Positions 1 through 63,177 of a stretch of DNA of 63,177 nucleotides are shown one piece after another. The position numbers were made by a program, and so were the translations under genes. Under the pieces are notes generated by a model that searched no databases, was not told where the DNA came from, and saw only the letters and a list, made by a program, of their open reading frames with translations. Within the stretch, counting starts at the first letter, position 1. Each line of letters opens with the position of its first letter. This DNA comes from Candidatus Omnitrophota bacterium (lineage in GTDB: Bacteria > Omnitrophota > Gorgyraeia > B26-G9): the NCBI GenBank assembly GCA_043806135.1, contig JAZDHG010000073.1, forward strand, positions 1 to 63,177. Reading direction: 5' to 3'.

Positions 1-1
1 T

Positions 2-190
2 GCTCCTGTAGCTTTGGGAAGGCTGGTTGGTTTTGTTTACCTTATGCTCAGCGGTAAGACCTCAGGGACCGGCCCTGAGAAGCTTGCAATGCTAATAGGC
101 CATACTATAGGCGTAATTGTGATGTATATGATATTTATTCAGGGATTACGTTATGGAATAAGACAATTCAGATCAACGCCTGACAAATAA
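2..190 (+). CDS. 3' end of a gene entering from upstream; hydrophobic C-terminal fragment of a membrane protein (partial)
   Basis: The frame is open from the window edge to TAA at 188-190 (..GFVYLMLSGK..VIVMYMIFIQGLRYG..). No family recognised. Confidence 0.4.
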   Translation, partial: APVALGRLVGFVYLMLSGKTSGTGPEKLAMLIGHTIGVIVMYMIFIQGLRYGIRQFRSTPDK

Positions 191-445
191 AAACAATAAA
201 CTTATCCTACCCCCAGATACAACCTGCAAGGTTGCATTTTCAGCAATATCCAAGATATTATATTCCACTTGCACAGATTCCTGTTCCTTTGTTTTTAATA
301 TTTAGTTTACAGCCTATTGTCTGTGTTTAACCCTTGATAATGTAAAATAAATTTCGCGTTTTTGGGTATTGCCAAAAGAATACCGTTCTTGAAAAATCAT
401 CACATTTATGTTATTATAGGGCAACAAAAAAGGACGCTGTTATTT

Positions 446-1573
446 ATGAAGAAGGTTTTGTTATTATATATTTCAAATAATTCCGGACATCATCGGGCAA
501 CAAATGCTATCGAAGAATCACTGCATTTAAACTACCCGTATGTAAAGGTTGCCAACATCAATTGTTTTAAGTATACAAATCCGGTGCTGGAAAAGGTCAT
601 TAACAGCATATACAATAAAGTTATTAAGATAAAACCCGAGTTTTGGGAATATTTATACGATAATCCTAAGATCGTCCGCCGTACACGAAAACTTCGTAAG
701 CTTATTCATAAATTAAACTCTAAAAAGCTTAAAAGAATGATCTCTCATTTTAAGCCGGATGCCGTAATATGCTCGCAGGCCTTTCCCTGCGGCATGGTTG
801 CTGATTTTAAGAAGAAATTTAAATTTGACTTTCCTCTGATTGGCGTGCTTACTGATTATGCGCCGCATTCCTACTGGATGTACGATAATGTAGATGCCTA
901 TATCGTGCCTAATGAAAAAACCAGGGAACGCTTCCTGATGAGCGGGATCAAGAGCAATAAGATTTTCCCCTTCGGGATACCGATAAGTGCGAAATTTTCC
1001 GGCAAAACCAATAAGGAATCTGCACGCAGAGCATTGAGATTGGATGATAATAAGCCTACTCTTTTGATCATGGGAGGCGGGCAGGGATTAGGGCCTATAG
1101 AGGAACTTATATATGCGATCAATACGATCGAAAATCCTTTTCAGGTAATTGTAGTCTGCGGGACTAACAAGAAATTGAAGAAATGGCTTGAAAAGAGGAA
1201 ACTGCTATTCAGAAAAAAAATGGCGATATTAGGGTATACCAGACAGGTAGAAGTGCTTATGGGTATATCGGATATTATAGTTACAAAAGCGGGCGGTCTT
1301 ACGACGGCTGAGGCGCTTGCGAAAAACTTGCCTATTGTTATTGTTAATCCTATCCCGGGGCAGGAAACAAAGAACACAGAATTTTTACTTGAGGCAGGTG
1401 TTGCGGTTAAAGCTAAAAGCCCTCTTGATGCAGCGGTTTTAATTGAAAAATTGCTGAACAATACTGAGAAGCTGAACAATATGAAAGCTGCGGCTAAAAA
1501 GCATGCCCAACCGCATTCAGCTTCGAAGATAGCAGATCTGGTTGAGAAACTTATAAAACAAAAAGACAAATAA
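446..1573 (+). CDS. MGDG-synthase-like / GT28-family diacylglycerol glycosyltransferase
   Basis: N-terminus MKKVLLLYISNNSGHHRA and C-terminal KAGGLTTAEALA..PIPGQETKNTEFL are typical of UgtP/MGDG synthase plus the Glyco_tran_28 C-domain. I prefer the ATG at 446 to the upstream TTG-extended ORF start at 362. Confidence 0.75.
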   Translation: MKKVLLLYISNNSGHHRATNAIEESLHLNYPYVKVANINCFKYTNPVLEKVINSIYNKVIKIKPEFWEYLYDNPKIVRRTRKLRKLIHKLNSKKLKRMISHFKPDAVICSQAFPCGMVADFKKKFKFDFPLIGVLTDYAPHSYWMYDNVDAYIVPNEKTRERFLMSGIKSNKIFPFGIPISAKFSGKTNKESARRALRLDDNKPTLLIMGGGQGLGPIEELIYAINTIENPFQVIVVCGTNKKLKKWLEKRKLLFRKKMAILGYTRQVEVLMGISDIIVTKAGGLTTAEALAKNLPIVIVNPIPGQETKNTEFLLEAGVAVKAKSPLDAAVLIEKLLNNTEKLNNMKAAAKKHAQPHSASKIADLVEKLIKQKDK

Positions 1574-2455
1574 ATGATAATGTATCTATTATATAGATTC
1601 GGGCAGTGGCTTTCTTTGATATTACCGCATGTGTTTGCTTATCGAGCTGGTGTTTTTTTGACAAGTTTAAAATATATTATTTGTGCAGGGGAGAGAAAGG
1701 CCATGCGCAAAAACCTGGAGATTATTTTAGGGAAGGATCATCCGGGCATCAAAAAATACCCGAGGCAGATATACGCTAATTTTGGCAGATATCTTGTGGA
1801 TTTTTTTCGTGCGCAGAAGATAGACAAAAAGTTCATTGATAAGTTTGTGAAAATAGAAAATTTAGAATATATGGATAACGCCTTAAAAAAGGGGAAAGGC
1901 GTTATTGGAGTCACCGCGCATCTGGGAAATTGGGAATTGTGTGCACAGATCCTGGCCCGGCTGGGGTACAAGATGAACGCTATTGCTCTGACTCATGCAT
2001 ATTCCCGAATAGATGATTTCTTTTCGCGTCAAAGACAGCTTACGGGGATAAATGTTGTTCCTGTAGGGGTGAGTGTGCGCAAATGTTTTGCGGCATTAAG
2101 GAAAAATGAAATAGTAGGCATATTAGGAGATAGGGACTTCTCCGGAGAAAACGGGATTTTTGTCGATTTTCTTAACTGCTCATTTATGGCTCCTTTAGGG
2201 CCGGCAGTACTGAGCTTGCGTACCGGTGCGGCAATTGTTCCGGCATTCGTTATCAGGGATGAAAAAGATGAGCGTTATTTCAGATATATTTTTACAGAGC
2301 CTATATATCCTGAATATAGCGCTGATGAAAAAGAAGATATTAAACATCTTACAAACAAATACATAAAAGTTATAGAAAAATTTGTGAAGCTTTACCCGCA
2401 GCAGTGGTTTGTTTTTCATGAATTTCAGAAGGCAGAGAAAACAGAAGTATTTTAG
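1574..2455 (+). CDS. Lipid A biosynthesis (LpxL/HtrB-type) lysophospholipid acyltransferase
   Basis: The HX4(D/E) box is in VTAHLGNWELC and length is ~290 aa. Its start abuts the stop of the preceding glycosyltransferase gene. Confidence 0.75.
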   Translation: MIMYLLYRFGQWLSLILPHVFAYRAGVFLTSLKYIICAGERKAMRKNLEIILGKDHPGIKKYPRQIYANFGRYLVDFFRAQKIDKKFIDKFVKIENLEYMDNALKKGKGVIGVTAHLGNWELCAQILARLGYKMNAIALTHAYSRIDDFFSRQRQLTGINVVPVGVSVRKCFAALRKNEIVGILGDRDFSGENGIFVDFLNCSFMAPLGPAVLSLRTGAAIVPAFVIRDEKDERYFRYIFTEPIYPEYSADEKEDIKHLTNKYIKVIEKFVKLYPQQWFVFHEFQKAEKTEVF

Positions 2456-2478
2456 CCTGAATTTAGAGATGCAAAACT

Positions 2479-3147
2479 ATGAAAGTTTGTGTTTTAGTCC
2501 CAGCTTATAACGAAGAATCAACTATTGCCCATATTGTGCAGGAGATCAGGAACAATGGGTTTGATCCGATAGTTATTGACGATGGATCTACGGATAGTAC
2601 GGCCTTAAAAGCCAAGGAGTCTCAGGCTCTTGTTCTCAGCCATCCGCGTAATCTCGGCAAAGGACAGGCATTAAGGACAGGTTTTAAGTATGTCCGCGGC
2701 GGGGATTATGATGCTGTAGTGATTATGGATGCTGACGGACAGCATCTGGCTTCTGAGATAAGTAAATTTATATCTTATGCAAAAGAATCGAAAGCAGGAA
2801 TTATAATCGGTAATCGCATGCAGGCACCTATTGGCATGCCGCTGGTGAGAAAGCTTACAAATCACCTGACTTCATATATTATCTCTAAGGTTACGTCCGT
2901 AAATATTCCGGACAGCCAATGCGGGTTCCGGCTGATCAAGACAGAAGTACTCAAGAAGTTAAATCTTTCCACAATGAAATATGAGACAGAATCGGAGATC
3001 CTGATCGAAGCGGCAAAGAATAATTTTATTATTGAGTCTATCCCTGTCAAAACTATTTATGCTGATCAAAAAAGCAAGATCAACCCTGTTGTTGATACGC
3101 TAAGATTTTGGAACTTGATCGGCAGAAGTATTTTTGGGAAGCAGTAA
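2479..3147 (+). CDS. Family 2 glycosyltransferase (polyprenol-phosphate sugar transferase-like)
   Basis: VLVPAYNEE..IVIDDGSTD..MDADGQH are the canonical GT2 DxD-type motifs. Confidence 0.8.
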   Translation: MKVCVLVPAYNEESTIAHIVQEIRNNGFDPIVIDDGSTDSTALKAKESQALVLSHPRNLGKGQALRTGFKYVRGGDYDAVVIMDADGQHLASEISKFISYAKESKAGIIIGNRMQAPIGMPLVRKLTNHLTSYIISKVTSVNIPDSQCGFRLIKTEVLKKLNLSTMKYETESEILIEAAKNNFIIESIPVKTIYADQKSKINPVVDTLRFWNLIGRSIFGKQ

Positions 3148-3149
3148 TA

Positions 3150-3800
3150 ATGGATTTTGAAAATTTAAGAAAAAGAATGGTTGAAAGTCAGCTGGTGGAA
3201 CGCGGCATAAAAGATGAACGCGTTCTTTCTGTGTTTTTAGACACACCAAGGCATGAATTTATTGCTCCTGAGCTAAGGCGATACTCATACGAGGACCGCC
3301 CGCTGCCGATAGGCAGCGGCCAAACTATTTCTCAACCGTACATGGCGGCGTTAATGACGGAATTGCTGGAAGTAACGGAAGAGATGAAAGTTTTGGAATT
3401 AGGCACAGGCAGCGGTTACCAAACCTCCATTCTGGCAGCTTTGGCAAGAGAGGTGTACTCTGTGGAGCGTATTGCGGTACTAGCCGAAAATGCTGCCGGC
3501 ACATTAGACAGACTGGGTATAAAAAATGTGCATATAAAAATCGCGGACGGAAGTATCGGCCTTAAAGAGTTTCAGCCCTATGATGCGATCATGGTTACTG
3601 CCGGAGCTCCCCGGGTGCCGCAGGCATTGCTTGATCAGTTGCGTGATGGAGGCAGACTGGTGATACCGGTTGGCAGCAGATTTTCTCAGGAATTGATGTG
3701 TGTGCAGAAAAAAGAAGGTCAACTAGTAGAAACAAGATCATGCGGTTGTGTTTTTGTGCCGCTATTGGGTAAACAAGGGTGGAGAGTAGACAATGAGTGA
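3150..3800 (+). CDS. pcm: Protein-L-isoaspartate O-methyltransferase
   Basis: GSGQTISQPYMAALM and the SAM motif VLELGTGSGYQT are present. The ATG at 3150 lies just after the GT2 stop. Confidence 0.9.
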   Translation: MDFENLRKRMVESQLVERGIKDERVLSVFLDTPRHEFIAPELRRYSYEDRPLPIGSGQTISQPYMAALMTELLEVTEEMKVLELGTGSGYQTSILAALAREVYSVERIAVLAENAAGTLDRLGIKNVHIKIADGSIGLKEFQPYDAIMVTAGAPRVPQALLDQLRDGGRLVIPVGSRFSQELMCVQKKEGQLVETRSCGCVFVPLLGKQGWRVDNE

Positions 3801-4287
3801 ATGGTTTTTGAATACTTTGGGTGATTTACCGCCGCAATGGCTTGTGGTTATTGTTTCCGCAATGCCGGTTTCGGAATTAAGAGGAGCAATCCCGATCGGG
3901 ATTATGCTCGGTCTTGCCCCGATTAAAGTTTTTGTTCTGGCGATACTTGGAAATCTTATCCCGGTAGTGCCGTTATTATATTTGCTTGAGCCTGTTTCAG
4001 CCAAGCTGCGTAAATTTTCCTGTTTCAAAAAATTCTTTGACTGGCTGTTTGAAAGAACGAGAAAAAAATCAAAGCTAATCGAAAAATATGAGCTTATAGG
4101 ATTGATTATATTTGTAGCGATACCTCTGCCTATGACCGGAGCCTGGACAGGGTGTGTCGCAGCTTCAATGCTGAAGCTTGACAAGAAACTTTCCTTTTTT
4201 GCTGTTGCCGCCGGAGTAGCAGTAGCCGCAGTTATTGTATCTGTGCTCACATTGAGCGCTAAAGGGTATTTTGCAAATGTCCAGTAA
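3793..4287 (+). CDS. Small multidrug-export-like (COG2426-type) membrane protein
   Basis: It has four hydrophobic segments and an ELRGAIPIG motif. Its start overlaps the pcm stop. The antisense ORF 3762-4250 is judged a shadow. Confidence 0.55.
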   Translation: MSEWFLNTLGDLPPQWLVVIVSAMPVSELRGAIPIGIMLGLAPIKVFVLAILGNLIPVVPLLYLLEPVSAKLRKFSCFKKFFDWLFERTRKKSKLIEKYELIGLIIFVAIPLPMTGAWTGCVAASMLKLDKKLSFFAVAAGVAVAAVIVSVLTLSAKGYFANVQ

Positions 4288-6298
4288 AAAATATGTTCAG
4301 GTAGCGGTTAATCTGCCGCTTAATGATGTTTTTGACTATTCGGTGCCGGATGAACTGCAGAAGTTTATTGAGATCGGAAAACGCGTTTGGGTGCCTTTTA
4401 GAAACAGAACGATCGTTGGTTGTATTGTCGGGATCAGCGACCACACCGCAATTGCCCGCACAAGAGATATAAAAGAAATTATTGATCAGGAGCCATTACT
4501 GAGCGAGGAAATGCTTGCTCTGACCAGATGGATGGCAGACTATTATTTCTGCTCATGGGGAGAGGCGATAGAGGCTGCGGTATCCGGTCCTTTTAAAAAG
4601 GGACAAACCTCTGTACGCTTAAGAAATCAAGCAGAATCATCAGGAGAAATAGAAGAAAGCACTGAGATAGCTGAACATGTACTTACAGCGCATCAGGATA
4701 AGGCGTTGACGCAAATATGTAAGTCTGTGGAGGATGAGTCCTTCGGAGTTTTCCTTCTGCACGGGATAACTGCCAGCGGCAAGACAGAAGTATATTTTGT
4801 TGCCATAGAACAGACCTTGAAAAAAAACAAAGAGGCAATTGTTTTTGTTCCGGAAATCGCCCTTACGCCGCAAACCCTTGAACGCTTTACAAACAGGTTC
4901 GGAAAAGAAAAAGTAGCTGTTATTCACAGCCGGCTGAGCAAGGGGGAAAAATTTGTGGAATGGCAAAGAATAAAACAGGGGGAGGCAAAAATTGTTGTAG
5001 GAGCACGCTCAGCTATTTTCAGCCCATTAAAAAATTTGGGATTAATTGTAGTTGATGAAGAACATGAGAATACTTATAAACAGGAAGATGTCCCAAGATA
5101 CCATCTTGTAGCCACAGCGATAAAACGCGCTCAGCTTTCAAATGCAACCGTAATATTAGGCAGTGCTACTCCATCGCTTGAATCGACTTATTCTGCAAGA
5201 AGAAACGAATTTAAGTTCATTGAGCTGCCGGAGCGTATAAAGGGCAGAGATTTACCGGCAGTACAGATCATAGATATGAGGCAGCAGCGCCAAAGAGCAA
5301 AACATCTGCAGGTGCTTTCGAAACTACTGGAAGATTATATCGCCAAATGCCTAAAAAATAAAGAGCAGGTTATTCTCTTTCTGAACAGGAGGGGGTTCTC
5401 TACCTATGTGCATTGTTTGAAATGCGGACATATCATGCAGTGCCCGCGCTGCAATATTGCGCTTGTTTACCATTTTGATCTGAATAAACTGGTCTGTCAT
5501 CACTGCAGTTATCATGTAAAAACCCCTGAATTATGTCCGCATTGCAGCGGTAATTATGTCCGCTATTCCGGTACGGGTACGCAGAAAGTAGAGAGCGAAT
5601 TGCACAGGCTTTTCCCAAGTGCAAAAATCGGCCGGATGGATTCGGATGCTTTGAAGAAAAAAAATTCGCATTTTGAAATTTTTGATGATTTTAAAAAAAG
5701 GAAAATTGATATACTTATCGGCACACAAATGCTCGCCAAAGGTCTTGATTTCCCTAATGTAACCTTGGTGGGGGTTATCTCCGCTGATGTAACTTTAAAT
5801 TTGCCTGATTTCCGTGCTTCCGAACGTACGTTTTCACTGCTGACACAGGTTGCAGGACGCGCAGGAAGAGGCAAGACGGCCGGCAAGGTTATAATCCAAA
5901 CCTATACTCCTGACCATTACGCAATTCAGTGCGCTATAAAGCATGATTACAATGATTTTTATGAACAGGAAATGATATTCAGAAAACAGCTGGAACTTCC
6001 GCCGTATTCTCATATGATCAATATAGTCCTGCGTTCAAAAGAAGAAGAAAAGGTTTTGTCTGCTGCGCAGGCGCTTGGAAAGATTATAAAGCAAAAAAGC
6101 AAGGCCTTTAAAATAAATATGCTGGGGCCTTCGGTTATGCCGGTGGCAAAATTAAGAGGTTATTTCCGCTACGGAATCATCATTAAAGATAAAGATGTTT
6201 TTAAGGTAAACGGTATTTTAAAGGAAACATTTAAAAGCTGGAAGACTCCATCTAAAGTTAAAGTTGCTGTTGATGTGGATCCGGTGATGGTGGTTTAA
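4277..6298 (+). CDS. priA: Primosomal protein N' (replication restart helicase PriA)
   Basis: Walker A GITASGKTEVY, DEEH box and a Cys-rich zinc module (CLKCGH..CPRC..CHHC..CPHC) are present. ATG at 4277. Confidence 0.9.
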   Translation: MSSKKYVQVAVNLPLNDVFDYSVPDELQKFIEIGKRVWVPFRNRTIVGCIVGISDHTAIARTRDIKEIIDQEPLLSEEMLALTRWMADYYFCSWGEAIEAAVSGPFKKGQTSVRLRNQAESSGEIEESTEIAEHVLTAHQDKALTQICKSVEDESFGVFLLHGITASGKTEVYFVAIEQTLKKNKEAIVFVPEIALTPQTLERFTNRFGKEKVAVIHSRLSKGEKFVEWQRIKQGEAKIVVGARSAIFSPLKNLGLIVVDEEHENTYKQEDVPRYHLVATAIKRAQLSNATVILGSATPSLESTYSARRNEFKFIELPERIKGRDLPAVQIIDMRQQRQRAKHLQVLSKLLEDYIAKCLKNKEQVILFLNRRGFSTYVHCLKCGHIMQCPRCNIALVYHFDLNKLVCHHCSYHVKTPELCPHCSGNYVRYSGTGTQKVESELHRLFPSAKIGRMDSDALKKKNSHFEIFDDFKKRKIDILIGTQMLAKGLDFPNVTLVGVISADVTLNLPDFRASERTFSLLTQVAGRAGRGKTAGKVIIQTYTPDHYAIQCAIKHDYNDFYEQEMIFRKQLELPPYSHMINIVLRSKEEEKVLSAAQALGKIIKQKSKAFKINMLGPSVMPVAKLRGYFRYGIIIKDKDVFKVNGILKETFKSWKTPSKVKVAVDVDPVMVV

Positions 6299-6342
6299 GA
6301 ATAAAGCAGCGAGTAGAAAGTAGCAGGTAGCGAGAACCGAAA

Positions 6343-6453
6343 GACGAGGGACAAAAAAGCGACAAGCAATAAAATATTTTGTTTATAGCCAGCGGAGAGA
6401 ACGTACGTCCTTCGTCATAGTGTCCGCTGTGCTTTGCAGCGGGAACGATCGTC
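6343..6453. repeat. Copy A of a repeated structured intergenic element (second copy at 33279-33430)
   Basis: The core shared with copy B is gacgagggac .. aaaaagcga[ct][ag]agcaataaa .. tagccagcggagaga[ag]cgt .. tcgtc[ac]tagtg, then a hairpin, then gggaacgatc[ga]tc. The hairpin is ccgctg/cagcgg at 6424-6442. Confidence 0.75.
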
Positions 6454-6470
6454 TATTATCCTTCGAGGTA

Positions 6471-7079
6471 TTAGGTTGCGGGTTTGATTTCGTCAAAACC
6501 CTTTTCAATAGTGCCGAGAGCGGAAATGTCTTTTATAATATTTTCCGCTTCAAAATTGCGCGGTGATAGATCAAGCAGTATTGTTGCTATGGTTTTTGCT
6601 TTAGCGTAGTTTTTATTTTGAAAATACAATCGCGCAAGAAGTTTTAATGCTGCAAGGTTCTTTTTATCAATAAAAATTATTTCTTCCAGGACAACAATTG
6701 CGCTGTTTAATTTATTTGTTTTGTAAAAAAAGACCGCCAGTTTGTAAAGCACGGACGTGTTGCCGGGGGTTAATAATACGAGATTCTCCTGCAGTTTAAT
6801 AACAAGATTAAACTTATTCTGCAGATAAAAGTAGACGACTTTTATATTTAATAAAAGGATGTTTATTTTAATTAGAAATATATTTATAAAGGAAACGTTT
6901 TTTAACTTTTGGTCTTCTCTGGCCGCGCGCAGAAGATAATGGCGGCATTGTGTGAATTCCGGATAGCTTTCCAGTACAATGCGGAAGAGTTCTATGGCAT
7001 AGCCGTAATTATTTTTTTTAAAGGCCTGAAGTCCTTTTTGATAGAATTCATTATCTTGAAGATTGCTTTTTTGTCCCAT
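6471..7079 (-). CDS. TPR-repeat protein
   Basis: Several 34-aa TPR-like units are present (YQKGLQAFKKNNYGYAIELF.., LARLYFQNKNYAKAKTI..). I prefer the ATG at 7079 (MGQKSN..). Confidence 0.65.
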   Translation of the reverse strand: MGQKSNLQDNEFYQKGLQAFKKNNYGYAIELFRIVLESYPEFTQCRHYLLRAAREDQKLKNVSFINIFLIKINILLLNIKVVYFYLQNKFNLVIKLQENLVLLTPGNTSVLYKLAVFFYKTNKLNSAIVVLEEIIFIDKKNLAALKLLARLYFQNKNYAKAKTIATILLDLSPRNFEAENIIKDISALGTIEKGFDEIKPAT

Positions 7080-7267
7080 ATTTTGTATTGTAAAGAAAAA
7101 GGAGCAAGCTGTCAATTAAACAAAACAGCCCATAGGGCAAAGCAAGAAGGACGATGGACGATCGCTGCGCTAAGATGAAAGATGCAAAAGCGCAAAAGAT
7201 CCATAGCCTTTAATTGAATATTAGCTATAAGCCATAAGTTAGTAATTAATTTTAAAAAGGAACTCAT

Positions 7268-8215
7268 ATGAAAATAGTTTTTTTCGGTTCATCTTTATTT
7301 GCCGTCCATAGTCTGCAATTGCTTAAAAACAAACATGAGGTTTTAGCGGTTTTTACGCAGCCTGATAGGCGCAAAGGAAGACATTTGCACTTAGCCAAGA
7401 CACCTGTTAAAATATGTGCAGAGCTTAATAAAATCGATATTTTTCAGCCGGAGACAATCAGCGATGGTCAGGTTGTTGCAATGCTTAAAAAGTTCCAGGC
7501 GGATATATTCGTTGTGGTAAGCTTCGGGCAGAAGTTGAGCCCAGAGGTGCTGGGTATCCCCAGGCATTATTGCATCAATGTGCATGGTTCATTGCTGCCC
7601 AGGTACAGGGGGGCGGCTCCGATAAATTATGCTGTTGTGAACGGTGATAAAACTACCGGTGTAAGCATAATGAAAATGAATGAATTTATGGATGGCGGCG
7701 ATATTGTTTTAAGTAAAAGCATTGAGATAGGTGATGATGATTCCATTGTGCTTACGGAGAAGCTGGGAAAACTCGGCGCTCTGGGCTTAATAGAGGCGCT
7801 AGATTTAATTGAAAAAGGAAATGTTGAATTTATAAAACAGGACCAAACGCAGGTTACTAAAGCCAATAAGCTTAAGAAGACAGACGGCAGTATTAATTGG
7901 CAGGAGAGCGCTGGGAGTTTGTATAACAGGATTAGAGGGCTGCTGCCTTGGCCTTGCGCGTATACTTATTATCAAGGAATGTTTCTCAAGATACCTAAAA
8001 GTAAAGTTGTAGATTGCTCACAGGAAAGGCCTCAGTTTGTTAAGCCGGGAGAGGTGATCTCAGCTTGCGCTCAGAAAGGCATTGTTGTTGCCTGCGGATC
8101 CGGAGAGCTGATGATAGAAAGGATTCAGCCTGAAGGCAAGCGGACGATGGATGCGCAAGCTTTTGTGCTTGGACATCACGTGAAGAGCGGGGATGTTTTT
8201 GGAGATAAAAGGTAA
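7268..8215 (+). CDS. fmt: Methionyl-tRNA formyltransferase
   Basis: MKIVFFGS.., HGSLLPRYRGAAPI and a C-terminal Formyl_trans_C-like region are present. Confidence 0.92.
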   Translation: MKIVFFGSSLFAVHSLQLLKNKHEVLAVFTQPDRRKGRHLHLAKTPVKICAELNKIDIFQPETISDGQVVAMLKKFQADIFVVVSFGQKLSPEVLGIPRHYCINVHGSLLPRYRGAAPINYAVVNGDKTTGVSIMKMNEFMDGGDIVLSKSIEIGDDDSIVLTEKLGKLGALGLIEALDLIEKGNVEFIKQDQTQVTKANKLKKTDGSINWQESAGSLYNRIRGLLPWPCAYTYYQGMFLKIPKSKVVDCSQERPQFVKPGEVISACAQKGIVVACGSGELMIERIQPEGKRTMDAQAFVLGHHVKSGDVFGDKR

Positions 8216-8393
8216 TAGTTACGAGTTGCGCGTTAGCGAGTTTGCGGGTTAAAAGATTAAAAACAGAAAAAGACAGAAGAATAATCAATTAGCTGCAATT
8301 ATAAAATATATTTGTTATAAAATAGACTTGCGGGTGCGTGTTTTAACGCGTTAACGGGTTAACACGCAAACGCGTAACCTTAAAGGTACAATT

Positions 8394-9428
8394 ATGCCGC
8401 AACTTAGAAAAGATCCGATAATCGGCAGGTGGGTTATAATTTCCACAGAGCGCAGTCAACGTCCGCATGATTTTGTGGTCGCTAAAGATGAGTCTTCAGA
8501 AAAAAACTGTCTTTTCTGCGAAGGCAGGGAAAATGAAACTCCTCCGGAGATCTATGCTGTTCGCAGACAAAACACTGTGCCAAATACTCCCGGTTGGAAT
8601 CTGCGTGTAGTGCCGAACAGGATGCCTTTAATGCAAATAGAGGGTGATATGGGCCGCAGGCCGCAGGGCATGTTTGACTTGATGAACGGGATCGGTGCGC
8701 ATGAATTGATTATTGAGACAAGCCGTCATGTTGCTAATATTACAGAACTTAATATTGAGCAGATTGCCTGTGTGTTTGATACATACGTTAAGCGCATGAA
8801 GGACCTGGAACAAGATAACAGAATAAAATATGCGCTTATTTTTAAAAATTACGGAGTTGTTGCCGGAGCCAGCCCGATAAGACATTCAAGATCGCAGCTT
8901 ATTGCTTTGCCTGTAAATCCAAAAAGGGTAAAAGAAGAGCTTGCTGGATGTAAACGCTATTATGAATACAGAGAACGCTGTTTGTTTTGTGATATGCTTC
9001 GCCATGAGATAGATACTCAAATACGTGTTATCGCAAGGGTGAATGGATTTGTCGCTCTTACCCCATATGCGTCGCGTTTTCCCTTTGAGGTATGGGTTTT
9101 GCCTGAGGAGCATTCCTGTGATTTTTACAATCTGAAAAATACAAAAGGTCTGGCCGGTATCATGAAAACAGTAATGTGTAAGTTGTCTGCAGGACTCAAT
9201 GATCCGCCGTATAATTATATTATTCATACCGCTCCTTTCAGGAGAAGGACCTCTGCAGGATACTGGAAAACAATAGATTACGATTATCACTGGCATATTG
9301 AAATCACTCCGCGGCTTACAAAGGTTGCCGGGTTTGAACTGGGCAGTGGTTTTTATATTAATCCTACGCCGCCCGAAGATGCGGCAAAGTTTTTGAACGA
9401 ATTGGATTTGGATAAGGAGAAAATGTAA
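8394..9428 (+). CDS. GalT-like HIT-superfamily nucleotidyltransferase paralog 1 (predicted nucleophile His replaced by Arg)
   Basis: It has the CLFCEG zinc motif and is colinear with paralog 2, but the active-site box reads HSRSQ (codons 164-168, Arg at 8889-8891) instead of HxHxQ. Confidence 0.8.
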   Translation: MPQLRKDPIIGRWVIISTERSQRPHDFVVAKDESSEKNCLFCEGRENETPPEIYAVRRQNTVPNTPGWNLRVVPNRMPLMQIEGDMGRRPQGMFDLMNGIGAHELIIETSRHVANITELNIEQIACVFDTYVKRMKDLEQDNRIKYALIFKNYGVVAGASPIRHSRSQLIALPVNPKRVKEELAGCKRYYEYRERCLFCDMLRHEIDTQIRVIARVNGFVALTPYASRFPFEVWVLPEEHSCDFYNLKNTKGLAGIMKTVMCKLSAGLNDPPYNYIIHTAPFRRRTSAGYWKTIDYDYHWHIEITPRLTKVAGFELGSGFYINPTPPEDAAKFLNELDLDKEKM

Positions 9429-10432
9429 TGCAGCAATTGCGTCGCGATCCGGTAATCGGCAGGTGGATAATTGTTCGCTATGATCAGATTAAAACTCCTC
9501 AGGATTATTACGCTGAGGCTGTGCAGAAAAAGCATGCCGGGAAAAAGTGCCCTTTTTGCGGCGGTAATGAAGATATAACTCCGCCGGAGATATTTGTTGA
9601 TAGAACTCCCGGGTCTAGACCGAATAAACCGGGGTGGAATTTGCGTGTGATAGCCAATAAATTTCCGGCATTACGTATAGAAGGAGATCTGGAACGCAAG
9701 GGGATTGATATATATGATCAGATGAACGGTATCGGAGCGCATGAGGTTATAATAGAGACTCCTGCGCATGAAAAGGATATCCCGGATCTAAGCATACAGG
9801 AGGTCTCGAAAATAATTCTTGCGTATAAGCAGCGCTGTATTGATCTTAAAAAGGATAAGCGCTTTGAATACATCCTTATATTTAAAAATCACGGTTTGAG
9901 TGCAGGCGCTTCTTTGGAACACTCTCATTCACAGCTGATCGCCCTGCCGATAGTGCCTAAAAAAATAAAAGAAGCGCTGCGCGGTGCTGAAAAATATTAC
10001 GGTTTTAAGGAACGATGCGTATATTGTGATATTATGCATCAGGAACTGCAGGAAAAAGAGCGGCTGGTCACTCAAAATGAACGGTTCATTGCTTTTAGTC
10101 CTTTTTTCTCCTGTACTCCATTTGAAACATGGATAATGCCAAAGGAGCATAAGAGTAATTTTTGTGACATACGTGAGGAGGACATTGATGATCTGGCGGC
10201 TATTTTAAAGGATACTTTGAACAGATTGAAAAAGGTCTTGACAGATCCTCCTTTTAATTTTATTATTAACACTGCTCCAATTCAGAATGATCAGGAACTG
10301 GATTATTACCATTGGCATATACAAATTTTGCCAAAACTCACCAAATCAGCTGGTTTTGAATGGGGAACGGGTTTTTATATTAATCCCAGCCCGCCGGAAC
10401 AGGCTGCAAAATTTTTACGTGACATTCGTTAG
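9428..10432 (+). CDS. GalT-like HIT-superfamily nucleotidyltransferase paralog 2 (intact HxHxQ)
   Basis: It has the CPFCGG zinc motif and an intact HSHSQ box (9920-9934). Its ATG overlaps the TAA of paralog 1 (TAATG). Confidence 0.85.
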   Translation: MQQLRRDPVIGRWIIVRYDQIKTPQDYYAEAVQKKHAGKKCPFCGGNEDITPPEIFVDRTPGSRPNKPGWNLRVIANKFPALRIEGDLERKGIDIYDQMNGIGAHEVIIETPAHEKDIPDLSIQEVSKIILAYKQRCIDLKKDKRFEYILIFKNHGLSAGASLEHSHSQLIALPIVPKKIKEALRGAEKYYGFKERCVYCDIMHQELQEKERLVTQNERFIAFSPFFSCTPFETWIMPKEHKSNFCDIREEDIDDLAAILKDTLNRLKKVLTDPPFNFIINTAPIQNDQELDYYHWHIQILPKLTKSAGFEWGTGFYINPSPPEQAAKFLRDIR

Positions 10433-10505
10433 TAAAAAGAAGGGGAAACTATAAACACAGATACACAAGGCAATCTCTTGGTGATCTAAAAAAGGAGGGA
10501 ATATA

Positions 10506-11510
10506 ATGGGAGTGAGAGTAGGTATTAATGGATTCGGAAGAATCGGCCGTCATGTATTTAAAATTGCTATGGAAAAAAGAAATATCGAAGTTGTGGCAAT
10601 CAATGATCTTACAAATGCAAAAACGCTTGCCCATCTTTTAAAATATGACTCTATTTACGGCCGATATGATAAACCCGTCAAAGCAGAGGGTGAAGCTATA
10701 ATTGTTGATGGAAAGAAAATCAAGATCTCTGCGATTAAAGATCCGAAACAGCTGCCCTGGAAAGAGTTAGGGGTTGATATAGTTATTGAGTCAACCGGAG
10801 TATTCAGATCAAAAGAGCAGGTAATGTGGCATGTTGAAGCAGGAGCTAAGAAAGTAATTCTGACAGTTCCTTCAAAAGATAAAATTGACAACACGATCGT
10901 TATTGGTGTAAATGATGACATGCTCAAAGCAAAGGATATCGTTGTATCTAATGCATCATGCACAACTAACTGCCTTGCGCCTATAGCTAAGGTTTTGCAT
11001 GATAACTTCGGTATAATTTGCGGTTTGATGACAACAATACATTCTTACACTAATGACCAGGTTATCCTGGATTTCCCGCACAGCGATTTAAGAAGAGCAC
11101 GTGCTGCAGCTTTATCAATGATTCCAACAACAACCGGAGCAGCGTCAGCGGTTGGGCTGGTTATTCCTGCTCTTAATGGAAAATTAAACGGCATGGCTAT
11201 CCGGGTCCCTACTCCTACAGGTTCACTTGTCGACCTGGTGGTAGAGCTGGAAAAGGACGCATCTGTTGAGGAAATCAATGCAGCGATTAAAGCAGCGGCA
11301 GAAGGAAAAATGAAAGGGATCCTTTCATATTGTGAGGATCCGATCGTATCCGCTGATGTTATTAAAGATACACATTCATCGGTATTTGATGCACTCAGCA
11401 CAATGAAAATCGGGAAAAACATGGTTAAGGTTCTTTCTTGGTATGATAATGAATGGGGATATTCAAACAGAGTTGTTGATTTGATTGATTTGATCGTGAC
11501 TAAAGGATAA
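10506..11510 (+). CDS. gap: Glyceraldehyde-3-phosphate dehydrogenase
   Basis: INGFGRIGR and the catalytic SNASCTTNCLAP motif are present. An RBS aaggaggg lies upstream. Confidence 0.95.
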   Translation: MGVRVGINGFGRIGRHVFKIAMEKRNIEVVAINDLTNAKTLAHLLKYDSIYGRYDKPVKAEGEAIIVDGKKIKISAIKDPKQLPWKELGVDIVIESTGVFRSKEQVMWHVEAGAKKVILTVPSKDKIDNTIVIGVNDDMLKAKDIVVSNASCTTNCLAPIAKVLHDNFGIICGLMTTIHSYTNDQVILDFPHSDLRRARAAALSMIPTTTGAASAVGLVIPALNGKLNGMAIRVPTPTGSLVDLVVELEKDASVEEINAAIKAAAEGKMKGILSYCEDPIVSADVIKDTHSSVFDALSTMKIGKNMVKVLSWYDNEWGYSNRVVDLIDLIVTKG

Positions 11511-11538
11511 GATCAATCCAAGATTACGGGTTAATCTC

Positions 11539-11576
11539 AAGGGGCGGAAAAGTTATTTTCTGCCCCTTGTTTTTTC
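11539..11576 (+). terminator. Rho-independent terminator after gap
   Basis: The stem aaggggc / gcccctt (11539-11545 and 11562-11568) is followed by gtttttt. Confidence 0.7.
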
Positions 11577-11655
11577 ATTTTAACTCTCCAAAAAGGTGAT
11601 TTTCAGGTTGTAAATAATGTGAAAACTGTATCGGTAACCACTCCTTTGATATTAC

Positions 11656-11684
11656 TTGACAATAGTTACCATATATGCTATCAT
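11656..11684 (+). promoter_or_regulatory. Sigma70-like promoter upstream of the HTH/secretin operon
   Basis: TTGACA (11656-11661), a 17-nt spacer, then TATCAT (11679-11684). Confidence 0.45.
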
Positions 11685-11811
11685 CAAATCAATCAAAAGT
11701 TGGTTTATTTTTAGTGGTTTTTTGCAAAAAAAAAGGATATTACCTTTTAAAAGGAGAGGTGTATTCATTTTATAAATTTTTGTATCTTTTTTTAGAAAAT
11801 ATGAGGTAGAG

Positions 11812-12051
11812 ATGGATGATATTATTACAGCAATGGACGTTGTAAGGAAATTTAATATATCTTACCAGACATTAAATCATTATACAAATTTCGGATTGCT
11901 TGATGCTATAAGGAAAAGAGGCTCCGGCAATAAGCGTTTTTATAAAACTTTAGAGGTAGAAAGCAACTTAAATAAAATAGATGATCTAAAGGGTAAAGGA
12001 TATCCTTTAAAGATAATAGCTAAGATATTGAATAATACTCCTCAGATGTAA
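11812..12051 (+). CDS. MerR/excisionase-type helix-turn-helix DNA-binding protein
   Basis: The N-terminal TAMDVVRKFNISYQTLNHYTNFGLL resembles a MerR-type HTH. 79 aa. Confidence 0.6.
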   Translation: MDDIITAMDVVRKFNISYQTLNHYTNFGLLDAIRKRGSGNKRFYKTLEVESNLNKIDDLKGKGYPLKIIAKILNNTPQM

Positions 12052-12120
12052 GCTGTCTTTCAGGGAAGGATAGACTGAAAAATGGATTTTATGGATAGGA
12101 AATCATATAGAATTATATGT

Positions 12121-12167
12121 AAAGGCTATACTTTTTTTATAAAAAAGAGTATGGCCTTTTATTTTTT
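12121..12167 (+). terminator. Terminator-like or attenuator hairpin immediately before the ExeA-like gene
   Basis: aaaggctatactttttt pairs with aaaaagagtatggcctttt (about 17 bp, one mismatch and one bulge) and is followed by a T-run. It ends ~20 nt before the RBS and ATG at 12188. Confidence 0.5.
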
Positions 12168-12187
12168 AAAGAGCTTGGGAGTGGATC

Positions 12188-13048
12188 ATGAGTTATTTTA
12201 AAATATTAGGGTTTGACAAAGAGCCTTTTTCCACAAGCCCTGATCCGGCCTTTTTCTTTGAGTCACGTGAACATGAAAAAGCACTCACAAACCTGATGAT
12301 AGAGCTGAGGTTAAAAAGAGGGCTGAACGTGATTTTGGGGGATGTCGGAACAGGAAAGACAACCTTGAGCCGAAAACTGTACCAGCTTGTTAAATCTCAG
12401 GACATGTTTTTATGCCATATGATGCTTGATCCTGCATATGAGAGCGATGAGATATTCCTAACGTCAATTGTGCGCAACTTTGATGTTCAGGTGAATAACA
12501 ATGGTCCGCGCATACTGGAGCTTAAAGAAGCTTTGGAGCGCTTTCTGTTTCAAAAGGGCGTTGAGGAAAATAAAACAGTTGTTTTGATCATTGATGAGGC
12601 TCAGAAGCTGAACGAGGTGACTCTCGAATGTCTGAGGGTGATGCTTAATTATGAGACAAATGAGTTTAAGCTGCTGCAGCTGGTACTGTTAGGGCAAATG
12701 GAGCTGCACGGTAAGGTGATCGATATACCGAATTTTGTAGATAGAATTAATTTTAAGTATACGCTTAATCCTCTTGATGAAGAAGAGACAAGTCAGATGA
12801 TTGATTTCCGTATTAAACAGGCAGGATATAAAGCGAATATGCATTTGTTTTTAGAAGGAGCGATAAACGAAATTTACAGGTATACGCATGGATACCCCAG
12901 AAGAGTTAATATGATTTGCCATAAGGCTCTTAAGCGCCTGGTAATGAATAATAAATTTGTCGTAGATGAAGTTATGATCCGTGAAATCATCAATGAAGAG
13001 GTAAAGCAAGGCTGGCATCAGTCGCCGCATCCTACAATTATAAAGTAA
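12188..13048 (+). CDS. ExeA/MshM-like AAA+ ATPase (secretin assembly type, AAA_22)
   Basis: Walker A GDVGTGKTT and Walker B VLIIDEAQ are present. The length and layout match GspA/ExeA/MshM N-domains. Confidence 0.8.
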   Translation: MSYFKILGFDKEPFSTSPDPAFFFESREHEKALTNLMIELRLKRGLNVILGDVGTGKTTLSRKLYQLVKSQDMFLCHMMLDPAYESDEIFLTSIVRNFDVQVNNNGPRILELKEALERFLFQKGVEENKTVVLIIDEAQKLNEVTLECLRVMLNYETNEFKLLQLVLLGQMELHGKVIDIPNFVDRINFKYTLNPLDEEETSQMIDFRIKQAGYKANMHLFLEGAINEIYRYTHGYPRRVNMICHKALKRLVMNNKFVVDEVMIREIINEEVKQGWHQSPHPTIIK

Positions 13049-13054
13049 TAGACT

Positions 13055-13738
13055 ATGGCAGAAAAAAATATTAGTCCTGAAAAAAAGTTGCTGAATATTA
13101 TTGAAGGCGAAGGGAATGAATCGCAGGATGTTAATTCTACGCCGGCAAGCCTGGGGAAAAAATTTTTCTCTATCGCAGCCCTTAGAGGAAGGATCTCGTT
13201 TTTAAAGGCAAAAGCATTGCAAGGTCCGGTAAGGACACCGCGTATTTCTTTTAGTTTTGCCGGATTTAATGTTCTGATGCAGTTATGCATTGTAGGGTTG
13301 GTGATTTACCTTGGCATGAGCATAAGAGTGGAGTTTTCGCGGCTTCTTAACCGTGACTGGAAAGAACAATCAGACAAAGAACCATTGATCGCAGCAGATG
13401 TAAAGGCGGTTGCTTCTTTATTACAGTCTGAGAGTTATTATTTAAATAAGGTTAAAGCCAGAAACCTGTTTGGATTTGCAGATGAGCCGGAAGAAGAAAA
13501 AATTGCTTTTAAAGAACCGGCGAAGCAAGAGCCGACTGAACTGGAAAAAATGGTAAAGAGTTTAAAGCTGGTAGGCATTTCCTGGTCAAATGACCCTGAT
13601 GCTATAATTGAAGATGAAAACGCGAAAAAGACATATTTTGTTAAAACAGGACACAAAATAAACGAGATAAGCGTGCAGGCAATTTACAGAGATAAAGTAA
13701 TTTTACATTATCTTTCTCAAGAGGTTGAATTGAGATGA
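13055..13738 (+). CDS. Bitopic membrane protein, possible ExeB/GspB/GspC-HR-like secretin partner
   Basis: It has a single TM (FNVLMQLCIVGLVIYLGMSI) and a C-terminal beta-rich domain (LKLVGISWSNDPDAIIED..YFVKTGHKI). Its position between the ExeA-like gene and a secretin, and its stop overlapping the secretin ATG, support the call. Confidence 0.4.
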   Translation: MAEKNISPEKKLLNIIEGEGNESQDVNSTPASLGKKFFSIAALRGRISFLKAKALQGPVRTPRISFSFAGFNVLMQLCIVGLVIYLGMSIRVEFSRLLNRDWKEQSDKEPLIAADVKAVASLLQSESYYLNKVKARNLFGFADEPEEEKIAFKEPAKQEPTELEKMVKSLKLVGISWSNDPDAIIEDENAKKTYFVKTGHKINEISVQAIYRDKVILHYLSQEVELR

Positions 13739-15516
13739 GAAGAATTTTTGCGTTTACAATAATATCGTTTAGCCTGATAATTGTTGTATTGACCTCTCAG
13801 GCAGCGGAACTGGCGCAGGCAATTGTTCCCGTGCCGCCAGTCCATCAGCAGGAGCTTACTCCATTATCCGGAGGTATAGAGGGGAATATATCGCTTGACT
13901 TGAGAAATATTGATATAAATGATGCTCTGAAATATTTCGCATTGAAAAGCGGACTGAACATCGTAACCACCAAATCGGTCACAGGCAGGGTAACGCTTGT
14001 AGTAGTGGAAGTCAGGGTTAAGGATGTATTTGATATTATGCTGCGTTCCAACGGATTGGCTTATGACAGATCGGGAAATATATATAATGTAATGAGTGAA
14101 GAAGAATATATGATCATTTACGGGAAAAAGTTTTCTGATATACGGCAGGTCAAGGTTTTTCGGCTGCAATATGCGATTCCCGAGAAGGTCTTCAGTTTCT
14201 TAGATACACTAAAAAGCTCAATAGGAAGGATTTTGGTTGACCAGGAATCAGGTACTGTTCTTTGCATGGACTCTCCCGAAAAACTGGCTGAGATGGAAAA
14301 GGCTCTGGAGAGCTTTGAACAGGAGAGTCTTATCAAGGTTTTCCCTTTAAATTATGCAAAAGCAAAAGATATTGAAGAACATCTCAAAGCGCGATTGGAC
14401 GACAAAAAAGTAGGATCTATAAAAGCGGATGAGCGTGCTAATCAGGTAGTAGTCCAAGCGCTGCCAATGAGAATGGAGGAGATCGAGAAACTGATCAAGA
14501 TTTTAGATAAGAAAACACTGGAAGTGCTTCTAGACGCAAAAATTGTAAAAGTCAGTTTAGGTAACGCGTCAAATGCCGGTGTTAGATGGGAGGGTCTTTT
14601 TGACCTTGCCGAGTCCAGCAATGGGGGGATGACTTATATCGGCTCAACACCCTTTTCTACGGTAGGATCGTCCTCGGATGATTGGCAATCACGAAAGTCC
14701 ACTCTTCAAGAAGTAGGATATGTAGGGTCTTATCCCGCCAGCGGGACCACATCCAACTATGCGGCGAGTAACCCGGCAATTGGTTTGGAAAACCTTAATA
14801 TCGGAGTTATTGGCGCAAACGATTTTAACGTAGTGCTGAATTACTTAACGACAGAAAATGAAGCTAAGATTCTTTCCAATCCGAAAATAGCGGTTGTTAA
14901 TAACACGGAAGCCCGCATACACGTTGGAGCACGTGAAGCATATGTTACGACTACAACAACTACCGGACAATCGACAAGCACAATATCAGAGCAGGTCAAC
15001 TTTATTGATATCGGCTTGCAGATGGATGTTATCCCGACAATAAATGAGGACGGTTTTGTCAGCTTAAAACTGAAAGCTGAGGTCAGCAGTGTAATAAGTA
15101 CATTAATTACACCTTCAAATAACAGGATACCTATTGTTGATACTTCTGTGGCTGAAACCACGGTTTTAGTGAAAGAAGGCGCAACAATAGTCATCGGAGG
15201 CTTGCGCAGGGAAGAAAAGACAAAAATTGAAAAAAGAGTTCCTATCTTAAGTAAAATACCCGGACTTGGGCAATTATTCAAAACTAAAAATGAAACTGAC
15301 AATGTTACGGAACTATTGATAATGCTGACGCCTACAATCATCAGCGGAGAGGCGCTTATCAGCGAACAGGGCAGAGAGATCGGTGTTCATAACATAAAGC
15401 CTGCGCAGGATTACGAAGCAAGTATAGAGAAAAAGGAAAGGCTAAAAGTGCTGACTCCTGCTGAGCCGGAATTCGGGGGTATGGTAATTAAAGGGTTTAG
15501 ACCGTATAATAACTAG
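13735..15516 (+). CDS. Secretin (GspD/PilQ/MshL superfamily), paralog 1
   Basis: It has a signal peptide, an N0-like domain (LDLRNIDINDALKYFALKSGLNIV) and a secretin core (ILSNPKIAVVNNTEARIHVG .. VPILSKIPGLGQLFK). Confidence 0.9.
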   Translation: MRRIFAFTIISFSLIIVVLTSQAAELAQAIVPVPPVHQQELTPLSGGIEGNISLDLRNIDINDALKYFALKSGLNIVTTKSVTGRVTLVVVEVRVKDVFDIMLRSNGLAYDRSGNIYNVMSEEEYMIIYGKKFSDIRQVKVFRLQYAIPEKVFSFLDTLKSSIGRILVDQESGTVLCMDSPEKLAEMEKALESFEQESLIKVFPLNYAKAKDIEEHLKARLDDKKVGSIKADERANQVVVQALPMRMEEIEKLIKILDKKTLEVLLDAKIVKVSLGNASNAGVRWEGLFDLAESSNGGMTYIGSTPFSTVGSSSDDWQSRKSTLQEVGYVGSYPASGTTSNYAASNPAIGLENLNIGVIGANDFNVVLNYLTTENEAKILSNPKIAVVNNTEARIHVGAREAYVTTTTTTGQSTSTISEQVNFIDIGLQMDVIPTINEDGFVSLKLKAEVSSVISTLITPSNNRIPIVDTSVAETTVLVKEGATIVIGGLRREEKTKIEKRVPILSKIPGLGQLFKTKNETDNVTELLIMLTPTIISGEALISEQGREIGVHNIKPAQDYEASIEKKERLKVLTPAEPEFGGMVIKGFRPYNN

Positions 15517-15540
15517 GTACGGGTGTTTAAAATACGATAT

Positions 15541-18500
15541 ATGAAAAATATTATGAAAATAAAAAAGAATATTATAATTTTTATCTTGTTAATATTGACG
15601 GTATTGTCTGTCAATATTTATGCTCAGGAAAAAGCCGAAGTTCCTGCTTCAGGACAGGCTGTTGTCATAGAGCAGAAGAATGAAGCGCTTTCTTCCGGAG
15701 AGGCTGACCGCGAGAAGAATGCGGAAGAACTTTCTTCAGAACAAGTGGCGATTCTCATGGAGCAGATAAACGATAATATGAATACTTTGAATGTAGAACT
15801 GGACCTGAACAGACAGGCATATGATTACCTGCTTAAAGAGTACGATGAGCTTAAAAATAAACACAAAAAAACAGAAAAGGATATAGAGCAGTTAAAATTC
15901 AAAAATGAAAAAGCGGTTGAGGACAGTAAAAATGACCAGGCGAAACTCCAGGATAGTAAAAAAGAACTGAACGAGAAAGAGCGGCAGATAAAAATACTGC
16001 GCGGCGATATAAAAGATCAATTGCTTGAGCTTGAAAAAATAAAAAAGGAAAAAGAAGCTGTTTTGACAGAAAAGGATAGTTATGCGCTTAAATTCAGCGA
16101 AATTGAAGAGAAACATAAAACAAAAGAAGGTCAAAACAAGTCTTTGCAGCAAAGTTTAACGGAAGCCGAAGAGGCAATCAAAAAGCTTGAAGCGGAAAAG
16201 GAAACGGCTTTAAAAGAAAAGCACAGTTATGCGCTTAAACTCGGCGAAAGCGAGGAAAAGCTTAAGATAAAAGAAGGAGAAATTAAATCCATCCATTTGG
16301 GGATCGCAGATGTAAATAAATCGCTGGAAGAAAAATTAGCGGCGGCTCAAGAGGAAATTAAAAAAATTAAAACGGAAAAAGAAACGATTTTAACTGAAAG
16401 ACAGGATTATGCGCTTAGGCTGGGTGAAAAAGACGCGAAGCTTCAGGCCAGAGGGGAGCAGATTGAATTCCTGCAGGAGGAGATTAAAAAACAGGGCAAA
16501 CCTTTTGAGGAGGAGTTAGCTGCAGTACAGGAAAAGGCCAAGAAACTGGAAGATGAAAAACTGGCGTTGTTGAAAGAAAAACAGGAGTATGAAATTCAGC
16601 TTAAAAAGAGCGTTGCAAAATTTGAGGAAGGAGAAATCCAGCTGCAAATAAAAGAAAAACAGCTAAGGTCTCTGCAGGCTGAATTTGCCGGAAAAGAACA
16701 GGCGCTGGCGGTAGCGCTTGTCTTAGCAGAAGAAAAGGTTAAAAATCTGGCAGCAGAGAAGCAGGAGACCTTAAAAGAAAATAAAAATTACGCGCTTAAA
16801 CTAGAAGAAATAGAAGCAAAACTTAAGGAAAAAGAAATAAAGATCGCTTCTTTTGATGCAAGGTTAAAGGACAGGGAGCAGTCGTTCAATGAAGAGATCG
16901 TGGCTGCAAATGATAAGGTTAAAAAACTGGAAGAGGAAAAAGAGACGCTGATAAAAGAAAATCAGGATTATTCGTTTAAGATAAAAACAAACCTTGCGCA
17001 GCTTAAAGCAAGTGAGGTGCAGTTAAAGGCCAGAGAAGATCAGATCACGGCCTTGCAAAAAGGTATAGAAGGTCAGGGCAGTATCCTTAAAAGTGAGCTT
17101 GTAGAGGCGCAGGATTCTATCAATGAGATCAAGAAAGAAAACAAAATATTAACAAAGGAGAATGAATCTTTCGGGAAAAAGATTAAGGCATATGAACAGC
17201 AGATAGCAGTAAAGGAAGAAGAGATAAAGGTTCTAAGTGCCAGTGCCGAAGGCCAGGATACGACACTGAGAAATGATCTGGCTGGAGCTGAAAAAACCAT
17301 AGCCGGCCTCAAGAAGCAAGCTGAGGATATACAGGCAAAAACAGAAGAAGACAAAAACCAGATGCGCAAGCTTAAAGATATGATCGCGCAAAAGGATGAA
17401 GCAATACAGCAGGAGGGAAAGATCTTTCAGCAGAAACAGGATATTTTAACTAAACAAATTGATGTGGTACAAAAGAGTTTAGAAGAAACAAAAGTGAATT
17501 TAAATGCGCAAATAGAATCTGAAAAGCAAGACAATGAATTGCTTAAGTCACAGAATAGTAAACTGGAAAATGAAAAAAAACAGCTTGCAGCCAGAATTAT
17601 GGGGCTTCAGGAAAATCAAAACATGCACGGGCAGCTTTTTGAGGTTAATCAGCAGAACATGAAGGTTGCCAAAGAGGAAATGGATTTTCTTAAAAATGAG
17701 TTAAATAAAAGGGAAGAACTTTTTAAAATAAGCAAGGAAGAATTAGCAAAACATAAATCCGACACATATCAGCTGCTTGATGAAAAAGAAAAATTACAGA
17801 ACGAGCTTCAGGAAATACGCAGGCAGGCAACAGATACAGTAAAAGAGCTTAAGCTGGCAAAAGAACTCTTGAGAGAAAAAGATCAAGATTATACCGCAAG
17901 GATTGAAAACAACAGCAAAGAGCTCAATAATCAGTTGCGTGAATTTCAGGATTTGGCCAAAGAGTTGAAAAAGGAGAACTCACTTATAAATAAGGATAAA
18001 GAGGTATATCTGGCGCAGATAGATAATCTTAAAAACATATCCGTTGAGTTGGAAAAAAAATTAACAGATATGAAAGAGCAGAAAAATGCTCTGGCAAAAG
18101 AGATGCAAGGTGTTTCTAAGCGTGAAACAAAAAGTAAAGAAAAAGGCAAAGAGCAGGAAAAATTGCTAACCTCGTACTCTGAGCATATCGATAAGCTGAC
18201 GGTGAAAATCGCGGATCTTGAAGAAAAGAACAGAAGTATGAACTTTCTTTTAAAAACTATGCCGGAAAAATTAAGCCGGCTTGAAAAAGAGTTATCGGAA
18301 CTACGGACCCAAAATGCAAGTTTGCATTATAACCTTGGAGTATTTCATACTCAAAGGCAGGAATACACTCAGGCGATTATGGAATTTGAGCAGGCTTTGA
18401 AATTTAATTACGAAGATGCCAATACGCATTATAACCTAGGGATTATTTATTCACGCTATATAATTGATGAGTTAAAAGCTATTTCGCATTTTAAGCATTA

Positions 18501-18585
18501 TCTGGCTATTGCGCCCGCGGATAAAGATTCACAGAAAGCAAAAGAGTATATTCTTATTTGGGGTGCTAAAGAGGCTGTAAATTAA
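15541..18585 (+). CDS. Signal-anchored giant coiled-coil protein with C-terminal TPR cap (about 1014 aa)
   Basis: It has an N-terminal hydrophobic segment, ~900 aa of E/K/L/Q heptad-like sequence with six ~60-aa repeats, and a C-terminal TPR pair (HYNLGVFHTQRQEY..HYNLGIIY). The start could instead be the GTG at 15523. Confidence 0.8.
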   Translation: MKNIMKIKKNIIIFILLILTVLSVNIYAQEKAEVPASGQAVVIEQKNEALSSGEADREKNAEELSSEQVAILMEQINDNMNTLNVELDLNRQAYDYLLKEYDELKNKHKKTEKDIEQLKFKNEKAVEDSKNDQAKLQDSKKELNEKERQIKILRGDIKDQLLELEKIKKEKEAVLTEKDSYALKFSEIEEKHKTKEGQNKSLQQSLTEAEEAIKKLEAEKETALKEKHSYALKLGESEEKLKIKEGEIKSIHLGIADVNKSLEEKLAAAQEEIKKIKTEKETILTERQDYALRLGEKDAKLQARGEQIEFLQEEIKKQGKPFEEELAAVQEKAKKLEDEKLALLKEKQEYEIQLKKSVAKFEEGEIQLQIKEKQLRSLQAEFAGKEQALAVALVLAEEKVKNLAAEKQETLKENKNYALKLEEIEAKLKEKEIKIASFDARLKDREQSFNEEIVAANDKVKKLEEEKETLIKENQDYSFKIKTNLAQLKASEVQLKAREDQITALQKGIEGQGSILKSELVEAQDSINEIKKENKILTKENESFGKKIKAYEQQIAVKEEEIKVLSASAEGQDTTLRNDLAGAEKTIAGLKKQAEDIQAKTEEDKNQMRKLKDMIAQKDEAIQQEGKIFQQKQDILTKQIDVVQKSLEETKVNLNAQIESEKQDNELLKSQNSKLENEKKQLAARIMGLQENQNMHGQLFEVNQQNMKVAKEEMDFLKNELNKREELFKISKEELAKHKSDTYQLLDEKEKLQNELQEIRRQATDTVKELKLAKELLREKDQDYTARIENNSKELNNQLREFQDLAKELKKENSLINKDKEVYLAQIDNLKNISVELEKKLTDMKEQKNALAKEMQGVSKRETKSKEKGKEQEKLLTSYSEHIDKLTVKIADLEEKNRSMNFLLKTMPEKLSRLEKELSELRTQNASLHYNLGVFHTQRQEYTQAIMEFEQALKFNYEDANTHYNLGIIYSRYIIDELKAISHFKHYLAIAPADKDSQKAKEYILIWGAKEAVN

Positions 18586-18587
18586 CA

Positions 18588-20381
18588 ATGAAAAGATTTT
18601 TTTCTTCGGGATCATTATTTAGTTTGATGGTTACCATTGTCATGGTGTATTATGGCACGGCAGTATGTGCCGAGCAGGCGTATGCCTCGCTGGCTATTGC
18701 TCCTGATTCACCGATGAATACCCTGGCCGGGATACAGAAGAAGATCACACTTGATCTGCGCGATATTGAAGTGAAAGATGCGTTGAAATTTTTAGCTGAA
18801 AAGGCCAATTTGAATATTGTCCCGACTAATGCTGTCTCAGGCCGGGTGACCTTAATGATCCACGAAGCTCCGGTTGCGGCGGTCTTTGAAATAGTCATAC
18901 GTTCTAATAACCTTGCATATGAGAAGATAGGCGATATATATAACGTTATGACAGAGAAGGAATATAGCGAGCGTTATGGTAAGAAATTCGATGATGTAAG
19001 GAAGGTAAAGGTTCTTCATCTTAAATATATAGCTCCTGATCAGGCAATCAAGGTTATTGATTCTGTGAAAAGTTCTATCGGTAAGGTATTGGTTGACAGT
19101 GATGCGGGAACACTGATGATTTTGGATACTCCGGAAAAAATAGAGGAGATCACAGCTACAATTGAAAAACTTGAAAGAAAAAGTACTGTCCGAATTTTTA
19201 ACCTTCGCTACGCAAAAGCAAAGGACGTAACAAGGCAGCTTAAATCACAGCTTGAAAACAAGAAAGTCGGTACGATACGGGCGGATACCCGTACTAATCA
19301 GGTTATTGTAGAAACACTTCCGGAAAGAATGGATGATATAGAAAAGATCATTCTAAGTCTGGATCAAAAAACAAAGCAGGTTATGATCGATGCAAGGATA
19401 ATCCAGGTTAAGCTTAATGATAATCTTAGTGCAGGCGTAGAGTGGGAAGGATTATTTGATTTGTCAAAAGGAAAAGGAACGACATATATGGGGTCCTACC
19501 CGCTGAGTTCGGTTTCATCCAGCAATTCGGCGTGGAGGTCACGACAGGAAGTAGTTGATGATACGGGATATATAGGATCATATCCTTTTAGCGGAACAAC
19601 ATCGAATTTTTCCGGAGGAACAAACAAAATCGGGACAGAGGCAATACATATTGGCGTAGTGGGTAAAAATGATTTCGATGTGATGATAAATTATTTAAAA
19701 ACACTGGGCGATGTTAAGATCTTGTCAAATCCTAAATTATCAGTTACTAATAATCAGGAAGCACGTATCCATGTCGGAGAGAGGCAGGCCTATATAACTA
19801 CAACAACAACAGCAGGCCAGACAACAACGACCGTTTCTGAGCAGGTAACGTTTATGGATGTAGGGCTGCAATTATTCATAACACCGACAATAAACGATAA
19901 AGGTTATGTGACTTTAAGCATAAAGCCGGATATCAGCAGCGTTGTCGGCTCATTAGTTACCTCACAAAATAATAAAATACCGATAATAGATACATCAACC
20001 GCCGAGACAACAGTTATGGTCAAGGACGGCTCGACTGTTGTTATCGGAGGATTGCGCAGGGAGGAAAATTCGTTGGATTCAAAGGGGGTTCCGATCCTAG
20101 GCAGTATTCCGTTTCTAGGGGCATTATTTAAATCAGAAGATAAGCGTACGATGCGTAATGAACTGTTGATCGTGGTAACCGCGCATATTATTGAAGGCGA
20201 TGAAATAGTCACAGGCAAGCAGATAGAAACTCAGGAATACCAGAATTATCAGCCGATGACAACTGAATCTGATCTGACCGCTTATGGCGAAAAACAGGAA
20301 GAAAAGAGCTATCAAACGTATCCCGAGCTTAAAATGGAAGAGATATATTATCCACAACTTAAACCTTTTAGAGATGAATGA
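18588..20381 (+). CDS. Secretin (GspD/PilQ/MshL superfamily), paralog 2
   Basis: It is colinear with paralog 1 (LDLRDIEVKDALKFLAEKANLNIV; ILSNPKLSVTNNQEARIHVG; VPILGSIPFLGALFK). Confidence 0.9.
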   Translation: MKRFFSSGSLFSLMVTIVMVYYGTAVCAEQAYASLAIAPDSPMNTLAGIQKKITLDLRDIEVKDALKFLAEKANLNIVPTNAVSGRVTLMIHEAPVAAVFEIVIRSNNLAYEKIGDIYNVMTEKEYSERYGKKFDDVRKVKVLHLKYIAPDQAIKVIDSVKSSIGKVLVDSDAGTLMILDTPEKIEEITATIEKLERKSTVRIFNLRYAKAKDVTRQLKSQLENKKVGTIRADTRTNQVIVETLPERMDDIEKIILSLDQKTKQVMIDARIIQVKLNDNLSAGVEWEGLFDLSKGKGTTYMGSYPLSSVSSSNSAWRSRQEVVDDTGYIGSYPFSGTTSNFSGGTNKIGTEAIHIGVVGKNDFDVMINYLKTLGDVKILSNPKLSVTNNQEARIHVGERQAYITTTTTAGQTTTTVSEQVTFMDVGLQLFITPTINDKGYVTLSIKPDISSVVGSLVTSQNNKIPIIDTSTAETTVMVKDGSTVVIGGLRREENSLDSKGVPILGSIPFLGALFKSEDKRTMRNELLIVVTAHIIEGDEIVTGKQIETQEYQNYQPMTTESDLTAYGEKQEEKSYQTYPELKMEEIYYPQLKPFRDE

Positions 20382-20382
20382 T

Positions 20383-21354
20383 ATGAAAGCAATTAAATTA
20401 ATAATTACGATCCTGATCATCTTGTCTTATCCTGTTGCGGGTTTCGCCGAGACACAGGAAGAGTATAATAAACTTAGCTCGGAATATAAAAAATTAGAGC
20501 AGGAAATGACAGCTGTCGTACAGGACAGGGATAATCTGCGCAAGCAGGCGCAATTTCTTCTTAAATATAAACAGGAAATAGTAACGGCACAGCAGGCAAT
20601 GCTGGATATTGAGCAGGAACGCAGCCGATGGGAGCTTGAAAGGGAAACGCTTAAAGCTGTTAATAAAAAGCTGGAAGGACAGCTCAAACTGCTTGAGGCT
20701 CAGGTGGGCAATCTGGGCATTACACAAATGCAGATTGAGGAAGAACGCGATAATATCAAAAAAACTTTGTCAAAAAGTAAGGCGGGGTATATAATCGTAG
20801 ATGATCTGAAAAGGCAAATAAACGATCATATAAAAGAAAATTCCCGTTTAATGAGTGAAATGGACAGGCTTAAGAAAAAGCAAGATGACCTGGGGAATGA
20901 GCTTGTGAAAGCTGAAACTGTTACGGATGTCACAAAAGATCAGGTTCAGGAGCTAAAACGAAAGTACAGCGATGCTGTGCGAACAAATAAGATTTTAGAA
21001 AAAAAATTAGAGCAGCTGCCTAAAGAATACGCGGAAATAGCCAGGGAAAATAAAGTTCTGCTTAAACGCACCGCTCTCATGCACTATAATTTGGGGGTTT
21101 TTTATACAAAAAACAAAGAATATCCAAGGGCTATTGCAGAATTTGAGAAGACTATAGAGCTTAATCCGGAAGATGCTTTAGCTTATTTTAATCTCGGTTT
21201 TATATACGCGGAGCATTTTGAGGACAGGCCAAAAGCTATCGAGAGATTTGAACAGTATTTAAAGCTGGCTAAAAAAGACGATAAGGACATTGACTGGGTG
21301 AAACGCTATATCCTGACATGGCAGACCTGGGAAGGAAAAACAAAAACAAAATAA
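20383..21354 (+). CDS. Signal-peptide coiled-coil protein with the same C-terminal TPR cap (323 aa)
   Basis: The ATG lies 1 nt after the secretin-2 stop. It has a signal peptide (MKAIKLIITILIILSYPVAGFA), a coiled coil, and the TPR cap HYNLGVFYTKNKEY..YFNLGFIY. Confidence 0.8.
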   Translation: MKAIKLIITILIILSYPVAGFAETQEEYNKLSSEYKKLEQEMTAVVQDRDNLRKQAQFLLKYKQEIVTAQQAMLDIEQERSRWELERETLKAVNKKLEGQLKLLEAQVGNLGITQMQIEEERDNIKKTLSKSKAGYIIVDDLKRQINDHIKENSRLMSEMDRLKKKQDDLGNELVKAETVTDVTKDQVQELKRKYSDAVRTNKILEKKLEQLPKEYAEIARENKVLLKRTALMHYNLGVFYTKNKEYPRAIAEFEKTIELNPEDALAYFNLGFIYAEHFEDRPKAIERFEQYLKLAKKDDKDIDWVKRYILTWQTWEGKTKTK

Positions 21355-21390
21355 AAAGGTTTTTAAAAATTTTAAATATAAGGAGGCGCA

Positions 21391-22041
21391 ATGGACAGAT
21401 TTATCAGGAGTTTGTGGATACTTTTAATTTTGGCTATGGTTTTTATACAGGACGGATATGCGTTTTGGGGAAGAAAAAAGACAGAAGAACCTACCACTAA
21501 AGCTCAGCAAAAACAAGGGGAAAAAACTGAGGCAGTTAAAGAGAAGGCAGTAGAAAAAGAAGTTAAGAAAGAAATAAAACAAGAAGCAACGCAAGAGGAG
21601 CAAAAAAAATCTCCGGCAAAAGAAGCTGATGGGAAAAAAGAAACAAGCGAAGATAGACAGAAAAAGATAGAAGAAGATAAGATGTTGCGTCAGGAAAAAC
21701 GCAAACAGCTAGACAATACTCAATGGGAGATTGAGATTAAGGCTATCGAGGGGAAAACAAAGGAGCAGACGGACATCCTTGTTTTTGAGGATAACCGTTT
21801 TTATTCCGACCGTTCTTCCAAGGAAGGGTTTAATGCTACAAATTATACTATTAGCATAAAGGACGAGGAAATAGTTATATGGGAAACAATGCAGACTGCT
21901 GAAGAGGGAAAAATCAATTTCTGGCGCGGTGAAATTTCCGATAAAATGACAAGCATGAGAGGGATAACGAGTAAAAAACTTCCTGATGGGACCTCAGTTA
22001 ATTATTCTTTTACCAGTACAAGCAAAAAAGCAATAAAATAG
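21391..22041 (+). CDS. Secreted K/E-rich protein with a globular C-terminal domain (hypothetical)
   Basis: It has a signal-like N-terminus, an ~80-aa K/E/Q-rich linker and a ~110-aa C-terminal domain. No family recognised. Confidence 0.55.
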   Translation: MDRFIRSLWILLILAMVFIQDGYAFWGRKKTEEPTTKAQQKQGEKTEAVKEKAVEKEVKKEIKQEATQEEQKKSPAKEADGKKETSEDRQKKIEEDKMLRQEKRKQLDNTQWEIEIKAIEGKTKEQTDILVFEDNRFYSDRSSKEGFNATNYTISIKDEEIVIWETMQTAEEGKINFWRGEISDKMTSMRGITSKKLPDGTSVNYSFTSTSKKAIK

Positions 22042-22083
22042 AACGGATTGATTCTATACTATGCCGCGGGGAAAGAGGGGAAA

Positions 22084-23217
22084 ATGTTAAAGATTTCCGA
22101 CATTTTAAAAAAAACCAAAAAAAAAGGAGAGGATAAATCATCTCACTCAGCGAAAAAAACAGCTGCCAGGGAAGTTCAGGAAGCAAGTGTGCAAGCAAAT
22201 AAAAACGCCGAGGAAATAAGAAAGGAAGATCTTGTCAAACCGCAGGATAAAGGGAAGTCCCCCCCCTCTATTTCAACTGTTACGGCAATACAATTTAAAA
22301 ATTCTGATAATAAGGAAGCAGTAAATGTTTATAAAGAAGCGATTTCCCTGTCTGAACAGATGGGCGGACTTTCGTCACAAAACTGGGAATCATTTTATAA
22401 AAGTGCAAAAAGAATAATTGATATATTTATTAATATTTTAGGAAGCGATGAAAATGCGCTTTTAAGACTCTTTTTTAGCGACTATTACTCTTCCCAGGGA
22501 TACCTGTACCAGCATTCTGTAAACACATGCATTTTATCTTTGTATATATCCATATCCATCAAGTACAGCCGTGAACAGCTGCATCAAGTTGGGTTGGCTG
22601 CCTTGCTTCATGATATTGGTCTCATTCAATATGATAATTTGATTAGTCAGAATAAACGTTTTGGTAAAAATGAGTATAATGAGATAAGGCAGCATCCGAT
22701 CGCGGGAAGGAAAATCATTGAAAATATCAGCAGCAATATGGACATTGAGATCCTTGAGGTTATATCACAGGAGCATGAACGTCTTGACGGCAGCGGATAT
22801 CCGCATGCTTTAAAAGAAGAAGAAATAAGTGAGAAGGCAAGACTTATAGGACTGGTTGATTCTTATGAATCAATGATGCACATAAGGCCCTATCGTGATA
22901 AGTTCAAAAGCGAAGAGGTGATTAAATTTTTAACACAGCAGAAAGTCAGGTTTGAGTATAAATTCATAAAGGCATTGATAGACCTGATAGGGGTTTTCCC
23001 TATTATGACATCTGTAAAATTAAATACGAGAGAAACCGGCGTGGTTATTAAACAAAACTTTCAAATGCCGCTTAAACCGGTTGTTAATATAACACACAGC
23101 GCTCAAGGTCAAAAAACAGACACGCCTAAGGCCATTGATCTTGCCTCAAATTTTTCGATTTATATTCAGGAAGGCTTTATAAGTCATAAAACAAAAGACG
23201 AGAAAAACAGTGAATAG
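22084..23217 (+). CDS. HD-GYP domain phosphohydrolase (predicted c-di-GMP phosphodiesterase)
   Basis: ALLHDIGL and HERLDGSGYP motifs are present. I prefer the ATG at 22084. Confidence 0.85.
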   Translation: MLKISDILKKTKKKGEDKSSHSAKKTAAREVQEASVQANKNAEEIRKEDLVKPQDKGKSPPSISTVTAIQFKNSDNKEAVNVYKEAISLSEQMGGLSSQNWESFYKSAKRIIDIFINILGSDENALLRLFFSDYYSSQGYLYQHSVNTCILSLYISISIKYSREQLHQVGLAALLHDIGLIQYDNLISQNKRFGKNEYNEIRQHPIAGRKIIENISSNMDIEILEVISQEHERLDGSGYPHALKEEEISEKARLIGLVDSYESMMHIRPYRDKFKSEEVIKFLTQQKVRFEYKFIKALIDLIGVFPIMTSVKLNTRETGVVIKQNFQMPLKPVVNITHSAQGQKTDTPKAIDLASNFSIYIQEGFISHKTKDEKNSE

Positions 23218-24922
23218 ATTCAGCACTATAATAAAAATTATTATATTTCTTTTTCTGGTCGGTGGGTCTGCTTACGCTATTAATCGGCTGGATTTCTTTA
23301 AAAAACAAACAAGTGCTCTTAAAGTCCAGACAACGGAGTTGATCAAGGCAACTGAATATTTAGAGCAAAGTCTTGATGAAGAAAAAAAGGAAAATGCTGC
23401 CAGGGGCGCAAAAGTTAATATTCTTTTGAAGGAACTGGCAGGTTTGCAGGATACTAAAAGAATAAAGGAAGAATTTGCCGAGAGCCAGGAAAAATTACGA
23501 CTTTTAAATAACGATCACTCTGTAGCTAAACAAGAGAACTTAAAGCTTAATCAAATAAATTTATCACTGAATCACAGATTGACAAAACTTACTAATGAGT
23601 TTACGAAAACACTTGAAGACGTAAGCAGGCTTCAGGCACAGGTTAATGAATCGAAAGACGACAAATTTGTTCGCAAATTTGTGCTGCAGCTTGAAAAAAC
23701 AGAAGCAGTATTGCAAAAGCGCGAAGAAGAACTTGAAGTTTTAAAGGGAAAAAATAAAACTCTATCTTTAGAAAACGCAGGCTTCAATAAAGAAAAAAAA
23801 ATGCTTGAACAAAATGTCATGCGTTTGGAAAAAGAAAACAGTAAAATGGAGACGCTAGTTAATAAAATCAGAGATGATTTTAATGAGCAGCAGCGCATGC
23901 AGGCAAAATTAAAGGAAGAGGACAGTAACTTAACGGCAAAGCTTAGAGAAAACGAAATAGAAAGAAATAAGCTTGATCAGCAGATAGGTACTCTGAGCAC
24001 TCAAAAGGAAACTTTTGCAGGAAAGTTAGAATTGCAGAACAAAAAGATTGCAGAGCTGGAGAATGAGCTGCTTGATATTGATAAAAAAGCAAGGCAGATC
24101 AGAAAAATAGAACAGGCAAGGGATGATTTGGCCCTTGAGCTAAAACTGGCACAGGAAAAGGTTAAAGATCAGGAGCAGATAATAGCCAGATTGGAAGCCG
24201 CGCAAAAGGGAATAAGCGTTAATGAGATCCCGCTGGCTAAATCAGCAGTAACTACGGAAATTGAAGGAGATTTAAGCAAGGCATATGCCTTGTATGATAC
24301 AGCAAAAGCGCAAGTGGTAAAATTTTCTGAGATGCTTATGAGCAAAGAAGTTGAAATTGAGACCTCAAAGAAGAGAATAGCTGAACTTGAAGAGGGCTTG
24401 AAGATGCTTCGCTTACAGCCCGAAGCATCAGGTGATAAAAAATATGCAATGCTCTACGATAGAATAAAAATGCTCAACGATTCGCTTTTAGCGAAAGATG
24501 AACTGCTGCAGGAAAAAGAAGCAGAAGTTTCTGCGCTAAAACAGGCGAAGGATACTGTTGAGCAAAGACTTGAGTACCAGGAAAAAGAATATAAAAATGC
24601 TAACATGCTTTACTCGAATCTTAAAGGCCAGCTTTTACAGTCAACAGAGCTTTTGGCGCGCAGAGAGAGCGAAGTAATTGAAAAGAATAAAGAGGTGCTG
24701 AATTTGAAAAGTGAACTTATTCTTGTCCAGGCTGAATATAAGATAAAGGAACAGGAACTGAAGGATTTGAGAATGCAGCAGAACAAAACACTGGAAGATC
24801 TGTCTAGAATTACTAATTTAAATATTAGTTTACAGCAAAATCCCGGGGATTCCTTTTCTCAAGATGAGAGGCAGAATGCGGATAAGCTGAAAAAAGAGTT
24901 AGAAGTGTTATTGGGTAAATAA
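23210..24922 (+). CDS. Membrane-anchored coiled-coil protein (570 aa)
   Basis: The GTG start overlaps the HD-GYP stop. It has an N-terminal TM (IIKIIIFLFLVGGSAYA) and the remainder is heptad-like E/K/L/Q sequence. Confidence 0.7.
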   Translation: MNRFSTIIKIIIFLFLVGGSAYAINRLDFFKKQTSALKVQTTELIKATEYLEQSLDEEKKENAARGAKVNILLKELAGLQDTKRIKEEFAESQEKLRLLNNDHSVAKQENLKLNQINLSLNHRLTKLTNEFTKTLEDVSRLQAQVNESKDDKFVRKFVLQLEKTEAVLQKREEELEVLKGKNKTLSLENAGFNKEKKMLEQNVMRLEKENSKMETLVNKIRDDFNEQQRMQAKLKEEDSNLTAKLRENEIERNKLDQQIGTLSTQKETFAGKLELQNKKIAELENELLDIDKKARQIRKIEQARDDLALELKLAQEKVKDQEQIIARLEAAQKGISVNEIPLAKSAVTTEIEGDLSKAYALYDTAKAQVVKFSEMLMSKEVEIETSKKRIAELEEGLKMLRLQPEASGDKKYAMLYDRIKMLNDSLLAKDELLQEKEAEVSALKQAKDTVEQRLEYQEKEYKNANMLYSNLKGQLLQSTELLARRESEVIEKNKEVLNLKSELILVQAEYKIKEQELKDLRMQQNKTLEDLSRITNLNISLQQNPGDSFSQDERQNADKLKKELEVLLGK

Positions 24923-24944
24923 TTTGTCGGGAGGATAGCATCCA

Positions 24945-27281
24945 ATGTTTAAAAATATTAATAAATGCAGAGGCCTTATTATAGTAGGGATTACCATGAT
25001 CGCCGGTTTCCTTTTTCAAGGCAATGTCAGCGCTCTTGATTATCAGGATTATTTTAAGAAGGGGGAAATGCTTTATGAACAAGGTGAATACGATAAGGCA
25101 CAAGTTGAATTTGAAAAAGCCAGAGACGCTTTGAAGCAGCCGGGAAGTTTTATCCGTACAGAAAAACAGAGTGAAAAGGCAGCGCAAGAATTGAAGGGGC
25201 TGCACGATGAAAATAGAAATCTCGCAAAGGAGATAGAAAAATTAAAAACGGAAAAGGTATTGGTTGAAAAAGACCTGGAAAATACAAGCAGGAAGCTGAA
25301 ACAAAAAAATCAGCCTACAGCCGGTTTAACAGATATGATTAAAAAGCTTGAAAATGCTGTACTAGAACGAGAAAATCAGCTTAGAACTGTTCAGGAATAT
25401 GTAGGGAAAGTAAACCAAGAAAAGGGTAATTTATCAATGGAGATAGCTGCTTTAAAAGAAGAGCTAATAAAACTATATCAGAGAAAGGACGGACCCGAAA
25501 CACCGAAAACCGACAACCAGTTTGTAGAAAATAAAATTTCAAAATTCAAAAATTTGTTTGGTTCTAAAGATACAGTTGGAGAAAAGCCGGGTTTGTCTAT
25601 AAGGGATAAACTTGAGCACTATGAGCTGTTAAAAGAAGAGAATAAGAACTTAAATAATATCCTTATAAGTCAAAAGCAGGAAAGAGATGAATTGGATTCA
25701 AAGAATAAAGATCTTTTAAATGAACTTGAATTATCTCGAAATTCTATTATGCAAAAGGAAAGAGACAAAGAAGTTATTTTGCTGGATGTAGTTTTGCTTG
25801 AGAAAATAAACAGTTCTTTGTCACAGCAAAAGAACAAGCTTGAGTATGCAAAGCCTGATGTAATGGCAAAAGCACAAAAGGACAGAAACAGTGGTGTGCT
25901 TAAACAGAAAGAAGCGGAGATTGAAGAATTAAAAGTACAAATCAAAAAAGCCGATAAAGAATACATGTCTCTTGAAAAGGGAAACAAGGAATTGACTAAA
26001 AAGGCTGATTTTGCTGCTGAGTTGGAAAAAGAAAATGAGAAACTTGAAGATCAGAAGAAAAATATTGAAAAGCAGAAAAAGGATTTAGAAGAAGAAGTCA
26101 AAACAAAAGACAAGATGATCAGTGATTTTCAAAGCCAGCAAAAAAAGGCTGAAAGTGACCTGGCCAGGGCGCAGGCAGAGGCAAAGCAGAGCACAGAAGC
26201 GAACAAAGAGCTGGCAGCATTAAATAAAGAACTGGAGAAGAATAAAGCTCAGCAGCCTAAGAGCCAGGGCATGATCAGCAAGCTGGAGAGTGAGATAGCT
26301 TTATTTGAGGCCCAGATGAAGGATAGAGATAAGCAGGAGAACAGTTTAGAGGCCAAGATAAATGAATATGCGCGGGATATAAAGAATAAAGATGAACTGA
26401 TAAGTGCACTTGAAGCAGAAAAAATAAAAATTAAAGATGAGCTTGTGAAGAATAAGCTTAGCAAGGAAACAGGAGCTGAATTAAAAACAAAAATAGATGA
26501 TCTTGAAATCAAGCTCAAGCAAAAAGAAGAAAATGCCGCTGCATTGACTGATGAGACAGAAGAGGTCAAGAGAGAGAGAAACTCTGCGTCATTGGAGCTG
26601 GTACAGGTACGCAAAGAATTGAAACAGCTTCAAGAACAGCAGGAAAAGGAAAAAACGTCGAAAAAAGACGGGCAGGTAAACAGCCGCTATGAAGCGATTA
26701 AAAAAGAAAATGATGGTCTGAAGGCAGAACTGACTTTTGTAAAAAACGACCTGGAAAAAATAAGTGAAAATAATAAATTGTTAAAACAGGAGAACGCCGG
26801 CTTTCAGAATGAAGTTAAAGCCCTGATGCAAAGCACTGGCGAAGTTAAGAGAGTCGATGAAAAGCTGAAAATGCTTGAGAAGGATATCGCTAATAAGGAA
26901 TTACAGCAGCAGGAATTGCGACAACAGCTTGTTTTAGCAGATGCGCAAAGACAGTCAATTGCTTTAGAGCTGGCAAGTGTGCAAAATAAATATGCGGCTT
27001 TACAGGATGAGGTAGTCGCTCAGGCAGATGTGCCAGGAGATCTATTAGAACAAATCAAGACGGCTCAGGATCAAAAGCTGAGTCTTCAGGAGAAGCTGAA
27101 ACAGGCAGTTGAAGAACTAAAAAGCAGAAGCGAAAAGGGGCTTGCTTTATTGAAAGAGGTTAAAAAACTTGATGCAGATCTGGCTAAAAGCGAAGAAGAA
27201 AAAGTTGTAATGGCTGAAGAAATAGTAGCCTTGAGAGAAGAAAAAGCCAGATTAGAGGAGAAAATAGCGCAATTACAGTGA
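24945..27281 (+). CDS. Signal-anchored coiled-coil protein (778 aa) with one N-terminal TPR-like unit
   Basis: An N-terminal hydrophobic segment is followed by YFKKGEMLYEQGEYDKAQVEFEKA (the same motif as in the Wza-like protein) and ~700 aa of coiled coil. Confidence 0.75.
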   Translation: MFKNINKCRGLIIVGITMIAGFLFQGNVSALDYQDYFKKGEMLYEQGEYDKAQVEFEKARDALKQPGSFIRTEKQSEKAAQELKGLHDENRNLAKEIEKLKTEKVLVEKDLENTSRKLKQKNQPTAGLTDMIKKLENAVLERENQLRTVQEYVGKVNQEKGNLSMEIAALKEELIKLYQRKDGPETPKTDNQFVENKISKFKNLFGSKDTVGEKPGLSIRDKLEHYELLKEENKNLNNILISQKQERDELDSKNKDLLNELELSRNSIMQKERDKEVILLDVVLLEKINSSLSQQKNKLEYAKPDVMAKAQKDRNSGVLKQKEAEIEELKVQIKKADKEYMSLEKGNKELTKKADFAAELEKENEKLEDQKKNIEKQKKDLEEEVKTKDKMISDFQSQQKKAESDLARAQAEAKQSTEANKELAALNKELEKNKAQQPKSQGMISKLESEIALFEAQMKDRDKQENSLEAKINEYARDIKNKDELISALEAEKIKIKDELVKNKLSKETGAELKTKIDDLEIKLKQKEENAAALTDETEEVKRERNSASLELVQVRKELKQLQEQQEKEKTSKKDGQVNSRYEAIKKENDGLKAELTFVKNDLEKISENNKLLKQENAGFQNEVKALMQSTGEVKRVDEKLKMLEKDIANKELQQQELRQQLVLADAQRQSIALELASVQNKYAALQDEVVAQADVPGDLLEQIKTAQDQKLSLQEKLKQAVEELKSRSEKGLALLKEVKKLDADLAKSEEEKVVMAEEIVALREEKARLEEKIAQLQ

Positions 27282-27315
27282 TTCTTTCCTTACTAATTAC
27301 AAGGATAAACAATAA

Positions 27316-28353
27316 ATGCTGATTTTAAGAAAACGGATATTGATTACCTGTGTTCTTGCTGTGGTTTCTTTGTTCCTGGTGAGGCCTGTTTTTGTTTATG
27401 CCCAAACAGCACTTGAGAAGTCAGAAAGATATTATCAAAAAGGATTGGAGTTTTATGAAAAAGGCAATTTTAAAGCAGCTGAAGCAGAGTTTAAAAAAGC
27501 AATTTTAGCCAGTTCGCAGGCCAAGGAGCAGTATTATAAGAGCGGGCTTAAGCTTTATGAGCAGGGAAAGTATAAAGAGGCAAGGGTTGAATTTCAGAAG
27601 GCAATTGAAGCGACAAAAAAAGAGAACGATCAGCATTATAAAAAGGGATTGATCCTTTATAATCAGGGGAGATATAAAGAGGCAGAACAGGAATTCCAAA
27701 AGGCGATCTCTACAATAAAGGAAGATAAAAAGGTTGAGCAATTTGTTGAAAGTGAATCTGAACATGGCAGAAAAACTCTGGAATATATTATTGGTAACGG
27801 AGATATGCTTCTTATAAAGGTGTGGCAGAATTCTGATCTTGATGATGAGGTTATTGTGCGCCCGGACGGGAGAATTTCTTTTACCTTGGTCGGCGATGTT
27901 ATGGCAACAGGATTAACTATTAGTGAATTCCGAGTTGATTTAACTGCTAAGCTGCAGGAATTTATCCGCAATCCGCAGGTTTCAGTTTCCATAAAATCAA
28001 TTGGCGGTGAAAAGGTTATTGTTTTGGGCCAGGTGAAAAATCCGGGAGTTTACCAGTTGACAGGAACCAGAACTATTTTGGAAGCTGTAAGTTTAGCCGG
28101 AGGTTTTACGGAACATGCGGTTGAAGACAGCGTGATGCTTATTGAAGGGGGGTTTGAAAAACCTACTCCTAAACGGTTAGACCTGACCAAGGCACTGAAA
28201 CGTGCAGACATAAGCGATAACGTGGTTTTAAAAACGGATGATATGATTTATGTGCCGCGTAAATTCATAAAAGATGTAAATTATTTTTTACAGCAATTCT
28301 TGGATCCGGTTTCACGCGGATTATTTATAAGAAGAGAGCTTAGAGATTTCTGA
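27316..28353 (+). CDS. Wza-like polysaccharide export outer-membrane protein with three N-terminal 34-aa TPR-like repeats
   Basis: A Poly_export motif (YIIGNGDMLLIKVWQNSDL..VRPDGRISFTLVGDVMATGLT) and an SLBB-like region (VIVLGQVKNPGVYQL) are present. Confidence 0.85.
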   Translation: MLILRKRILITCVLAVVSLFLVRPVFVYAQTALEKSERYYQKGLEFYEKGNFKAAEAEFKKAILASSQAKEQYYKSGLKLYEQGKYKEARVEFQKAIEATKKENDQHYKKGLILYNQGRYKEAEQEFQKAISTIKEDKKVEQFVESESEHGRKTLEYIIGNGDMLLIKVWQNSDLDDEVIVRPDGRISFTLVGDVMATGLTISEFRVDLTAKLQEFIRNPQVSVSIKSIGGEKVIVLGQVKNPGVYQLTGTRTILEAVSLAGGFTEHAVEDSVMLIEGGFEKPTPKRLDLTKALKRADISDNVVLKTDDMIYVPRKFIKDVNYFLQQFLDPVSRGLFIRRELRDF

Positions 28354-28687
28354 TACGGACTTAGCCCTGACATATTTCTGCGCAAAAATTTCCCCCATTA
28401 TCTCTCTTGAAGTTCAGTTTAATTGAGAAAAAACCAAAAATATTGGTTCTTTCTTGTTTAGAGTGGCAGAAAGAACCTGGACAATCGCTGCAATCTGTTT
28501 TTCATCAGTGTAATCATGGGCCATTATTGTTTCTATCTAACCACTTCACTCTTATTGTGTTCCAGAAATTCTTTCACCCTAAATAAGAATGGCCCAAAAT
28601 ATTCAGCTTGTTAATAATTTAGGACAATGATAAAATGGGATTGTTGTGAAACACAGGCCTACACAGATAATTAGGGAGAGAGCAGAA

Positions 28688-29992
28688 ATGACGGATATTA
28701 AGTTTATCAGCAAAAACTGTAAGGGGTTTGTATCTGACGGAGAATTAAAAGCTGTTTATAAAGCAATTAAGTTTGTTCACCAGGAATTAAAAGATAAAAC
28801 ATGCCCCGGCAATGGCTATATCGGCTGGCTAAACCTGCCTTCATCTATAGAGGCTTCACTGGTCAGAGATATTGAGTTAACCGCTAAAAGAATAAGGAAA
28901 AACTGTGATGTTTTTATAAGCCTTGGCATAGGGGGATCATATTTGGGGGCAAGGGCGTGTATAGAATTTTTAAAACCTAACTTTGCCAATGAGCTTAAAA
29001 GCGAAACTCCTAAAGTATATTTTTCCGGGCACAACTTAAGTTCGGATTATCTTCATGACTTATTTAATGTTATAAAGAAAAAGAAAGTTATTGTAAATGT
29101 TATCTCAAAGTCCGGGACAACAACGGAAACAGCGGTAGTTTTCAGGATATTAAAGCAATACATGGAAAAATTTTACGGTAAAAAAGGAGTTAAGGACAGA
29201 ATAATCGCGACAACAGATGCAAGAACTGGTGCATTGCGCAAGCTTGCTGAAAATGAGGGGTACAAAACATTTGTAATCCCGGATGATGTCGGGGGAAGGT
29301 TCTCTGTTTTAACGCCGGTAGGGTTACTGCCCATAGCCGTAGCCGGGATTAACATCAGGGAATTATTAAAAGGTGCGCGTGATTTTGAAAAAAAATGCAA
29401 TATGCTTAGTCTGGATGAAAACCCGGCTTATAAATATGCCGGGATAAGGCATATTCTTTATAAAAAAGGAAAAGTTATAGAGGTGTTGTCCAGTTTTCAT
29501 CCAAGCCTGCATTATCTCGGGGAATGGTGGAAGCAACTTTTTGGAGAAAGTGAAGGCAAGGACGGCAAAGGGATATTCCCGGCTGCCTGTGAATTTACAA
29601 CAGACTTGCATTCAATGGGACAGATGATCCAGGACGGACAAAGAAATATATTTGAGACGTTTTTAATAATAGAAAAATCTCAGACAGCAATCAAAGTCCC
29701 CATGATCAAAGATAATATGGATGGATTAAATTATCTTGCAGGTAAGAATATGGGTCATATAAATTATAAAGCTTATGAGGCCACAGCCAGCGCGCATCTT
29801 GAAGGCAATGTGCCTAACCTCAGTGTCATAATACCAAAAAGAACTGCTTTTTATCTGGGACAGCTGTTTTACTTTTTTGAAAAGGCAACGGCAATGTCCG
29901 GATTACTATCAGGGGTAAACCCGTTCAATCAGCCCGGGGTAGAAGCTTATAAGAAGAAAATGTTTAAACTTCTAGGGAAACCCGGCGCTTAA
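28688..29992 (+). CDS. pgi: Glucose-6-phosphate isomerase
   Basis: GIGGSYLGA, GGRFSVLTPVG and GESEGKDGKG are present. I prefer the ATG at 28688 with RBS agggagag to the GTG at 28646. Confidence 0.92.
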   Translation: MTDIKFISKNCKGFVSDGELKAVYKAIKFVHQELKDKTCPGNGYIGWLNLPSSIEASLVRDIELTAKRIRKNCDVFISLGIGGSYLGARACIEFLKPNFANELKSETPKVYFSGHNLSSDYLHDLFNVIKKKKVIVNVISKSGTTTETAVVFRILKQYMEKFYGKKGVKDRIIATTDARTGALRKLAENEGYKTFVIPDDVGGRFSVLTPVGLLPIAVAGINIRELLKGARDFEKKCNMLSLDENPAYKYAGIRHILYKKGKVIEVLSSFHPSLHYLGEWWKQLFGESEGKDGKGIFPAACEFTTDLHSMGQMIQDGQRNIFETFLIIEKSQTAIKVPMIKDNMDGLNYLAGKNMGHINYKAYEATASAHLEGNVPNLSVIIPKRTAFYLGQLFYFFEKATAMSGLLSGVNPFNQPGVEAYKKKMFKLLGKPGA

Positions 29993-30182
29993 AAGTATTT
30001 TAAAAATAAAGTGATTTTTCCTGCTTTTTGCTTGTTTTAAACAGGCAACAGAACTGAAAACCACGGTATAAAAAGCTCCATTTTAAAACATCACATTGAA
30101 AGTGCACTTTCAAACTACTAACTTTAAACATATCTCATTTATCTTCAGATAGTTACTTAAAAATGAAAAAGTCGCTTTTTGT

Positions 30183-30211
30183 TTGCAACCTTCCCTGCTA
30201 TGTGGTATACT
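30183..30211 (+). promoter_or_regulatory. Sigma70-like promoter upstream of the 581-aa gene
   Basis: TTGCAA (30183-30188), a 17-nt spacer, then TATACT (30206-30211). Confidence 0.4.
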
Positions 30212-30279
30212 TTAAAACCTTTTTCAGGATGAAATGTCAACTGAATTTAAACTATAAGGCTTTTAAAACAGGGTAAATA

Positions 30280-32025
30280 ATGATAGGGACAACAAAAGTA
30301 AAATATACTGTGTTCAAAAGCATAATAAGTATTTTTCTTACAAACGCTATATGCTTTTACTCACCTTTGCCTTTAACCCTTAGCGCACAAGAAAACAATA
30401 GAGACATTTCTCTACACAGTACATTATCTCCGCAAATTAATCTTGATATTACGTCACTGCAAAAAGCTTTTTCTGATTTTTTTACTCTAAGAGTGCTTCT
30501 TGATGAGACGAATGCCGTGTTGAAAAAGACGTTGTACAGTGATATTAATGCATTTCGCACGGTAATAATTAATTCGCCGCCGACTCCGGATTTTTTAAAT
30601 TCCCTACTCGAAAATACGCCTGGAGATACACTGCCTTTACCATGGACAGTTGATGAAATTAAGACTTTTTCTGTGTATCTGCCTTCGGTTGTTCATAAGC
30701 TAAAAGAAAGTATCGGAGCAGAAAATTTATTTGAGCTTACCGGAGTTAACGGCGTTTCTGATGAGGATAGAATATTGCGTTCTATATTCCAGCTGCAAAC
30801 GGAATTATCCCAGAGAATTGCTACATTGGATTCTTATATTGTCGAAAACAGGGGTAATTACAAGACATTCTTAAATAAAATATATGTTTACAACAGAATT
30901 ACGGCAATGTTTCTTGCGTTGGGTTTATTAGAAAGAAAAGACGCGCGGTTTATGTCCCATAAAATTGCCCAAGATAAAGGCATAGACCTTCTGATCGAAA
31001 TTAAGAAGAGGTTAATCGAATATTTAGAAATACTGCCGCTGGCTTTTAAGGAGCCGAAAAAGCGTACTTTTAAAGCTTTGCTTACTCCGGAAGAACATAT
31101 TAGGTACGGATATGTTGATTGGGTTAAAGAAAAATTGGGGGATAATTTAGCAGCTATTGTTTTATATGGTTCAGCAACCAGGGAAGAAGAAAATTTCAGT
31201 GATTTTGATAACTGGGTGGTGGTAAAGGATATTGATAAGGCATATAAGGAGTTGAGAGGGGCAGCGATTACTTTAAAGGACGGAAAAGTACTGGTCAAAG
31301 GCAAAGAGGGCAAAGAAGTATCACTGAATATAATTCCGGAATCAGTGTATGCTAAAATTTTTCATTTTAATGCTGTGTGCGATAGGCATATTGACCATTG
31401 TAAAGTACTTTATGGATCTGTTGAGGTGTATGATATCAGCGAAAAAGAAATAATAGAGCGCAGTATAAGCAGTGTATATCTGCGTTTAAAGACACTGAGG
31501 GCAGCGGCATTATGGATAGCGCGTGCTCCGGAAGAGATTGTAGGAAAAATCGCACTTTTTAAATATTTTATTAAAAATACTCAATTTGTAATGAATGTGT
31601 GTATAAATCATATTGAAGGATTGCGCATCGTTTCAAAACAAGAGATTGAAAGGAGGCTCAAAGAAATAGGTATTAAACTCTTTGAATATAAACCTGAACA
31701 GGGGTATATTGCCCGAGCAATGATCCAAACTGCAGTAGATTCTTCGCTATTGCATCGTAAATATTTAGCAGACAGAATCCCTGAGTTTTCCTTTTTAGAT
31801 TTTGAAGCAATTGAGCCGAAAATTAGGGACAGAATGCTGAAAGCATTGAGGAAAAACAGAAAGTCTGATAAGCAGTTTGGGGAAGTAAATATATTGTTTA
31901 CTGGCCGTAGAATATATCGAGTTGATGAAGCAATAACACATAGGGATGAAAGTAAAATGCTAATTAGAAAGGAACTCCTCCCAGCTCCTTTTCTATCCGA
32001 AATTCCAATCCTGCAGTCTATATAA
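30280..32025 (+). CDS. Hypothetical secreted or anchored protein with a nucleotidyltransferase-like domain
   Basis: It has a hydrophobic N-terminus. A central LYGSATREEENFSDFDNWVVV resembles the GS..D.D minimal NTase motif. Otherwise unrecognised. Confidence 0.5.
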   Translation: MIGTTKVKYTVFKSIISIFLTNAICFYSPLPLTLSAQENNRDISLHSTLSPQINLDITSLQKAFSDFFTLRVLLDETNAVLKKTLYSDINAFRTVIINSPPTPDFLNSLLENTPGDTLPLPWTVDEIKTFSVYLPSVVHKLKESIGAENLFELTGVNGVSDEDRILRSIFQLQTELSQRIATLDSYIVENRGNYKTFLNKIYVYNRITAMFLALGLLERKDARFMSHKIAQDKGIDLLIEIKKRLIEYLEILPLAFKEPKKRTFKALLTPEEHIRYGYVDWVKEKLGDNLAAIVLYGSATREEENFSDFDNWVVVKDIDKAYKELRGAAITLKDGKVLVKGKEGKEVSLNIIPESVYAKIFHFNAVCDRHIDHCKVLYGSVEVYDISEKEIIERSISSVYLRLKTLRAAALWIARAPEEIVGKIALFKYFIKNTQFVMNVCINHIEGLRIVSKQEIERRLKEIGIKLFEYKPEQGYIARAMIQTAVDSSLLHRKYLADRIPEFSFLDFEAIEPKIRDRMLKALRKNRKSDKQFGEVNILFTGRRIYRVDEAITHRDESKMLIRKELLPAPFLSEIPILQSI

Positions 32026-32058
32026 CCATATTTTTATCTTCGATAAGTATTCTTTTCC

Positions 32059-32087
32059 TTGACATCCACACAAATGTGTGGTATGGT
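32059..32087 (+). promoter_or_regulatory. Sigma70-like promoter with a palindromic operator-like sequence in its spacer
   Basis: TTGACA (32059-32064), a 17-nt spacer containing ccacacaaatgtgtgg, then TATGGT (32082-32087). Confidence 0.4.
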
Positions 32088-32393
32088 GATAATTACCAGT
32101 GATCAGTGACAATAATCTGTATTGTTTGGGAGATATGTTTACAATGAAAGATGTTATCAGTTGATGGCTGAAAAAACTATTTTTACTTCCGCCACAAAGA
32201 TTGGCGGACAGGCATTCTCCGAGGCGTGCAGAGTAAATCCGAGAATATAAACTGCAGTTGCAGTTTATAAGACCGAGTTATGTATTTCAAGGTCAAAAAT
32301 AGTTATTTTCATCCAAATACTGTCAACACCAAATTACAATAATACAAATAATCAATAACTAGTTAGCTTAAAGCTGAACAAAAGGAGGTAGAA

Positions 32394-32981
32394 ATGGAAT
32401 TGACTAATAAACAGCAGGGAGTGCTCATGTATATCAGAAAAATGATACGTGAGGGACTGCCGCCGACGATCAGAGAAATAGCTTCTGAATTCGGGTTTTC
32501 TTCAACCGGTACGGTCAGGGACTATTTAAGTGCATTGTGTAAAAAGGGCTATATATTACTTGAGGAAAAGAAATCACGGGCAATAGAATTAACAGAAAAA
32601 GCCATGCTTACGATACCGATCTTAGGCCGCGTGCCTGCCGGGGTGCCGGTTTTAGCTATTGAGAACGTTGAGGATTATTTTAATGTGGACAAACTGTTTG
32701 CCCAGAAAGACGAACTGTTTTTTTTGCGGGTACATGGAGACAGCATGATCGAAGCAGGAATTATGCCGGATGATCTTGTGCTGGTTAAAAAACAGCCCTG
32801 CGCTCAGGATAGGGACATAGTTGTCTGCCGGATTGATGGAGAAGTAACTGTAAAAATACTAAGAAGCAGGGAAAATAAATTTTTTCTGGAACCTGCAAAT
32901 AAAAATTATCCGATAATATCGTTAAATGAACGCTCGCAAATAATCGGCAAGGTAATTACGGCAATAAGAAAATATGTTTAA
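32394..32981 (+). CDS. lexA: LexA repressor
   Basis: It has an N-terminal winged HTH (PPTIREIASEFGFSSTGTV), the GDSM Ser site (VHGDSMIEAGI) and a downstream Lys (VTVKIL). Confidence 0.92.
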   Translation: MELTNKQQGVLMYIRKMIREGLPPTIREIASEFGFSSTGTVRDYLSALCKKGYILLEEKKSRAIELTEKAMLTIPILGRVPAGVPVLAIENVEDYFNVDKLFAQKDELFFLRVHGDSMIEAGIMPDDLVLVKKQPCAQDRDIVVCRIDGEVTVKILRSRENKFFLEPANKNYPIISLNERSQIIGKVITAIRKYV

Positions 32982-33261
32982 TCCTGAAGCGCGTTGGGAC
33001 AGGCCCCTTCCACAGGATGAAACCCTGCCCGGACAAGCGATAGATATTGTTGTATCGTTTAAAAGGGGAGGGTTTTTTCCGCTCTGGTTTTTTCTGCACG
33101 GAAATAAGCACATGATTAAAAATGTGCAGTTTGCCTGGCAGGAGAAAAAAGGCGCAGATGTATTCCATCTGTTTAGCGTAACAGACAACAATGATACTCA
33201 ATATACCATTTGTTTCCTGCGCAATAGCATGCGCTGGAGATTGATTTTAGAAGATGCATAG
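32974..33261 (+). CDS. Hypothetical 95-aa protein translationally coupled to lexA
   Basis: Its ATG overlaps the lexA stop (ATGTTTAA). The composition is non-repetitive and protein-like. No family recognised, and competing antisense ORFs exist. Confidence 0.5.
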   Translation: MFNPEARWDRPLPQDETLPGQAIDIVVSFKRGGFFPLWFFLHGNKHMIKNVQFAWQEKKGADVFHLFSVTDNNDTQYTICFLRNSMRWRLILEDA

Positions 33262-33278
33262 CTGATCTCAGCACGAGA

Positions 33279-33430
33279 GACGAGGGACGACCGCCTGCCG
33301 AAAAGCGGCAAGGCTGGGACGAAGTACGAAAAAGCGATGAGCAATAAACGATTTTATTTTTAGCCAGCGGAGAGAGCGTGCTTCCGTCGTCCTAGTGACC
33401 CCGCCGTAATATGGCGGGGGAACGATCATC
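33279..33430. repeat. Copy B of the repeated structured intergenic element (first copy at 6343-6453)
   Basis: It has the same core as copy A. The hairpin is ccccgcc/ggcgggg at 33399-33419, a different sequence with conserved pairing. Confidence 0.75.
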
Positions 33431-33461
33431 CATCGGACTTCGGTTATTAAAATTTTCAATC

Positions 33462-34646
33462 ATGAAAAACGAACGTAAAATACTTCATATCGATATGGAT
33501 GCTTTTTTTGCCTCGGTTGAGCAGGCGGTGAATCCGCGCTTAAAAGGCAAGCCTTTGATCATCGGCGGCAGAGAGGACAAAAGAAGAAGCGTTGTCTGTG
33601 CTGCATCTTATGAAGCAAAAAGATTAGGCATAGACTCAGGCATGAGCACGCAGGAGGCTTTTCGTATCTGCCCTTATGTTGAATTCGTTGCGGCTGATTC
33701 AGCTAAATATCTTTATGTGTCCAAGCAGATCGGGAATTTACTGCATAATTACAGCCCGCAGGTAGAGCAGGCATCTGTGGATGAATTCTACATGGATGTC
33801 ACCGGACTTGATAAAAGATATGGATCATATCTTGAGCTAGGCATGGATATAAAAAATAATATAAAAGGCAGTTTTGATATAACCGGGTCTATCGGTATAT
33901 CTGTGAATCGCTTGATGTCAAAAATTGCATCAAAGCTTAAAAAACCGGACGGAATGGTAATTATGGAAGAGCCGAATATCGCCTGTTTTCTTAAAAATCT
34001 AGCGGTTGAAAAAATCCCGGGTATCGGCAGGAGTTTGAGGGAGCGATTGAATAATTATTCCATATTTTCCTATTCGGATATGTGCAGGGTGCCTGAGGAT
34101 TTTTATGCGGAGAAATTCGGTAAGGTAGGATTATGGATGTTTTCAGTGGCTAACCCGTCTTTATTTGCCGAAGATGATATCCATTGGTTTCATGAGGGTG
34201 ATGCAGCGCCTAAATCTGTAGGACATTCTTATACCCTGCCGCATAACATATATGCGCGTAATGATGTAGAGGCATGGCTGCGTCTTTTATGTGAAATGGT
34301 CGGTTCCCGCCTTAGACGCTATAAACTGGAATCAAGCATACTGCATATTTACCTGCGTAAACCTGATCTTGAATTTATATCCAAGGAAAAGAATTTTATG
34401 GAGTTTACAAATGATTCTGCTGATTTGTTCCGAAGGGCGCTTTTCATATTGGATAAGCTGAAAGCCGCTAAGATGCAGATAAGGGCTTTGGGTGTTACTG
34501 CAAGAGGGCTAGGTGCTTATACTGGTGCTGTTCTTTTTGTAGATCAAAAAAAGCGCAAGCAGTTATTTAACGCGCAGGATGATATTAATCAAAGATATGG
34601 TGACTGGACACTGCATCCGGCAAGCATCCTGTCTATAAGAGAATAG
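33462..34646 (+). CDS. dinB: DNA polymerase IV (Y-family)
   Basis: ILHIDMDAFFASVEQ and the Y-family palm, finger and little-finger layout are present. I prefer the ATG at 33462, because the longer ORF start at 33411 lies inside the repeat element. Confidence 0.92.
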   Translation: MKNERKILHIDMDAFFASVEQAVNPRLKGKPLIIGGREDKRRSVVCAASYEAKRLGIDSGMSTQEAFRICPYVEFVAADSAKYLYVSKQIGNLLHNYSPQVEQASVDEFYMDVTGLDKRYGSYLELGMDIKNNIKGSFDITGSIGISVNRLMSKIASKLKKPDGMVIMEEPNIACFLKNLAVEKIPGIGRSLRERLNNYSIFSYSDMCRVPEDFYAEKFGKVGLWMFSVANPSLFAEDDIHWFHEGDAAPKSVGHSYTLPHNIYARNDVEAWLRLLCEMVGSRLRRYKLESSILHIYLRKPDLEFISKEKNFMEFTNDSADLFRRALFILDKLKAAKMQIRALGVTARGLGAYTGAVLFVDQKKRKQLFNAQDDINQRYGDWTLHPASILSIRE

Positions 34647-34711
34647 AAGGTTTGAATTTATTAAAGGATTCAGTTATAATAAATACGCTTAATTTGCAGA
34701 TGGTTAAAGGT

Positions 34712-34872
34712 ATATCCCGCCCAAAAGCGGCGGGATCAATTCTCTCGCCAAACCGAGGCAAATTGGAGTTGAAATTTTAATAAAATATCCCGCCAGTTTT
34801 GTAAACGACAAAACTAGCGGCGGGATCAATTCGCACAGATCATTTATGTCGCTGTGATCCATAAATGATCTG
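34712..34872 (+). promoter_or_regulatory. Array of three hairpins in the leader of the cupin gene
   Basis: There are two direct copies of atatcccgcc-[loop]-ggcgggatcaattc (34712-34742 and 34785-34832). A 13-bp inverted repeat follows, cagatcatttatg/cataaatgatctg (34836-34872), ending 6 nt before the RBS gaggagg. Confidence 0.6.
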
Positions 34873-34892
34873 CTCATTGAGGAGGTGTTATT

Positions 34893-35162
34893 ATGAATAT
34901 TATTGTTAAAAAGCCGACAGAGAAAGAGCTTAAGGACTTGGGCATAAAAAACTGGGGAACTTGGGAGTGTGCAAAGAGCACTTTTGAATGGACATATTCT
35001 GACAAAGAAACCTGTTATATATATGAAGGAAAGGTAACGGTGATAACTGATGAAGGCGAAGTCAGTTTTCAGTCTGGAGACCTGGTTGTCTTTCCTAAGG
35101 GTTTATCCTGTACATGGATAGTAGAGGAGCCGGTTCGAAAAGTATATAAGTTTGGGGATTAG
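34893..35162 (+). CDS. Small cupin (DUF861/EutQ-like) protein
   Basis: The 89-aa single cupin barrel (..CYIYEGKVTVITDEGEVSFQSGDLVVFPKGLSCTW..) has a strong RBS. Confidence 0.75.
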   Translation: MNIIVKKPTEKELKDLGIKNWGTWECAKSTFEWTYSDKETCYIYEGKVTVITDEGEVSFQSGDLVVFPKGLSCTWIVEEPVRKVYKFGD

Positions 35163-35235
35163 ACTTATTAGTTACGAGTGACGAATTGTCACGAATTGTA
35201 TATTGGAAAAAAGAAAAACTGATAATATAACCTCT

Positions 35236-35272
35236 GGTAATCCTTAGTAACAATTTGTAACCATTAGTAACC
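35236..35272. repeat. Phased word repeat (GTAA every 10 nt, 4 copies)
   Basis: In ggtaatccttagtaacaatttgtaaccattagtaacc, GTAA occurs at offsets 2, 12, 22 and 32. Confidence 0.8.
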
Positions 35273-35294
35273 TTTATATAAAGTAGAGAAAACA

Positions 35295-35633
35295 ATGAGC
35301 TTGAAAAAATGTTTAATTGTTTTATCTATAGTTTCTTTTTTGTTTATTGCGGCTATAGCGGTTGCTGAACAGAAGTATGATCCTCCGTTTCAGATCAGCG
35401 GTATTGTAAAGAAGATAACTGAGGACAGCGTAGAAGTATTTCTGCCTTATATAAACAAACAGGTAACAGTTTTCGTGCCTTCTGATACTGTAATTGTAAA
35501 TAGAATAAAATCTGAGAGTGAAACGTTGAGTTTAAAGGCCATCGCAGCAGAAGATCTGGTCATTATAACAGGGATTTTGCAGGGAGAATCTTTCTGCAGT
35601 AAGAAGATTTCTTTTCTTCATTCTTCTAAATAA
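35295..35633 (+). CDS. Hypothetical secreted protein (112 aa)
   Basis: It has a signal peptide (MSLKKCLIVLSIVSFLFIAAIAVA). No family recognised. Confidence 0.55.
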   Translation: MSLKKCLIVLSIVSFLFIAAIAVAEQKYDPPFQISGIVKKITEDSVEVFLPYINKQVTVFVPSDTVIVNRIKSESETLSLKAIAAEDLVIITGILQGESFCSKKISFLHSSK

Positions 35634-35730
35634 TCCATGTGTCTATAACCCACACCTTTTTAGGGGTACAGATTTTTAAAGAAGGGGAGATAAAATTCCT
35701 TTTCCTTCCGCACAGAAGTCTGATTTGCCC

Positions 35731-35770
35731 ATAAGGGAAAACAATCTTTTCCCTTATAGTCCCTTTTTTT
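35731..35770 (+). terminator. Hairpin plus T-run between the 112-aa gene and tRNA-Leu
   Basis: The 11-bp stem ataagggaaaa/ttttcccttat is followed by agtcccttttttt. Confidence 0.5.
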
Positions 35771-35791
35771 CAACTCCCAGGTTGTTTGAAT

Positions 35792-35878
35792 TGGTGCCGA
35801 AGGTGGGAGTTGAACCCACACGTCCTTGCGGACACATGGCCCTGAACCATGCGCGTCTGCCAATTCCACCACTTCGGC
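35792..35878 (-). tRNA. tRNA-Leu (anticodon CAG), CCA encoded
   Basis: The 87-nt reverse complement GCCGAAGTGGTGGAATTGGCAGACGCGCATGGTTCAGGGCCATG.. folds as a cloverleaf. It has a long variable arm, anticodon loop UUCAGGG, T-loop GGTTCAACTCC and the 3' end ACCA. Confidence 0.93.
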
Positions 35879-35919
35879 ACTGGGGTTATATTCTACTATT
35901 AGAATCCTAAAAAATCAAA

Positions 35920-37608
35920 TCATAACTTTTTTTTGTAAGTTATGACAATGATATTTGATGGCTTTAATGTGTATTTTTGCATTAATTGATAGTTTTTTAT
36001 GATTTGATCATCAAAAACATAATCATCATCCGATAAAACCACAAGAAAATCATAGCTGTTATTATCAATTATAGAAGTAGAGATATCCCAGTTTAAAGCG
36101 ATGTTTATATCGGCTCTTTTGTAAAAATTCATGAGTAACCGAAAATAATACGTAAGATCATTATACCAGTGCGATGAAAAACGGTCTGCTGATGTTACAA
36201 GATCAAATAAACCGGCAGTTGTTTGTTGTTTTTGGTCTGGAATATTGCTGTTGTTTATCTGCTTCATGATCTGGCTGACAGTGAAATGGTAATTAGACGG
36301 GAAAGGTTTGTGGGTGTTAATAAACTCTGTTAGCTCGCTTAAAAAAGGCCTTCCCGGCAGAGCATAATAAGAATATGCGAAAAATTGCATGAAACTTACG
36401 ATCAATATTAAAACAAGCAGTATTTTTTTAAAGCGCTTGTCAGTAATACTGCTGATGCCGCAGGCAGTTATCAACGCTAAAGCAGGCAATGCCGGCATAT
36501 AGAAACGTCCCCATTTTCTGGGCAGCAAAGTGAGTATTAAATAAGGAAAAATCGCCCAAAGGAATAATAATACTCTTCCCTTACAATTCTTGTTTTTTAC
36601 AAAAAAGAAGAGGCTAGTGATCAACAGAAAAACGCAGAAGAAAGAAATTTGATCGGGTATCTGTGCCAGATAAAAAAGAATACATTTTAGATTTATACCG
36701 CGGCTAGTTGTCTGGGTGCAGGGACAACTGTCCTCAGGCGAAGCAAAAAGAAAAAGTCCATCCGTCGCAGTATCAGCATTCCCGATAAACGTTTGTGAAT
36801 GCTTCGTCAAGGTAATGGACATTTCTTTAAAAGTGTCTTTTGTGACAATGTTGAATTTATGAAAATTCTCATGCATGAAAAACAAAGATGCCAGCATAAT
36901 AAGAATACTAGTAATTAAATTCAAAAACCTTTGCGGTTTAGCTTTATCCGTGAATTTTATAATTTTAAAAAAGCAGTAGAGTAATCCACCGCTGATAAAA
37001 GCGGCAAAAAGAGGGTGGATCATTATGCCAAATAAACAGGTTATTCCTAAAACAATAGAGTAAGATATTGATTTAAAAAAATTGGTTTTAACCAATAAAT
37101 AATAAGCGCAAACCACGATCGCGGTTAGTGCGATCTCAGGCGTGAGTTTTCGTGAAGCGCCATAAACCATTGGATAAAAGGCAATTAGAAATGCTGAGAG
37201 CAGCCCTGTTTTAGAACAGGACAGGCTTTTGCCAAGTAAATAGGTGAATAAAATTATCAAGGCCAGATAAATTATGTTAAGCTGTGCCAGGTTCAAGAAA
37301 GATAGATTAAACAAAATACTCAGGAAAACAAATACTGCTGCATAGGTGCTGGGTATAGCGGATACAGCAGGTTGTCTGACTTGTAATAACCAGGGATATT
37401 TTATTAGTTTTGTTAAAGAGGTCAAGTAATTAGGCGATGGAGCTTTAATTTGCGCATATATTTCAAAGGCACGTTCGAAATGGAATACCGATTCGCAGCC
37501 AAGCGCATGTCTTCCGTCTTGTCGAATCCAGATCAAATTGTTTACAAGATGAAATAATATTAAAAAACTAAAAAACAGAAGGGAGTAGCCTCTTTTTGAT
37601 AGCTGCAT
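35920..37608 (-). CDS. GT39/ArnT-like polytopic membrane glycosyltransferase
   Basis: It has more than 10 predicted TM segments and an ArnT/PMT-like N-terminal layout. The start is uncertain (ATG at 37608 or TTG at 37644). Confidence 0.65.
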   Translation of the reverse strand: MQLSKRGYSLLFFSFLILFHLVNNLIWIRQDGRHALGCESVFHFERAFEIYAQIKAPSPNYLTSLTKLIKYPWLLQVRQPAVSAIPSTYAAVFVFLSILFNLSFLNLAQLNIIYLALIILFTYLLGKSLSCSKTGLLSAFLIAFYPMVYGASRKLTPEIALTAIVVCAYYLLVKTNFFKSISYSIVLGITCLFGIMIHPLFAAFISGGLLYCFFKIIKFTDKAKPQRFLNLITSILIMLASLFFMHENFHKFNIVTKDTFKEMSITLTKHSQTFIGNADTATDGLFLFASPEDSCPCTQTTSRGINLKCILFYLAQIPDQISFFCVFLLITSLFFFVKNKNCKGRVLLFLWAIFPYLILTLLPRKWGRFYMPALPALALITACGISSITDKRFKKILLVLILIVSFMQFFAYSYYALPGRPFLSELTEFINTHKPFPSNYHFTVSQIMKQINNSNIPDQKQQTTAGLFDLVTSADRFSSHWYNDLTYYFRLLMNFYKRADINIALNWDISTSIIDNNSYDFLVVLSDDDYVFDDQIIKNYQLMQKYTLKPSNIIVITYKKKL

Positions 37609-37728
37609 GGTACTTATTATATATAAACTCAAGGGATTTTTCAATATAAACGAGCAATGATATAGATTGTTTACAGGATTGCGTTGTATTTTTATTTATG
37701 TTACAATAAAACTCCTTGGAGGAAAATT

Positions 37729-38833
37729 ATGCATGAAGAATTAAAAGAGCAATTTAAGCAAATTTCTGAAAAATTCGAACAACTCAGGGGGTATCTTTGA
37801 CCTTGAGACTAAACTCTCCAAAATTACTCCCCTAGAGCAAAAGATGGCCCTGCCTGATTTCTGGGATGATCAGGAAGCAGCGAATAAGATAATCCAGCAA
37901 TTAAAAAACATAAAACGACAGGCAGAACCAATCGTTAAAGCAGAAGCAGATGTTAAGAATATCGGAGAACTTATAGAACTTGTTGACTCTGATGATACTG
38001 AGACCTTAAAGCAAATCAAATCTGAACTTATTGATCTTGAAAAATTAGTTGATAAATTGGAGATCGATCTTTTGCTTTCGGCAAAGGAAGACCGCATGAA
38101 CGCGTTCTTAAGCATTCATGCCGGAGCAGGCGGGACAGAGTCGTGCGACTGGACGAGCATGCTTCTGCGTATGTATAACCGCTGGGCGGAAAATAACGCA
38201 TTCGGGGTGGATAATATTGATTTTCTTGCGGGCGAAGAAGCAGGCATTAAAAGCGTAACAATATTGATCAAAGGGATTTTTGCTTACGGCAAGCTTAAAG
38301 GCGAAAACGGGGTCCACCGTCTGGTAAGAATTTCTCCTTTTGATTCCAATAAACGCAGGCATACATCATTTGCCTCTGTAGAGGTTATCCCGGAAATTGA
38401 TCAGGATATTAATATAGAAATAAAGGAAGAGGATTTGCGTATTGATGTTTACCGCTCCGGCGGCGCTGGAGGCCAGCATGTGAATACAACTGATTCCGCT
38501 GTGCGTATTACACATATTCCAACCGGTTTAGTTGTTCAATGCCAGAATGAGCGTTCACAGATCAAAAACAGGGCCATGGCCATGAAAATGCTGAAATCAA
38601 AACTCTATGAAAATGAGTTAAAACAAAGACAGGAAGAGGCCGAGAAACAGCATCACCTAAAGAAAAAAATAGAATGGGGCAGCCAGATCCGCTCTTATGT
38701 TATGCATCCTTACAGCATGATAAAAGACCATCGCACAGGAGTAGAAACAGGAAACGTGCCGGCTGTTATGGACGGAAAGCTGGATGATTTTTTAGAGGGA
38801 TTTCTGAAGTGGAAAGTGAAAGATAACAGTTAA
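37729..38833 (+). CDS. prfB: Peptide chain release factor 2 with programmed +1 frameshift
   Basis: Frame 0 runs from ATG 37729 to CTT TGA (37795-37800), preceded by the SD-like AGGGGG, which gives the canonical AGG GGG TAT CTT TGA C site. The +1 frame continues from 37799 to 38833 and carries the SPF and GGQ motifs. Confidence 0.93.
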
Positions 38834-38837
38834 TAGA

Positions 38838-38876
38838 GGTTACTAGTGGTTAATAAAAGTTACTAAAGGTTACAGG
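38838..38876. repeat. Phased word repeat (GTTA every 10 nt, 4 copies) starting 5 nt after the prfB stop
   Basis: In ggttactagtggttaataaaagttactaaaggttacagg, GTTA occurs at offsets 2, 12, 22 and 32. Confidence 0.8.
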
Positions 38877-39006
38877 TAAAAACAACTCATAGGAAAAGCA
38901 GAAAAAACCTAACGCAAATATAGTTTAAGTTTACAAGTTGCGCGCTGGCGGGTTTGCGTATTAGCGAAAAGAAAAACTGAGAAAATTTTAATGTTGGTTT
39001 CTTGAA

Positions 39007-39052
39007 GCAACTATTAGTAACCAATAGCAACTGTTTGTAACTGCTGGTAACC
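39007..39052. repeat. Phased word repeat (G[CT]AAC every 10 nt, 5 copies)
   Basis: In gcaactattagtaaccaatagcaactgtttgtaactgctggtaacc, the word occurs at offsets 1, 11, 21, 31 and 41. Confidence 0.8.
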
Positions 39053-39102
39053 GAAAAAATGTTAACTATTTTGTAATTTATTGCAACGGTCTCAACTTAC
39101 AA

Positions 39103-40320
39103 ATGAATCAGACACTATTTGAAGATAAACACATATACAGCGTAACTGAACTGACAAAGGATATACGGGATATCCTGACGGATAGTTTTCCTAATGTCTG
39201 GGTCCAGGGAGAGATTTCGACTCTGCGCCTTCCTCAGTCAGGACATATGTATTTTACGCTTAAGGATAAAAGTGCACAGCTGAAATGCGTATTTTTCCGC
39301 GGCGATAATATGAAATTAAAGTTTAAGCTGGAAGAAGGCATGGAATGTATCTCACTTGGCCGGATCAGTGTTTACGATCAATCAGGGCAGTATCAATTAT
39401 ATGTGGAATCAGTCGAGCCTGTGGGCAAGGGTGCTTTGCAAGAGGCTTTTGAGCAGTTGAAGAAGAAACTTGAGGCAGAAGGGTTATTTGATAAAAGCAG
39501 AAAACGCGAAATCCCTTTTTTACCGAAAAATATCGGAATAGTTACATCATCAACCGGTGCGGCAATACGCGATATTCTTAATATTATCAACCGCCGGTTT
39601 GCTAATGTGCATATTATTATAAGACCATGCCTTGTCCAGGGGAAAACCGCAGCAGTTGATATTGCGCAAGGGATAAAAGACCTGAACGATTATAAAGAAA
39701 TTGATGTTATTATTGTCAGTAGAGGCGGCGGCAGCTTTGAAGATCTCTGGGCTTTTAATGAAGAGCCGGTTGCCCGGGCTGTTTATAGCTCTAAGATTCC
39801 CGTGATCTCGGCCGTGGGACATGAGATTGACTTTACTATCTGTGATTTTGTCGCAGACTTAAGAGCGCCTACGCCATCAGCGGCAGCTGAGCTTGTAGTG
39901 CAGGAAAAAGAGCAGATAGTTAATACTTTGAATGCGTTGCAGGCAAGAATGACCGAGGCAATAATGCAGAAAATCAGGCTCTCAAGAATGAGTTTCGAAA
40001 GACTTGCCGAAAGCTATGCAATGCGCAGGCCGCAGGTTATCGTAGAGCGGTATCAGCAGGACCTTGATAATCTGCAAATGCTTATATCTTCACGTGTTGA
40101 CCATCTTTTAAAGGAAAAACACGGATTATTAAAGCAGGTAAGCGCAAGGCTTGTTAACCTTAATCCTCTGGCTATATTATCCCGTGGTTATAGTGTAACT
40201 TATTTAACCCCGGAGCGAAAAGTAGTTAAAAACACGCAAGGGTTAGAAAAAGGGGATATTATAGAGACAAAATTGCACAAAGGTGTTATTATAAGTCAGA
40301 TAAAGGAGACTCAAGAATGA
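39103..40320 (+). CDS. xseA: Exodeoxyribonuclease VII large subunit
   Basis: It has an N-terminal OB fold (VWVQGEISTLR..SGHMYFTLKD) and a catalytic core. It overlaps xseB by 4 nt. Confidence 0.9.
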   Translation: MNQTLFEDKHIYSVTELTKDIRDILTDSFPNVWVQGEISTLRLPQSGHMYFTLKDKSAQLKCVFFRGDNMKLKFKLEEGMECISLGRISVYDQSGQYQLYVESVEPVGKGALQEAFEQLKKKLEAEGLFDKSRKREIPFLPKNIGIVTSSTGAAIRDILNIINRRFANVHIIIRPCLVQGKTAAVDIAQGIKDLNDYKEIDVIIVSRGGGSFEDLWAFNEEPVARAVYSSKIPVISAVGHEIDFTICDFVADLRAPTPSAAAELVVQEKEQIVNTLNALQARMTEAIMQKIRLSRMSFERLAESYAMRRPQVIVERYQQDLDNLQMLISSRVDHLLKEKHGLLKQVSARLVNLNPLAILSRGYSVTYLTPERKVVKNTQGLEKGDIIETKLHKGVIISQIKETQE

Positions 40321-40553
40321 AAGAACTTTCTTTTGAACAGGCTCTGAAAAAGCTTGAAAAAATAGCTGAAGAATTAGAAGGTGAAGATGTAACGCTGGAA
40401 GTATCCTTAAAACATTATGAAGAGGGTATGAAATTGATCGGTATTTGCAGTAAAAAGCTGCAGGAAGCAAAGAAAAAAGTTGAAATACTGGTTAAAAAAG
40501 ATGGTAAGAAATTTCAGCTGAATTCTTTTAATGAGGAAGATATTAAAGAGTAG
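40317..40553 (+). CDS. xseB: Exodeoxyribonuclease VII small subunit
   Basis: The 78-aa protein begins SFEQALKKLEKIAEELE, typical of XseB. It is coupled to xseA. Confidence 0.85.
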   Translation: MKELSFEQALKKLEKIAEELEGEDVTLEVSLKHYEEGMKLIGICSKKLQEAKKKVEILVKKDGKKFQLNSFNEEDIKE

Positions 40554-40582
40554 GATCGGTTAATAAAAAAGAAGGCAATATC

Positions 40583-42472
40583 ATGGAGAATATTTTAAAC
40601 TCAATTTACAGACCGCATGATCTAAGGAAATTGTCAATGCCGGATCTGAAGAAGCTTTCTAAAGAAATACGTGATCTTATAATTGACACTGTTTCTAAAA
40701 CAGGCGGGCATTTGGCAAGTAATCTGGGTACAATAGAGCTGACCATAGCGTTGCATTACTGCCTGAACATGCCGGATGATGTCATCCTCTGGGATGTGGG
40801 GCATCAGGCTTATACGCATAAAATATTAACAGGCAGAAGAAATGATTTTTCCACTTTAAGGCAGCCGGGCGGGTTAAGCGGTTTTCCGGATATTGAAGAA
40901 AATCCTACATTTGATTTTTTTACAGTAGGCCACAGTTCAACTTCTATTTCATGGGCCCTGGGGCTTGCCTGCGCCCGTGATCTTGTTAATGTAGAAAAAA
41001 GAAAAATAGCTGTTGTTATCGGCGATGCAGCGCTTGCTAACGGCATGGCATTTGAAGCGCTGAATCATACCGGGCATTTAAACAAAAATTTAATGATTAT
41101 TTTAAACGATAATGAACACAGTATTTCGCCAAGTATCGGCGCTTTAAGTAAATATCTAAACCGCCTTACATCCAGCCCTATTTATAACCGCATAAGAGCG
41201 GATGTGGAAAAACTGCTTAAACGGGTTCCCTGGTTTGGATTCAGGACTCTGCGCGCGGCAAAACGTCTTGAACGGGGATTAATAAAGCTGCTGGTTCCGG
41301 GGATGTGGTTTGAGGAACTGGGATTCAGGTATTTTGGCCCGATAAGCGGCCAGGATATCCCGACCATGATATCTACGTTTCAAAATGTTTCGCAATTGAA
41401 TGAGCCGGCGATCGTGCATTTAATAACAAAAAAAGGCAAAGGATATAAGCATGCGGAAAATTCACCTTCAAGATACCACAGTGCTGGTAAGTTTGAGATC
41501 TGCTCAGGCGCCATGTGCAAATCAAGCGGCCAGTCGTTCACAGAAGTTTTTAGTGATAAGATTGTAGAACTTGCGCGGAAAGACGAAAAGATTGTAGCAA
41601 TTACAGCGGCAATGCTTGAAGGGACAGGGCTTGAAAAGTTCAGCGAGGAATTTCCGGATAGATTTTTTGATACAGGTATAGCTGAAGAACATGCGGTTGG
41701 TTTTGCCGCAGGGCTTGCACGCGGCGGGTTCAGACCGGTAGTTGCAATTTATTCAACTTTTCTGCAGAGAAGTTTTGACCAGATAATCCATGACGTATGT
41801 CTGCAGAAGTTACCGGTAGTTTTTGCGCTGGATAGAGCGGGGATCGTTCCTGACGACGGACCGACGCATAACGGAATTTTTGACCTTGCTTACTTACGGC
41901 TTATTCCGAATATGGTGATAATGGCTCCTTCTGATAAGGATGATTTTGAAAGGCTATTAACCCTGGCGGTGGCGATGAACCCGCCTTGCGCAATCCGCTA
42001 TCCAAAGGACTGTGTGCCTGAACTGCCATATGAAAAAACAAATGCAATAATTCCCATAGGCAAATCCAGGGTTTTAAAGCGGGGTAAGGATGTCGCGATC
42101 ATTGCCTTAGGCAGCATGGTAGCGCCGGCATTACAGGCCGCTGAATTGCTGATAGAAGATGATATTTACGCAGAGGTTGTTGATGCGCGTTTTGTTAAGC
42201 CTTTAGATGAGGACATGATCAGAGAAAAGTCTGAAAAGTTTAAAGCAATAATTACGGTTGAAGACGGAGTGATAGCCGGAGGGTTCGGCAGTGCTGTTTG
42301 CGAATATATGCAGAATAATATTATTCATCCGTGTCCTGTGAAAATCCTGGGAATCCCAGATAAATTCCTTAAGCATGGCAAACGCGATAAACTGCTGGCT
42401 CAATGCGGACTTAGTCCGGAAGGCATCAGAAAATCCATAAAAGAATTTAACGATGCTTTAATAATAAAGTAA
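40583..42472 (+). CDS. dxs: 1-deoxy-D-xylulose-5-phosphate synthase
   Basis: GHLASNLGTIELT, the ThDP motif IGDAALANGMAFEALN and a transketolase-like C-terminus are present. Confidence 0.95.
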   Translation: MENILNSIYRPHDLRKLSMPDLKKLSKEIRDLIIDTVSKTGGHLASNLGTIELTIALHYCLNMPDDVILWDVGHQAYTHKILTGRRNDFSTLRQPGGLSGFPDIEENPTFDFFTVGHSSTSISWALGLACARDLVNVEKRKIAVVIGDAALANGMAFEALNHTGHLNKNLMIILNDNEHSISPSIGALSKYLNRLTSSPIYNRIRADVEKLLKRVPWFGFRTLRAAKRLERGLIKLLVPGMWFEELGFRYFGPISGQDIPTMISTFQNVSQLNEPAIVHLITKKGKGYKHAENSPSRYHSAGKFEICSGAMCKSSGQSFTEVFSDKIVELARKDEKIVAITAAMLEGTGLEKFSEEFPDRFFDTGIAEEHAVGFAAGLARGGFRPVVAIYSTFLQRSFDQIIHDVCLQKLPVVFALDRAGIVPDDGPTHNGIFDLAYLRLIPNMVIMAPSDKDDFERLLTLAVAMNPPCAIRYPKDCVPELPYEKTNAIIPIGKSRVLKRGKDVAIIALGSMVAPALQAAELLIEDDIYAEVVDARFVKPLDEDMIREKSEKFKAIITVEDGVIAGGFGSAVCEYMQNNIIHPCPVKILGIPDKFLKHGKRDKLLAQCGLSPEGIRKSIKEFNDALIIK

Positions 42473-42602
42473 ATAGCCAATGGTCGATAGCATATTTTAG
42501 TAACTAATATTTTTTTGCTTTTAATTCGTAATTCATAATTCATAATTTATAATTACTAACTGGACTTTGTCACTATTAACTCTAAACAAAGGAATATCAT
42601 TT

Positions 42603-43928
42603 ATGCCGGTAGTTCGTTTTGCCCCCTCACCAACCGGATTTCTGCATATCGGCGGCGCGCGTACCTGTCTGTTCAACTGGCTCTATGCCCGTTCTACAAG
42701 TGGTAAGTTTATTCTGCGTATCGAAGATACGGACAAGGTTCGTTCTGAGGCAAAATATCTTGAGGAAATCCTGGAGAGTCTTAAATGGATGGGGCTTGAC
42801 TGGGATGAGATCTATTATCAAAGCAAGCGGTTTGATATTTACCGCGAACATGCGCAAAAGCTAATGGATGAGGGCAAAGCCTACAAAGACGGTGAGGCGA
42901 TAATTTACAGAATACCTCAGGATGCTAAAATACGCTTTTTTGATGTTTTAAGAGGTGAGATTGCTGTTGATACAGAACAGTTAAAGGACCAGGTTATGAT
43001 AAAATCAGACGGGTCGCCTGCCTATAATTTCTGCTGCGTTGTCGATGATGCATTGATGGGCATAACGCATATAATCAGGGGAGATGACCATATTGCCAAT
43101 ACGCCAAAGCAGATCATGCTTTATGAGGCTCTCTCGTTTAAGCCCCCGAAGTTTGTGCATATTCCCATGATACACGGGGAAGACGGCTCGCGCATGTCCA
43201 AGCGTCACGGGGCAACTGCGATAAGTGAATACAGGAAGCAGGGATATTTACCGGAAGCCCTGGTTAATTATCTGGCATTGCTGGGATGGAACCCGGGAAC
43301 GAATAAAGAGATCTTTAGTAAAGATGCCCTGATAAAAGAGTTTTCACTCAAGCGTGTTAATAAAACAGCAGCAATTTTTGATATTAACCGTTTGAGCTGG
43401 GTTAACGGACAGTACATCAAGAAGATGGATATTGAAAAGCTTATACAGCTGATCGTTCCTCGCTTAAAGGAGAAAGATTATATAGAGGATGATTATAATA
43501 AGCAGTGGCTGAGCGGTCTTATTGAACTTTATAAGACCAGATTGCCTACTTTGGAACATTTTGCAAATCTTGCTGTATTTTTCTTTTCGGATGATTTTCC
43601 TTATGATGAAGAAGCGGTTAAAAACTTTTTAATGACGCTTGATGCATCTATTTATCTTGAGAAATTCAAGCAGGTTTTAGAGAAAACAGAACCATTTAAG
43701 CATAAAGTGATCGAAGAGAATATCCGCAGACTTGTCGAGAGCATTGGTATTCAGGCCGGGGATGTTATACATCCTGTGCGTGTAGCTTTGACCGGAGGAA
43801 CTGTAAGCCCGGGTATTTTTGAGGTGATTGAATTCCTGGGCAAGGAAAAGTCAGTTGCCCGTTTGTCAAAGATAATAAGAAAGATAAAACTGCGCGCAAA
43901 CATATTTGACAAGCTGAAAGAACTTTGA
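42603..43928 (+). CDS. gltX: Glutamate--tRNA ligase
   Basis: RFAPSPTGFLHIGGAR (HIGH motif) and RMSKR (KMSKS motif) are present. ATG at 42603. Confidence 0.93.
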   Translation: MPVVRFAPSPTGFLHIGGARTCLFNWLYARSTSGKFILRIEDTDKVRSEAKYLEEILESLKWMGLDWDEIYYQSKRFDIYREHAQKLMDEGKAYKDGEAIIYRIPQDAKIRFFDVLRGEIAVDTEQLKDQVMIKSDGSPAYNFCCVVDDALMGITHIIRGDDHIANTPKQIMLYEALSFKPPKFVHIPMIHGEDGSRMSKRHGATAISEYRKQGYLPEALVNYLALLGWNPGTNKEIFSKDALIKEFSLKRVNKTAAIFDINRLSWVNGQYIKKMDIEKLIQLIVPRLKEKDYIEDDYNKQWLSGLIELYKTRLPTLEHFANLAVFFFSDDFPYDEEAVKNFLMTLDASIYLEKFKQVLEKTEPFKHKVIEENIRRLVESIGIQAGDVIHPVRVALTGGTVSPGIFEVIEFLGKEKSVARLSKIIRKIKLRANIFDKLKEL

Positions 43929-43976
43929 TACCATACACGAATTAACACGAATAGCACACGAATTAAACACAAATTG
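43929..43976. repeat. Phased word repeat (CACGAA/CACAAA at 10-11 nt) starting right after the gltX stop
   Basis: ataccatacacgaattaacacgaatagcacacgaattaaacacaaattg. Confidence 0.75.
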
Positions 43977-43978
43977 CT

Positions 43979-44518
43979 GTGAATAAAATAGATAATTTTT
44001 GTACACGTAAAAATAATCGATTAACAGTCCATGATTATGCGTCTTGTGGTTATTATTACGTGACTATTTGTACAGACGGACGTAAAGAATAGTTAGGAAA
44101 TATTACGCATAATCGGATGGCAATTAGTGTTTGTGGGATAATATGCCGGGAATGCTGGTTAGATCTACCAAACCATTACAATAATATAATCATTGATACA
44201 TTTATAATTATGCCTAACCATATACATGGCATTTTAATTATTGATGATTTAAATAAGAGGGAGGGTTATAAACCCTCCCCTACAGATAAATCGTATTTAT
44301 TATCCGAAATAATTCGTGGTTTTAAAACATTTTCATCAAAACGAATTAATAAAATTATAAACAAAGATAATAAATTTAAATGGCAAAGGTCATTTTACGA
44401 CCATATTATTAGGAATGATAAGTCATTATATAATATCCGTGAGTATATCGCGAATAATTCCGCAATGTGGGAGAAAGATGGAAATAATATAAATATGCTT
44501 GTAGGGACAGGTTTGTAA
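43979..44518 (+). pseudogene. RAYT / IS200-like Y1 (HUH) transposase interrupted by an in-frame TAG
   Basis: The frame runs from GTG 43979 (..HDYASCGYYYVTICTDGRKE) to TAG at 44090-44092, then continues in the same frame (..CRECWLDLPNHYNNIIIDTFIIMPNHIHGILII..WQRSFYDHIIRN). The HUH and catalytic Tyr regions are intact. Confidence 0.7.
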
Positions 44519-44678
44519 CCTGTCCTTTATGGAATTTTTCATAAAAAATTAATTGTAATGCGTTTAAAAAATAATGCCCCGTGGTGCCCTGCACCAGAAA
44601 GGCCTGAATTGCTGCGCAATTAAGAAATAAGCAGGCCTTACGGTACATGGTTAAAATAATTGGCAACATTTATCCCGT

Positions 44679-44765
44679 ATCGTGTTTGCCATAGGCAAAC
44701 TCTGATTCGGGACGCTTGATTGTTTACCACTGAATCGTGATTTTGCAAAGCAAAATCTCTGGTTC
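44679..44765. repeat. Two REP-like palindromic units downstream of the RAYT gene
   Basis: The units are atcgtg-gtttgcc-ata-ggcaaac-tctgattc (44679-44708) and atcgtg-gattttgc-aaa-gcaaaatc-tctggttc (44734-44765). The flanks are the same, while the stems differ but remain complementary. Confidence 0.65.
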
Positions 44766-44791
44766 AGAGCTGGATCTGTTATTATTGTTAA

Positions 44792-45055
44792 ATGAATTAC
44801 GTATATGTAATATATAGTGCGTCAGAAGATAGATTTTACATAGGATATACAAAGGACATAAAGCGGCGTATAGCGGAACATGAAGCAGGCAGGAATCACA
44901 CAACGAGCAGATACGCGCAAAGAAAAGTTATATTCTATGAAGCATTTTTTACTGAAAGCGATGCGAGAAGGCGAGAAGAATATTTTAAAACAACCAAAGG
45001 AAGAAAAGCATTGCGAATAATGCTAAGAGATACTTTGGATAATAAAAGCAGCTAA
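44792..45055 (+). CDS. GIY-YIG nuclease-domain protein (UPF0213-like)
   Basis: YVYVIYSASEDRFYIGYTKDIKRRIAEHEAG, 87 aa. Confidence 0.8.
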   Translation: MNYVYVIYSASEDRFYIGYTKDIKRRIAEHEAGRNHTTSRYAQRKVIFYEAFFTESDARRREEYFKTTKGRKALRIMLRDTLDNKSS

Positions 45056-45066
45056 AATCAATCAAC

Positions 45067-45141
45067 TGCCCCGTGGTGTAATTGGTAACACGCTTGATTC
45101 TGGATCAAGTATTCATGGTTCGAGTCCATGCGGGGCAGCCA
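45067..45141 (+). tRNA. tRNA-Gln (anticodon CUG), CCA encoded
   Basis: The 75-nt cloverleaf has acceptor TGCCCCG/CGGGGCA, anticodon loop TTCTGGA, T-arm CATGG-TTCGAGT-CCATG and the 3' end GCCA. Confidence 0.93.
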
Positions 45142-45179
45142 CTTAAATCTCTCAAACTTAAGATCGAGAGATAATAGAG

Positions 45180-45210
45180 ACCCTGATAAGTAATCCTTAT
45201 CAGGGTTTTT
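45180..45210 (+). terminator. Hairpin plus T-run downstream of tRNA-Gln
   Basis: The 11-bp stem accctgataag/cttatcagggt is followed by ttttt. Confidence 0.6.
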
Positions 45211-45461
45211 CTATCTGTAAACACATCAAAGAGTTATGACTGATGTTTTCCGGTTATTATTTGCGTAATCCACTTTTATCTGGGAAGGCCTAATCCCTAA
45301 ACCCTATGTTCTAATTTCTGCTTCTTTTAGTATCTCTTTATCTCTAATATCGCGATTCGCGAATCAGTTTTAGTTAATGAATTTATTGGCGATATTTTCA
45401 AAATTAATGTGGTATATTTAGGTCATTAACTAGGAATCAGGGAGAATTTAAAACAGAGATA

Positions 45462-47090
45462 CTATGCTTTGAGCAGTTCCTGCCAAAGTTCTTGTTGTTT
45501 TTGCCAGTCAGGTTGATTGATTATACTGCGCAGTTTGTATTCCGGAATTTTATTAAGTTTAAATATTCCGAAAAATAGGATTTCCTCTTGAATGCGTGGA
45601 GAGATAAGCAGCATGTTCATTATTTGGTCTATTCGAATATGTCTTAAGTTCAGCCATTCGCTGGCTTTTTGCAAACTCTTTATTTGGCCTGTATCTCTAA
45701 GGCGCTGTATGTGGTGGGCAAGTAATAGATTTTTACGGATTGTAGGCTCTTTTTTAATTTTAGTTACCTTATTAAATTTATTAAGCGATCTCACTTTTTT
45801 TAAGTTTACTTCAAATTCAAAGTGTTGATTATTTTCATTTAAGGTGATTCCCAATTGTTTACTTTCTTGGTTATAATCAATTCTTTTTAATAAAGCTCTT
45901 AAAATCCTGCGTTTTTCTTCAGGGTATAAAGTTTCCCAAACAGGAGACATGAGGGCAGTAATTTCTTGTTTGTGCGGATGTTGGGGGTCAGGCTTATTAG
46001 CAAAGATTATTTTTAAATTCTCAAGCACCGCGTTTTCTATTGCCTGTGAATTTATTGATCTGGTAGGGCAAGTTGCATAGCCGCGCTTTTGCGCGCTGGT
46101 GCAAAGGTAATAGCGGTATTTACGTAAATCTTTTTTTAAGGTATAAGTATGAAACATCAATGTATTGCAGGTTTTGCAATGCAAGAGTTTGCTAAGCAGC
46201 CCAGTGCATTCTGTATTTTTCGTAACTTTTCTTTCTCTGCGATTTAGCTTTAAGGTCTCTTGCGCAGCATTAAAAGTCTCCTCGTCAATAATCGCTTCAT
46301 GTTGGCCATTATATATTTGCCCTTCATAGTTTACCTTTCCGATATATAAAACATTACGGATGATGGATTGAATGTGGGTTACGCCAAACGTTTTTCCGCC
46401 AAATGATTTTCCTGTTTTATGAATAGAGTATTTTGTTCTAGTGCCTTTATTATTTAGTAGTTTGGCTACTTGTAATAATGACTTAACTTTTAAATAAAGA
46501 TCAAAGATTTCTTTTATCAGTTTAGATTCTTCAGGATTAATAACTAAGCGTTTATTTTCTCGATCAATATCAAAACCCAAAGGAGGCCTACCGCCTAACC
46601 ACTGGCCTCTTTTACGGGCAGCGCCCATTTTATCTTTAGTACGTTCACTGATAAGTTCTCTTTCAAATTGCGCAAAGGAAAGCAAGATATTAAGAGTAAG
46701 CCGACCCATGGAGGAATTAGTATTAAAATGTTGGGTCACTGATACAAAGGTGACATTATGCTGATCAAAAAACTCTAGCAGCCGAGAAAAGTCCAAGAGG
46801 GATCTGGATAATCTGTCTACCTTGTATACTATAACGCAATCCGCGGTATGATTCTTGATTGCGGCTAAAAGTTTTTTAAGCGCTGGTCTTTCAAGATTAG
46901 CTCCGGTAAAGCCGCCGTCATTATATTGTTCTTGAAGCGCAATCCATCCTTCTGATTTTTGACTGGCAATATAGTTTTCCGCGGATTCTCTTTGCGCGTC
47001 AAGAGTTGTAAAATCCTGATCCAAGCCTTCGGATGTAGACTTGCGGGTATAAATCGCGCAATATATTCTTTTCTTTTGTTTAGCATCCAT
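45462..47090 (-). CDS. Large serine recombinase (resolvase domain + recombinase domain + zinc ribbon)
   Basis: IYCAIYTRKSTSEGL (catalytic Ser region), VYKVDRLSRS, and the Cys clusters LHCKTC..YYLC..CP are present. I prefer the ATG at 47090. Confidence 0.9.
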   Translation of the reverse strand: MDAKQKKRIYCAIYTRKSTSEGLDQDFTTLDAQRESAENYIASQKSEGWIALQEQYNDGGFTGANLERPALKKLLAAIKNHTADCVIVYKVDRLSRSLLDFSRLLEFFDQHNVTFVSVTQHFNTNSSMGRLTLNILLSFAQFERELISERTKDKMGAARKRGQWLGGRPPLGFDIDRENKRLVINPEESKLIKEIFDLYLKVKSLLQVAKLLNNKGTRTKYSIHKTGKSFGGKTFGVTHIQSIIRNVLYIGKVNYEGQIYNGQHEAIIDEETFNAAQETLKLNRRERKVTKNTECTGLLSKLLHCKTCNTLMFHTYTLKKDLRKYRYYLCTSAQKRGYATCPTRSINSQAIENAVLENLKIIFANKPDPQHPHKQEITALMSPVWETLYPEEKRRILRALLKRIDYNQESKQLGITLNENNQHFEFEVNLKKVRSLNKFNKVTKIKKEPTIRKNLLLAHHIQRLRDTGQIKSLQKASEWLNLRHIRIDQIMNMLLISPRIQEEILFFGIFKLNKIPEYKLRSIINQPDWQKQQELWQELLKA

Positions 47091-47118
47091 TTTTATCTGT
47101 GTCCATCTTTCTCTTCGC

Positions 47119-47222
47119 AATCAGTGTTCATCTATGTTGCTATTTAAATCTGTGCTAATCTGTGTCTTTATGTGAATCAGTGTTGATCTGTGCTGCTTTT
47201 AAAATCAGTGTTAATCTGTGCA
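47119..47222. repeat. Four tandem 28-bp units, each with two ATC[AT]GTG-like half sites 10 bp apart
   Basis: Units start at 47120, 47148, 47176 and 47204, with second half sites at 47130, 47158, 47186 and 47214. The array fills the spacer between the DUF2924 and recombinase genes. Confidence 0.85.
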
Positions 47223-47723
47223 TTATAAGTTGAAGAACAAATACCCATTCCAATGTGCTCCGGTTACCTCTTTTGCAATGGCAGTTAGGCTTCTGTATTG
47301 CTTCTTGTTATATTCAAAACCTTTTTCAAGAACCTTAATCTCCAAGTGAATGTCCTTGTATTCCTTAGTAATGATGGTACCAGGAATAGGCAGGCGCCTG
47401 TCCCGAGCGAAGTCGAGGGGCTTATCCCGGGAGCCTGTATTATCAGTATTGCCTGTAGGCCGAAGGGCCTTATTATTTACTGGGTCGTATTTTTGGATAA
47501 ACTCCTCAATCTTGCCTTGTGCTTGGCTGGAAAGCCCTCCGTGTTCAAGTTCCTGCAGTTTATAGGCAATCTTACGCCATAAATAGACTTTATTGCTTGG
47601 TGTGGCGCTTTCTGGGCCATATAAGACCTTATATTTGACCTTTAGCTCTGACAATGTGTAATCTTTATGCCCCATAATTTCCATGAGTTTTGTTTGTTCC
47701 ATAATTATCTCCTTTGCTGTCAT
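47223..47723 (-). CDS. DUF2924-family protein (usual partner of large serine recombinases)
   Basis: The C-terminus ..GFEYNKKQYRSLTAIAKEVTGAHWNGYLFFNL is characteristic of the family. It lies directly upstream of the recombinase on the same strand. Confidence 0.8.
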   Translation of the reverse strand: MTAKEIIMEQTKLMEIMGHKDYTLSELKVKYKVLYGPESATPSNKVYLWRKIAYKLQELEHGGLSSQAQGKIEEFIQKYDPVNNKALRPTGNTDNTGSRDKPLDFARDRRLPIPGTIITKEYKDIHLEIKVLEKGFEYNKKQYRSLTAIAKEVTGAHWNGYLFFNL

Positions 47724-48079
47724 TACAATATAGCCATAGGTTTAGAGATATAGCAAGTTTATAGTAGATAATTAGTGAGACGTTAAATAGGGGTATGCTT
47801 TTAAGAATCTTAAGGGTTGTTTAACTATTCCTAGAGGAGTATAATTATTACATATTGTTACATTTGCCTTGATATTTCAGAAGAGGTGAAATATTAACCC
47901 GCTTGTACTCGCGCTTGATTTAGCTTTGTAAATCTGCGGGTGCAGAGCTGATAGTTTAAATTTTTTAAAAGTTTAAACTGTTTATCAGGGCATATCGGAG
48001 AATCCGATGATGTGATACTAGCAAAGAAAGTCATCTATTGATTGTTAGAGTCAAAAATAGTAAAAAATAAGGAGAAGAA

Positions 48080-48526
48080 ATGGCTGACCAATGGACAGGA
48101 CGATCTGCTCGTCAAATAGCACTAATCATATGCGGGTGTACAACACTTTGTGTTTTTGGAATAATGACCATATGGGTTCTACTTCACTTGTTAACAAATT
48201 TTTCAGAACAAATTCCCCCTCTAGCTTTACTTGCAGTTTTTATAGGTTTGATGTTGGGCTTACTTTCAACTTCACATTTTCTGGTAGGGCTAGTTATAGC
48301 AAATGATAATATTTTTTGTGCTTCAGGTAATCCGGAAGCGATGACAAAAGCTCTTCATAAAAGCTTTTTTTTGCAAGGTCAAATTTTTCTATCTATTTTA
48401 ATTGTTACTACTATCAGCGTATTGATGATAACTAAATTAGTAGAAGTTTCTCAAGGTCTTCTTATTATAACAGGGGCAGTTGCTTTTGCCTTAGGACAAA
48501 ACTTTGTTGACAGAAAAAACAACTAA
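48080..48526 (+). CDS. Hypothetical four-TM membrane protein
   Basis: It has four hydrophobic segments and an RBS aaggagaag. No family recognised. Confidence 0.55.
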   Translation: MADQWTGRSARQIALIICGCTTLCVFGIMTIWVLLHLLTNFSEQIPPLALLAVFIGLMLGLLSTSHFLVGLVIANDNIFCASGNPEAMTKALHKSFFLQGQIFLSILIVTTISVLMITKLVEVSQGLLIITGAVAFALGQNFVDRKNN

Positions 48527-48617
48527 ATTCTAACGAATCTATTCACCTAACTGGTGGGTACCTGGATTTGGGTTCAACTCAGCAGGTGATATTTATGTTG
48601 GTGATAGATAATAAAAT

Positions 48618-49421
48618 ATGTCAGACGAAAAAATTAAAAATTTTATTGAAACTGGCGCAGAAATGAGTGGCGGAGCTATAGGCGGTGCCATAGGATTTCT
48701 TCTAGGCGGTCCCGCAGGAGCTATTATCGGAGGAGGTGCTGGTCCTCTAATTACCAAGGGAGCAAAAAAAATATTAGGAGATTTAGCAAATCGCCACATG
48801 TCACATAAAGAGATTGAAAGAGTAGGTGCAGTAGCAGCAATAGCTTTAAACAAAATAAAAAACAAACTGGAAAATGGTGAAAAACTTAGAAATGATAATT
48901 TTTTTTCGGAAGATGCTTCAAAAAGATCTTCAGCTGAAGAAATTTTTGAAGGGATTTTGCAGAAAAGTAGAAATTCTTACGAAGAAAAAAAGGTTAAATT
49001 TTTGGGTAATTTCTTTGCAAATCTTGCTTTTATTCAAAACGTAAGTATAGGAGAAGCAAATTGTTATTTAAATCTTATAGATTCTTTATCATATCGTCAA
49101 ATTTGCACATTAGCTTTGTTGCTTGCAAAAGATCGTCTTAATCCACCAGCAATTTTAAGACAAAACAATTATAGTAATGTGCCAGGATTAAGCTATGAAT
49201 TAATTTCATTATTACAAGAAATCTTTTCTCTTTATACAAACAGCATTATTAAATGCAAAAAGAAAAGTGGGAATGGGCATGTTGCGCTTCTAAGCTGGAT
49301 AGATATAGTTCCCAACAACTTAGAATTAACATTTACAGGAAAACGCTTTTCGATATTATTGGGTTCGCTAGAAGAAATTGAAGCAAATGATTTTAATAAC
49401 ATTATTAAATTGTTACGTTAA
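48618..49421 (+). CDS. Hypothetical protein with an N-terminal glycine-zipper segment
   Basis: GGAIGGAIGFLLGGPAGAIIGGGAGPLI is followed by a ~200-aa soluble-looking domain. No family recognised. Confidence 0.55.
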   Translation: MSDEKIKNFIETGAEMSGGAIGGAIGFLLGGPAGAIIGGGAGPLITKGAKKILGDLANRHMSHKEIERVGAVAAIALNKIKNKLENGEKLRNDNFFSEDASKRSSAEEIFEGILQKSRNSYEEKKVKFLGNFFANLAFIQNVSIGEANCYLNLIDSLSYRQICTLALLLAKDRLNPPAILRQNNYSNVPGLSYELISLLQEIFSLYTNSIIKCKKKSGNGHVALLSWIDIVPNNLELTFTGKRFSILLGSLEEIEANDFNNIIKLLR

Positions 49422-49489
49422 CAACTCATTCCACCTAACTGGTAGAAGTGCTTAAGTGTAATTTATAATTACTGTTAAGAGAGGGAACT

Positions 49490-49672
49490 ATGAAGAAGAT
49501 TCTGGAGTCATATACTGTTGATGAAGTAGCAGGGGCTCTTAAGTTGCATCCTTATACTGTGCGCCGCTTATGCCGTGAAGGAAAAATTCCTTGTTTTAAA
49601 TTTGGGGGACAGTGGAGATTGAGGAAAGATGAGATGGAAAAATGGTCGAAGAAAAAAGAAAAAACAAAATAG
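49490..49672 (+). CDS. Excisionase/AlpA-type (MerR-superfamily) HTH protein
   Basis: YTVDEVAGALKLHPYTVRRLCREGKIPCFKFGGQWRLRKDEMEKW, 60 aa. Confidence 0.75.
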   Translation: MKKILESYTVDEVAGALKLHPYTVRRLCREGKIPCFKFGGQWRLRKDEMEKWSKKKEKTK

Positions 49673-49673
49673 A

Positions 49674-52616
49674 GTGATAACGAAATACCACGCAAAATAT
49701 TTTGCTTATGAATTAACTAAGAGATGTGCTTCTGACAATCTTGAGAAGTTGTCATCGACACTTTCTAATGCGCAGGTTGATCTTAATCCTCATCAGATTG
49801 AGGCTGCTCTTTTTGCCTTCCGTTCGCCCCTTTCAAAAGGCGCTATTTTAGCGGATGAAGTAGGGCTTGGAAAAACAATTGAAGCAGGATTGGTTCTTTC
49901 TCAAAAATGGGCCGAGAGGAAGAGGAAAGTACTTTTAATCGTTCCAGCAAACCTGCGAAAGCAATGGAATGCTGAACTTCAAGAGAAGTTTTTTATTCCC
50001 TCTATTATCCTTGAGGCAAAATCATTTAATCAATACATAAAAGATGGCAATCTCAATCCCTTTGATCAAGAAGATGTAATTGTTATTTGTTCGTACCATT
50101 TTGCACGTTCAAAATCGCCTTATATAAAACCGATAAAATGGGATCTAGCAGTTATTGACGAAGCACACCACCTTAGAAATGTATATAAGACTAGCAATAA
50201 AATCGCAAAAGAAATAAAAGAGACATTGAGCGAAGTGCCCAAAATTCTACTCACTGCAACACCTCTTCAAAACTCTCTTCTTGAACTCTATGGTCTTGTA
50301 AGTGTTATCGATGAACATGTCTTTGGGGATCTAAAAAGCTTTAAAGTCAACTATTCGCGGGTTTCAAAAGAACAAGATATCTATGAAAATGAACTTGGTT
50401 TAGTTGAGCCACGGCAAGAAATGTTTATGGAGTTAAGAAATCGTTTAAAGCCGGTTTTCACTCGTACTTTGCGCCGGCAAGTCTTGGAATACATCAAATA
50501 TACTAAACGTATCCCATTAACACAGGATTACATACCTTCAGAGCAAGAGATAGAACTTTACAATAGAATGTCTGAATATCTTCAGCGACCTGTTTTATTT
50601 GCGTTACCTTCTAGTCAGCGCCAATTGATTACGCTCATACTTCGTAAATTATTAGCGTCATCTTCCTTTGCCATCGCCAGTACACTTAATAACTTGGTAT
50701 TTAAAATAAGTAAAGTCATAGAGGAAGCTGAGAAACAATTACTTGAAGAAGAAACTAGCATACAGGGACTTGAAGAAGATATTGAAAATTACGATGAACT
50801 TGAAGACGAATGGAGCGATGAGGAAGAAGAGGAAGATGATGAGAAACCAAAGAAAAGGATAGTCTATACCAAAGAAGATATTGCTTTAATGAAGGAGGAG
50901 AAGGCCGACCTTAAGAAAAATCGTGATTTGGCCAAGAAGATTTGGAAGAACTCCAAAGGAGAGGCGTTAATGATTGCTTTAAAGAAAGGCTTTGAGATGG
51001 CTGCGGAATTGGGGGCTAAAAGAAAAGCAATCATTTTTACGGAGTCTAGGATTACTCAAGACTACCTTTTAAAGCTTCTTTCAGAAAAAGGGTACGATGA
51101 TAAGATAGTTCTATTTAACGGTTCAAATAACGATGATAAATCAAAATTAATTTATAAAGAATGGGCAGAAAAGAATCGTGACAGCGATAAAATTACAGGA
51201 TCAAAAACGGCAGATAAACGAGCCGCTATTATAGATTACTTTAAAGATGAAGCAGAAATCATGATTGCTACCGAAGCTGGTGCTGAGGGCGTTAATCTTC
51301 AGTTTTGCTCACTGCTTATAAATTATGATTTACCTTGGAATCCTCAGCGCATTGAACAAAGAATTGGCAGATGTCATAGATATGGCCAGAAGTATGATGT
51401 AGTTGTTATAAATTTTATAAATCGTAAGAATGCAGCAGACCAAAGGGTTTATGAGCTTTTAGACCAGAAATTTAATCTTTTCAAAGGTGTTTTTGGGGCA
51501 AGTGATGAAGTTTTAGGAAGCATTGAATCGGGTGTCGACTTTGAAAAAAGGATAGCCGCCATTTACCAGACATGCCGCTCAGAGGATGAAATTAATGTGG
51601 CATTTGATGCCCTTCAAAGCGAGATGGATGAAAGCATCAAGAATAATTTACAAGACACCCGCCAAAAGTTACTTGAGAATTTTGATTCAGAGGTTCATGA
51701 AAAATTAAGAATTAACATAAGGGAAAGCCAGCTATTTTTAGATATCTATGAAAGATGGCTATGGGATACAACACATTATTATCTTAAGGATAATGCCGAT
51801 TTTTCTGAACATGAATATTCTTTCACGCTTAAGACTAATCCCTTTCCTGAAGAAGATATCCACCAGGGGCCTTATAGAATCGGAAAGAATATTGAAGATG
51901 CGCATATATATCGTCCCGGACATCCTTTAGCGCAAAAAATTCTTAACGCAATTAAAAAACAGAATGTTGAGGAAGCCGAAGTTATTTTTAATTATTCCAA
52001 TAATCCGACAATCATTTCTGTATTAAAGCCTTTTATTAACAAAAGTGGGATTTTGAAAGCAAGCAATTATACAATTGAGTCTTTAGAATCGGAGGACCAT
52101 GTCATCATTGCTGTTTTAGATGATAAAGGGGACGTAATAGACAATGATGTTGCCAAGAAGTTATTTTCTCTTAAAGCTGAAGTTAAAAACGATAAATCTG
52201 CAATATCAGAGGATCAAATACGTAAACTCGATATTTTAGAGCGAGAAATCATAAATCTTATAACAACTCGCAGCGCTGAACGTAATAGCGAATTCTTTGA
52301 TAATGAAGTAGATAAACTGGATAAATGGGCGGATGATATGAAAAAGGCCCTTGAGTTGGATTTAAAAAAGCTTGATATTGATATAAAGACTTTAAGGACA
52401 ACTGCTAAGAAACTTCTAAATCTTGAAGAAAAAATAAAAGAGCAACGCAGGATAAAAGATATGGAAAAAAAACGCAATGAAATGCGCAAAAAGTTATACG
52501 ATGCCCAAGATGAGGTTGATAATAGAAAAGAAGAGCTTATTCAGCGAGTCGAAGCTCAACTTAAACAAAAGACTTCTTTGAATGAGTTATTTAAAATTCA
52601 CTGGAAAGTTGTTTGA
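49674..52616 (+). CDS. SNF2-family helicase/translocase with a ~300-aa C-terminal extension ending in a coiled coil
   Basis: The N-terminus is ITKYHAKYFAYELTKR. LADEVGLGKTIEAG, VIDEAHHLRN, LLTATPLQNS and helicase-C (NYDLPWNPQRIEQRIGRCHRYGQ) are present. I prefer the GTG at 49674, 1 nt after the HTH stop. Confidence 0.9.
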   Translation: MITKYHAKYFAYELTKRCASDNLEKLSSTLSNAQVDLNPHQIEAALFAFRSPLSKGAILADEVGLGKTIEAGLVLSQKWAERKRKVLLIVPANLRKQWNAELQEKFFIPSIILEAKSFNQYIKDGNLNPFDQEDVIVICSYHFARSKSPYIKPIKWDLAVIDEAHHLRNVYKTSNKIAKEIKETLSEVPKILLTATPLQNSLLELYGLVSVIDEHVFGDLKSFKVNYSRVSKEQDIYENELGLVEPRQEMFMELRNRLKPVFTRTLRRQVLEYIKYTKRIPLTQDYIPSEQEIELYNRMSEYLQRPVLFALPSSQRQLITLILRKLLASSSFAIASTLNNLVFKISKVIEEAEKQLLEEETSIQGLEEDIENYDELEDEWSDEEEEEDDEKPKKRIVYTKEDIALMKEEKADLKKNRDLAKKIWKNSKGEALMIALKKGFEMAAELGAKRKAIIFTESRITQDYLLKLLSEKGYDDKIVLFNGSNNDDKSKLIYKEWAEKNRDSDKITGSKTADKRAAIIDYFKDEAEIMIATEAGAEGVNLQFCSLLINYDLPWNPQRIEQRIGRCHRYGQKYDVVVINFINRKNAADQRVYELLDQKFNLFKGVFGASDEVLGSIESGVDFEKRIAAIYQTCRSEDEINVAFDALQSEMDESIKNNLQDTRQKLLENFDSEVHEKLRINIRESQLFLDIYERWLWDTTHYYLKDNADFSEHEYSFTLKTNPFPEEDIHQGPYRIGKNIEDAHIYRPGHPLAQKILNAIKKQNVEEAEVIFNYSNNPTIISVLKPFINKSGILKASNYTIESLESEDHVIIAVLDDKGDVIDNDVAKKLFSLKAEVKNDKSAISEDQIRKLDILEREIINLITTRSAERNSEFFDNEVDKLDKWADDMKKALELDLKKLDIDIKTLRTTAKKLLNLEEKIKEQRRIKDMEKKRNEMRKKLYDAQDEVDNRKEELIQRVEAQLKQKTSLNELFKIHWKVV

Positions 52617-52635
52617 TTTAAAATGAGAGGAAGTT

Positions 52636-54282
52636 ATGAGCAATAAGAAACAAAAGCTTGAATTAACGTGGATTGGTAAAGACGAGCAGATAAATCTTGA
52701 ACCACGTATTTTAATCAAGGATTCCGAAAAATCTTATGGAGATAAAAGTACTGATAATATGCTTATTTATGGTGATAACCTTTTAGCCCTTAAGGCACTT
52801 GAGCAAGGGTTCTCTAATAAGATCAAATGTGTATACATAGACCCTCCTTATAATACAGGGAGCGCCTTTGAACATTATGATGATAATTTGGAACATTCTT
52901 TGTGGTTAAACTTGATGAAACCACGGCTTGAAGTAATACATAAATTATTAAAGGATGACGGGATTTTATGGATTTCAATTGACGACGAAGAGTGCCATTA
53001 TTTAAAAGTATTGTGTGATGAAATATTTGGACGAAAAAATTTTATTACTTCAATAGCTGTTAAGATGTCAACAGCTAGCGGAGTTAAAACATCCCATAGA
53101 GATAAAACGATCATTAAAGAAAAAGAATATATATTGGTTTATGCTAAAAACAAAGATAGAATCAAACTCAATCCCCAGTATGTGCAACAATTAGATTGGG
53201 ATTCCGAATTTCAGTATATGCTAGAGAAGAATGATTCTAAAGATCCTGAAAAGTGGGAAATTAAAAAGCTGAGAGATGTCCTAAAGGCTAAAGGAATACC
53301 TGAAGATCCGAAGGATAAGAGATTTGAACAATTTGTCATTAGCAATTCGGATAAAATTTGGAGACGTGCGTTTATAAGAAGTAAATATAAAGAATTATCA
53401 CAAAAAAATCCAGACAAGATATTTCACGTAAATGAAAACGATATAGAGCATTACTATTATAGAGGTAGAGAGATGTATTTTTATAAAAACAAGTTTCATG
53501 AATGTTTTTCTGAAGAGGGGACAATAAATTCTCCGAGCCATTTGTTAGGGGATTTTTGGATCGATATTAATACAGGAAAATTATTTAATGAAGGTGGAGT
53601 AGATTTCCGTAATGGGAAAAAACCGGAGTTCTTAATTGGTCGCATATTGGCCCTTTGTACAGAATCTAACGATTTTGTTTTGGATTCTTTTTTGGGATCT
53701 GGGTCTACGGGGGCAGTGGCTCAAAAAATGGGTAGGAGATGGATAGGGATAGAGTTGGGTGAACATTGCCACAGCCACAGTATCCCACGTTTAAAAGCTG
53801 TTATTGATGGCAACGATCTTGGGGGAATTTCTAAAGCGGTTGATTGGAAAGGTGGAGGTGGTTTTAAATATTATTATCTTGCGCCTAGCTTACTTAAGAA
53901 AGACAAATATGATAATTGGATTATTGATGAAAAATACAATGCTGACATGTTAGCAGCTGCTATGGCGAAGCATGAAGGATTTAAATATTGTCCCAATGAA
54001 GAGATATACTGGAAACAGGGCCAATCAACGGAAAAGGATTTTATATTCACCACAACGCAATTTGTTACCGTTGAGTTACTTGATAAAATAAATGAAGAGA
54101 TGAAAGATGGAGAAAGTCTTCTTATTTGCGCAAAATCTTTTCAAAAAGTATGTGGGGATAAATATTCTCAAATTACGGTTAAAAAAATACCTCAGATGTT
54201 ACTCGGTAGATGTGAGTTTGGCAAAGAGGATTACAACTTAAATATAATAGATTTACCTGAGGAAGGCGAAGAAGATGAATAA
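52636..54282 (+). CDS. Type III Mod-like N6/N4 DNA methyltransferase, paralog 1
   Basis: Motif IV CVYIDPPYNTG (DPPY at 52840-52851) precedes motif I LDSFLGSGSTG, which is the beta-class order. A conserved ~170-aa C-terminal domain is shared with paralog 2. Confidence 0.9.
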   Translation: MSNKKQKLELTWIGKDEQINLEPRILIKDSEKSYGDKSTDNMLIYGDNLLALKALEQGFSNKIKCVYIDPPYNTGSAFEHYDDNLEHSLWLNLMKPRLEVIHKLLKDDGILWISIDDEECHYLKVLCDEIFGRKNFITSIAVKMSTASGVKTSHRDKTIIKEKEYILVYAKNKDRIKLNPQYVQQLDWDSEFQYMLEKNDSKDPEKWEIKKLRDVLKAKGIPEDPKDKRFEQFVISNSDKIWRRAFIRSKYKELSQKNPDKIFHVNENDIEHYYYRGREMYFYKNKFHECFSEEGTINSPSHLLGDFWIDINTGKLFNEGGVDFRNGKKPEFLIGRILALCTESNDFVLDSFLGSGSTGAVAQKMGRRWIGIELGEHCHSHSIPRLKAVIDGNDLGGISKAVDWKGGGGFKYYYLAPSLLKKDKYDNWIIDEKYNADMLAAAMAKHEGFKYCPNEEIYWKQGQSTEKDFIFTTTQFVTVELLDKINEEMKDGESLLICAKSFQKVCGDKYSQITVKKIPQMLLGRCEFGKEDYNLNIIDLPEEGEEDE

Positions 54283-54328
54283 AATAGCTGCTGGTATTAG
54301 GAATCGCCTATGGTTAGAGACTCTTTGA
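54275..54328 (+). pseudogene. 17-codon remnant of a res 5' end left behind the first mod gene
   Basis: MNKIAAGIRNRLWLETL* compares with the intact Res N-terminus MNKIATAIRNRLSLRPPQ. It has the same overlap geometry with the mod stop (GATGAATAA). Confidence 0.6.
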
Positions 54329-54339
54329 AGGAGGAAGCA

Positions 54340-55929
54340 ATGAATATTAAGAAACAAAAGCTTGAATTAACTTGGATTGGCAAAGATGAACAAATAAATC
54401 TTGAGCCGCGTATATTGATTGAAGATCCAGTAAAATCATATGGTGATAAGAGTGCTGAGAATATGCTTATATATGGGGATAATCTTTTAGCGCTTAAGGC
54501 ATTAGAACAAGATTATTCGAATCGAATAAAATGTGTTTATATCGATCCTCCGTACAATACCGGCTCTGCGTTTGAGAGTTATGATGATGGTATCGAGCAT
54601 TCTTTGTGGTTAAGTTTAATGCGATCTAGGCTTGAAGTTTTATATAAGTTATTATCAACGGAGGGCATTATTTACATTCAGATTGATGACAGAGAGCAGG
54701 CGTACTTGAAAGTTTTATGTGATGGAATATTTGGTCGAAAGAATTTTGTTTGTACATTTATATGGAAAGCACGAAGCGGTCAAGGGAATACTGTAGGCCA
54801 TATAGCGGAATTTCATGAGTATATTTTATGTTATGCAAAGGATATAACTAAAATCTCGTTCAAAAAGATTAAAAATGTCGCTAAACAAGGGAATTACGAA
54901 GATGAGATAAGTTTTTACAAAAGAGAGCAATTGAGGCAATGGGGACAGGGTGATAGACGAGAAGATAGGCCGACAATGTTTTATTCAGTTATGGCTCCTG
55001 ATGGCAAAGAAATATATCCGAAGAGACCCGATGGGTCAGAAGGTAGATGGAGATGCAGCAAAGAAAAGATGGCTGAACATTTAGGCAATAACGATGTCGA
55101 TTTCGTGAAGGATAATGATGGTGATTGGAATTGCTATAAAAAAATACGTGCAGGACGAATTACTTATTCAGCATATGGAACATTGCTAGACGATTTTGGA
55201 ACAGCTTCTAATGGGACCAAAGAACTAAAAGAACTATTTGAAGGGAATAAAGTCTTTGAAACTCCTAAACCGGAAGCGTTGGTTGCACACTTAATAAATT
55301 TAGTTTCTGATGAAGGAGATATCGTATTAGATTCATTTGCTGGCTCAGGGACAACAGGAGCTGTTAGCCACAAAATGAAGAGAAGTTGGATTATGGTCGA
55401 ATTACATAATCATTGTCACACAGTCATTATCCCAAGATTGAGAAAAGTTTGTGACGGCGCGGATAAGGGCGGGGTCTCTACAGCTTTAGCTTGGAAAGGT
55501 GGAGGTGGGTTCAAATTTTATGAACTAGCTCCAAGCCTTCTAAAAAAAGACAAGTATGATAACTGGATAATTGAGGAAAAATACAATGCGACCATGTTAG
55601 CAGCTACAATGACAAAACATGAAGGCTTCAAATATTGCCCTGATGAACAAATTTATTGGAAACAGGGACAATCAACAGAAAAAGATTTCATATTTACAAC
55701 TACACAATTCGTCACTGTAGAGTTTTTGGATAAGATAAATGAAGAAATGAAGAACGAAGAAAGCCTTCTAATCTGTGCTAAGTCTTTTCAAAAAGCATGT
55801 AATGATCGATATCCGCAAATAACTGTTAAGAAAATACCCCAGATGTTGCTTGGCAGATGTGAATTTGGGAAAGAAGATTACAAATTAAACATAATAGACC
55901 TACCTGAGGAGGGCGAAGGAGATGAATAA
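54340..55929 (+). CDS. Type III Mod-like N6/N4 DNA methyltransferase, paralog 2 (different TRD)
   Basis: CVYIDPPYNTG and LDSFAGSGTTG are present. The N- and C-terminal thirds are near-identical in protein to paralog 1, and the central ~230 aa are unrelated. ATG at 54340 with RBS gaaggagg. Confidence 0.9.
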   Translation: MNIKKQKLELTWIGKDEQINLEPRILIEDPVKSYGDKSAENMLIYGDNLLALKALEQDYSNRIKCVYIDPPYNTGSAFESYDDGIEHSLWLSLMRSRLEVLYKLLSTEGIIYIQIDDREQAYLKVLCDGIFGRKNFVCTFIWKARSGQGNTVGHIAEFHEYILCYAKDITKISFKKIKNVAKQGNYEDEISFYKREQLRQWGQGDRREDRPTMFYSVMAPDGKEIYPKRPDGSEGRWRCSKEKMAEHLGNNDVDFVKDNDGDWNCYKKIRAGRITYSAYGTLLDDFGTASNGTKELKELFEGNKVFETPKPEALVAHLINLVSDEGDIVLDSFAGSGTTGAVSHKMKRSWIMVELHNHCHTVIIPRLRKVCDGADKGGVSTALAWKGGGGFKFYELAPSLLKKDKYDNWIIEEKYNATMLAATMTKHEGFKYCPDEQIYWKQGQSTEKDFIFTTTQFVTVEFLDKINEEMKNEESLLICAKSFQKACNDRYPQITVKKIPQMLLGRCEFGKEDYKLNIIDLPEEGEGDE

Positions 55930-58597
55930 AATAGCAACCGCCATTAGAAATCGCTTGAGTTTACGGCCTCCACAGACAGATAGTTTGAATATATTAGCTG
56001 ATCTCGCTGATAAATTGACTCTTCAAAAGAATTCAAATCTTCATGAAGCGCTTCAAAAGGTCAAGAGCGCTTATCCTATATGCTCTGATTTTGAAAGAGA
56101 TTTTCCATCCATTTGTTTTGCAATCGCTACCGGTGTAGGCAAAACCAGACTAATGGGAGCGTTTATCGCTTATCTCTATTTAGAAAAGGGGATAAAGAAC
56201 TTCTTTGTTTTGGCTCCTAATTTAACTATTTATAACAAATTAATCACTGATTTTTCCAATCCAGCGCATCCTAAGTATGTGTTTCAAGGCATTGGAGAAT
56301 TTGTTAATAATCGACCACGCATTATTACCGGTGAAAATTATCACGAGGCACGACAGTTAACTATTTTTGAATCAGAAGTTCATATTAATGTCTTTAATAT
56401 ATCCAAGATTAATGCTGAAACTCGGGGCAATAACGCTGTTCGTATAAAGAGGCTATCTGAATACATTGGAGATTCCTATTTCAATTATTTATCCAATCTA
56501 AAAGACTTGGTTTTGCTCATGGATGAATCTCATCATTATCGTGCGGATAGAGGAATGCAGGTTATTAACGAGTTGAATCCGATATTAGGCTTAGAGCTAA
56601 CGGCAACTCCTCAGGTAGAACGTGCTGGCGGAGCTATAAAATTCAAGAATGTTGTTTATGAGTATTCATTATCAAAAGCTATTATAGATGGGTTTGTAAA
56701 AGAACCCGCGGTAGCAACGCGGAAGAATTTCGATCCTAGTCATTATTCAATAGATGAATTAGATCAGCTTAAATTAGAAGATGGTGTTCGTATTCATGAA
56801 GATACTAAGGTCGCTTTAGATATTTATGCGAGGGACAAGAAAACTCAGTTAGTTAAGCCATTTGTGCTTGTTGTCGCAAAAGATACTACACATGCAGGAA
56901 AGCTTATGGAATTAATTTCTTCCAAAGCCTTTTTTGATGGATATTATGCGGATAAAGTAATGGAGATTCACTCCAACCAACGTGGAGAAGAAAAAGACGA
57001 AAACATTGCTCAATTATTGTCTTTAGAAGATTCCAATAACAAGATAGAAATAGTTATTCATGTCAACATGCTTAAAGAAGGATGGGATGTTACAAATTTA
57101 TATACAATTATTCCACTTCGAACAGCAGCATCGATGACTTTAAGGGAACAGACGATTGGTAGAGGGTTAAGATTGCCGTATGGAAAACGAACAGGTACGG
57201 ATAAAATCGATAAGCTTACAATTGTTGCCCATGATAGATTCCAAGAGATTATTGAGGAAGCAAATAAACCGGGATCAATTATTCGAAGAGAAAATGTTAT
57301 TGAAATTGATACTGAAGATTTAAGTCAGCCAAAAGAGGTAATGACCTCAACTTCGAACTTAGAGCAAGAAATTGCTGAAGAAGAAAAGCGCATTGAAGGG
57401 ATAATAAACCCAGAGGAAAAACACCAGGCAATACTTAATAATAAAGCAAAAGAGACTATAGTAGAAATGTTGCCGGAGTTAAGTGGTTCTGTAAGCAGTA
57501 TTCATCAACTTAATAAGACTGAAATCAAAGAGATTGCTATCCAAAAGATAAAGGAAAAAATATTAAGTGCTCCACAGCCTGATTTATTTGCAGGAGACAT
57601 GATTAAAGAAATAGAAGCGGTGTATGAGACGATAGTTAACAGTTTTGTAAAGAATGTTATTGAAATACCACGTATTATTATTCAGCAAAGTGACAAGGTG
57701 CTATCTGGCTTTAAGAATTTTAACCTTGAGGTTGGCAGCTTGAATTATCAGCCAGTATCAGAGGAAATATTAGTAAAAAAGCTTAGAGAACAGGATAATG
57801 CGTATGACACGATTATTGGTGGCGGGAAAATTGCAATTGATCATCCTGAAAGAATAATTGTCAATGAACTTATTAATGCTCCAGAGGTCGAATATGATAA
57901 GCACGCAGATTTACTCTTTAAGCTGGCAAATCAGGCTATCGATAAGTTCAAAACCTATTTGGATTCAGAAAAAATAATCAATGTTGTTCAGTATCATAAA
58001 CGTGAAATAGGCCGGTTTATTCACTCTCAACTTATGGAGCATTTCTATTTTGAAGCCCCGGAGTTTGAGAAGCCTATTATAAAGCCATTTTCAAAAATAG
58101 AAGAACATAACTTTTCTAAGTACACAAAGGACAAGATCCATCATTTCACAGATACTATTACTCCAACAAATTCTATTCCAACTAAGGTGTTTAGTGGTTT
58201 TCAAAAAGCATGTCACACATTCTATAAATTTGATTCAAAAACAGAGAAGGATTTTGCAATTATTTCAGAAAATGATACCGATGTATTAAAGTGGCTCAGG
58301 CCAGCCCAAAGTCAATTCAATATTTACTGGAAGCATAATTCTCGGCAATATACTCCAGATTTTGTTGTTGAAACCCAAGATTCAATTTATATGGTTGAGA
58401 CCAAAAAAGAAGGAGATATTGAGACATCTGACGTTCAGGCCAAGTCTAAAGCGGCGTTAGAATATTGTAAAAATGCAACTAAATTTACAACAGAACATGA
58501 TGGAAAGCCTTGGAAGTATGTATTGATCCCCCATAATGCTGTTCTAATTAATATGGGGTTTAGCACTCTAATGAGCAGATTTGCTTATGGATCCTAA
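55922..58597 (+). CDS. Type III restriction enzyme Res-like subunit (SF2 helicase + C-terminal PD-(D/E)xK nuclease)
   Basis: Walker A IATGVGKTRLMG, DEAH-like LLMDESHHY and the nuclease motif YTPDFVV..MVETKK (58349-58405) are present. Its start overlaps the mod2 stop by 8 nt. Confidence 0.9.
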   Translation: MNKIATAIRNRLSLRPPQTDSLNILADLADKLTLQKNSNLHEALQKVKSAYPICSDFERDFPSICFAIATGVGKTRLMGAFIAYLYLEKGIKNFFVLAPNLTIYNKLITDFSNPAHPKYVFQGIGEFVNNRPRIITGENYHEARQLTIFESEVHINVFNISKINAETRGNNAVRIKRLSEYIGDSYFNYLSNLKDLVLLMDESHHYRADRGMQVINELNPILGLELTATPQVERAGGAIKFKNVVYEYSLSKAIIDGFVKEPAVATRKNFDPSHYSIDELDQLKLEDGVRIHEDTKVALDIYARDKKTQLVKPFVLVVAKDTTHAGKLMELISSKAFFDGYYADKVMEIHSNQRGEEKDENIAQLLSLEDSNNKIEIVIHVNMLKEGWDVTNLYTIIPLRTAASMTLREQTIGRGLRLPYGKRTGTDKIDKLTIVAHDRFQEIIEEANKPGSIIRRENVIEIDTEDLSQPKEVMTSTSNLEQEIAEEEKRIEGIINPEEKHQAILNNKAKETIVEMLPELSGSVSSIHQLNKTEIKEIAIQKIKEKILSAPQPDLFAGDMIKEIEAVYETIVNSFVKNVIEIPRIIIQQSDKVLSGFKNFNLEVGSLNYQPVSEEILVKKLREQDNAYDTIIGGGKIAIDHPERIIVNELINAPEVEYDKHADLLFKLANQAIDKFKTYLDSEKIINVVQYHKREIGRFIHSQLMEHFYFEAPEFEKPIIKPFSKIEEHNFSKYTKDKIHHFTDTITPTNSIPTKVFSGFQKACHTFYKFDSKTEKDFAIISENDTDVLKWLRPAQSQFNIYWKHNSRQYTPDFVVETQDSIYMVETKKEGDIETSDVQAKSKAALEYCKNATKFTTEHDGKPWKYVLIPHNAVLINMGFSTLMSRFAYGS

Positions 58598-58679
58598 CTT
58601 AGCTAAAGATTTTGAAGAAGTTATTTTTCAGGAGAAGCAGTATTTTAAACGGATTGAAACTGCGGAGCACTCGTAAGAA

Positions 58680-60968
58680 ATGGCATTGAAGAAGATAAAA
58701 TATATTAATAATATTGATGCTTTTGATTCCTTTAGCTGGGATGCGGAGGATTGTAAGAGGTTCAACCTGATTTATGGATGGAATGGGTCAGGAAAAACTA
58801 CCTTATCTAGGATTCTAAACTTCCTTGAGCGGAAAACAATTCATATTCCAGAGCTTAAGGCTATTGATTTTACAGTTTATGCGGATGAGGGCATGGTCAA
58901 AAAACAAGATGTGGAAACAAACTCCCAGAATATTCGCGTCTTCAATGAAGATTTTATTAACGAGAATCTCACGTTTGATTCCTCAAAAGCCAAGAAAATC
59001 ATCATTGTTGGGAAAGACAACATTGATGCCAAGAAGAAGCTGTCTGAGTTGGAGGGTAATTTAAAGACGAAAGAAGGCGAGATATCCGCGCTGGAAGACC
59101 AGCTTCCAAAAGTCGGAAAACTGGATTTGATTCTAAAAGATGCAGGAAGTGAAGTCCCAAAACAATTTGGTAATACACCTCTGGCAAATGACCAATATTA
59201 TGGACGAAGTTATAACAGGAGTAAAGTTGAGGCACGCATAAGCAATGGTATAGTGAGCGAAAGCAATTTGTCGTCATTAATTATTTCCGATCCTGCAGGA
59301 ATTGAAGCAAAGAAAGAAATTGTAAGAAGCGAGAAAAAGAAAATCGATTTGGTTTTAAAGGAGATTTCTGATTTCTCGAAGCTGTTCCAAGGCGCGAATG
59401 AATTGCTGGGTGTTATTGTTTGTTTTGAGAATATAACCGAGCTTGAAAGTGATAGGCTGCTAAGAGACTGGACTGAAGTCGGATATCGTTTGCATAAGGA
59501 TAGAAAACTGGATTCATGTAAATTCTGCGGCAATACCTTGCCCAAAAGTCGGATGGATCGATTGGGAAAATTTTTTACTGATGAGCTTCAGAAAGTCAAA
59601 GAACAAATTGATATGACCGTTCAATCATTGGGCTTTGATTCAAGCGAGCTTGAGGTTAACCTCGATTCGAGCGCGTTATTTCCGGAACTCGCTAAGGAAT
59701 ATATTGGACTGCATTCTACTATTAAAGACTCAGGTAAAATCCTGCTTGATAAAATTCGATCTTTGCGAGAGAGCCTTATAAGTAAAAAAAGTAATCTTCA
59801 TGAATCTACCAAGAAATTCCAAAGCGTTGTGTTCCCGAAAGAGTCTTTTGATGGCATTAACGCGGCAATAAAAAGAATAAATGCCATTGTTGTCCAGCAT
59901 AATGCTCGGATTGATGTTATTGAAAGTGAAATCAAGCAGGCGGCCGAAGCAATTGAATTACACATAATTGCAACTACCTTGTCCAGCAGGGAGTATTTTA
60001 CTAAAAAGAGGGAGGCGGTAGAACTTGAGGCAAAGATAAGTATTCTTAAAAGTGATCGCGCTAGCTTGCTCGAACAAATCAATACTCTCAAAGCTAAATT
60101 ACACAATGCTTCAGATGCCTTAAATAAAATAAATCAAATTCTAAAAGACTTCTTTGGTGAATCGTATATTTTTCTTGAAATTTTTGAGCTTGCAGATGGC
60201 GGGGTTGGATATGCGCTTAAACGGCGTGGTAAAGAGACAAAGCATTTAAGTGAGGGGGAAAAGAGCATTTTAGCTCTTGTGTATTTTCTTGTTAAACTTG
60301 AGGAAGATGGATTTGATAAAAGTAAGGCCATTGTTGTTATTGATGATCCGGTGGATAGTCAGGATGGAAATTTCTTGTTTCGGACTTATGGGTTTTTAAA
60401 GCGATATTTGAAAGCTGTGCATCAGCTTATTATCCTAACGCACAACTACGAGTTTTTTAATCTGATCAGAGATTGGTTGTGCGAGCAGAGATTTTGCGAT
60501 GAATCGCATTTATTCATTATAAATCGGATAGGCGTTGAGGGGAAACAGGTCGTCAATATCGAAAACTTACCTATTCTGCTTAAAGAGTATAAAACAGAGT
60601 ACCATTATTTGTGTTGTAGGCTATTCCAATATGTTAATGACACTAGTCTGATTGATGCCCCATTGGTGGCGAACATTGGTCGGAAGGTATTGGAAAATTT
60701 TGCCTCGTTTAAGTGGTCTTGTAAAAGCACAGAACAATTCGCTAATATCATCCTTAACAGGTTTGTTAATAGCGATGATCATTTAAAAAAAGCTACGGGT
60801 GATTTTGTCTTAAAATTTTTACATGAATACTCGCATGGGAGAGATTTCTCGCGAGCAATATCAGCATCAGCGCTTGAATCAAAAGCTATCGCTAAAAATG
60901 TTCTTGAATTCATTAGATTTGCTGATAAAGATCACTACGATCATTTAAAAGGCTTGTGCTCTTACTAA
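58680..60968 (+). CDS. AAA_13-family ATPase, RloC/PrrC-like candidate anticodon nuclease
   Basis: Walker A GWNGSGKTT, a long coiled-coil insert with CKFC (59517-59528), the signature LSEGEKS and Walker B VVIDDPVDSQD are present. The C-terminal region has R-x3-E (60681-60695) and downstream His residues. Confidence 0.75.
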   Translation: MALKKIKYINNIDAFDSFSWDAEDCKRFNLIYGWNGSGKTTLSRILNFLERKTIHIPELKAIDFTVYADEGMVKKQDVETNSQNIRVFNEDFINENLTFDSSKAKKIIIVGKDNIDAKKKLSELEGNLKTKEGEISALEDQLPKVGKLDLILKDAGSEVPKQFGNTPLANDQYYGRSYNRSKVEARISNGIVSESNLSSLIISDPAGIEAKKEIVRSEKKKIDLVLKEISDFSKLFQGANELLGVIVCFENITELESDRLLRDWTEVGYRLHKDRKLDSCKFCGNTLPKSRMDRLGKFFTDELQKVKEQIDMTVQSLGFDSSELEVNLDSSALFPELAKEYIGLHSTIKDSGKILLDKIRSLRESLISKKSNLHESTKKFQSVVFPKESFDGINAAIKRINAIVVQHNARIDVIESEIKQAAEAIELHIIATTLSSREYFTKKREAVELEAKISILKSDRASLLEQINTLKAKLHNASDALNKINQILKDFFGESYIFLEIFELADGGVGYALKRRGKETKHLSEGEKSILALVYFLVKLEEDGFDKSKAIVVIDDPVDSQDGNFLFRTYGFLKRYLKAVHQLIILTHNYEFFNLIRDWLCEQRFCDESHLFIINRIGVEGKQVVNIENLPILLKEYKTEYHYLCCRLFQYVNDTSLIDAPLVANIGRKVLENFASFKWSCKSTEQFANIILNRFVNSDDHLKKATGDFVLKFLHEYSHGRDFSRAISASALESKAIAKNVLEFIRFADKDHYDHLKGLCSY

Positions 60969-61032
60969 AGTGAACCAAAATCTGTGTTTTAAAAGTACTG
61001 CGTAGTGATAAGAGAAAACAAGTGAGGACTTT

Positions 61033-62004
61033 TTGTTATCGAGCATATTCAAAAATAACGCTATATTAAAAACAAGAGCACTGGATGGAGATTTTTTAAA
61101 ATCACTGTCTTCCGGTGAATTAAAATATTTATTGGCTGAAATCAAAAGAGATAATGAATTGTGTCTGTGTTTCAGGGGGACGTATGTAAATGTTTATTAT
61201 AAGGGAGGAAGCTTATTTAAGATCCAAAGAAACAGTGGATATTGCAAAATTATTTTTGATTTTAACTATGCTAGATATACAAAAGATTTTACGCAGCGTC
61301 TTGGTGCGTTGCAGGAATTAGGATTTAGGTATTTTATAAGTAAAGATGCAAAACACAGAAAGATCATTTGCAAGTATCCTCAAGAGAATAAAGCGGGTGC
61401 TTATTTTTGGCAAGAATCCATAAGATTATTAAAGGGCTTAATTGATGATTTTTCTGACATGGAAAAGACGGACAACTTATTTAGCAGTAATACTAAAAGA
61501 AAGAAAAAGGATAATTTAGAAAAACAAAGACAGCAAGAAATAATGCTGGCGAATAGTATGCTTGACGGTGAATATTTTATCTATGACATGGAATATGATC
61601 AACCGCGCAATTCTTCCAAGGAAGAGAAGAGCGGAAGGTTTGATATGCTTGCGTTGCGCCGAGTAACAAGTGGATGTTACAGCCTGGTCTTTATTGAGTT
61701 AAAAAGCACAAAGGAAGCGTGTAAGGGAGTAAGCGGGATAGGAAAACATTATAATGATTTAAAAAAATATATTTCTATTGAGAATATTATAAATACTCGA
61801 AGAGAAGATGCAAAAGCTATTTGTAAACAATATTTCAATTTGGGGCTAATCAGAATGGGGGAGATAATAATTGATAAAGAAGAGATACTTTTTGTTTTTA
61901 CTGATGAGGCAATAAAATATGCTCAGGAAATTAAAAACCCGCTTGAGAAGTGTATTTTGTCGTCCGAAGATTTAAGGCTGAAGTTTAATAATGGGATATT
62001 ATGA
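61033..62004 (+). CDS. Hypothetical protein with a PD-(D/E)xK-like motif
   Basis: GRFDMLAL..(18 aa)..FIELKS gives D at 61642 and ExK at 61696-61704. The start is a TTG and is uncertain. Its stop overlaps the ATG of the next gene (ATGA). Confidence 0.45.
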   Translation: MLSSIFKNNAILKTRALDGDFLKSLSSGELKYLLAEIKRDNELCLCFRGTYVNVYYKGGSLFKIQRNSGYCKIIFDFNYARYTKDFTQRLGALQELGFRYFISKDAKHRKIICKYPQENKAGAYFWQESIRLLKGLIDDFSDMEKTDNLFSSNTKRKKKDNLEKQRQQEIMLANSMLDGEYFIYDMEYDQPRNSSKEEKSGRFDMLALRRVTSGCYSLVFIELKSTKEACKGVSGIGKHYNDLKKYISIENIINTRREDAKAICKQYFNLGLIRMGEIIIDKEEILFVFTDEAIKYAQEIKNPLEKCILSSEDLRLKFNNGIL

Positions 62005-63177
62005 ACATAATAATTCATCGCGGAACTCATCAAATAGGCGGTAGTTGTGTCGAACTGCAAACAGCCAATACTAGAATACTGCTCGACTTCGGAATGCCGC
62101 TGCAAGATGCAACTGGTTATGATTTTAACGAACGCAGCATTGAAGGCAAGTCAGTTGAGAAGCTTATAAAAGAAAGAATCCTTTTTGATATAAAGGGACT
62201 TTATCAAGATTCTGAGCCATCTATAGATGCTGTTCTTATTTCTCACTCCCATAAAGATCATTATGGGTTCCTGCCGTATATTAATCCAAAAATCCCGGTT
62301 TATATGAGTAAAGGTGCTTATGAATTAGTGCAGGCGCTTAATGTGTTTTTACCCAACCAAACTAACATTAATAATCCAGTCTTTTTGCGGCACAATCGAC
62401 CAGTTAAAATAGGCGGATTCCAAATTAGACCATATCTGGTTGATCATTCTGGCTTTGATGCCATGGGATTTTTAATAACAGAAGTCTCAACAGGGAAAAC
62501 AATACTTTATACCGGAGACTTTCGTGCAGGTGGCTGGACCAGGAAAAGATTTGATGATTTTATAAGCAAACCACCTAAACGTGTAGACTGTTTATTGATG
62601 GAAGGTACTATGCTTGTCCGAGAAGGAGGCAAATATCCAGATGAACAGGCAGTTGTTCAAGGAGTTGTTAGTGCCATTAAAGAAAGTGCAAATGCAGTTA
62701 TCCCAGTCTATTGCTCAGGACAGAATATTGACCGTATTGTTTCATTGTATAAGGCTGTACTTAGGACAAAATCACTTCTGGTGCTAGATCCCTATACCGC
62801 ATACATGCTCAAAATGGCAGGTAAGATATCAGAACGTATTCCGCAGATTGAATGGGATAGTATACGGGTATTCCTTGCCGATTATGGCCATGGAGATATT
62901 TATGTTAAAAAGATATCAAAAACTAAAGACAGCGAAATGATGATCAGTCTTGGCAGAAATAAGATAAAAGCTTTTGATTTTGCTAATCTTAAGCAAAAAG
63001 CATTACTTTTAATGCGTAATACCATGATCCCAGTAGTAGAGAAAATCCCCCAGATCCAAGGTTCAACGCTTATCTACTCGCAGTGGCAAGGGTATATTAA
63101 AAAAGATACGCCTGATACAGCAAAATTCTGGAGCTTTGTTAAGCGTAATAAATTAAAAGTAGAACATATCCACACCA
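62001..63177 (+). CDS. MBL-fold metallo-hydrolase (possibly beta-CASP-like nuclease), 3' end beyond the window
   Basis: MNIIIHRGTHQIGGSCVEL and the HxHxDH motif LISHSHKDHYG (62244-62261) are present. The frame stays open to the window edge, so the ORF is absent from the ORF track. Confidence 0.8.
   Translation, partial: MNIIIHRGTHQIGGSCVELQTANTRILLDFGMPLQDATGYDFNERSIEGKSVEKLIKERILFDIKGLYQDSEPSIDAVLISHSHKDHYGFLPYINPKIPVYMSKGAYELVQALNVFLPNQTNINNPVFLRHNRPVKIGGFQIRPYLVDHSGFDAMGFLITEVSTGKTILYTGDFRAGGWTRKRFDDFISKPPKRVDCLLMEGTMLVREGGKYPDEQAVVQGVVSAIKESANAVIPVYCSGQNIDRIVSLYKAVLRTKSLLVLDPYTAYMLKMAGKISERIPQIEWDSIRVFLADYGHGDIYVKKISKTKDSEMMISLGRNKIKAFDFANLKQKALLLMRNTMIPVVEKIPQIQGSTLIYSQWQGYIKKDTPDTAKFWSFVKRNKLKVEHIHT

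What the first reader, a model, noticed from the sequence alone, without database searches (positions are those of the whole stretch)
11812..28353. Orphan two-secretin operon with an ExeA/ExeB-like pair, four long coiled-coil proteins, HD-GYP and a Wza-like exporter, but no pilus or T2SS motor
Seen: about 12 co-directional genes with overlapping or nearly abutting stops and starts (13735/13738, 18585/18588, 20381/20383, 23210/23217). They encode a MerR-like HTH, an ExeA/MshM-type AAA+ ATPase, a bitopic 227-aa protein and two secretins. Also present are signal-anchored coiled-coil proteins of about 1014, 323, 570 and 778 aa, a K/E-rich secreted protein, an HD-GYP protein and a Wza-like protein. 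No prepilin-type protein, GspE/PilB/PilT ATPase, GspF/PilC platform or prepilin peptidase is present anywhere in the 63 kb. Known: ExeAB assembles the ExeD secretin. MSHA loci combine MshL (secretin), MshM (ExeA-like) and MshN (TPR). TPR lipoproteins (PilF/PilW/Tgl) act as secretin pilotins. Inference: this is a secretin-based envelope machine whose accessory parts are long fibrous proteins. An uninterrupted ~900-aa coiled coil would exceed 100 nm, longer than a periplasm is wide. It may be under c-di-GMP control and coupled to polysaccharide export. I cannot match this gene set to a named system.
Basis: partly seen in the sequence, partly recalled or inferred. Interest (0 to 1): 0.8.

Follow-up and report, generated by a model that had tools for sequence, protein, structure and literature searches.

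The report
Conserved two-secretin envelope operon in Omnitrophota
This is a real 12-gene operon, conserved across the uncultivated phylum Omnitrophota, that pairs two outer-membrane secretin pores with their own helper proteins and a sugar-polymer export protein; it is separate from the ordinary type II secretion system of related genomes, and what passes through the pores is still unknown.

Summary

The block is a phylum-wide Omnitrophota module, not a chance fragment. In 77 related loci the HR-domain gene is followed by a secretin in 64 of 65 cases, and a secretin by a coiled-coil/TPR gene in 100 of 107.
- **Core:** a MshM/GspA-like P-loop ATPase, a bitopic GspC/GspB-type HR-domain protein, a PilQ-like secretin, a coiled-coil protein with a TPR cap, and a small exported beta-barrel protein.
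- **Window lineage:** the secretin/TPR pair is duplicated. HD-GYP, a coiled-coil protein and a Wza-like protein with no outer-membrane helix are added.

"Orphan" is only partly right. A related MAG with the same block also has a complete T2SS with its own GspD and GspC on another contig. In one lineage that T2SS lies directly upstream. Published KO tables list PilB, PilC and PilT but no PilQ in two Omnitrophota genomes.

My best reading is a self-contained secretin gate coupled to polysaccharide export (0.38). The close rival is the detached secretin module of type IVa pili (0.30). I rate it a new variant of a known kind.

The parts
11656..11684 (+). Best sigma-70-like promoter match, upstream of the first gene and downstream of the GAPDH terminator (11538-11569)
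   Evidence: 11 of 12 hexamer matches with a TG extension. The 14-bp-stem terminator ends the upstream gene. This is a consensus match only.
11812..12051 (+). 79-aa MerR_1-type HTH protein, the putative operon regulator
   Evidence: PF13411, E=2.5e-8. Homologous small MerR genes head the module in 31 loci. They also precede SecB in the L002-type loci and head one T2SS operon.
12121..12159 (+). 18-bp-stem AT-rich hairpin followed by a T-run, between the MerR gene and the ATPase gene; a possible attenuator or terminator
   Evidence: Rfam has no family here. Function not tested.
12188..13048 (+). Cytoplasmic P-loop ATPase (AAA_22) of the MshM/GspA-N/PEP-CTERM-ATPase type; belongs to the 'UP' paralogue clade
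   Evidence: AAA_22, E=1.6e-18; best hit TIGR03015, 188 bits (cutoff 324.5). No TM segment. It is 60-95% identical across loci, and Walker A and DEAQ are present in 68 of 68 members. An ATPase gene is followed directly by the HR gene in 51 of 71 cases.
13055..13738 (+). 227-aa bitopic inner-membrane protein: conserved cytoplasmic N-tail, one TM segment, and a periplasmic C-terminal HR domain (the GspC/GspB/PilP fold that binds secretin N0)
   Evidence: T2SSC, 30.7 bits (cutoff 27). GspC_delta, E=2.3e-7; the family profile hits PDB 3OSS chain C (GspC HR domain bound to GspD N0-N1), E=0.0045. TM at 68-90. N-terminal E9, L12, L13, I16 and E17 are nearly invariant; a secretin follows in 64 of 65 cases.
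13735..15516 (+). Secretin A (593 aa): N0/STN, two Secretin_N domains and a secretin domain; PilQ-like
   Evidence: TIGR02515 PilQ 250 bits, cutoff 284; GspD 238 bits, cutoff 351. It is 48% identical to secretin B and 62% to its L015 orthologue. It falls in a separate SecA clade.
15523..18585 (+). 1020-aa exported coiled-coil protein with seven ~60-aa repeats and a C-terminal TPR cap; partner of secretin A
   Evidence: Orthologues in this position range from 376 to 1300 aa.
18588..20381 (+). Secretin B (597 aa), a paralogue of A with a conserved aromatic C-terminal tail
   Evidence: (PilQ 268 bits, cutoff 284). The AF2 model (low confidence overall) matches the secretin fold: PulD 6HCG, E=2e-20.
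20383..21354 (+). 323-aa exported coiled-coil protein with a TPR cap; partner of secretin B; length-constrained
   Evidence: Its TPR cap is 43% identical to that of the 1020-aa protein (E=4e-27). Orthologues are 314-360 aa apart from one 471-aa outlier, median 325.
21391..22041 (+). 216-aa exported protein: signal peptide, disordered K/E-rich linker, helix, and a small 8-9-strand beta-barrel (WETMQ / FWRGE motifs)
   Evidence: AF2 gives pLDDT above 90 for most of residues 91-216. Foldseek finds only weak calycin-like matches, best E=0.02. The family occurs in 59 loci, often in several copies.
22048..23217 (+). Cytoplasmic HD-GYP-type protein with no receiver domain
   Evidence: HD_5, E=2e-25. 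HD at residue 188. The motif QEHERLDGSGYP at residue 241 has EHE where the canonical motif has HHE, and this holds across the family.
23210..24922 (+). 570-aa exported coiled-coil protein; its start overlaps the HD-GYP stop by 8 nt
   Evidence: It follows HD-GYP in 28 of 30 cases.
24945..27281 (+). 778-aa exported coiled-coil protein with one N-terminal TPR-like unit; found only in the window's own lineage
   Evidence: The family occurs in 7 loci.
27316..28353 (+). Exported OPX (Wza-like) protein: three TPR units, Poly_export and one SLBB domain; no Wza_C outer-membrane helix, so it is class 3
   Evidence: Poly_export 80 bits; no PF18412 hit; best hit TIGR03027, 131 bits (cutoff 180). It ends the block in 28 loci.

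Best explanation
This is a self-contained, Omnitrophota-specific secretin complex, not a T2SS fragment.

**Shown**
- A core of five genes is conserved across the phylum: P-loop ATPase, HR-domain inner-membrane protein, PilQ-like secretin, coiled-coil protein with a TPR cap, and a small exported beta-barrel protein.
- In the window's clade the secretin/TPR pair is duplicated into two ancient paralogous pairs.
- That clade also carries a second set of genes: HD-GYP, one or two coiled-coil proteins, and a class-3 OPX.

**Inferred mechanism**
1. The cytoplasmic ATPase binds the conserved N-terminal tail of the bitopic protein.
2. The periplasmic HR domain of that protein docks on the N0 domain of the secretins, as GspC does on GspD. 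This gives an ExeA/ExeB-like axis from cytoplasm to outer membrane that assembles or gates the pore.
3. Each secretin is held by its own TPR cap, as secretins are held by the TPR pilotins PilF, Tgl and TadD. The coiled-coil stalk acts as a periplasmic strut.
4. The OPX ring has no membrane-spanning helix. It hands a Wzx/Wzy-type polysaccharide to a secretin pore instead of to a beta-barrel porin.
5. The HD-GYP protein tunes output through c-di-GMP.

The short pair (secretin B and the 323-aa protein) looks ancestral. The long pair (secretin A and the 1020-aa protein) looks like the derived, polysaccharide-linked one.
For: - **Conservation.** 76 loci from species-representative genomes, nearly all labelled Omnitrophota, keep the gene order. 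The counts are HR gene followed by secretin 64/65, secretin followed by coiled-coil/TPR 100/107, HD-GYP followed by coiled coil 28/30, and coiled coil followed by OPX 26/31.
- **HR domain.** Pfam score above its cutoff, and a profile hit to the GspC HR domain of PDB 3OSS. The cytoplasmic tail is nearly invariant. The ATPase is unusually conserved, with intact Walker motifs.
- **Paired duplication.** SecA and SecB form separate clades, and the TPR caps are paralogous.
- **Independence from the T2SS.** The same MAG has a complete T2SS with its own GspD and its own GspC-like protein, and the focal secretins are only ~26% identical to that GspD.
- **No motor nearby.** No GspE/PilB/PilT-type Walker A motif lies within 10 kb (less where the contig ends) of the secretin in the 76 loci.
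- **Link to polysaccharide export.**
  - OPX and HD-GYP co-occur with the two-secretin form (19 of 21 loci, against 1 of 14).
  - The OPX has no Wza_C domain. Class-3 OPX proteins need an outer-membrane partner (bioRxiv 10.1101/2022.02.11.480155), and the operon has no beta-barrel porin.
  - Wzc-like and Wzy_C genes follow the OPX in L002 and L018.
  - The best NCBIfam hits of the ATPase and the OPX are both XrtA/PEP-CTERM exopolysaccharide-locus families.
- **Precedent.** Secretins are needed for slime secretion in cyanobacteria and myxobacteria (PMC12475490).
Against: - No secretin is known to work without a type IV filament, T3SS or phage assembly motor.
- The core module occurs without an OPX in the single-secretin lineages, so polysaccharide export cannot be its ancestral role.
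- Only L002/L003/L021 (one organism) and L018 carry Wzc/Wzy directly after the OPX. In the window the next gene is PGI.
- All physical contacts (ATPase to tail, HR to N0, TPR to secretin, OPX to secretin) are inferred. None was modelled.
- The HD-GYP protein has EHE where the canonical motif has HHE, so its activity is uncertain.
- The rest of the window's genome was not seen.
Confidence: 0.38

Rival explanations
1. It is the detached outer-membrane half of the type IVa (or MSHA-like) pilus machine. The two PilQ-like secretins, a PilP/GspC-like HR protein, a MshM-like ATPase and MshN/PilF-like TPR proteins would serve PilB/PilT/PilC/PilM and pilins encoded elsewhere. The OPX and HD-GYP genes would only be co-regulated with it, as pili and exopolysaccharide are co-regulated in Myxococcus (from my own knowledge, not checked).
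For: - The best NCBIfam hit of both secretins is PilQ (250 and 268 bits).
- PMC10066038 reports type IVa pili in nearly all Omnitrophota.
- Its KO table lists K02652, K02653, K02654, K02662 and K02669 for genomes 58 and 231. K02666 (PilQ) does not occur in the stored part of that table.
- Genome 231 also has K02450 (GspA) but no GspD KO.
- The T2SS and Tad systems have their own secretins, so by elimination the pilus needs one.
- MshL-MshM-MshN, PilQ-PilF and RcpA-TadD are precedents for pairing a secretin with an ATPase or a TPR protein.
Against: - No pil gene (PilM/N/O, PilB/T/C, pilin) lies next to the module in any of 77 loci, apart from the T2SS genes of one lineage.
- PilQ scores stay below the curated cutoff, and there is no AMIN domain.
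- The HR protein has its own TM segment and a conserved cytoplasmic tail paired with an ATPase. It is not a PilP-type lipoprotein paired with PilN/O.
- Two conserved secretin paralogues have no precedent in type IVa pili.
- I could not inspect any Omnitrophota type IVa pilus locus, and the KO table is truncated.
Confidence: 0.3
2. The secretins are alternative exit gates for the T2SS. The pseudopilus motor encoded elsewhere would push large exported proteins (the coiled-coil proteins, or the repeat-rich giant surface proteins found downstream in the single-secretin loci) through these extra secretins.
For: - In L031, L081 and L084-86 the order GspE-GspF-pseudopilins-GspK is followed within about 70-120 nt, in the same direction, by MerR-MerR and the module.
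- Small MerR-like genes head both the T2SS operon and the module.
- Single-secretin loci are followed by a SurA_N-like gene (weak Pfam hit) and by exported repeat proteins of more than 1000 aa.
- The T2SS GspE carries a c-di-GMP-binding MshEN domain.
Against: - The adjacency is seen in one lineage only (about 3 of ~76 species).
- The T2SS already has its own GspD and its own GspC-like protein.
- In L015/L082 the two loci lie on different contigs of 500 kb or more.
Confidence: 0.14
3. It is an ordinary T2SS or pilus fragment, or a chance juxtaposition of unrelated genes.
For: All the domain families are individually common.
Against: The gene order is conserved across some 76 species down to ~50% secretin identity, with overlapping stop and start codons. 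The true T2SS is a separate locus.
Confidence: 0.03

Closest known systems
GspA/GspB (ExeA/ExeB) secretin-assembly pair with GspD, in the Aeromonas/Vibrio T2SS
   Same: An AAA_22 P-loop ATPase gene sits immediately before the gene for a bitopic protein whose periplasmic domain targets the secretin. The secretin gene comes next.
   Different: The ATPase here is 286 aa and soluble. It has no TM segment and no peptidoglycan-binding domain. The partner matches the T2SSC/HR profile, and no T2SSB match appeared among the Pfam hits at E<=0.01. No GspC-to-GspM genes lie in the operon.
MSHA pilus genes MshL (secretin), MshM (ATPase), MshN (TPR)
   Same: The same trio of families occurs side by side, and MshM is likewise a short soluble AAA_22 protein (from my own knowledge).
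   Different: The MshL score is below its cutoff (166 and 189 bits, cutoff 250). The gene order differs. MshI/J/K/E/G and pilins are absent. The TPR proteins carry long coiled coils. There are two secretins.
Type IVa pilus PilQ with PilP and a TPR pilotin (PilF, PilW, Tgl), and RcpA-TadD
   Same: PilQ is the best secretin match. An HR-type N0 binder is present. Each secretin has one TPR partner.
   Different: There is no AMIN domain. The TPR partners are not lipoproteins and have 200-900-aa coiled-coil stalks. The HR protein is TM-anchored and paired with an ATPase. No pilMNO genes are present.
Class-3 OPX plus beta-barrel porin translocons (Myxococcus WzaX/S/B with WzpX/S/B)
   Same: The OPX has Poly_export and SLBB domains only, with no outer-membrane-spanning part, and is encoded beside an outer-membrane channel gene.
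   Different: The channel genes here are secretins, not PgaA-like 18-strand barrels. Wzc and Wzy are adjacent only in some lineages.
XrtA/PEP-CTERM exopolysaccharide loci (TIGR03015 ATPase, TIGR03027 exporter, PrsT TPR lipoprotein, PrsK/R two-component system)
   Same: These are the best NCBIfam hits for the ATPase and the OPX. TPR proteins are present here too, and a sensor kinase with a response regulator lies upstream in 29 related loci.
   Different: Both scores are below their cutoffs. No exosortase and no PEP-CTERM proteins were seen. Secretins are not part of XrtA loci.
Secretin 'slime nozzles' of cyanobacteria and myxobacteria (PMC12475490)
   Same: PilQ/GspD-family secretins are implicated in exopolymer secretion.
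   Different: Those secretins belong to canonical T2SS or pilus gene sets. No operonic OPX, ATPase, HR protein or coiled-coil/TPR partner was described there.

Membership tests
T2SS secretin GspD (TIGR02517) | Score at or above the equivalog cutoff (351.35 bits), with N0-N1-N2-N3 domains and the secretin domain | tested here: not met
   238 and 244 bits. In contrast, the secretin of the separate T2SS locus L082 scores 366 bits.
T2SS (whole system) | GspE ATPase, GspF platform, pseudopilins and GspL/M in the locus | tested here: not met
   None is present in the 63 kb window. They are present as a separate locus in a related MAG.
Type IVa pilus secretin PilQ (TIGR02515) | Score at or above the subfamily cutoff (284.35 bits) | tested here: not met
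   250 bits (A) and 268 bits (B). PilQ is the best hit but stays below the cutoff.
Type IVa pilus secretin PilQ (TIGR02515) | Linkage to pilMNOP, or use by a PilB/PilT-driven pilus | tested here: inconclusive
   No pil genes lie in 77 loci. PilB/C/T KOs exist in Omnitrophota genomes with no PilQ KO in the visible part of the table. I could not fetch any type IVa pilus locus.
MSHA MshL (TIGR02519) | Score at or above the equivalog cutoff (250.2 bits) | tested here: not met
   166 and 189 bits.
GspA/ExeA | Cytoplasmic AAA+ (AAA_22) domain with Walker A and B motifs | tested here: met
   AAA_22, E=1.6e-18. Walker A and DEAQ are present in 68 of 68 family members.
GspA/ExeA | A TM segment and a periplasmic peptidoglycan-binding domain | tested here: not met
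   The protein is 286 aa, has no hydrophobic segment and has no PG_binding hit.
GspC | HR domain that binds secretin N0 | tested here: met
   T2SSC, 30.7 bits (cutoff 27); profile hit to PDB 3OSS chain C, E=0.0045. Binding itself was not tested.
GspC | A C-terminal PDZ or coiled-coil domain after the HR domain, and an equivalog-level score | tested here: not met
   The protein ends about 5 residues after the HR domain. TIGR01713 scores 19.7 bits (cutoff 101.6) and GspC_delta 30.8 bits (cutoff 150).
OPX / Wza | Poly_export (PES) domain and SLBB domain | tested here: met
   Poly_export 80.2 bits; SLBB_2 40.6 bits.
OPX / Wza | Wza_C outer-membrane-spanning helix (class 1) | tested here: not met
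   One search gives no PF18412 hit. The 32-residue tail is broken by Pro331. The protein is therefore class 3 in the scheme of bioRxiv 10.1101/2022.02.11.480155.
XrtA/PEP-CTERM exopolysaccharide system | TIGR03015 ATPase and TIGR03027 exporter above their cutoffs, with an exosortase in the locus | tested here: not met
   188 bits (cutoff 324.5) and 131 bits (cutoff 180). No exosortase-like protein is in the window.
HD-GYP c-di-GMP phosphodiesterase | HD_5 domain with HD, HHE and GYP motifs | tested here: inconclusive
   HD_5 E=2e-25. HD (residue 188) and GYP are kept in 31-32 of 32 members, but HHE reads EHE across the family. Activity cannot be tested here.
TPR pilotin (PilF/PilW/Tgl/TadD) | A lipoprotein made of TPR repeats, encoded with or acting on a secretin | tested here: inconclusive
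   A TPR cap is present, and the gene follows the secretin in 100 of 107 cases. However, there is no lipobox, scores are far below cutoffs (PilW 28.5 bits, cutoff 154; Tgl 23.8 bits, cutoff 225), and most of the protein is coiled coil.

The most novel reading that the evidence does not exclude
The module is a motor-independent secretin machine: a new outer-membrane export route. A cytoplasmic MshM-like ATPase, acting through an HR-domain transmembrane protein, assembles or gates a secretin pore. A class-3 OPX ring and periplasmic coiled-coil/TPR struts feed exopolysaccharide through that pore. In the single-secretin lineages the cargo would be large surface proteins instead. No pseudopilus or pilus would be involved.
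Probability: 0.2. Interest if true: 0.85.

Novelty: new variant of a known kind. Interest (0 to 1): 0.6.

Why it matters
- **For secretin biology.** Secretins are known only as the outer gates of motor-driven machines (T2SS, type IV pili, Tad, T3SS, filamentous phage). This is a phylum-wide secretin operon with its own ATPase and HR-protein axis and one coiled-coil/TPR partner per secretin. In one large clade it also carries an OPX protein that lacks an outer-membrane domain.
  - If the pores export polysaccharide, that would be a new way across the outer membrane. It would also give a genetic basis to recent reports that secretins act as slime nozzles.
  - If the pores serve type IVa pili, it would show how Omnitrophota build the outer part of pili thought to mediate their attachment to host cells. 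These bacteria are ultra-small and proposed to be predatory or parasitic.
- **For annotation.** Five families currently labelled "hypothetical" get a defined context. The HR-protein family alone has 1580 clusters at 50% identity.

Tried and rejected
- **Metagenome scan.** I used L082 GspE to look for motor loci on the 1.62 Mb contig that carries the module.
- **Literature.**
  - Searches for Omnitrophota/Omnitrophica with 'secretin' found nothing relevant.
  - The supplements of PMC10066038 contain no pilQ or secretin terms, and the KO table is truncated.
  - The Velamenicoccus archaeovorus paper (PMC9004380) is not held.
- **West-Roberts et al. locus.** The T2SS-like locus upstream of giant genes (gspD/E/F, rcpC, Rotamase_2) is a different cluster.
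- **Rfam.** No riboswitch was found, c-di-GMP type included, anywhere in the window or upstream of the operon.
- **Tandem Repeats Finder.** It found no DNA-level repeats in the coiled-coil genes. The ~60-aa repeat is visible only at the protein level.
- **Beta-barrel protein.** Foldseek gave only weak calycin-like hits, best E=0.02, so no function can be assigned.
- **ATPase.** It has no PDB relative by sequence.
- **Secretin B model.** The AF2 model has low confidence (pLDDT 56.7). It confirms the secretin fold but cannot separate PilQ from GspD.
- **Accessory families.** The SurA_N-like protein, the two-component system, Wzc, Wzy, PilZ and the repeat-rich giant protein seen in related loci are all absent from the window.
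- **PEP-CTERM membership.** Rejected because both scores are below their cutoffs.

Full report
**1. The observation**

There are 4-nt and 8-nt overlaps at 13735/13738 and 23210/23217, and 1-2-nt gaps at 18585/18588 and 20381/20383.

Pfam and NCBIfam confirm every family named:
- MerR_1.
- An AAA_22 ATPase.
- A 227-aa protein with a T2SSC/HR domain.
- Two secretins (STN, 2x Secretin_N, Secretin).
- Two coiled-coil proteins that end in TPRs.
- A K/E-rich exported protein.
- An HD_5 (HD-GYP) protein.
- Two more coiled-coil proteins.
- A protein with TPR, Poly_export and SLBB domains.

The flanks are housekeeping genes: GAPDH upstream, ending in a strong terminator at 11538-11569, and PGI downstream. 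No other ORF of 100 aa or more in the window is a T2SSE, T2SSF, prepilin peptidase or N_methyl protein. A six-frame prepilin-motif scan is empty.

Heptad periodicity is two to three times more frequent in the four coiled-coil proteins than in the five non-coiled-coil proteins of the same operon.

Three details need correcting:
- The N-terminal hydrophobic cores are 13-17 residues long and are followed by AxA-like sites. They look like cleavable signal peptides rather than anchors.
- The 1020-aa protein contains seven ~60-aa repeats with regular Gly/Pro breaks. It is not a single 900-aa coil.
- The 227-aa protein carries the HR fold of GspC. Its family profile hits the GspC HR domain of PDB 3OSS, where that domain is bound to GspD N0-N1 (E=0.0045).

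**2. Source organism and conservation**

Secretin B has more than 1000 close homologues. All the named ones are Candidatus Omnitrophota. A scan of species-representative genomes gave 76 loci.

I mapped the window's proteins onto the ORFs of those loci. The order is highly conserved:
- HR gene followed by a secretin: 64 of 65.
- Secretin followed by a coiled-coil/TPR gene: 100 of 107.
- HD-GYP followed by a coiled-coil gene: 28 of 30.
- That coiled-coil gene followed by the OPX: 26 of 31.

Two forms exist.
- **Single-secretin form.** The order is MerR, ATPase, HR protein, secretin, a ~350-aa coiled-coil/TPR protein, then one or more copies of the small beta-barrel protein.
- **Two-secretin form, as in the window.** A second secretin/coiled-coil-TPR pair is present, followed by HD-GYP, one or two coiled-coil proteins and the OPX.

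An NJ tree separates a SecA clade, a SecB clade and a single-secretin clade.
- The partner of SecB is tightly length-constrained (28 of 29 orthologues are 314-360 aa, one is 471; median 325). It resembles the partner in single-secretin loci (median 347 aa).
- The partner of SecA varies from 376 to 1300 aa.
- So the SecB pair looks ancestral and the SecA pair derived.

OPX and HD-GYP track the two-secretin form. They are present in 19 of 21 two-secretin loci with enough flank, against 1 of 14 single-secretin loci.

**3. The components**

- **ATPase.**
  - It is soluble, with no hydrophobic segment.
  - It is 60-95% identical across loci whose secretins are only ~50% identical, and every one of 68 family members has Walker A and DEAQ.
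  - A second paralogue clade, ~30% identical, sits beside HD-GYP in other lineages. It is absent from the window.
  - The best NCBIfam hit is the XrtA/PEP-CTERM-locus ATPase, below its cutoff.
- **HR protein.**
  - It has one TM segment at residues 68-90.
  - Its cytoplasmic N-tail is nearly invariant (E9, L12, L13, I16, E17). I read that tail as the ATPase-binding site.
  - The family comprises 1580 clusters at 50% identity, and the members listed are almost all ~225 aa long. The only taxon named for the ten I looked up is Omnitrophota.
- **Secretins.** Both score best against PilQ, then GspD, then MshL, and all scores are below the cutoffs. A low-confidence AF2 model confirms the secretin fold. 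Secretin B has a conserved aromatic C-terminal tail (Y554, Y575, Y578, K592).
- **Small exported protein.** It has a disordered K/E linker and a confidently predicted 8-9-strand barrel. Structural matches are only weak and calycin-like. It has no Pfam family.
- **HD-GYP.** It keeps the HD and GYP motifs, but EHE replaces HHE across the whole family.
- **OPX.** It lacks the Wza_C domain. That makes it class 3, the class that needs a separate outer-membrane channel.

**4. Relation to motor-driven systems**

The gene just upstream of the module in locus L031 is GspK. Following it led to a complete T2SS:
- GspD, scoring 366 bits against a cutoff of 351.
- A GspC-like protein, GspM, and a PilM/GspL-like protein.
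- A ParA-like ATPase and a MerR-like protein.
- In the divergent operon, GspE with an MshEN domain, GspF, GspI, GspJ and GspK.

In MAG JAAEQR01 this T2SS lies on a 506 kb contig (L082), while the two-secretin block lies on a 708 kb contig (L015). The T2SS secretin is only ~26% identical to SecA and SecB. The focal secretins are therefore additional to a T2SS that already has its own GspD and GspC.

In one lineage (L031, L081, L084-86) the T2SS lies directly upstream of the module and in the same direction.

The literature adds three points:
- Type IVa pili are reported in nearly all Omnitrophota, and Tad systems have their own RcpA (PMC10066038).
- The KO table of that paper lists PilB, PilC, PilD, PilM and PilT for two genomes, and no PilQ KO in the stored part.
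- I found no paper describing this operon.

**5. How it most likely works**

What is shown: the composition, the conservation, the paired duplication, and the independence from the T2SS.

What is inferred:
1. The ATPase binds the HR protein's cytoplasmic tail.
2. The HR domain docks on secretin N0. Together these make an ExeA/ExeB-like axis that assembles or gates the pore.
3. Each TPR cap holds its own secretin as a pilotin would, perhaps through the conserved C-terminal tail.
4. The coiled-coil stalk acts as a periplasmic strut. The mature 323-aa protein has about 205 coiled-coil residues. That is roughly 30 nm if fully extended, comparable to a periplasm (my own arithmetic and general knowledge).

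The cargo is unresolved.
- **Polysaccharide export (confidence 0.38).**
  - Gene context favours this for the two-secretin form: an operonic class-3 OPX with no porin gene, HD-GYP, and Wzc/Wzy directly downstream in L002 and L018.
  - The best-hit families come from exopolysaccharide loci.
  - Secretin-dependent slime secretion is a published precedent (PMC12475490).
- **Type IVa pilus secretin module (confidence 0.30).**
  - For it: PilQ is the best match, pilus motors are reported almost everywhere in the phylum with no PilQ KO visible, and all known secretins work with a motor.
  - Against it: no pil gene lies next to the module in any of the 77 loci.
- **Alternative T2SS gates (confidence 0.14).** The adjacency in one lineage supports this reading.
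- **Ordinary fragment.** The synteny excludes this.

**6. Comparison and novelty**

The closest known arrangements are:
- GspA/GspB with GspD.
- MshL/MshM/MshN.
- PilQ with PilP and a TPR pilotin.
- Class-3 OPX with a beta-barrel porin.

Formal membership fails or is inconclusive for each (see the membership table). The combination has not been described, as far as I could find: a soluble ATPase, a TM-anchored HR protein, one or two PilQ-like secretins each with a coiled-coil/TPR partner, a small beta-barrel protein, and in one clade HD-GYP plus a class-3 OPX. I rate it a new variant of a known kind (secretin-based envelope systems). There is about a one-in-five chance that it is a motor-independent export route.

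**7. Limits**

- The rest of the window's genome was not available.
- No Omnitrophota type IVa pilus locus could be fetched.
- No multimer modelling was possible.
- Signal-peptide cleavage and coiled-coil oligomer state are heuristic inferences.
- The trees are NJ trees without support values.

Noticed in passing
window 44117-62004: A mobile defence island lies next to a tRNA gene (45067-45138). It holds an IS200-like Y1 transposase fragment, a large serine recombinase (45462-47120, minus strand) and a DUF2924 protein. It also holds a DrmD-like SNF2 helicase, two type III methyltransferases, a type III restriction enzyme with a TnsA-like C-terminus, and a PDC-S06/AAA_13 ATPase.
   Followed up: partly
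window 37730-37850: The RF2 gene (prfB) shows the classic programmed +1 frameshift site: AGGGGG, then TAT CTT TGA C. A short upstream ORF starts at 37730, and the main ORF was called from 37844.
   Followed up: partly
window 12121-12159: An 18-bp-stem AT-rich hairpin with a T-run lies between the MerR-like gene and the ATPase gene. It could be an attenuator or terminator that separates the regulator from the structural genes. No Rfam family matches.
   Followed up: partly
window 24945-25100 and 27400-27770: The 778-aa coiled-coil protein starts with one TPR-like unit (YQDYFKKGEMLYEQGEYDKAQVEFEKA). It closely resembles the three tandem units at the N-terminus of the OPX protein (YYxKGLxxYxxGxYKEAxxEFxKAI). 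This hints at a shared binding partner.
   Followed up: no
L002, L018, L019, L028, L029, L041, L042, L052, L053 and others, upstream of the module: A PAS-HisKA sensor kinase and a receiver-only response regulator lie directly upstream of the module in 29 and 27 loci respectively. They are sometimes in tandem arrays (four kinase and six regulator genes in L053). A small PilZ gene precedes the ATPase in L026, L030 and L037.
   Followed up: partly
L035, L041, L042, L052, L055, L058, L064, L067, L070, L077, L080, downstream of single-secretin modules: A recurrent downstream set follows the single-secretin modules. It comprises a 177-aa and a 149-aa exported protein with no family, a ~430-aa protein with a weak SurA_N-like hit, extra copies of the beta-barrel protein, and repeat-rich exported proteins of more than 1000 aa. 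At least some of those large ORFs run off the fetched flank (L035 does) and may be much larger.
   Followed up: partly
L040 and L020, L024, L026, L030, L043: A second AAA_22 ATPase paralogue, ~30% identical to the window's, forms a two-gene cassette with HD-GYP. The cassette is duplicated in tandem in L040.
   Followed up: partly
L082 4858-5817 and L081 4438-5407: The Omnitrophota T2SS operon starts with a 63-aa MerR-like gene and a ParA/MinD-like ATPase, ahead of the PilM/GspL-like gene. Its GspE carries an MshEN (c-di-GMP-binding) N-domain.
   Followed up: partly
window 30280-32025: A 581-aa ORF just downstream of PGI has no Pfam family and only a marginal nucleotidyltransferase hit.
   Followed up: no
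window 16001-18000: The coding strand of the coiled-coil genes shows extreme purine skew (AT skew 0.39, GC skew 0.27). This fits their Lys/Glu-rich composition and is not a replication signal.
   Followed up: no

Follow-up and report, generated by a model that had tools for sequence, protein, structure and literature searches.

Type III Mod and Res genes accompanied by a DrmD/RapA-like SNF2 ATPase gene in an Omnitrophota genomic island

The EcoP15I-like prototypes of type III restriction require no subunits beyond Mod and Res, and cut DNA without an SNF2 protein. The window analyzed here, a stretch of 63,177 nucleotides from a Candidatus Omnitrophota bacterium (contig JAZDHG010000073.1), encodes an SNF2 ATPase directly ahead of two mod genes and a res gene. 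This raises the question whether the second motor belongs to the restriction-modification (RM) system. The first-pass annotation had read the locus as a five-gene system made of a small HTH protein, SNF2, Mod1, Mod2 and Res. Our analysis points to a three-component variant of type III RM in which the DrmD/RapA-like SNF2 ATPase is probably the dedicated partner of Mod and Res.

Table 1. Features of the SNF2-Mod-Res locus and of the island around it
Feature	Position	Strand	Evidence and remarks
tRNA-Gln(CTG)	45067..45141	+	ARAGORN; island left boundary
Large serine recombinase (island integrase)	45462..47120	-	Resolvase 9e-38, Recombinase 1e-16, Zn_ribbon_recom 3e-11
DUF2924 protein, partner of serine recombinase	47223..47723	-	PF11149 1.3e-34
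HTH_17 / MAD1-like small DNA-binding protein	49490..49672	+	HTH_17 2.4e-15, TIGR01764 2e-12
DrmD/RapA-like SNF2 ATPase, 980 aa, GTG start	49674..52616	+	Conserved third component
Mod1, type III beta-class N6-adenine methyltransferase, 548 aa	52636..54282	+	N6_N4_Mtase 6e-43; MTase_III PDLC03636 1e-164
Mod2, Mod1 paralogue, 529 aa	54340..55929	+	N6_N4_Mtase ~1e-43; PADLOC MTase_III 5e-173
Res, SF2 helicase + PD-(D/E)xK nuclease, 891 aa, 'class A'	55922..58597	+	PADLOC REase_III PDLC03648 3e-184
RloC-like anticodon nuclease, AAA_13, 762 aa	58680..60968	+	AAA_13 1e-111; PDC-S06 1e-140; PrrC 8e-11
Uncharacterised 323-aa protein	61033..62004	+	Island cargo; motif D204...E222-L-K224

An ORF check confirmed the five genes, with the positions and spacing given in the first-pass annotation. 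All five lie on the same strand. The HTH gene ends with the stop codon TAG at 49670-49672 and the GTG of the SNF2 ORF follows after one base. SNF2 and Mod1 are separated by 19 nt (52617-52635) and Mod1 and Mod2 by 57 nt, while Mod2 and Res overlap by 8 nt (55922-55929).

The locus is carried by a serine-recombinase island adjoining tRNA-Gln in the Omnitrophota chromosome. The tRNA gene (75 bp) shows 98.7% identity with its copy in a close relative (L175), where the lexA...dxs-gltX-tRNA synteny is kept, the genes beyond the tRNA are unrelated, and the recombinase, SNF2 and RM genes are absent after it. The pair of serine recombinase and DUF2924 genes was also found beside the cassette in three other loci (L001, L002 and L070). 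The RloC-like gene starts 82 nt 3' of Res. Its protein possesses a Walker A motif (33-40), a CKFC zinc hook (280-283) and the arrangement R668-x3-E672-x46-S718-H719, features which agree with the published definition of RloC (PMC2610378). No homologue of this gene was found in 160 related loci, and it is neighbouring island cargo outside the conserved triad. The 323-aa protein gave no match in Pfam, PADLOC and NCBIfam searches and no homologue in related loci; its motif suggests that it is possibly a PD-(D/E)xK nuclease. The first-pass annotation had included neither the downstream AAA_13 gene and the recombinase/tRNA island nor the non-conservation of the HTH gene and the second Mod.

Mod1 is homologous to EcoP15I Mod (1.7e-29). 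The motifs are intact in both methyltransferases (DPPY69 and FLGSG352 in Mod1, DPPY69 and FAGSG333 in Mod2), and the N-terminus of Mod2, MNIKKQKLELTWIGKDEQ, parallels that of Mod1. The two proteins share 57% identity overall, with ~80-90% identity over the first ~145 aa and the last ~200 aa and an unalignable centre (~residues 150-330). Judged from this alignment, Mod2 is a Mod1 paralogue with a swapped target-recognition domain. A similar Mod mosaic is found in another locus (L082). Res is composed of ResIII (7e-22) and Helicase_C domains and a TnsA-like nuclease at 798-851, and its motifs GVGKT71, DESH201, QTIGRGLR410 and PD812...ETK828 are intact; the SF2 motor and PD-(D/E)xK nuclease ascribed to it earlier are thus both present.

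Both Mod and Res are classed as type III by PADLOC, which takes its RM models from REBASE, and none of the tools searched names the SNF2 triad. As in EcoP15I and EcoP1I (Mod2Res1-2), the locus combines a beta-class N6-adenine Mod having DPPY/FxGxG motifs and a central recognition domain with a Res made of an SF2 helicase and a C-terminal PD-(D/E)xK nuclease, and mod overlaps res. Unlike in these prototypes, a conserved third gene, SNF2, stands ahead of mod and the window holds two Mod paralogues. The class A Res shows marginal similarity to EcoP15I Res (7e-6), confined to the helicase part, and almost never occurs without an SNF2 gene.

The N-terminus of the SNF2 protein, MITKYHAKYFAYELTKR, agrees with the consensus of 20 homologues. 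The helicase core begins at ~residue 40 and contains SNF2-rel_dom (1.1e-33) and Helicase_C domains with intact motifs I, II, III and VI (GLGKT64, DEAH162, TATP194, QRIGRCHRYGQ562). RapA is the best PDB relative, and since the alignment begins only at ~RapA residue 133, the N-terminal RNA-polymerase-binding region of RapA is missing. The C-terminal extension of ~300 aa described in the first-pass annotation is real. The 291 aa modelled (pLDDT 93.8) form a predicted alpha+beta domain with an antiparallel coiled-coil hairpin of ~110 residues; the final strand rejoins the sheet. Foldseek found no significant PDB match for this module (best E = 0.059), so the C-terminal domains of RapA were not recovered, and viral structure libraries gave no match either. 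The module is well conserved among homologues, with identity from 70% down to ~30% and many invariant residues.

The unmatched module and the RM-linked backup genes frequent in these loci could hint that SNF2 guards the RM system, sensing phage anti-restriction proteins or DNA mimics and restoring or redirecting defence, somewhat as PrrC backs up EcoprrI. However, sensor domains are typically fast-evolving, while this module is well conserved, and an effector domain is absent. Among the explanations weighed here we consider this the least probable.

Relatives of the SNF2 protein are encoded in at least 573 species-representative genomes, and 80 SNF2 loci from other species were taken as the comparison set. 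Among the 52 loci retrieved with 8 kb or more of sequence beyond SNF2, 51 have Mod and Res downstream on the same strand. As an internal control, the 8-10 kb upstream of SNF2 contained Mod or Res in none of 41 loci. The converse also holds. A full-length homologue of Res occurs on 23 PLSDB plasmids, every one of which has an SNF2 match, and SNF2 is upstream of Mod-Res in the four annotated records inspected (one Salmonella plasmid, Sphingopyxis, Ketogulonicigenium and Paracoccus). Of 29 metagenome class A Res loci whose upstream sequence spans 9 kb or more, 27 have a gene of the same SNF2 clade there and a 28th has a divergent SNF2; one class A Mod-Res locus (L161) has no SNF2 gene within 10 kb. 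Gene order and strand are constant across phyla, chromosomes, plasmids and islands; in Conchiformibius the order is changed to Mod-Res-SNF2 and the linkage is kept. The linkage to mod/res in other genomes, on which the first-pass annotation had made its reading depend, is therefore found. The arrangement is far beyond chance, and SNF2 is genetically tied to Mod/Res, near-obligately in both directions and across many phyla.

The spacing between SNF2 and Mod is variable. The gap is 17 nt or less in 16 cargo-free loci, while 45 of 65 loci, about two thirds, have unrelated genes in between, so the two need not be strictly co-translated. The cargo consists of variable defence genes. Such cargo, the known clustering of defence genes, and the antiviral activity of the SNF2-nuclease protein HmaA by itself against phage T4 would fit an independent SNF2, either a stand-alone defence or part of the island backbone, merely clustering with RM genes in defence islands. 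Against this stand the near-absolute linkage downstream and its absence upstream, the converse counts, and the constant order and strand across replicon types. In addition, a domain scan found no nuclease domain in SNF2, and the serine recombinase is present in few of the compared loci. We regard an independent SNF2 as very improbable.

SNF2 subclades follow the Res class in part. The same clade also pairs with canonical EcoP15I-like Mod/Res and with a giant class of type III, which makes SNF2 an addition seen repeatedly, in at least three classes of type III system. The earlier view that a second motor is foreign to the type III scheme therefore needs qualifying. The five-gene composition did not stand. 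Only 3 of the 75 genome loci contain the HTH_17 gene, and a second full-length Mod is present in a single one of the 98 other complete loci, which leaves SNF2, Mod and Res as the conserved three-gene core. The HTH_17 gene is a sporadic accessory and its product a probable transcriptional controller. It also lies 5' of SNF2 on Salmonella, E. coli and Cupriavidus replicons, and recurs on enterobacterial and other plasmids. PGAP annotates the E. coli copy as MAD1; the MAD1 model scores 44 bits against the HTH protein of the window, with a cut-off of 80.

The closest analogues of the triad are DISARM class 1, ARMADA, BREX-3 and Hma, and the locus could be a reduced or divergent form of one of them instead of type III. 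The SNF2 protein matches the PADLOC models of DrmD (7e-208), BrxHI/HII (2e-59) and HmaA (1e-50), and NCBIfam DrmD_b aligns end to end (21-860 of 868), including the C-terminal module. DISARM class 1 (DrmD + DrmMI + DrmA/B/C) likewise pairs its SNF2 gene with an adenine methylase, which marks asymmetric sites. ARMADA shares the three-part logic of SNF2 ATPase, N6-methylase and helicase-nuclease effector, and requires its SNF2 for defence. BREX type 3 (BrxHII) and BR/Hma also pair a RapA-like SNF2 with an N6-methylase, and in one hybrid locus (L126) the class A Res family is combined with a DUF1156-type methylase and a divergent SNF2. However, the DrmD_b score of 695 bits is under the cut-off of 950. 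DrmA, DrmB and DrmC are absent, as the first-pass annotation had stated, with no DUF1998 or PLD match in what was scanned of the window, and YprA/DUF1998, ArmD, BrxC/DUF499 and PglZ are absent as well. Both methylases belong to the type III Mods (PF01555), not to pfam13659 as in DISARM or to the PglX-like kind as ArmB does, and one type III Res serves as the effector where ARMADA has the YprA/DUF1998 protein ArmC. Compared with the BREX and Hma proteins, SNF2 lacks an N-terminal Tudor domain and its C-terminal module has no significant PDB match. Membership in one of these named systems is hence very unlikely. A precedent for a restriction enzyme with its long-range DNA motor on a separate polypeptide is the CglI/NgoAVII type, with R subunits and a separate helicase-like H subunit (PMC5861437). 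Enzymes of that type have a DEAD-Z1 motor and an R subunit devoid of a helicase; the motor of the triad is SNF2 and its Res keeps an SF2 motor of its own.

In the proposed three-component variant, Mod dimers would methylate one strand at short asymmetric sites, as EcoP15I does, and supply Res with sequence specificity. The Mod paralogues would have their Res- and dimer-facing ends in common and differ in recognition domains, so two motifs could be read with one Res. Res would act as an ATP-triggered switch and cut with its PD-(D/E)xK nuclease. The private alpha+beta/coiled-coil module may dock SNF2 onto the Mod-Res complex, and dsDNA translocation by SNF2 would drive, or clear the path for, inter-site communication; restriction, but not methylation, should then depend on SNF2. 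The HTH_17 protein would be an optional transcriptional controller, and the RloC-like tRNA nuclease a separate second line of defence in the same island.

By likeness to related systems, the motor would be essential to defence. ARMADA II defence requires armA, a DrmD-like SNF2; joint deletion of drmD and drmMI nearly abolishes the protection of class 1 DISARM against phage Nami; in ietHAS, mutating the ATPase motifs of SNF2 abolishes defence, and such mutants were tested in HmaA. As EcoP15I-like prototypes need Mod and Res alone, SNF2 could also enhance the system without being an essential subunit. That these enzymes cut without SNF2, yet some such loci carry one, also fits an SNF2 tied to the system but acting on modification or self-protection and not powering the restriction of incoming DNA. 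It might remove Mod-Res from host DNA or shift its position there, or serve post-replication maintenance methylation or restriction alleviation. RapA, the closest solved relative, clears stalled protein complexes off DNA, and methylation by class 1 DISARM is fuller with the whole system than with the methylases alone. On the other hand, loss of the SNF2 protein or its ATPase in ARMADA, Hma and ietHAS abolished defence without toxicity, and the RNA-polymerase-binding region of RapA is missing here. A role on the modification side is therefore unlikely.

The SNF2, Mod and Res triad has no name in the tools and literature searched, and this version appears to be unnamed so far. An SNF2 motor accompanies type III systems in hundreds of bacterial species, and the three-part version is widespread.

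The five-gene layout described for the locus in the first-pass annotation was confirmed by the ORF list and by the sequence itself, and the coordinates of the genes and their neighbours are collected in the table. Family scans identified the HTH gene product as HTH_17, with further matches to excisionase-type and MAD1 models, and the SNF2 protein as SNF2-rel_dom plus Helicase_C with no nuclease domain. The SNF2 protein matched PADLOC DrmD at 7e-208. It aligned end to end with NCBIfam DISARM_DrmD_b at 695 bits, below the cut-off of 950, and scored 234 against a cut-off of 610 with NCBIfam DrmD. Both Mod proteins contain N6_N4_Mtase (PF01555, ~1e-43) and matched PADLOC MTase_III PDLC03636 (1e-164 and 5e-173), and Mod1 is similar to EcoP15I Mod at 1.7e-29. 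DPPY69 and FxGSG are present in both and the central region is variable, which is the make-up of a type III Mod (beta-class N6-adenine methyltransferase, DPPY/FxGxG, central target-recognition domain). Res is composed of ResIII, Helicase_C and a TnsA-like PD-(D/E)xK nuclease (PADLOC REase_III PDLC03648, 3e-184) and carries GVGKT, DESH, QTIGRGLR and PD812..ETK828. It thus has the SF2 helicase and C-terminal PD-(D/E)xK nuclease of a type III Res encoded directly after mod, as had been proposed, and all catalytic motifs of the locus are intact. Its similarity to EcoP15I Res is weak (7e-6). Promoter and terminator scans gave no excess over what shuffled sequence leads one to expect (66 sites against 54±8, and 13 against 8.6±3.6).

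Features of the SNF2-Mod-Res locus and its surroundings in the window
Feature	Position	Strand	Description
IS200-like Y1 transposase fragment	44117-44518	+	PF01797, 2.9e-6; C-terminal part only
tRNA-Gln(CTG)	45067-45141		
orf148 and orf267	48080-49421	+	148 and 267 aa, between recombinase module and HTH; no family assignment
HTH	49490-49672	+	60-aa ORF
SNF2	49674-52616	+	980 aa, GTG start, 1 base after HTH
Mod1	52636-54282	+	19 nt after SNF2
Mod2	54340-55929	+	57 nt after Mod1
Res	55922-58597	+	8-nt overlap with Mod2
RloC-like anticodon nuclease (predicted)	58680-60968	+	762 aa, 82 nt downstream of Res
orf323	61033-62004	+	323 aa; no family match; D204...E222-L-K224 pattern

Analysis of other genomes revealed that the SNF2 gene is genuinely tied to Mod and Res. 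More than 120 SNF2 cluster representatives were found at 73-92% identity, all of about 980 aa, in Omnitrophota, Patescibacteria, Deltaproteobacteria, Brocadiia, Elusimicrobia and other groups, a taxonomic range that is the hallmark of a cassette passed on by horizontal transfer. The order SNF2-Mod-Res was seen on three contigs, each from another phylum. A search with one genome per GTDB species gave at least 573 SNF2 relatives, from which the best 80 were fetched (51-88% identity). Among these, same-strand Mod and Res lie downstream of SNF2 in 51 of the 52 loci with at least 8 kb of downstream sequence, and Mod is already visible in 10 of the 12 loci with 3-8 kb. As internal control, the 8-10 kb upstream of SNF2 contained a Mod/Res homologue in 0 of 41 loci. 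A full-length homologue of the window Res is encoded on 23 PLSDB plasmids, every one of which also matches the SNF2 protein, and SNF2 is positioned upstream of Mod-Res in the annotations inspected, those of one Salmonella plasmid and of Sphingopyxis, Ketogulonicigenium and Paracoccus plasmids. A metagenome set of 80 loci was collected by Res alignment, 29 of them with at least 9 kb upstream; the SNF2 clade precedes Res in 27 of the 29, and in 28 if a divergent SNF2 in locus L126 is counted. The exception, L161, has the order Mod-Fic-Res without SNF2. The linkage to mod/res expected from the first-pass annotation is therefore borne out, and with 51/52, 23/23 and 28/29 loci the genetics argues for a third partner beyond Mod and Res. 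L126 (1464-12679) is a hybrid in its own right: it combines a DUF1156-type (BR/Hma-like) 1090-aa methylase, the divergent 936-aa SNF2, a YhcG nuclease and a Res of the window's own class, with no type III Mod. This suggests that such a Res can act as effector for another SNF2 plus methylase module.

The same SNF2 clade is shared by three Mod/Res classes. Class A (Mod PDLC03636, Res PDLC03648) is that of the window and of 40/52 loci, and its Res is only marginally similar to EcoP15I Res (7e-6). Class B pairs Mod PDLC03634 with Res PDLC03647, a full-length EcoP15I homologue (1.4e-65) with a RE_endonuc domain. Class C consists of a 1046-aa Mod (PDLC03646) and a 1120-aa Res (PDLC03654); IncF plasmids of E. 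coli/Klebsiella carry it, and Conchiformibius has it with the gene order Mod-Res-SNF2. In a neighbour-joining tree the SNF2 subclades track the Res class in part, and several switches are seen. Farther out, at ~42% identity, the clade grades into another locus type in Hymenobacter, where an AAA ATPase of 1210 aa and a DNA methyltransferase of 1113 aa stand in place of Mod-Res; we take this locus to be BREX-like. As a less likely alternative to the restriction role proposed below, SNF2 may be an enhancer or a self-protection factor. Compatible with this are the presence of the clade also beside EcoP15I-like systems, the L161 locus without SNF2 and the activity of the SNF2 relative RapA as a remover of stalled complexes.

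The locus had been considered a five-gene defence system, a description which found no support: the conserved core has three genes. Iterated HMM searches of small ORFs detected an HTH upstream of SNF2 in 3 of 75 genome loci, and it was rejected as a conserved component; a second full-length Mod occurs in one of 98 other complete loci (L082). The RloC-like AAA_13 gene, orf323, orf267 and orf148 were likewise rejected as parts of the system, having homologues in 0 of 160 related loci. The HTH gene also precedes SNF2 on replicons from Salmonella, E. coli/Klebsiella and Cupriavidus, and the E. coli copy is labelled 'MAD1' by PGAP. This copy, from APEC E16002 (L176:4001-4201), carries the name of the MADS gene MAD1, and the fetched 18.5-kb region has no other annotated MADS genes. 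Thus the NCBIfam MAD1 equivalog also captures the regulator of SNF2-type III loci, which is an annotation pitfall. In MADS, deletion of mad1 had little effect.

Mod1 and Mod2 are 57% identical overall and form a mosaic, in which the first ~145 and last ~200 residues are ~80-90% identical and the centre (~150-330) is unalignable. By analogy with EcoP15I and phase-variable mod alleles, this centre is presumably the target-recognition domain. At the DNA level even the conserved parts are only 75-90% identical, so the duplication is not a recent one. The two Mods of L082 show the same mosaic. We infer that two specificities are served by one Res, possibly with Mod1/Mod2 heterodimers. An exact 16-nt match, TTTTCAAAAAGCATGT (peptide FQKAC), was observed between the 3' parts of Mod2 (55785-55800) and Res (58198-58213), with a one-mismatch copy in Mod1 (54138-54153); the match between Mod2 and Res may be due to chance in AT-rich DNA.

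The distance between SNF2 and Mod is 0.5-4.9 kb in 45 of 65 loci and at most 137 nt in the other 20, among the best 80 of at least 573 relatives. The 63 ORFs that intervene fall into 34 unrelated clusters, which include RhuM, AAA_15 with OLD-TOPRIM, Schlafen/AlbA_2, AIPR, YhcG/DUF1016 and DUF3800, and further GmrSD, Bro-N, M78 with HTH_3, DUF2130, HNH and SMC-like ATPases. RM and BREX operons classically harbour genes of this repertoire. Near-identical E. coli/Salmonella backbones carry different cargo, IS256 with Abi in one and Abi with AIPR in another, and in the window the slot is occupied by the extra Mod. Across the fetched loci (L007-L086 and L095-L174) the slot appears as a hotspot for embedded defence cargo, for example at L008:7429-10688, L042:4731-6449 and L082:12853-14658. 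Several clusters have no Pfam match, such as those of 156 aa (L013:12950-13420), 497 aa (L033:8197-9690) and 470 aa (L077:12843-14255), and could represent undescribed defence genes. The slot is a natural place to look for new defence cargo.

The nearest solved relative of the SNF2 protein is E. coli RapA, both by sequence (4e-41) and as top Foldseek match. The two proteins align only from about RapA residue 133 onward, and the N-terminal domains of RapA are thus absent from SNF2. The full-length AlphaFold model was poor (pLDDT 52.6), and Foldseek matches beyond RapA were distrusted for this reason. A model of the last 291 residues, made with 41 diverse homologues, reached a pLDDT of 93.8. These residues are predicted to fold into an alpha+beta module with an inserted antiparallel coiled-coil hairpin of ~110 residues, after which the final strand rejoins the sheet. 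Neither the PDB (best E = 0.059) nor BFVD (best E = 0.0095) yielded a significant match to this module. There are 1697 representatives of the module at E <= 1e-3, many of them short fragments; among full-length matches (~940-1045 aa) it is situated at the C-terminal end, and the NCBIfam DrmD models cover it too. Exact-sequence look-up of the window SNF2 protein returned no record.

Membership of DISARM, ARMADA, BREX-3, Hma and MADS was rejected on the core or mandatory genes of these systems. DISARM class 1 is defined by DrmD, DrmA/DrmB/DrmC and the DrmMI adenine methylase (pfam13659). As noted before, the core triplet DrmA, DrmB (DUF1998) and DrmC (PLD) is absent: the scanned window ORFs include no DUF1998 or PLD protein, the sole match to a DrmA model is the SNF2 protein itself, and both methylases are PF01555 type III Mods in contrast to the pfam13659 methylase of DISARM. 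ARMADA, defined by the YprA-like helicase-nuclease ArmC and the PglX-like methylase ArmB, was rejected because the window Res is a ResIII/REase_III protein without DUF1998 and the Mods belong to PF01555. BREX type 3 and BR (Hma), whose hallmark is a BrxC or DUF499 ATPase plus PglZ or a nuclease-fused SNF2, were rejected since the locus has none of these. MADS requires MAD6, MAD7 and MAD8, which are absent; the only matches are weak ones, of HTH to mad1 (8e-6) and of AAA_13 to mad3 (3e-12) and mad8 (2.6e-4). PADLOC v2, NCBIfam release 20 and PGAP, consulted on whether the architecture already has a name, give generic ones only ('SNF2-related protein', 'site-specific DNA-methyltransferase', 'DEAD/DEAH box helicase family protein'). 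Triads of SNF2, N6-methylase and effector are described for DISARM class 1, ARMADA, BREX-3 and BR/Hma, and SNF2 also as an add-on to ietAS. The triad of SNF2 with type III Mod and Res is undescribed in the searchable literature, a search outside which REBASE and most subscription journals lie.

The tRNA/recombinase context indicates that the locus is island cargo. Matches of Dxs assign the host to the Omnitrophota. Beyond tRNA-Gln(CTG) the minus strand encodes a large serine recombinase and a DUF2924 protein, after which come two unknown ORFs, HTH-SNF2-Mod1-Mod2-Res, the RloC-like gene and orf323. The island is inserted next to the tRNA gene, which together with the recombinase and DUF2924 genes occupies 45067-47723. 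L175, a close relative (92%-identical Dxs) without the island, keeps the lexA...prfB-xseA-dxs-gltX-tRNA synteny and has unrelated genes after the tRNA. A direct-repeat search for a right-hand att site detected no copy of the tRNA end in the window, and the right end of the island probably lies beyond it. The IS200-like fragment is positioned between gltX and the tRNA, a spacing not seen in L175. The orf267 product is glycine-rich with weak tape-measure-like and YidB-like matches. A 25-nt direct repeat, 80% identical with the core CACCTAACTGGT, was observed at 48531-48555 and 49419-49443. Its copies precede orf267 by ~60 nt and the HTH gene by ~50 nt, and the HTH protein may use them as a common operator. 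Near the direct repeat, at ~49420-49434, is the small inverted repeat TTGTTA-N3-TAACAA. The chromosomal part at ~13700-28400 (+) stands out by a purine skew of unusual strength, reaching 0.39 for AT and 0.29 for GC. Encoded there are two secretins in tandem (13735-15516 and 18588-20381), a protein of 1020 aa with a C-terminal TPR repeat as its sole Pfam match, and two proteins, of 570 and 778 aa, without Pfam match.

Among the genes downstream of Res, the D/E-x-K pattern of orf323 suggests a PD-(D/E)xK nuclease. By its published definition (PMC2610378), RloC is 658-897 aa long, a coiled-coil/CxxC zinc hook interrupts its ABC ATPase head, and a C-terminal R-x3-E-x36-52-(S)H triad is present. 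Judged by its sequence, the predicted RloC-like protein agrees with this definition: it has a Rad50-like ABC ATPase head with GWNGSGKT at 33-40, a CKFC zinc hook at 280-283, an R668-x3-E672-x46-S718-H719 triad and a match to the PrrC model (8e-11). Linkage to type I or III RM loci holds for only 8 of 73 RloC orthologues (PMC2610378), so the window gene is an uncommon cis-linked case.

The SNF2 linkage, the intact motifs and homology to EcoP15I, for Mod and more weakly for Res, are direct observations. For the action of the SNF2 protein, we propose that it would be recruited through its C-terminal module and would translocate on dsDNA, an activity that restriction would need and methylation would not. 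This proposal is made because a DrmD-like SNF2 or its ATPase is required in ARMADA II, ietHAS and Hma, and because combined deletion of drmD and drmMI had an effect in class 1 DISARM. Type III enzymes have followed a two-subunit paradigm for about fifty years, in which Mod and Res suffice. Their cleavage is ATP-dependent and requires two unmethylated sites in inverse orientation, and their asymmetric sites are hemimethylated. To our knowledge, EcoP1I and EcoP15I are the only enzymes on which their unusual inter-site communication, an ATP-triggered one-dimensional diffusion, was worked out. We offer only tentatively, as possible rather than probable, the further reading that DrmD-like SNF2 is the obligatory third subunit of a large unrecognised type III-like class. 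Under this reading class A Res would essentially never work without SNF2, which would dock via the new alpha+beta/coiled-coil module, and the passive inter-site sliding of classical type III enzymes would be replaced or driven by SNF2.

The three-gene version with a chromatin-remodeller-type motor is present in hundreds of species, on Salmonella, E. coli and Klebsiella plasmids and on E. coli chromosomes, and annotation tools split this single system into 'RM type III' and an orphan 'DrmD/SNF2'. What DrmD-like SNF2 proteins do, an entry still given as 'N/A' in the case of DISARM, could be studied here in the simplest setting there is, beside a well-understood enzyme. Direct testing is made possible by representatives in E. 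coli strains, for example APEC E16002 (NZ_CP126944.1, 909905-920450); another representative is on the Salmonella plasmid pR18.1595_113k (NZ_CP100694.1, 6232-16247). If SNF2 is indeed obligatory, the family would constitute a new RM subtype, and type III R-M, DISARM class 1, ARMADA, BREX-3 and Hma would be versions of one design of SNF2, N6-methylase and helicase-nuclease.
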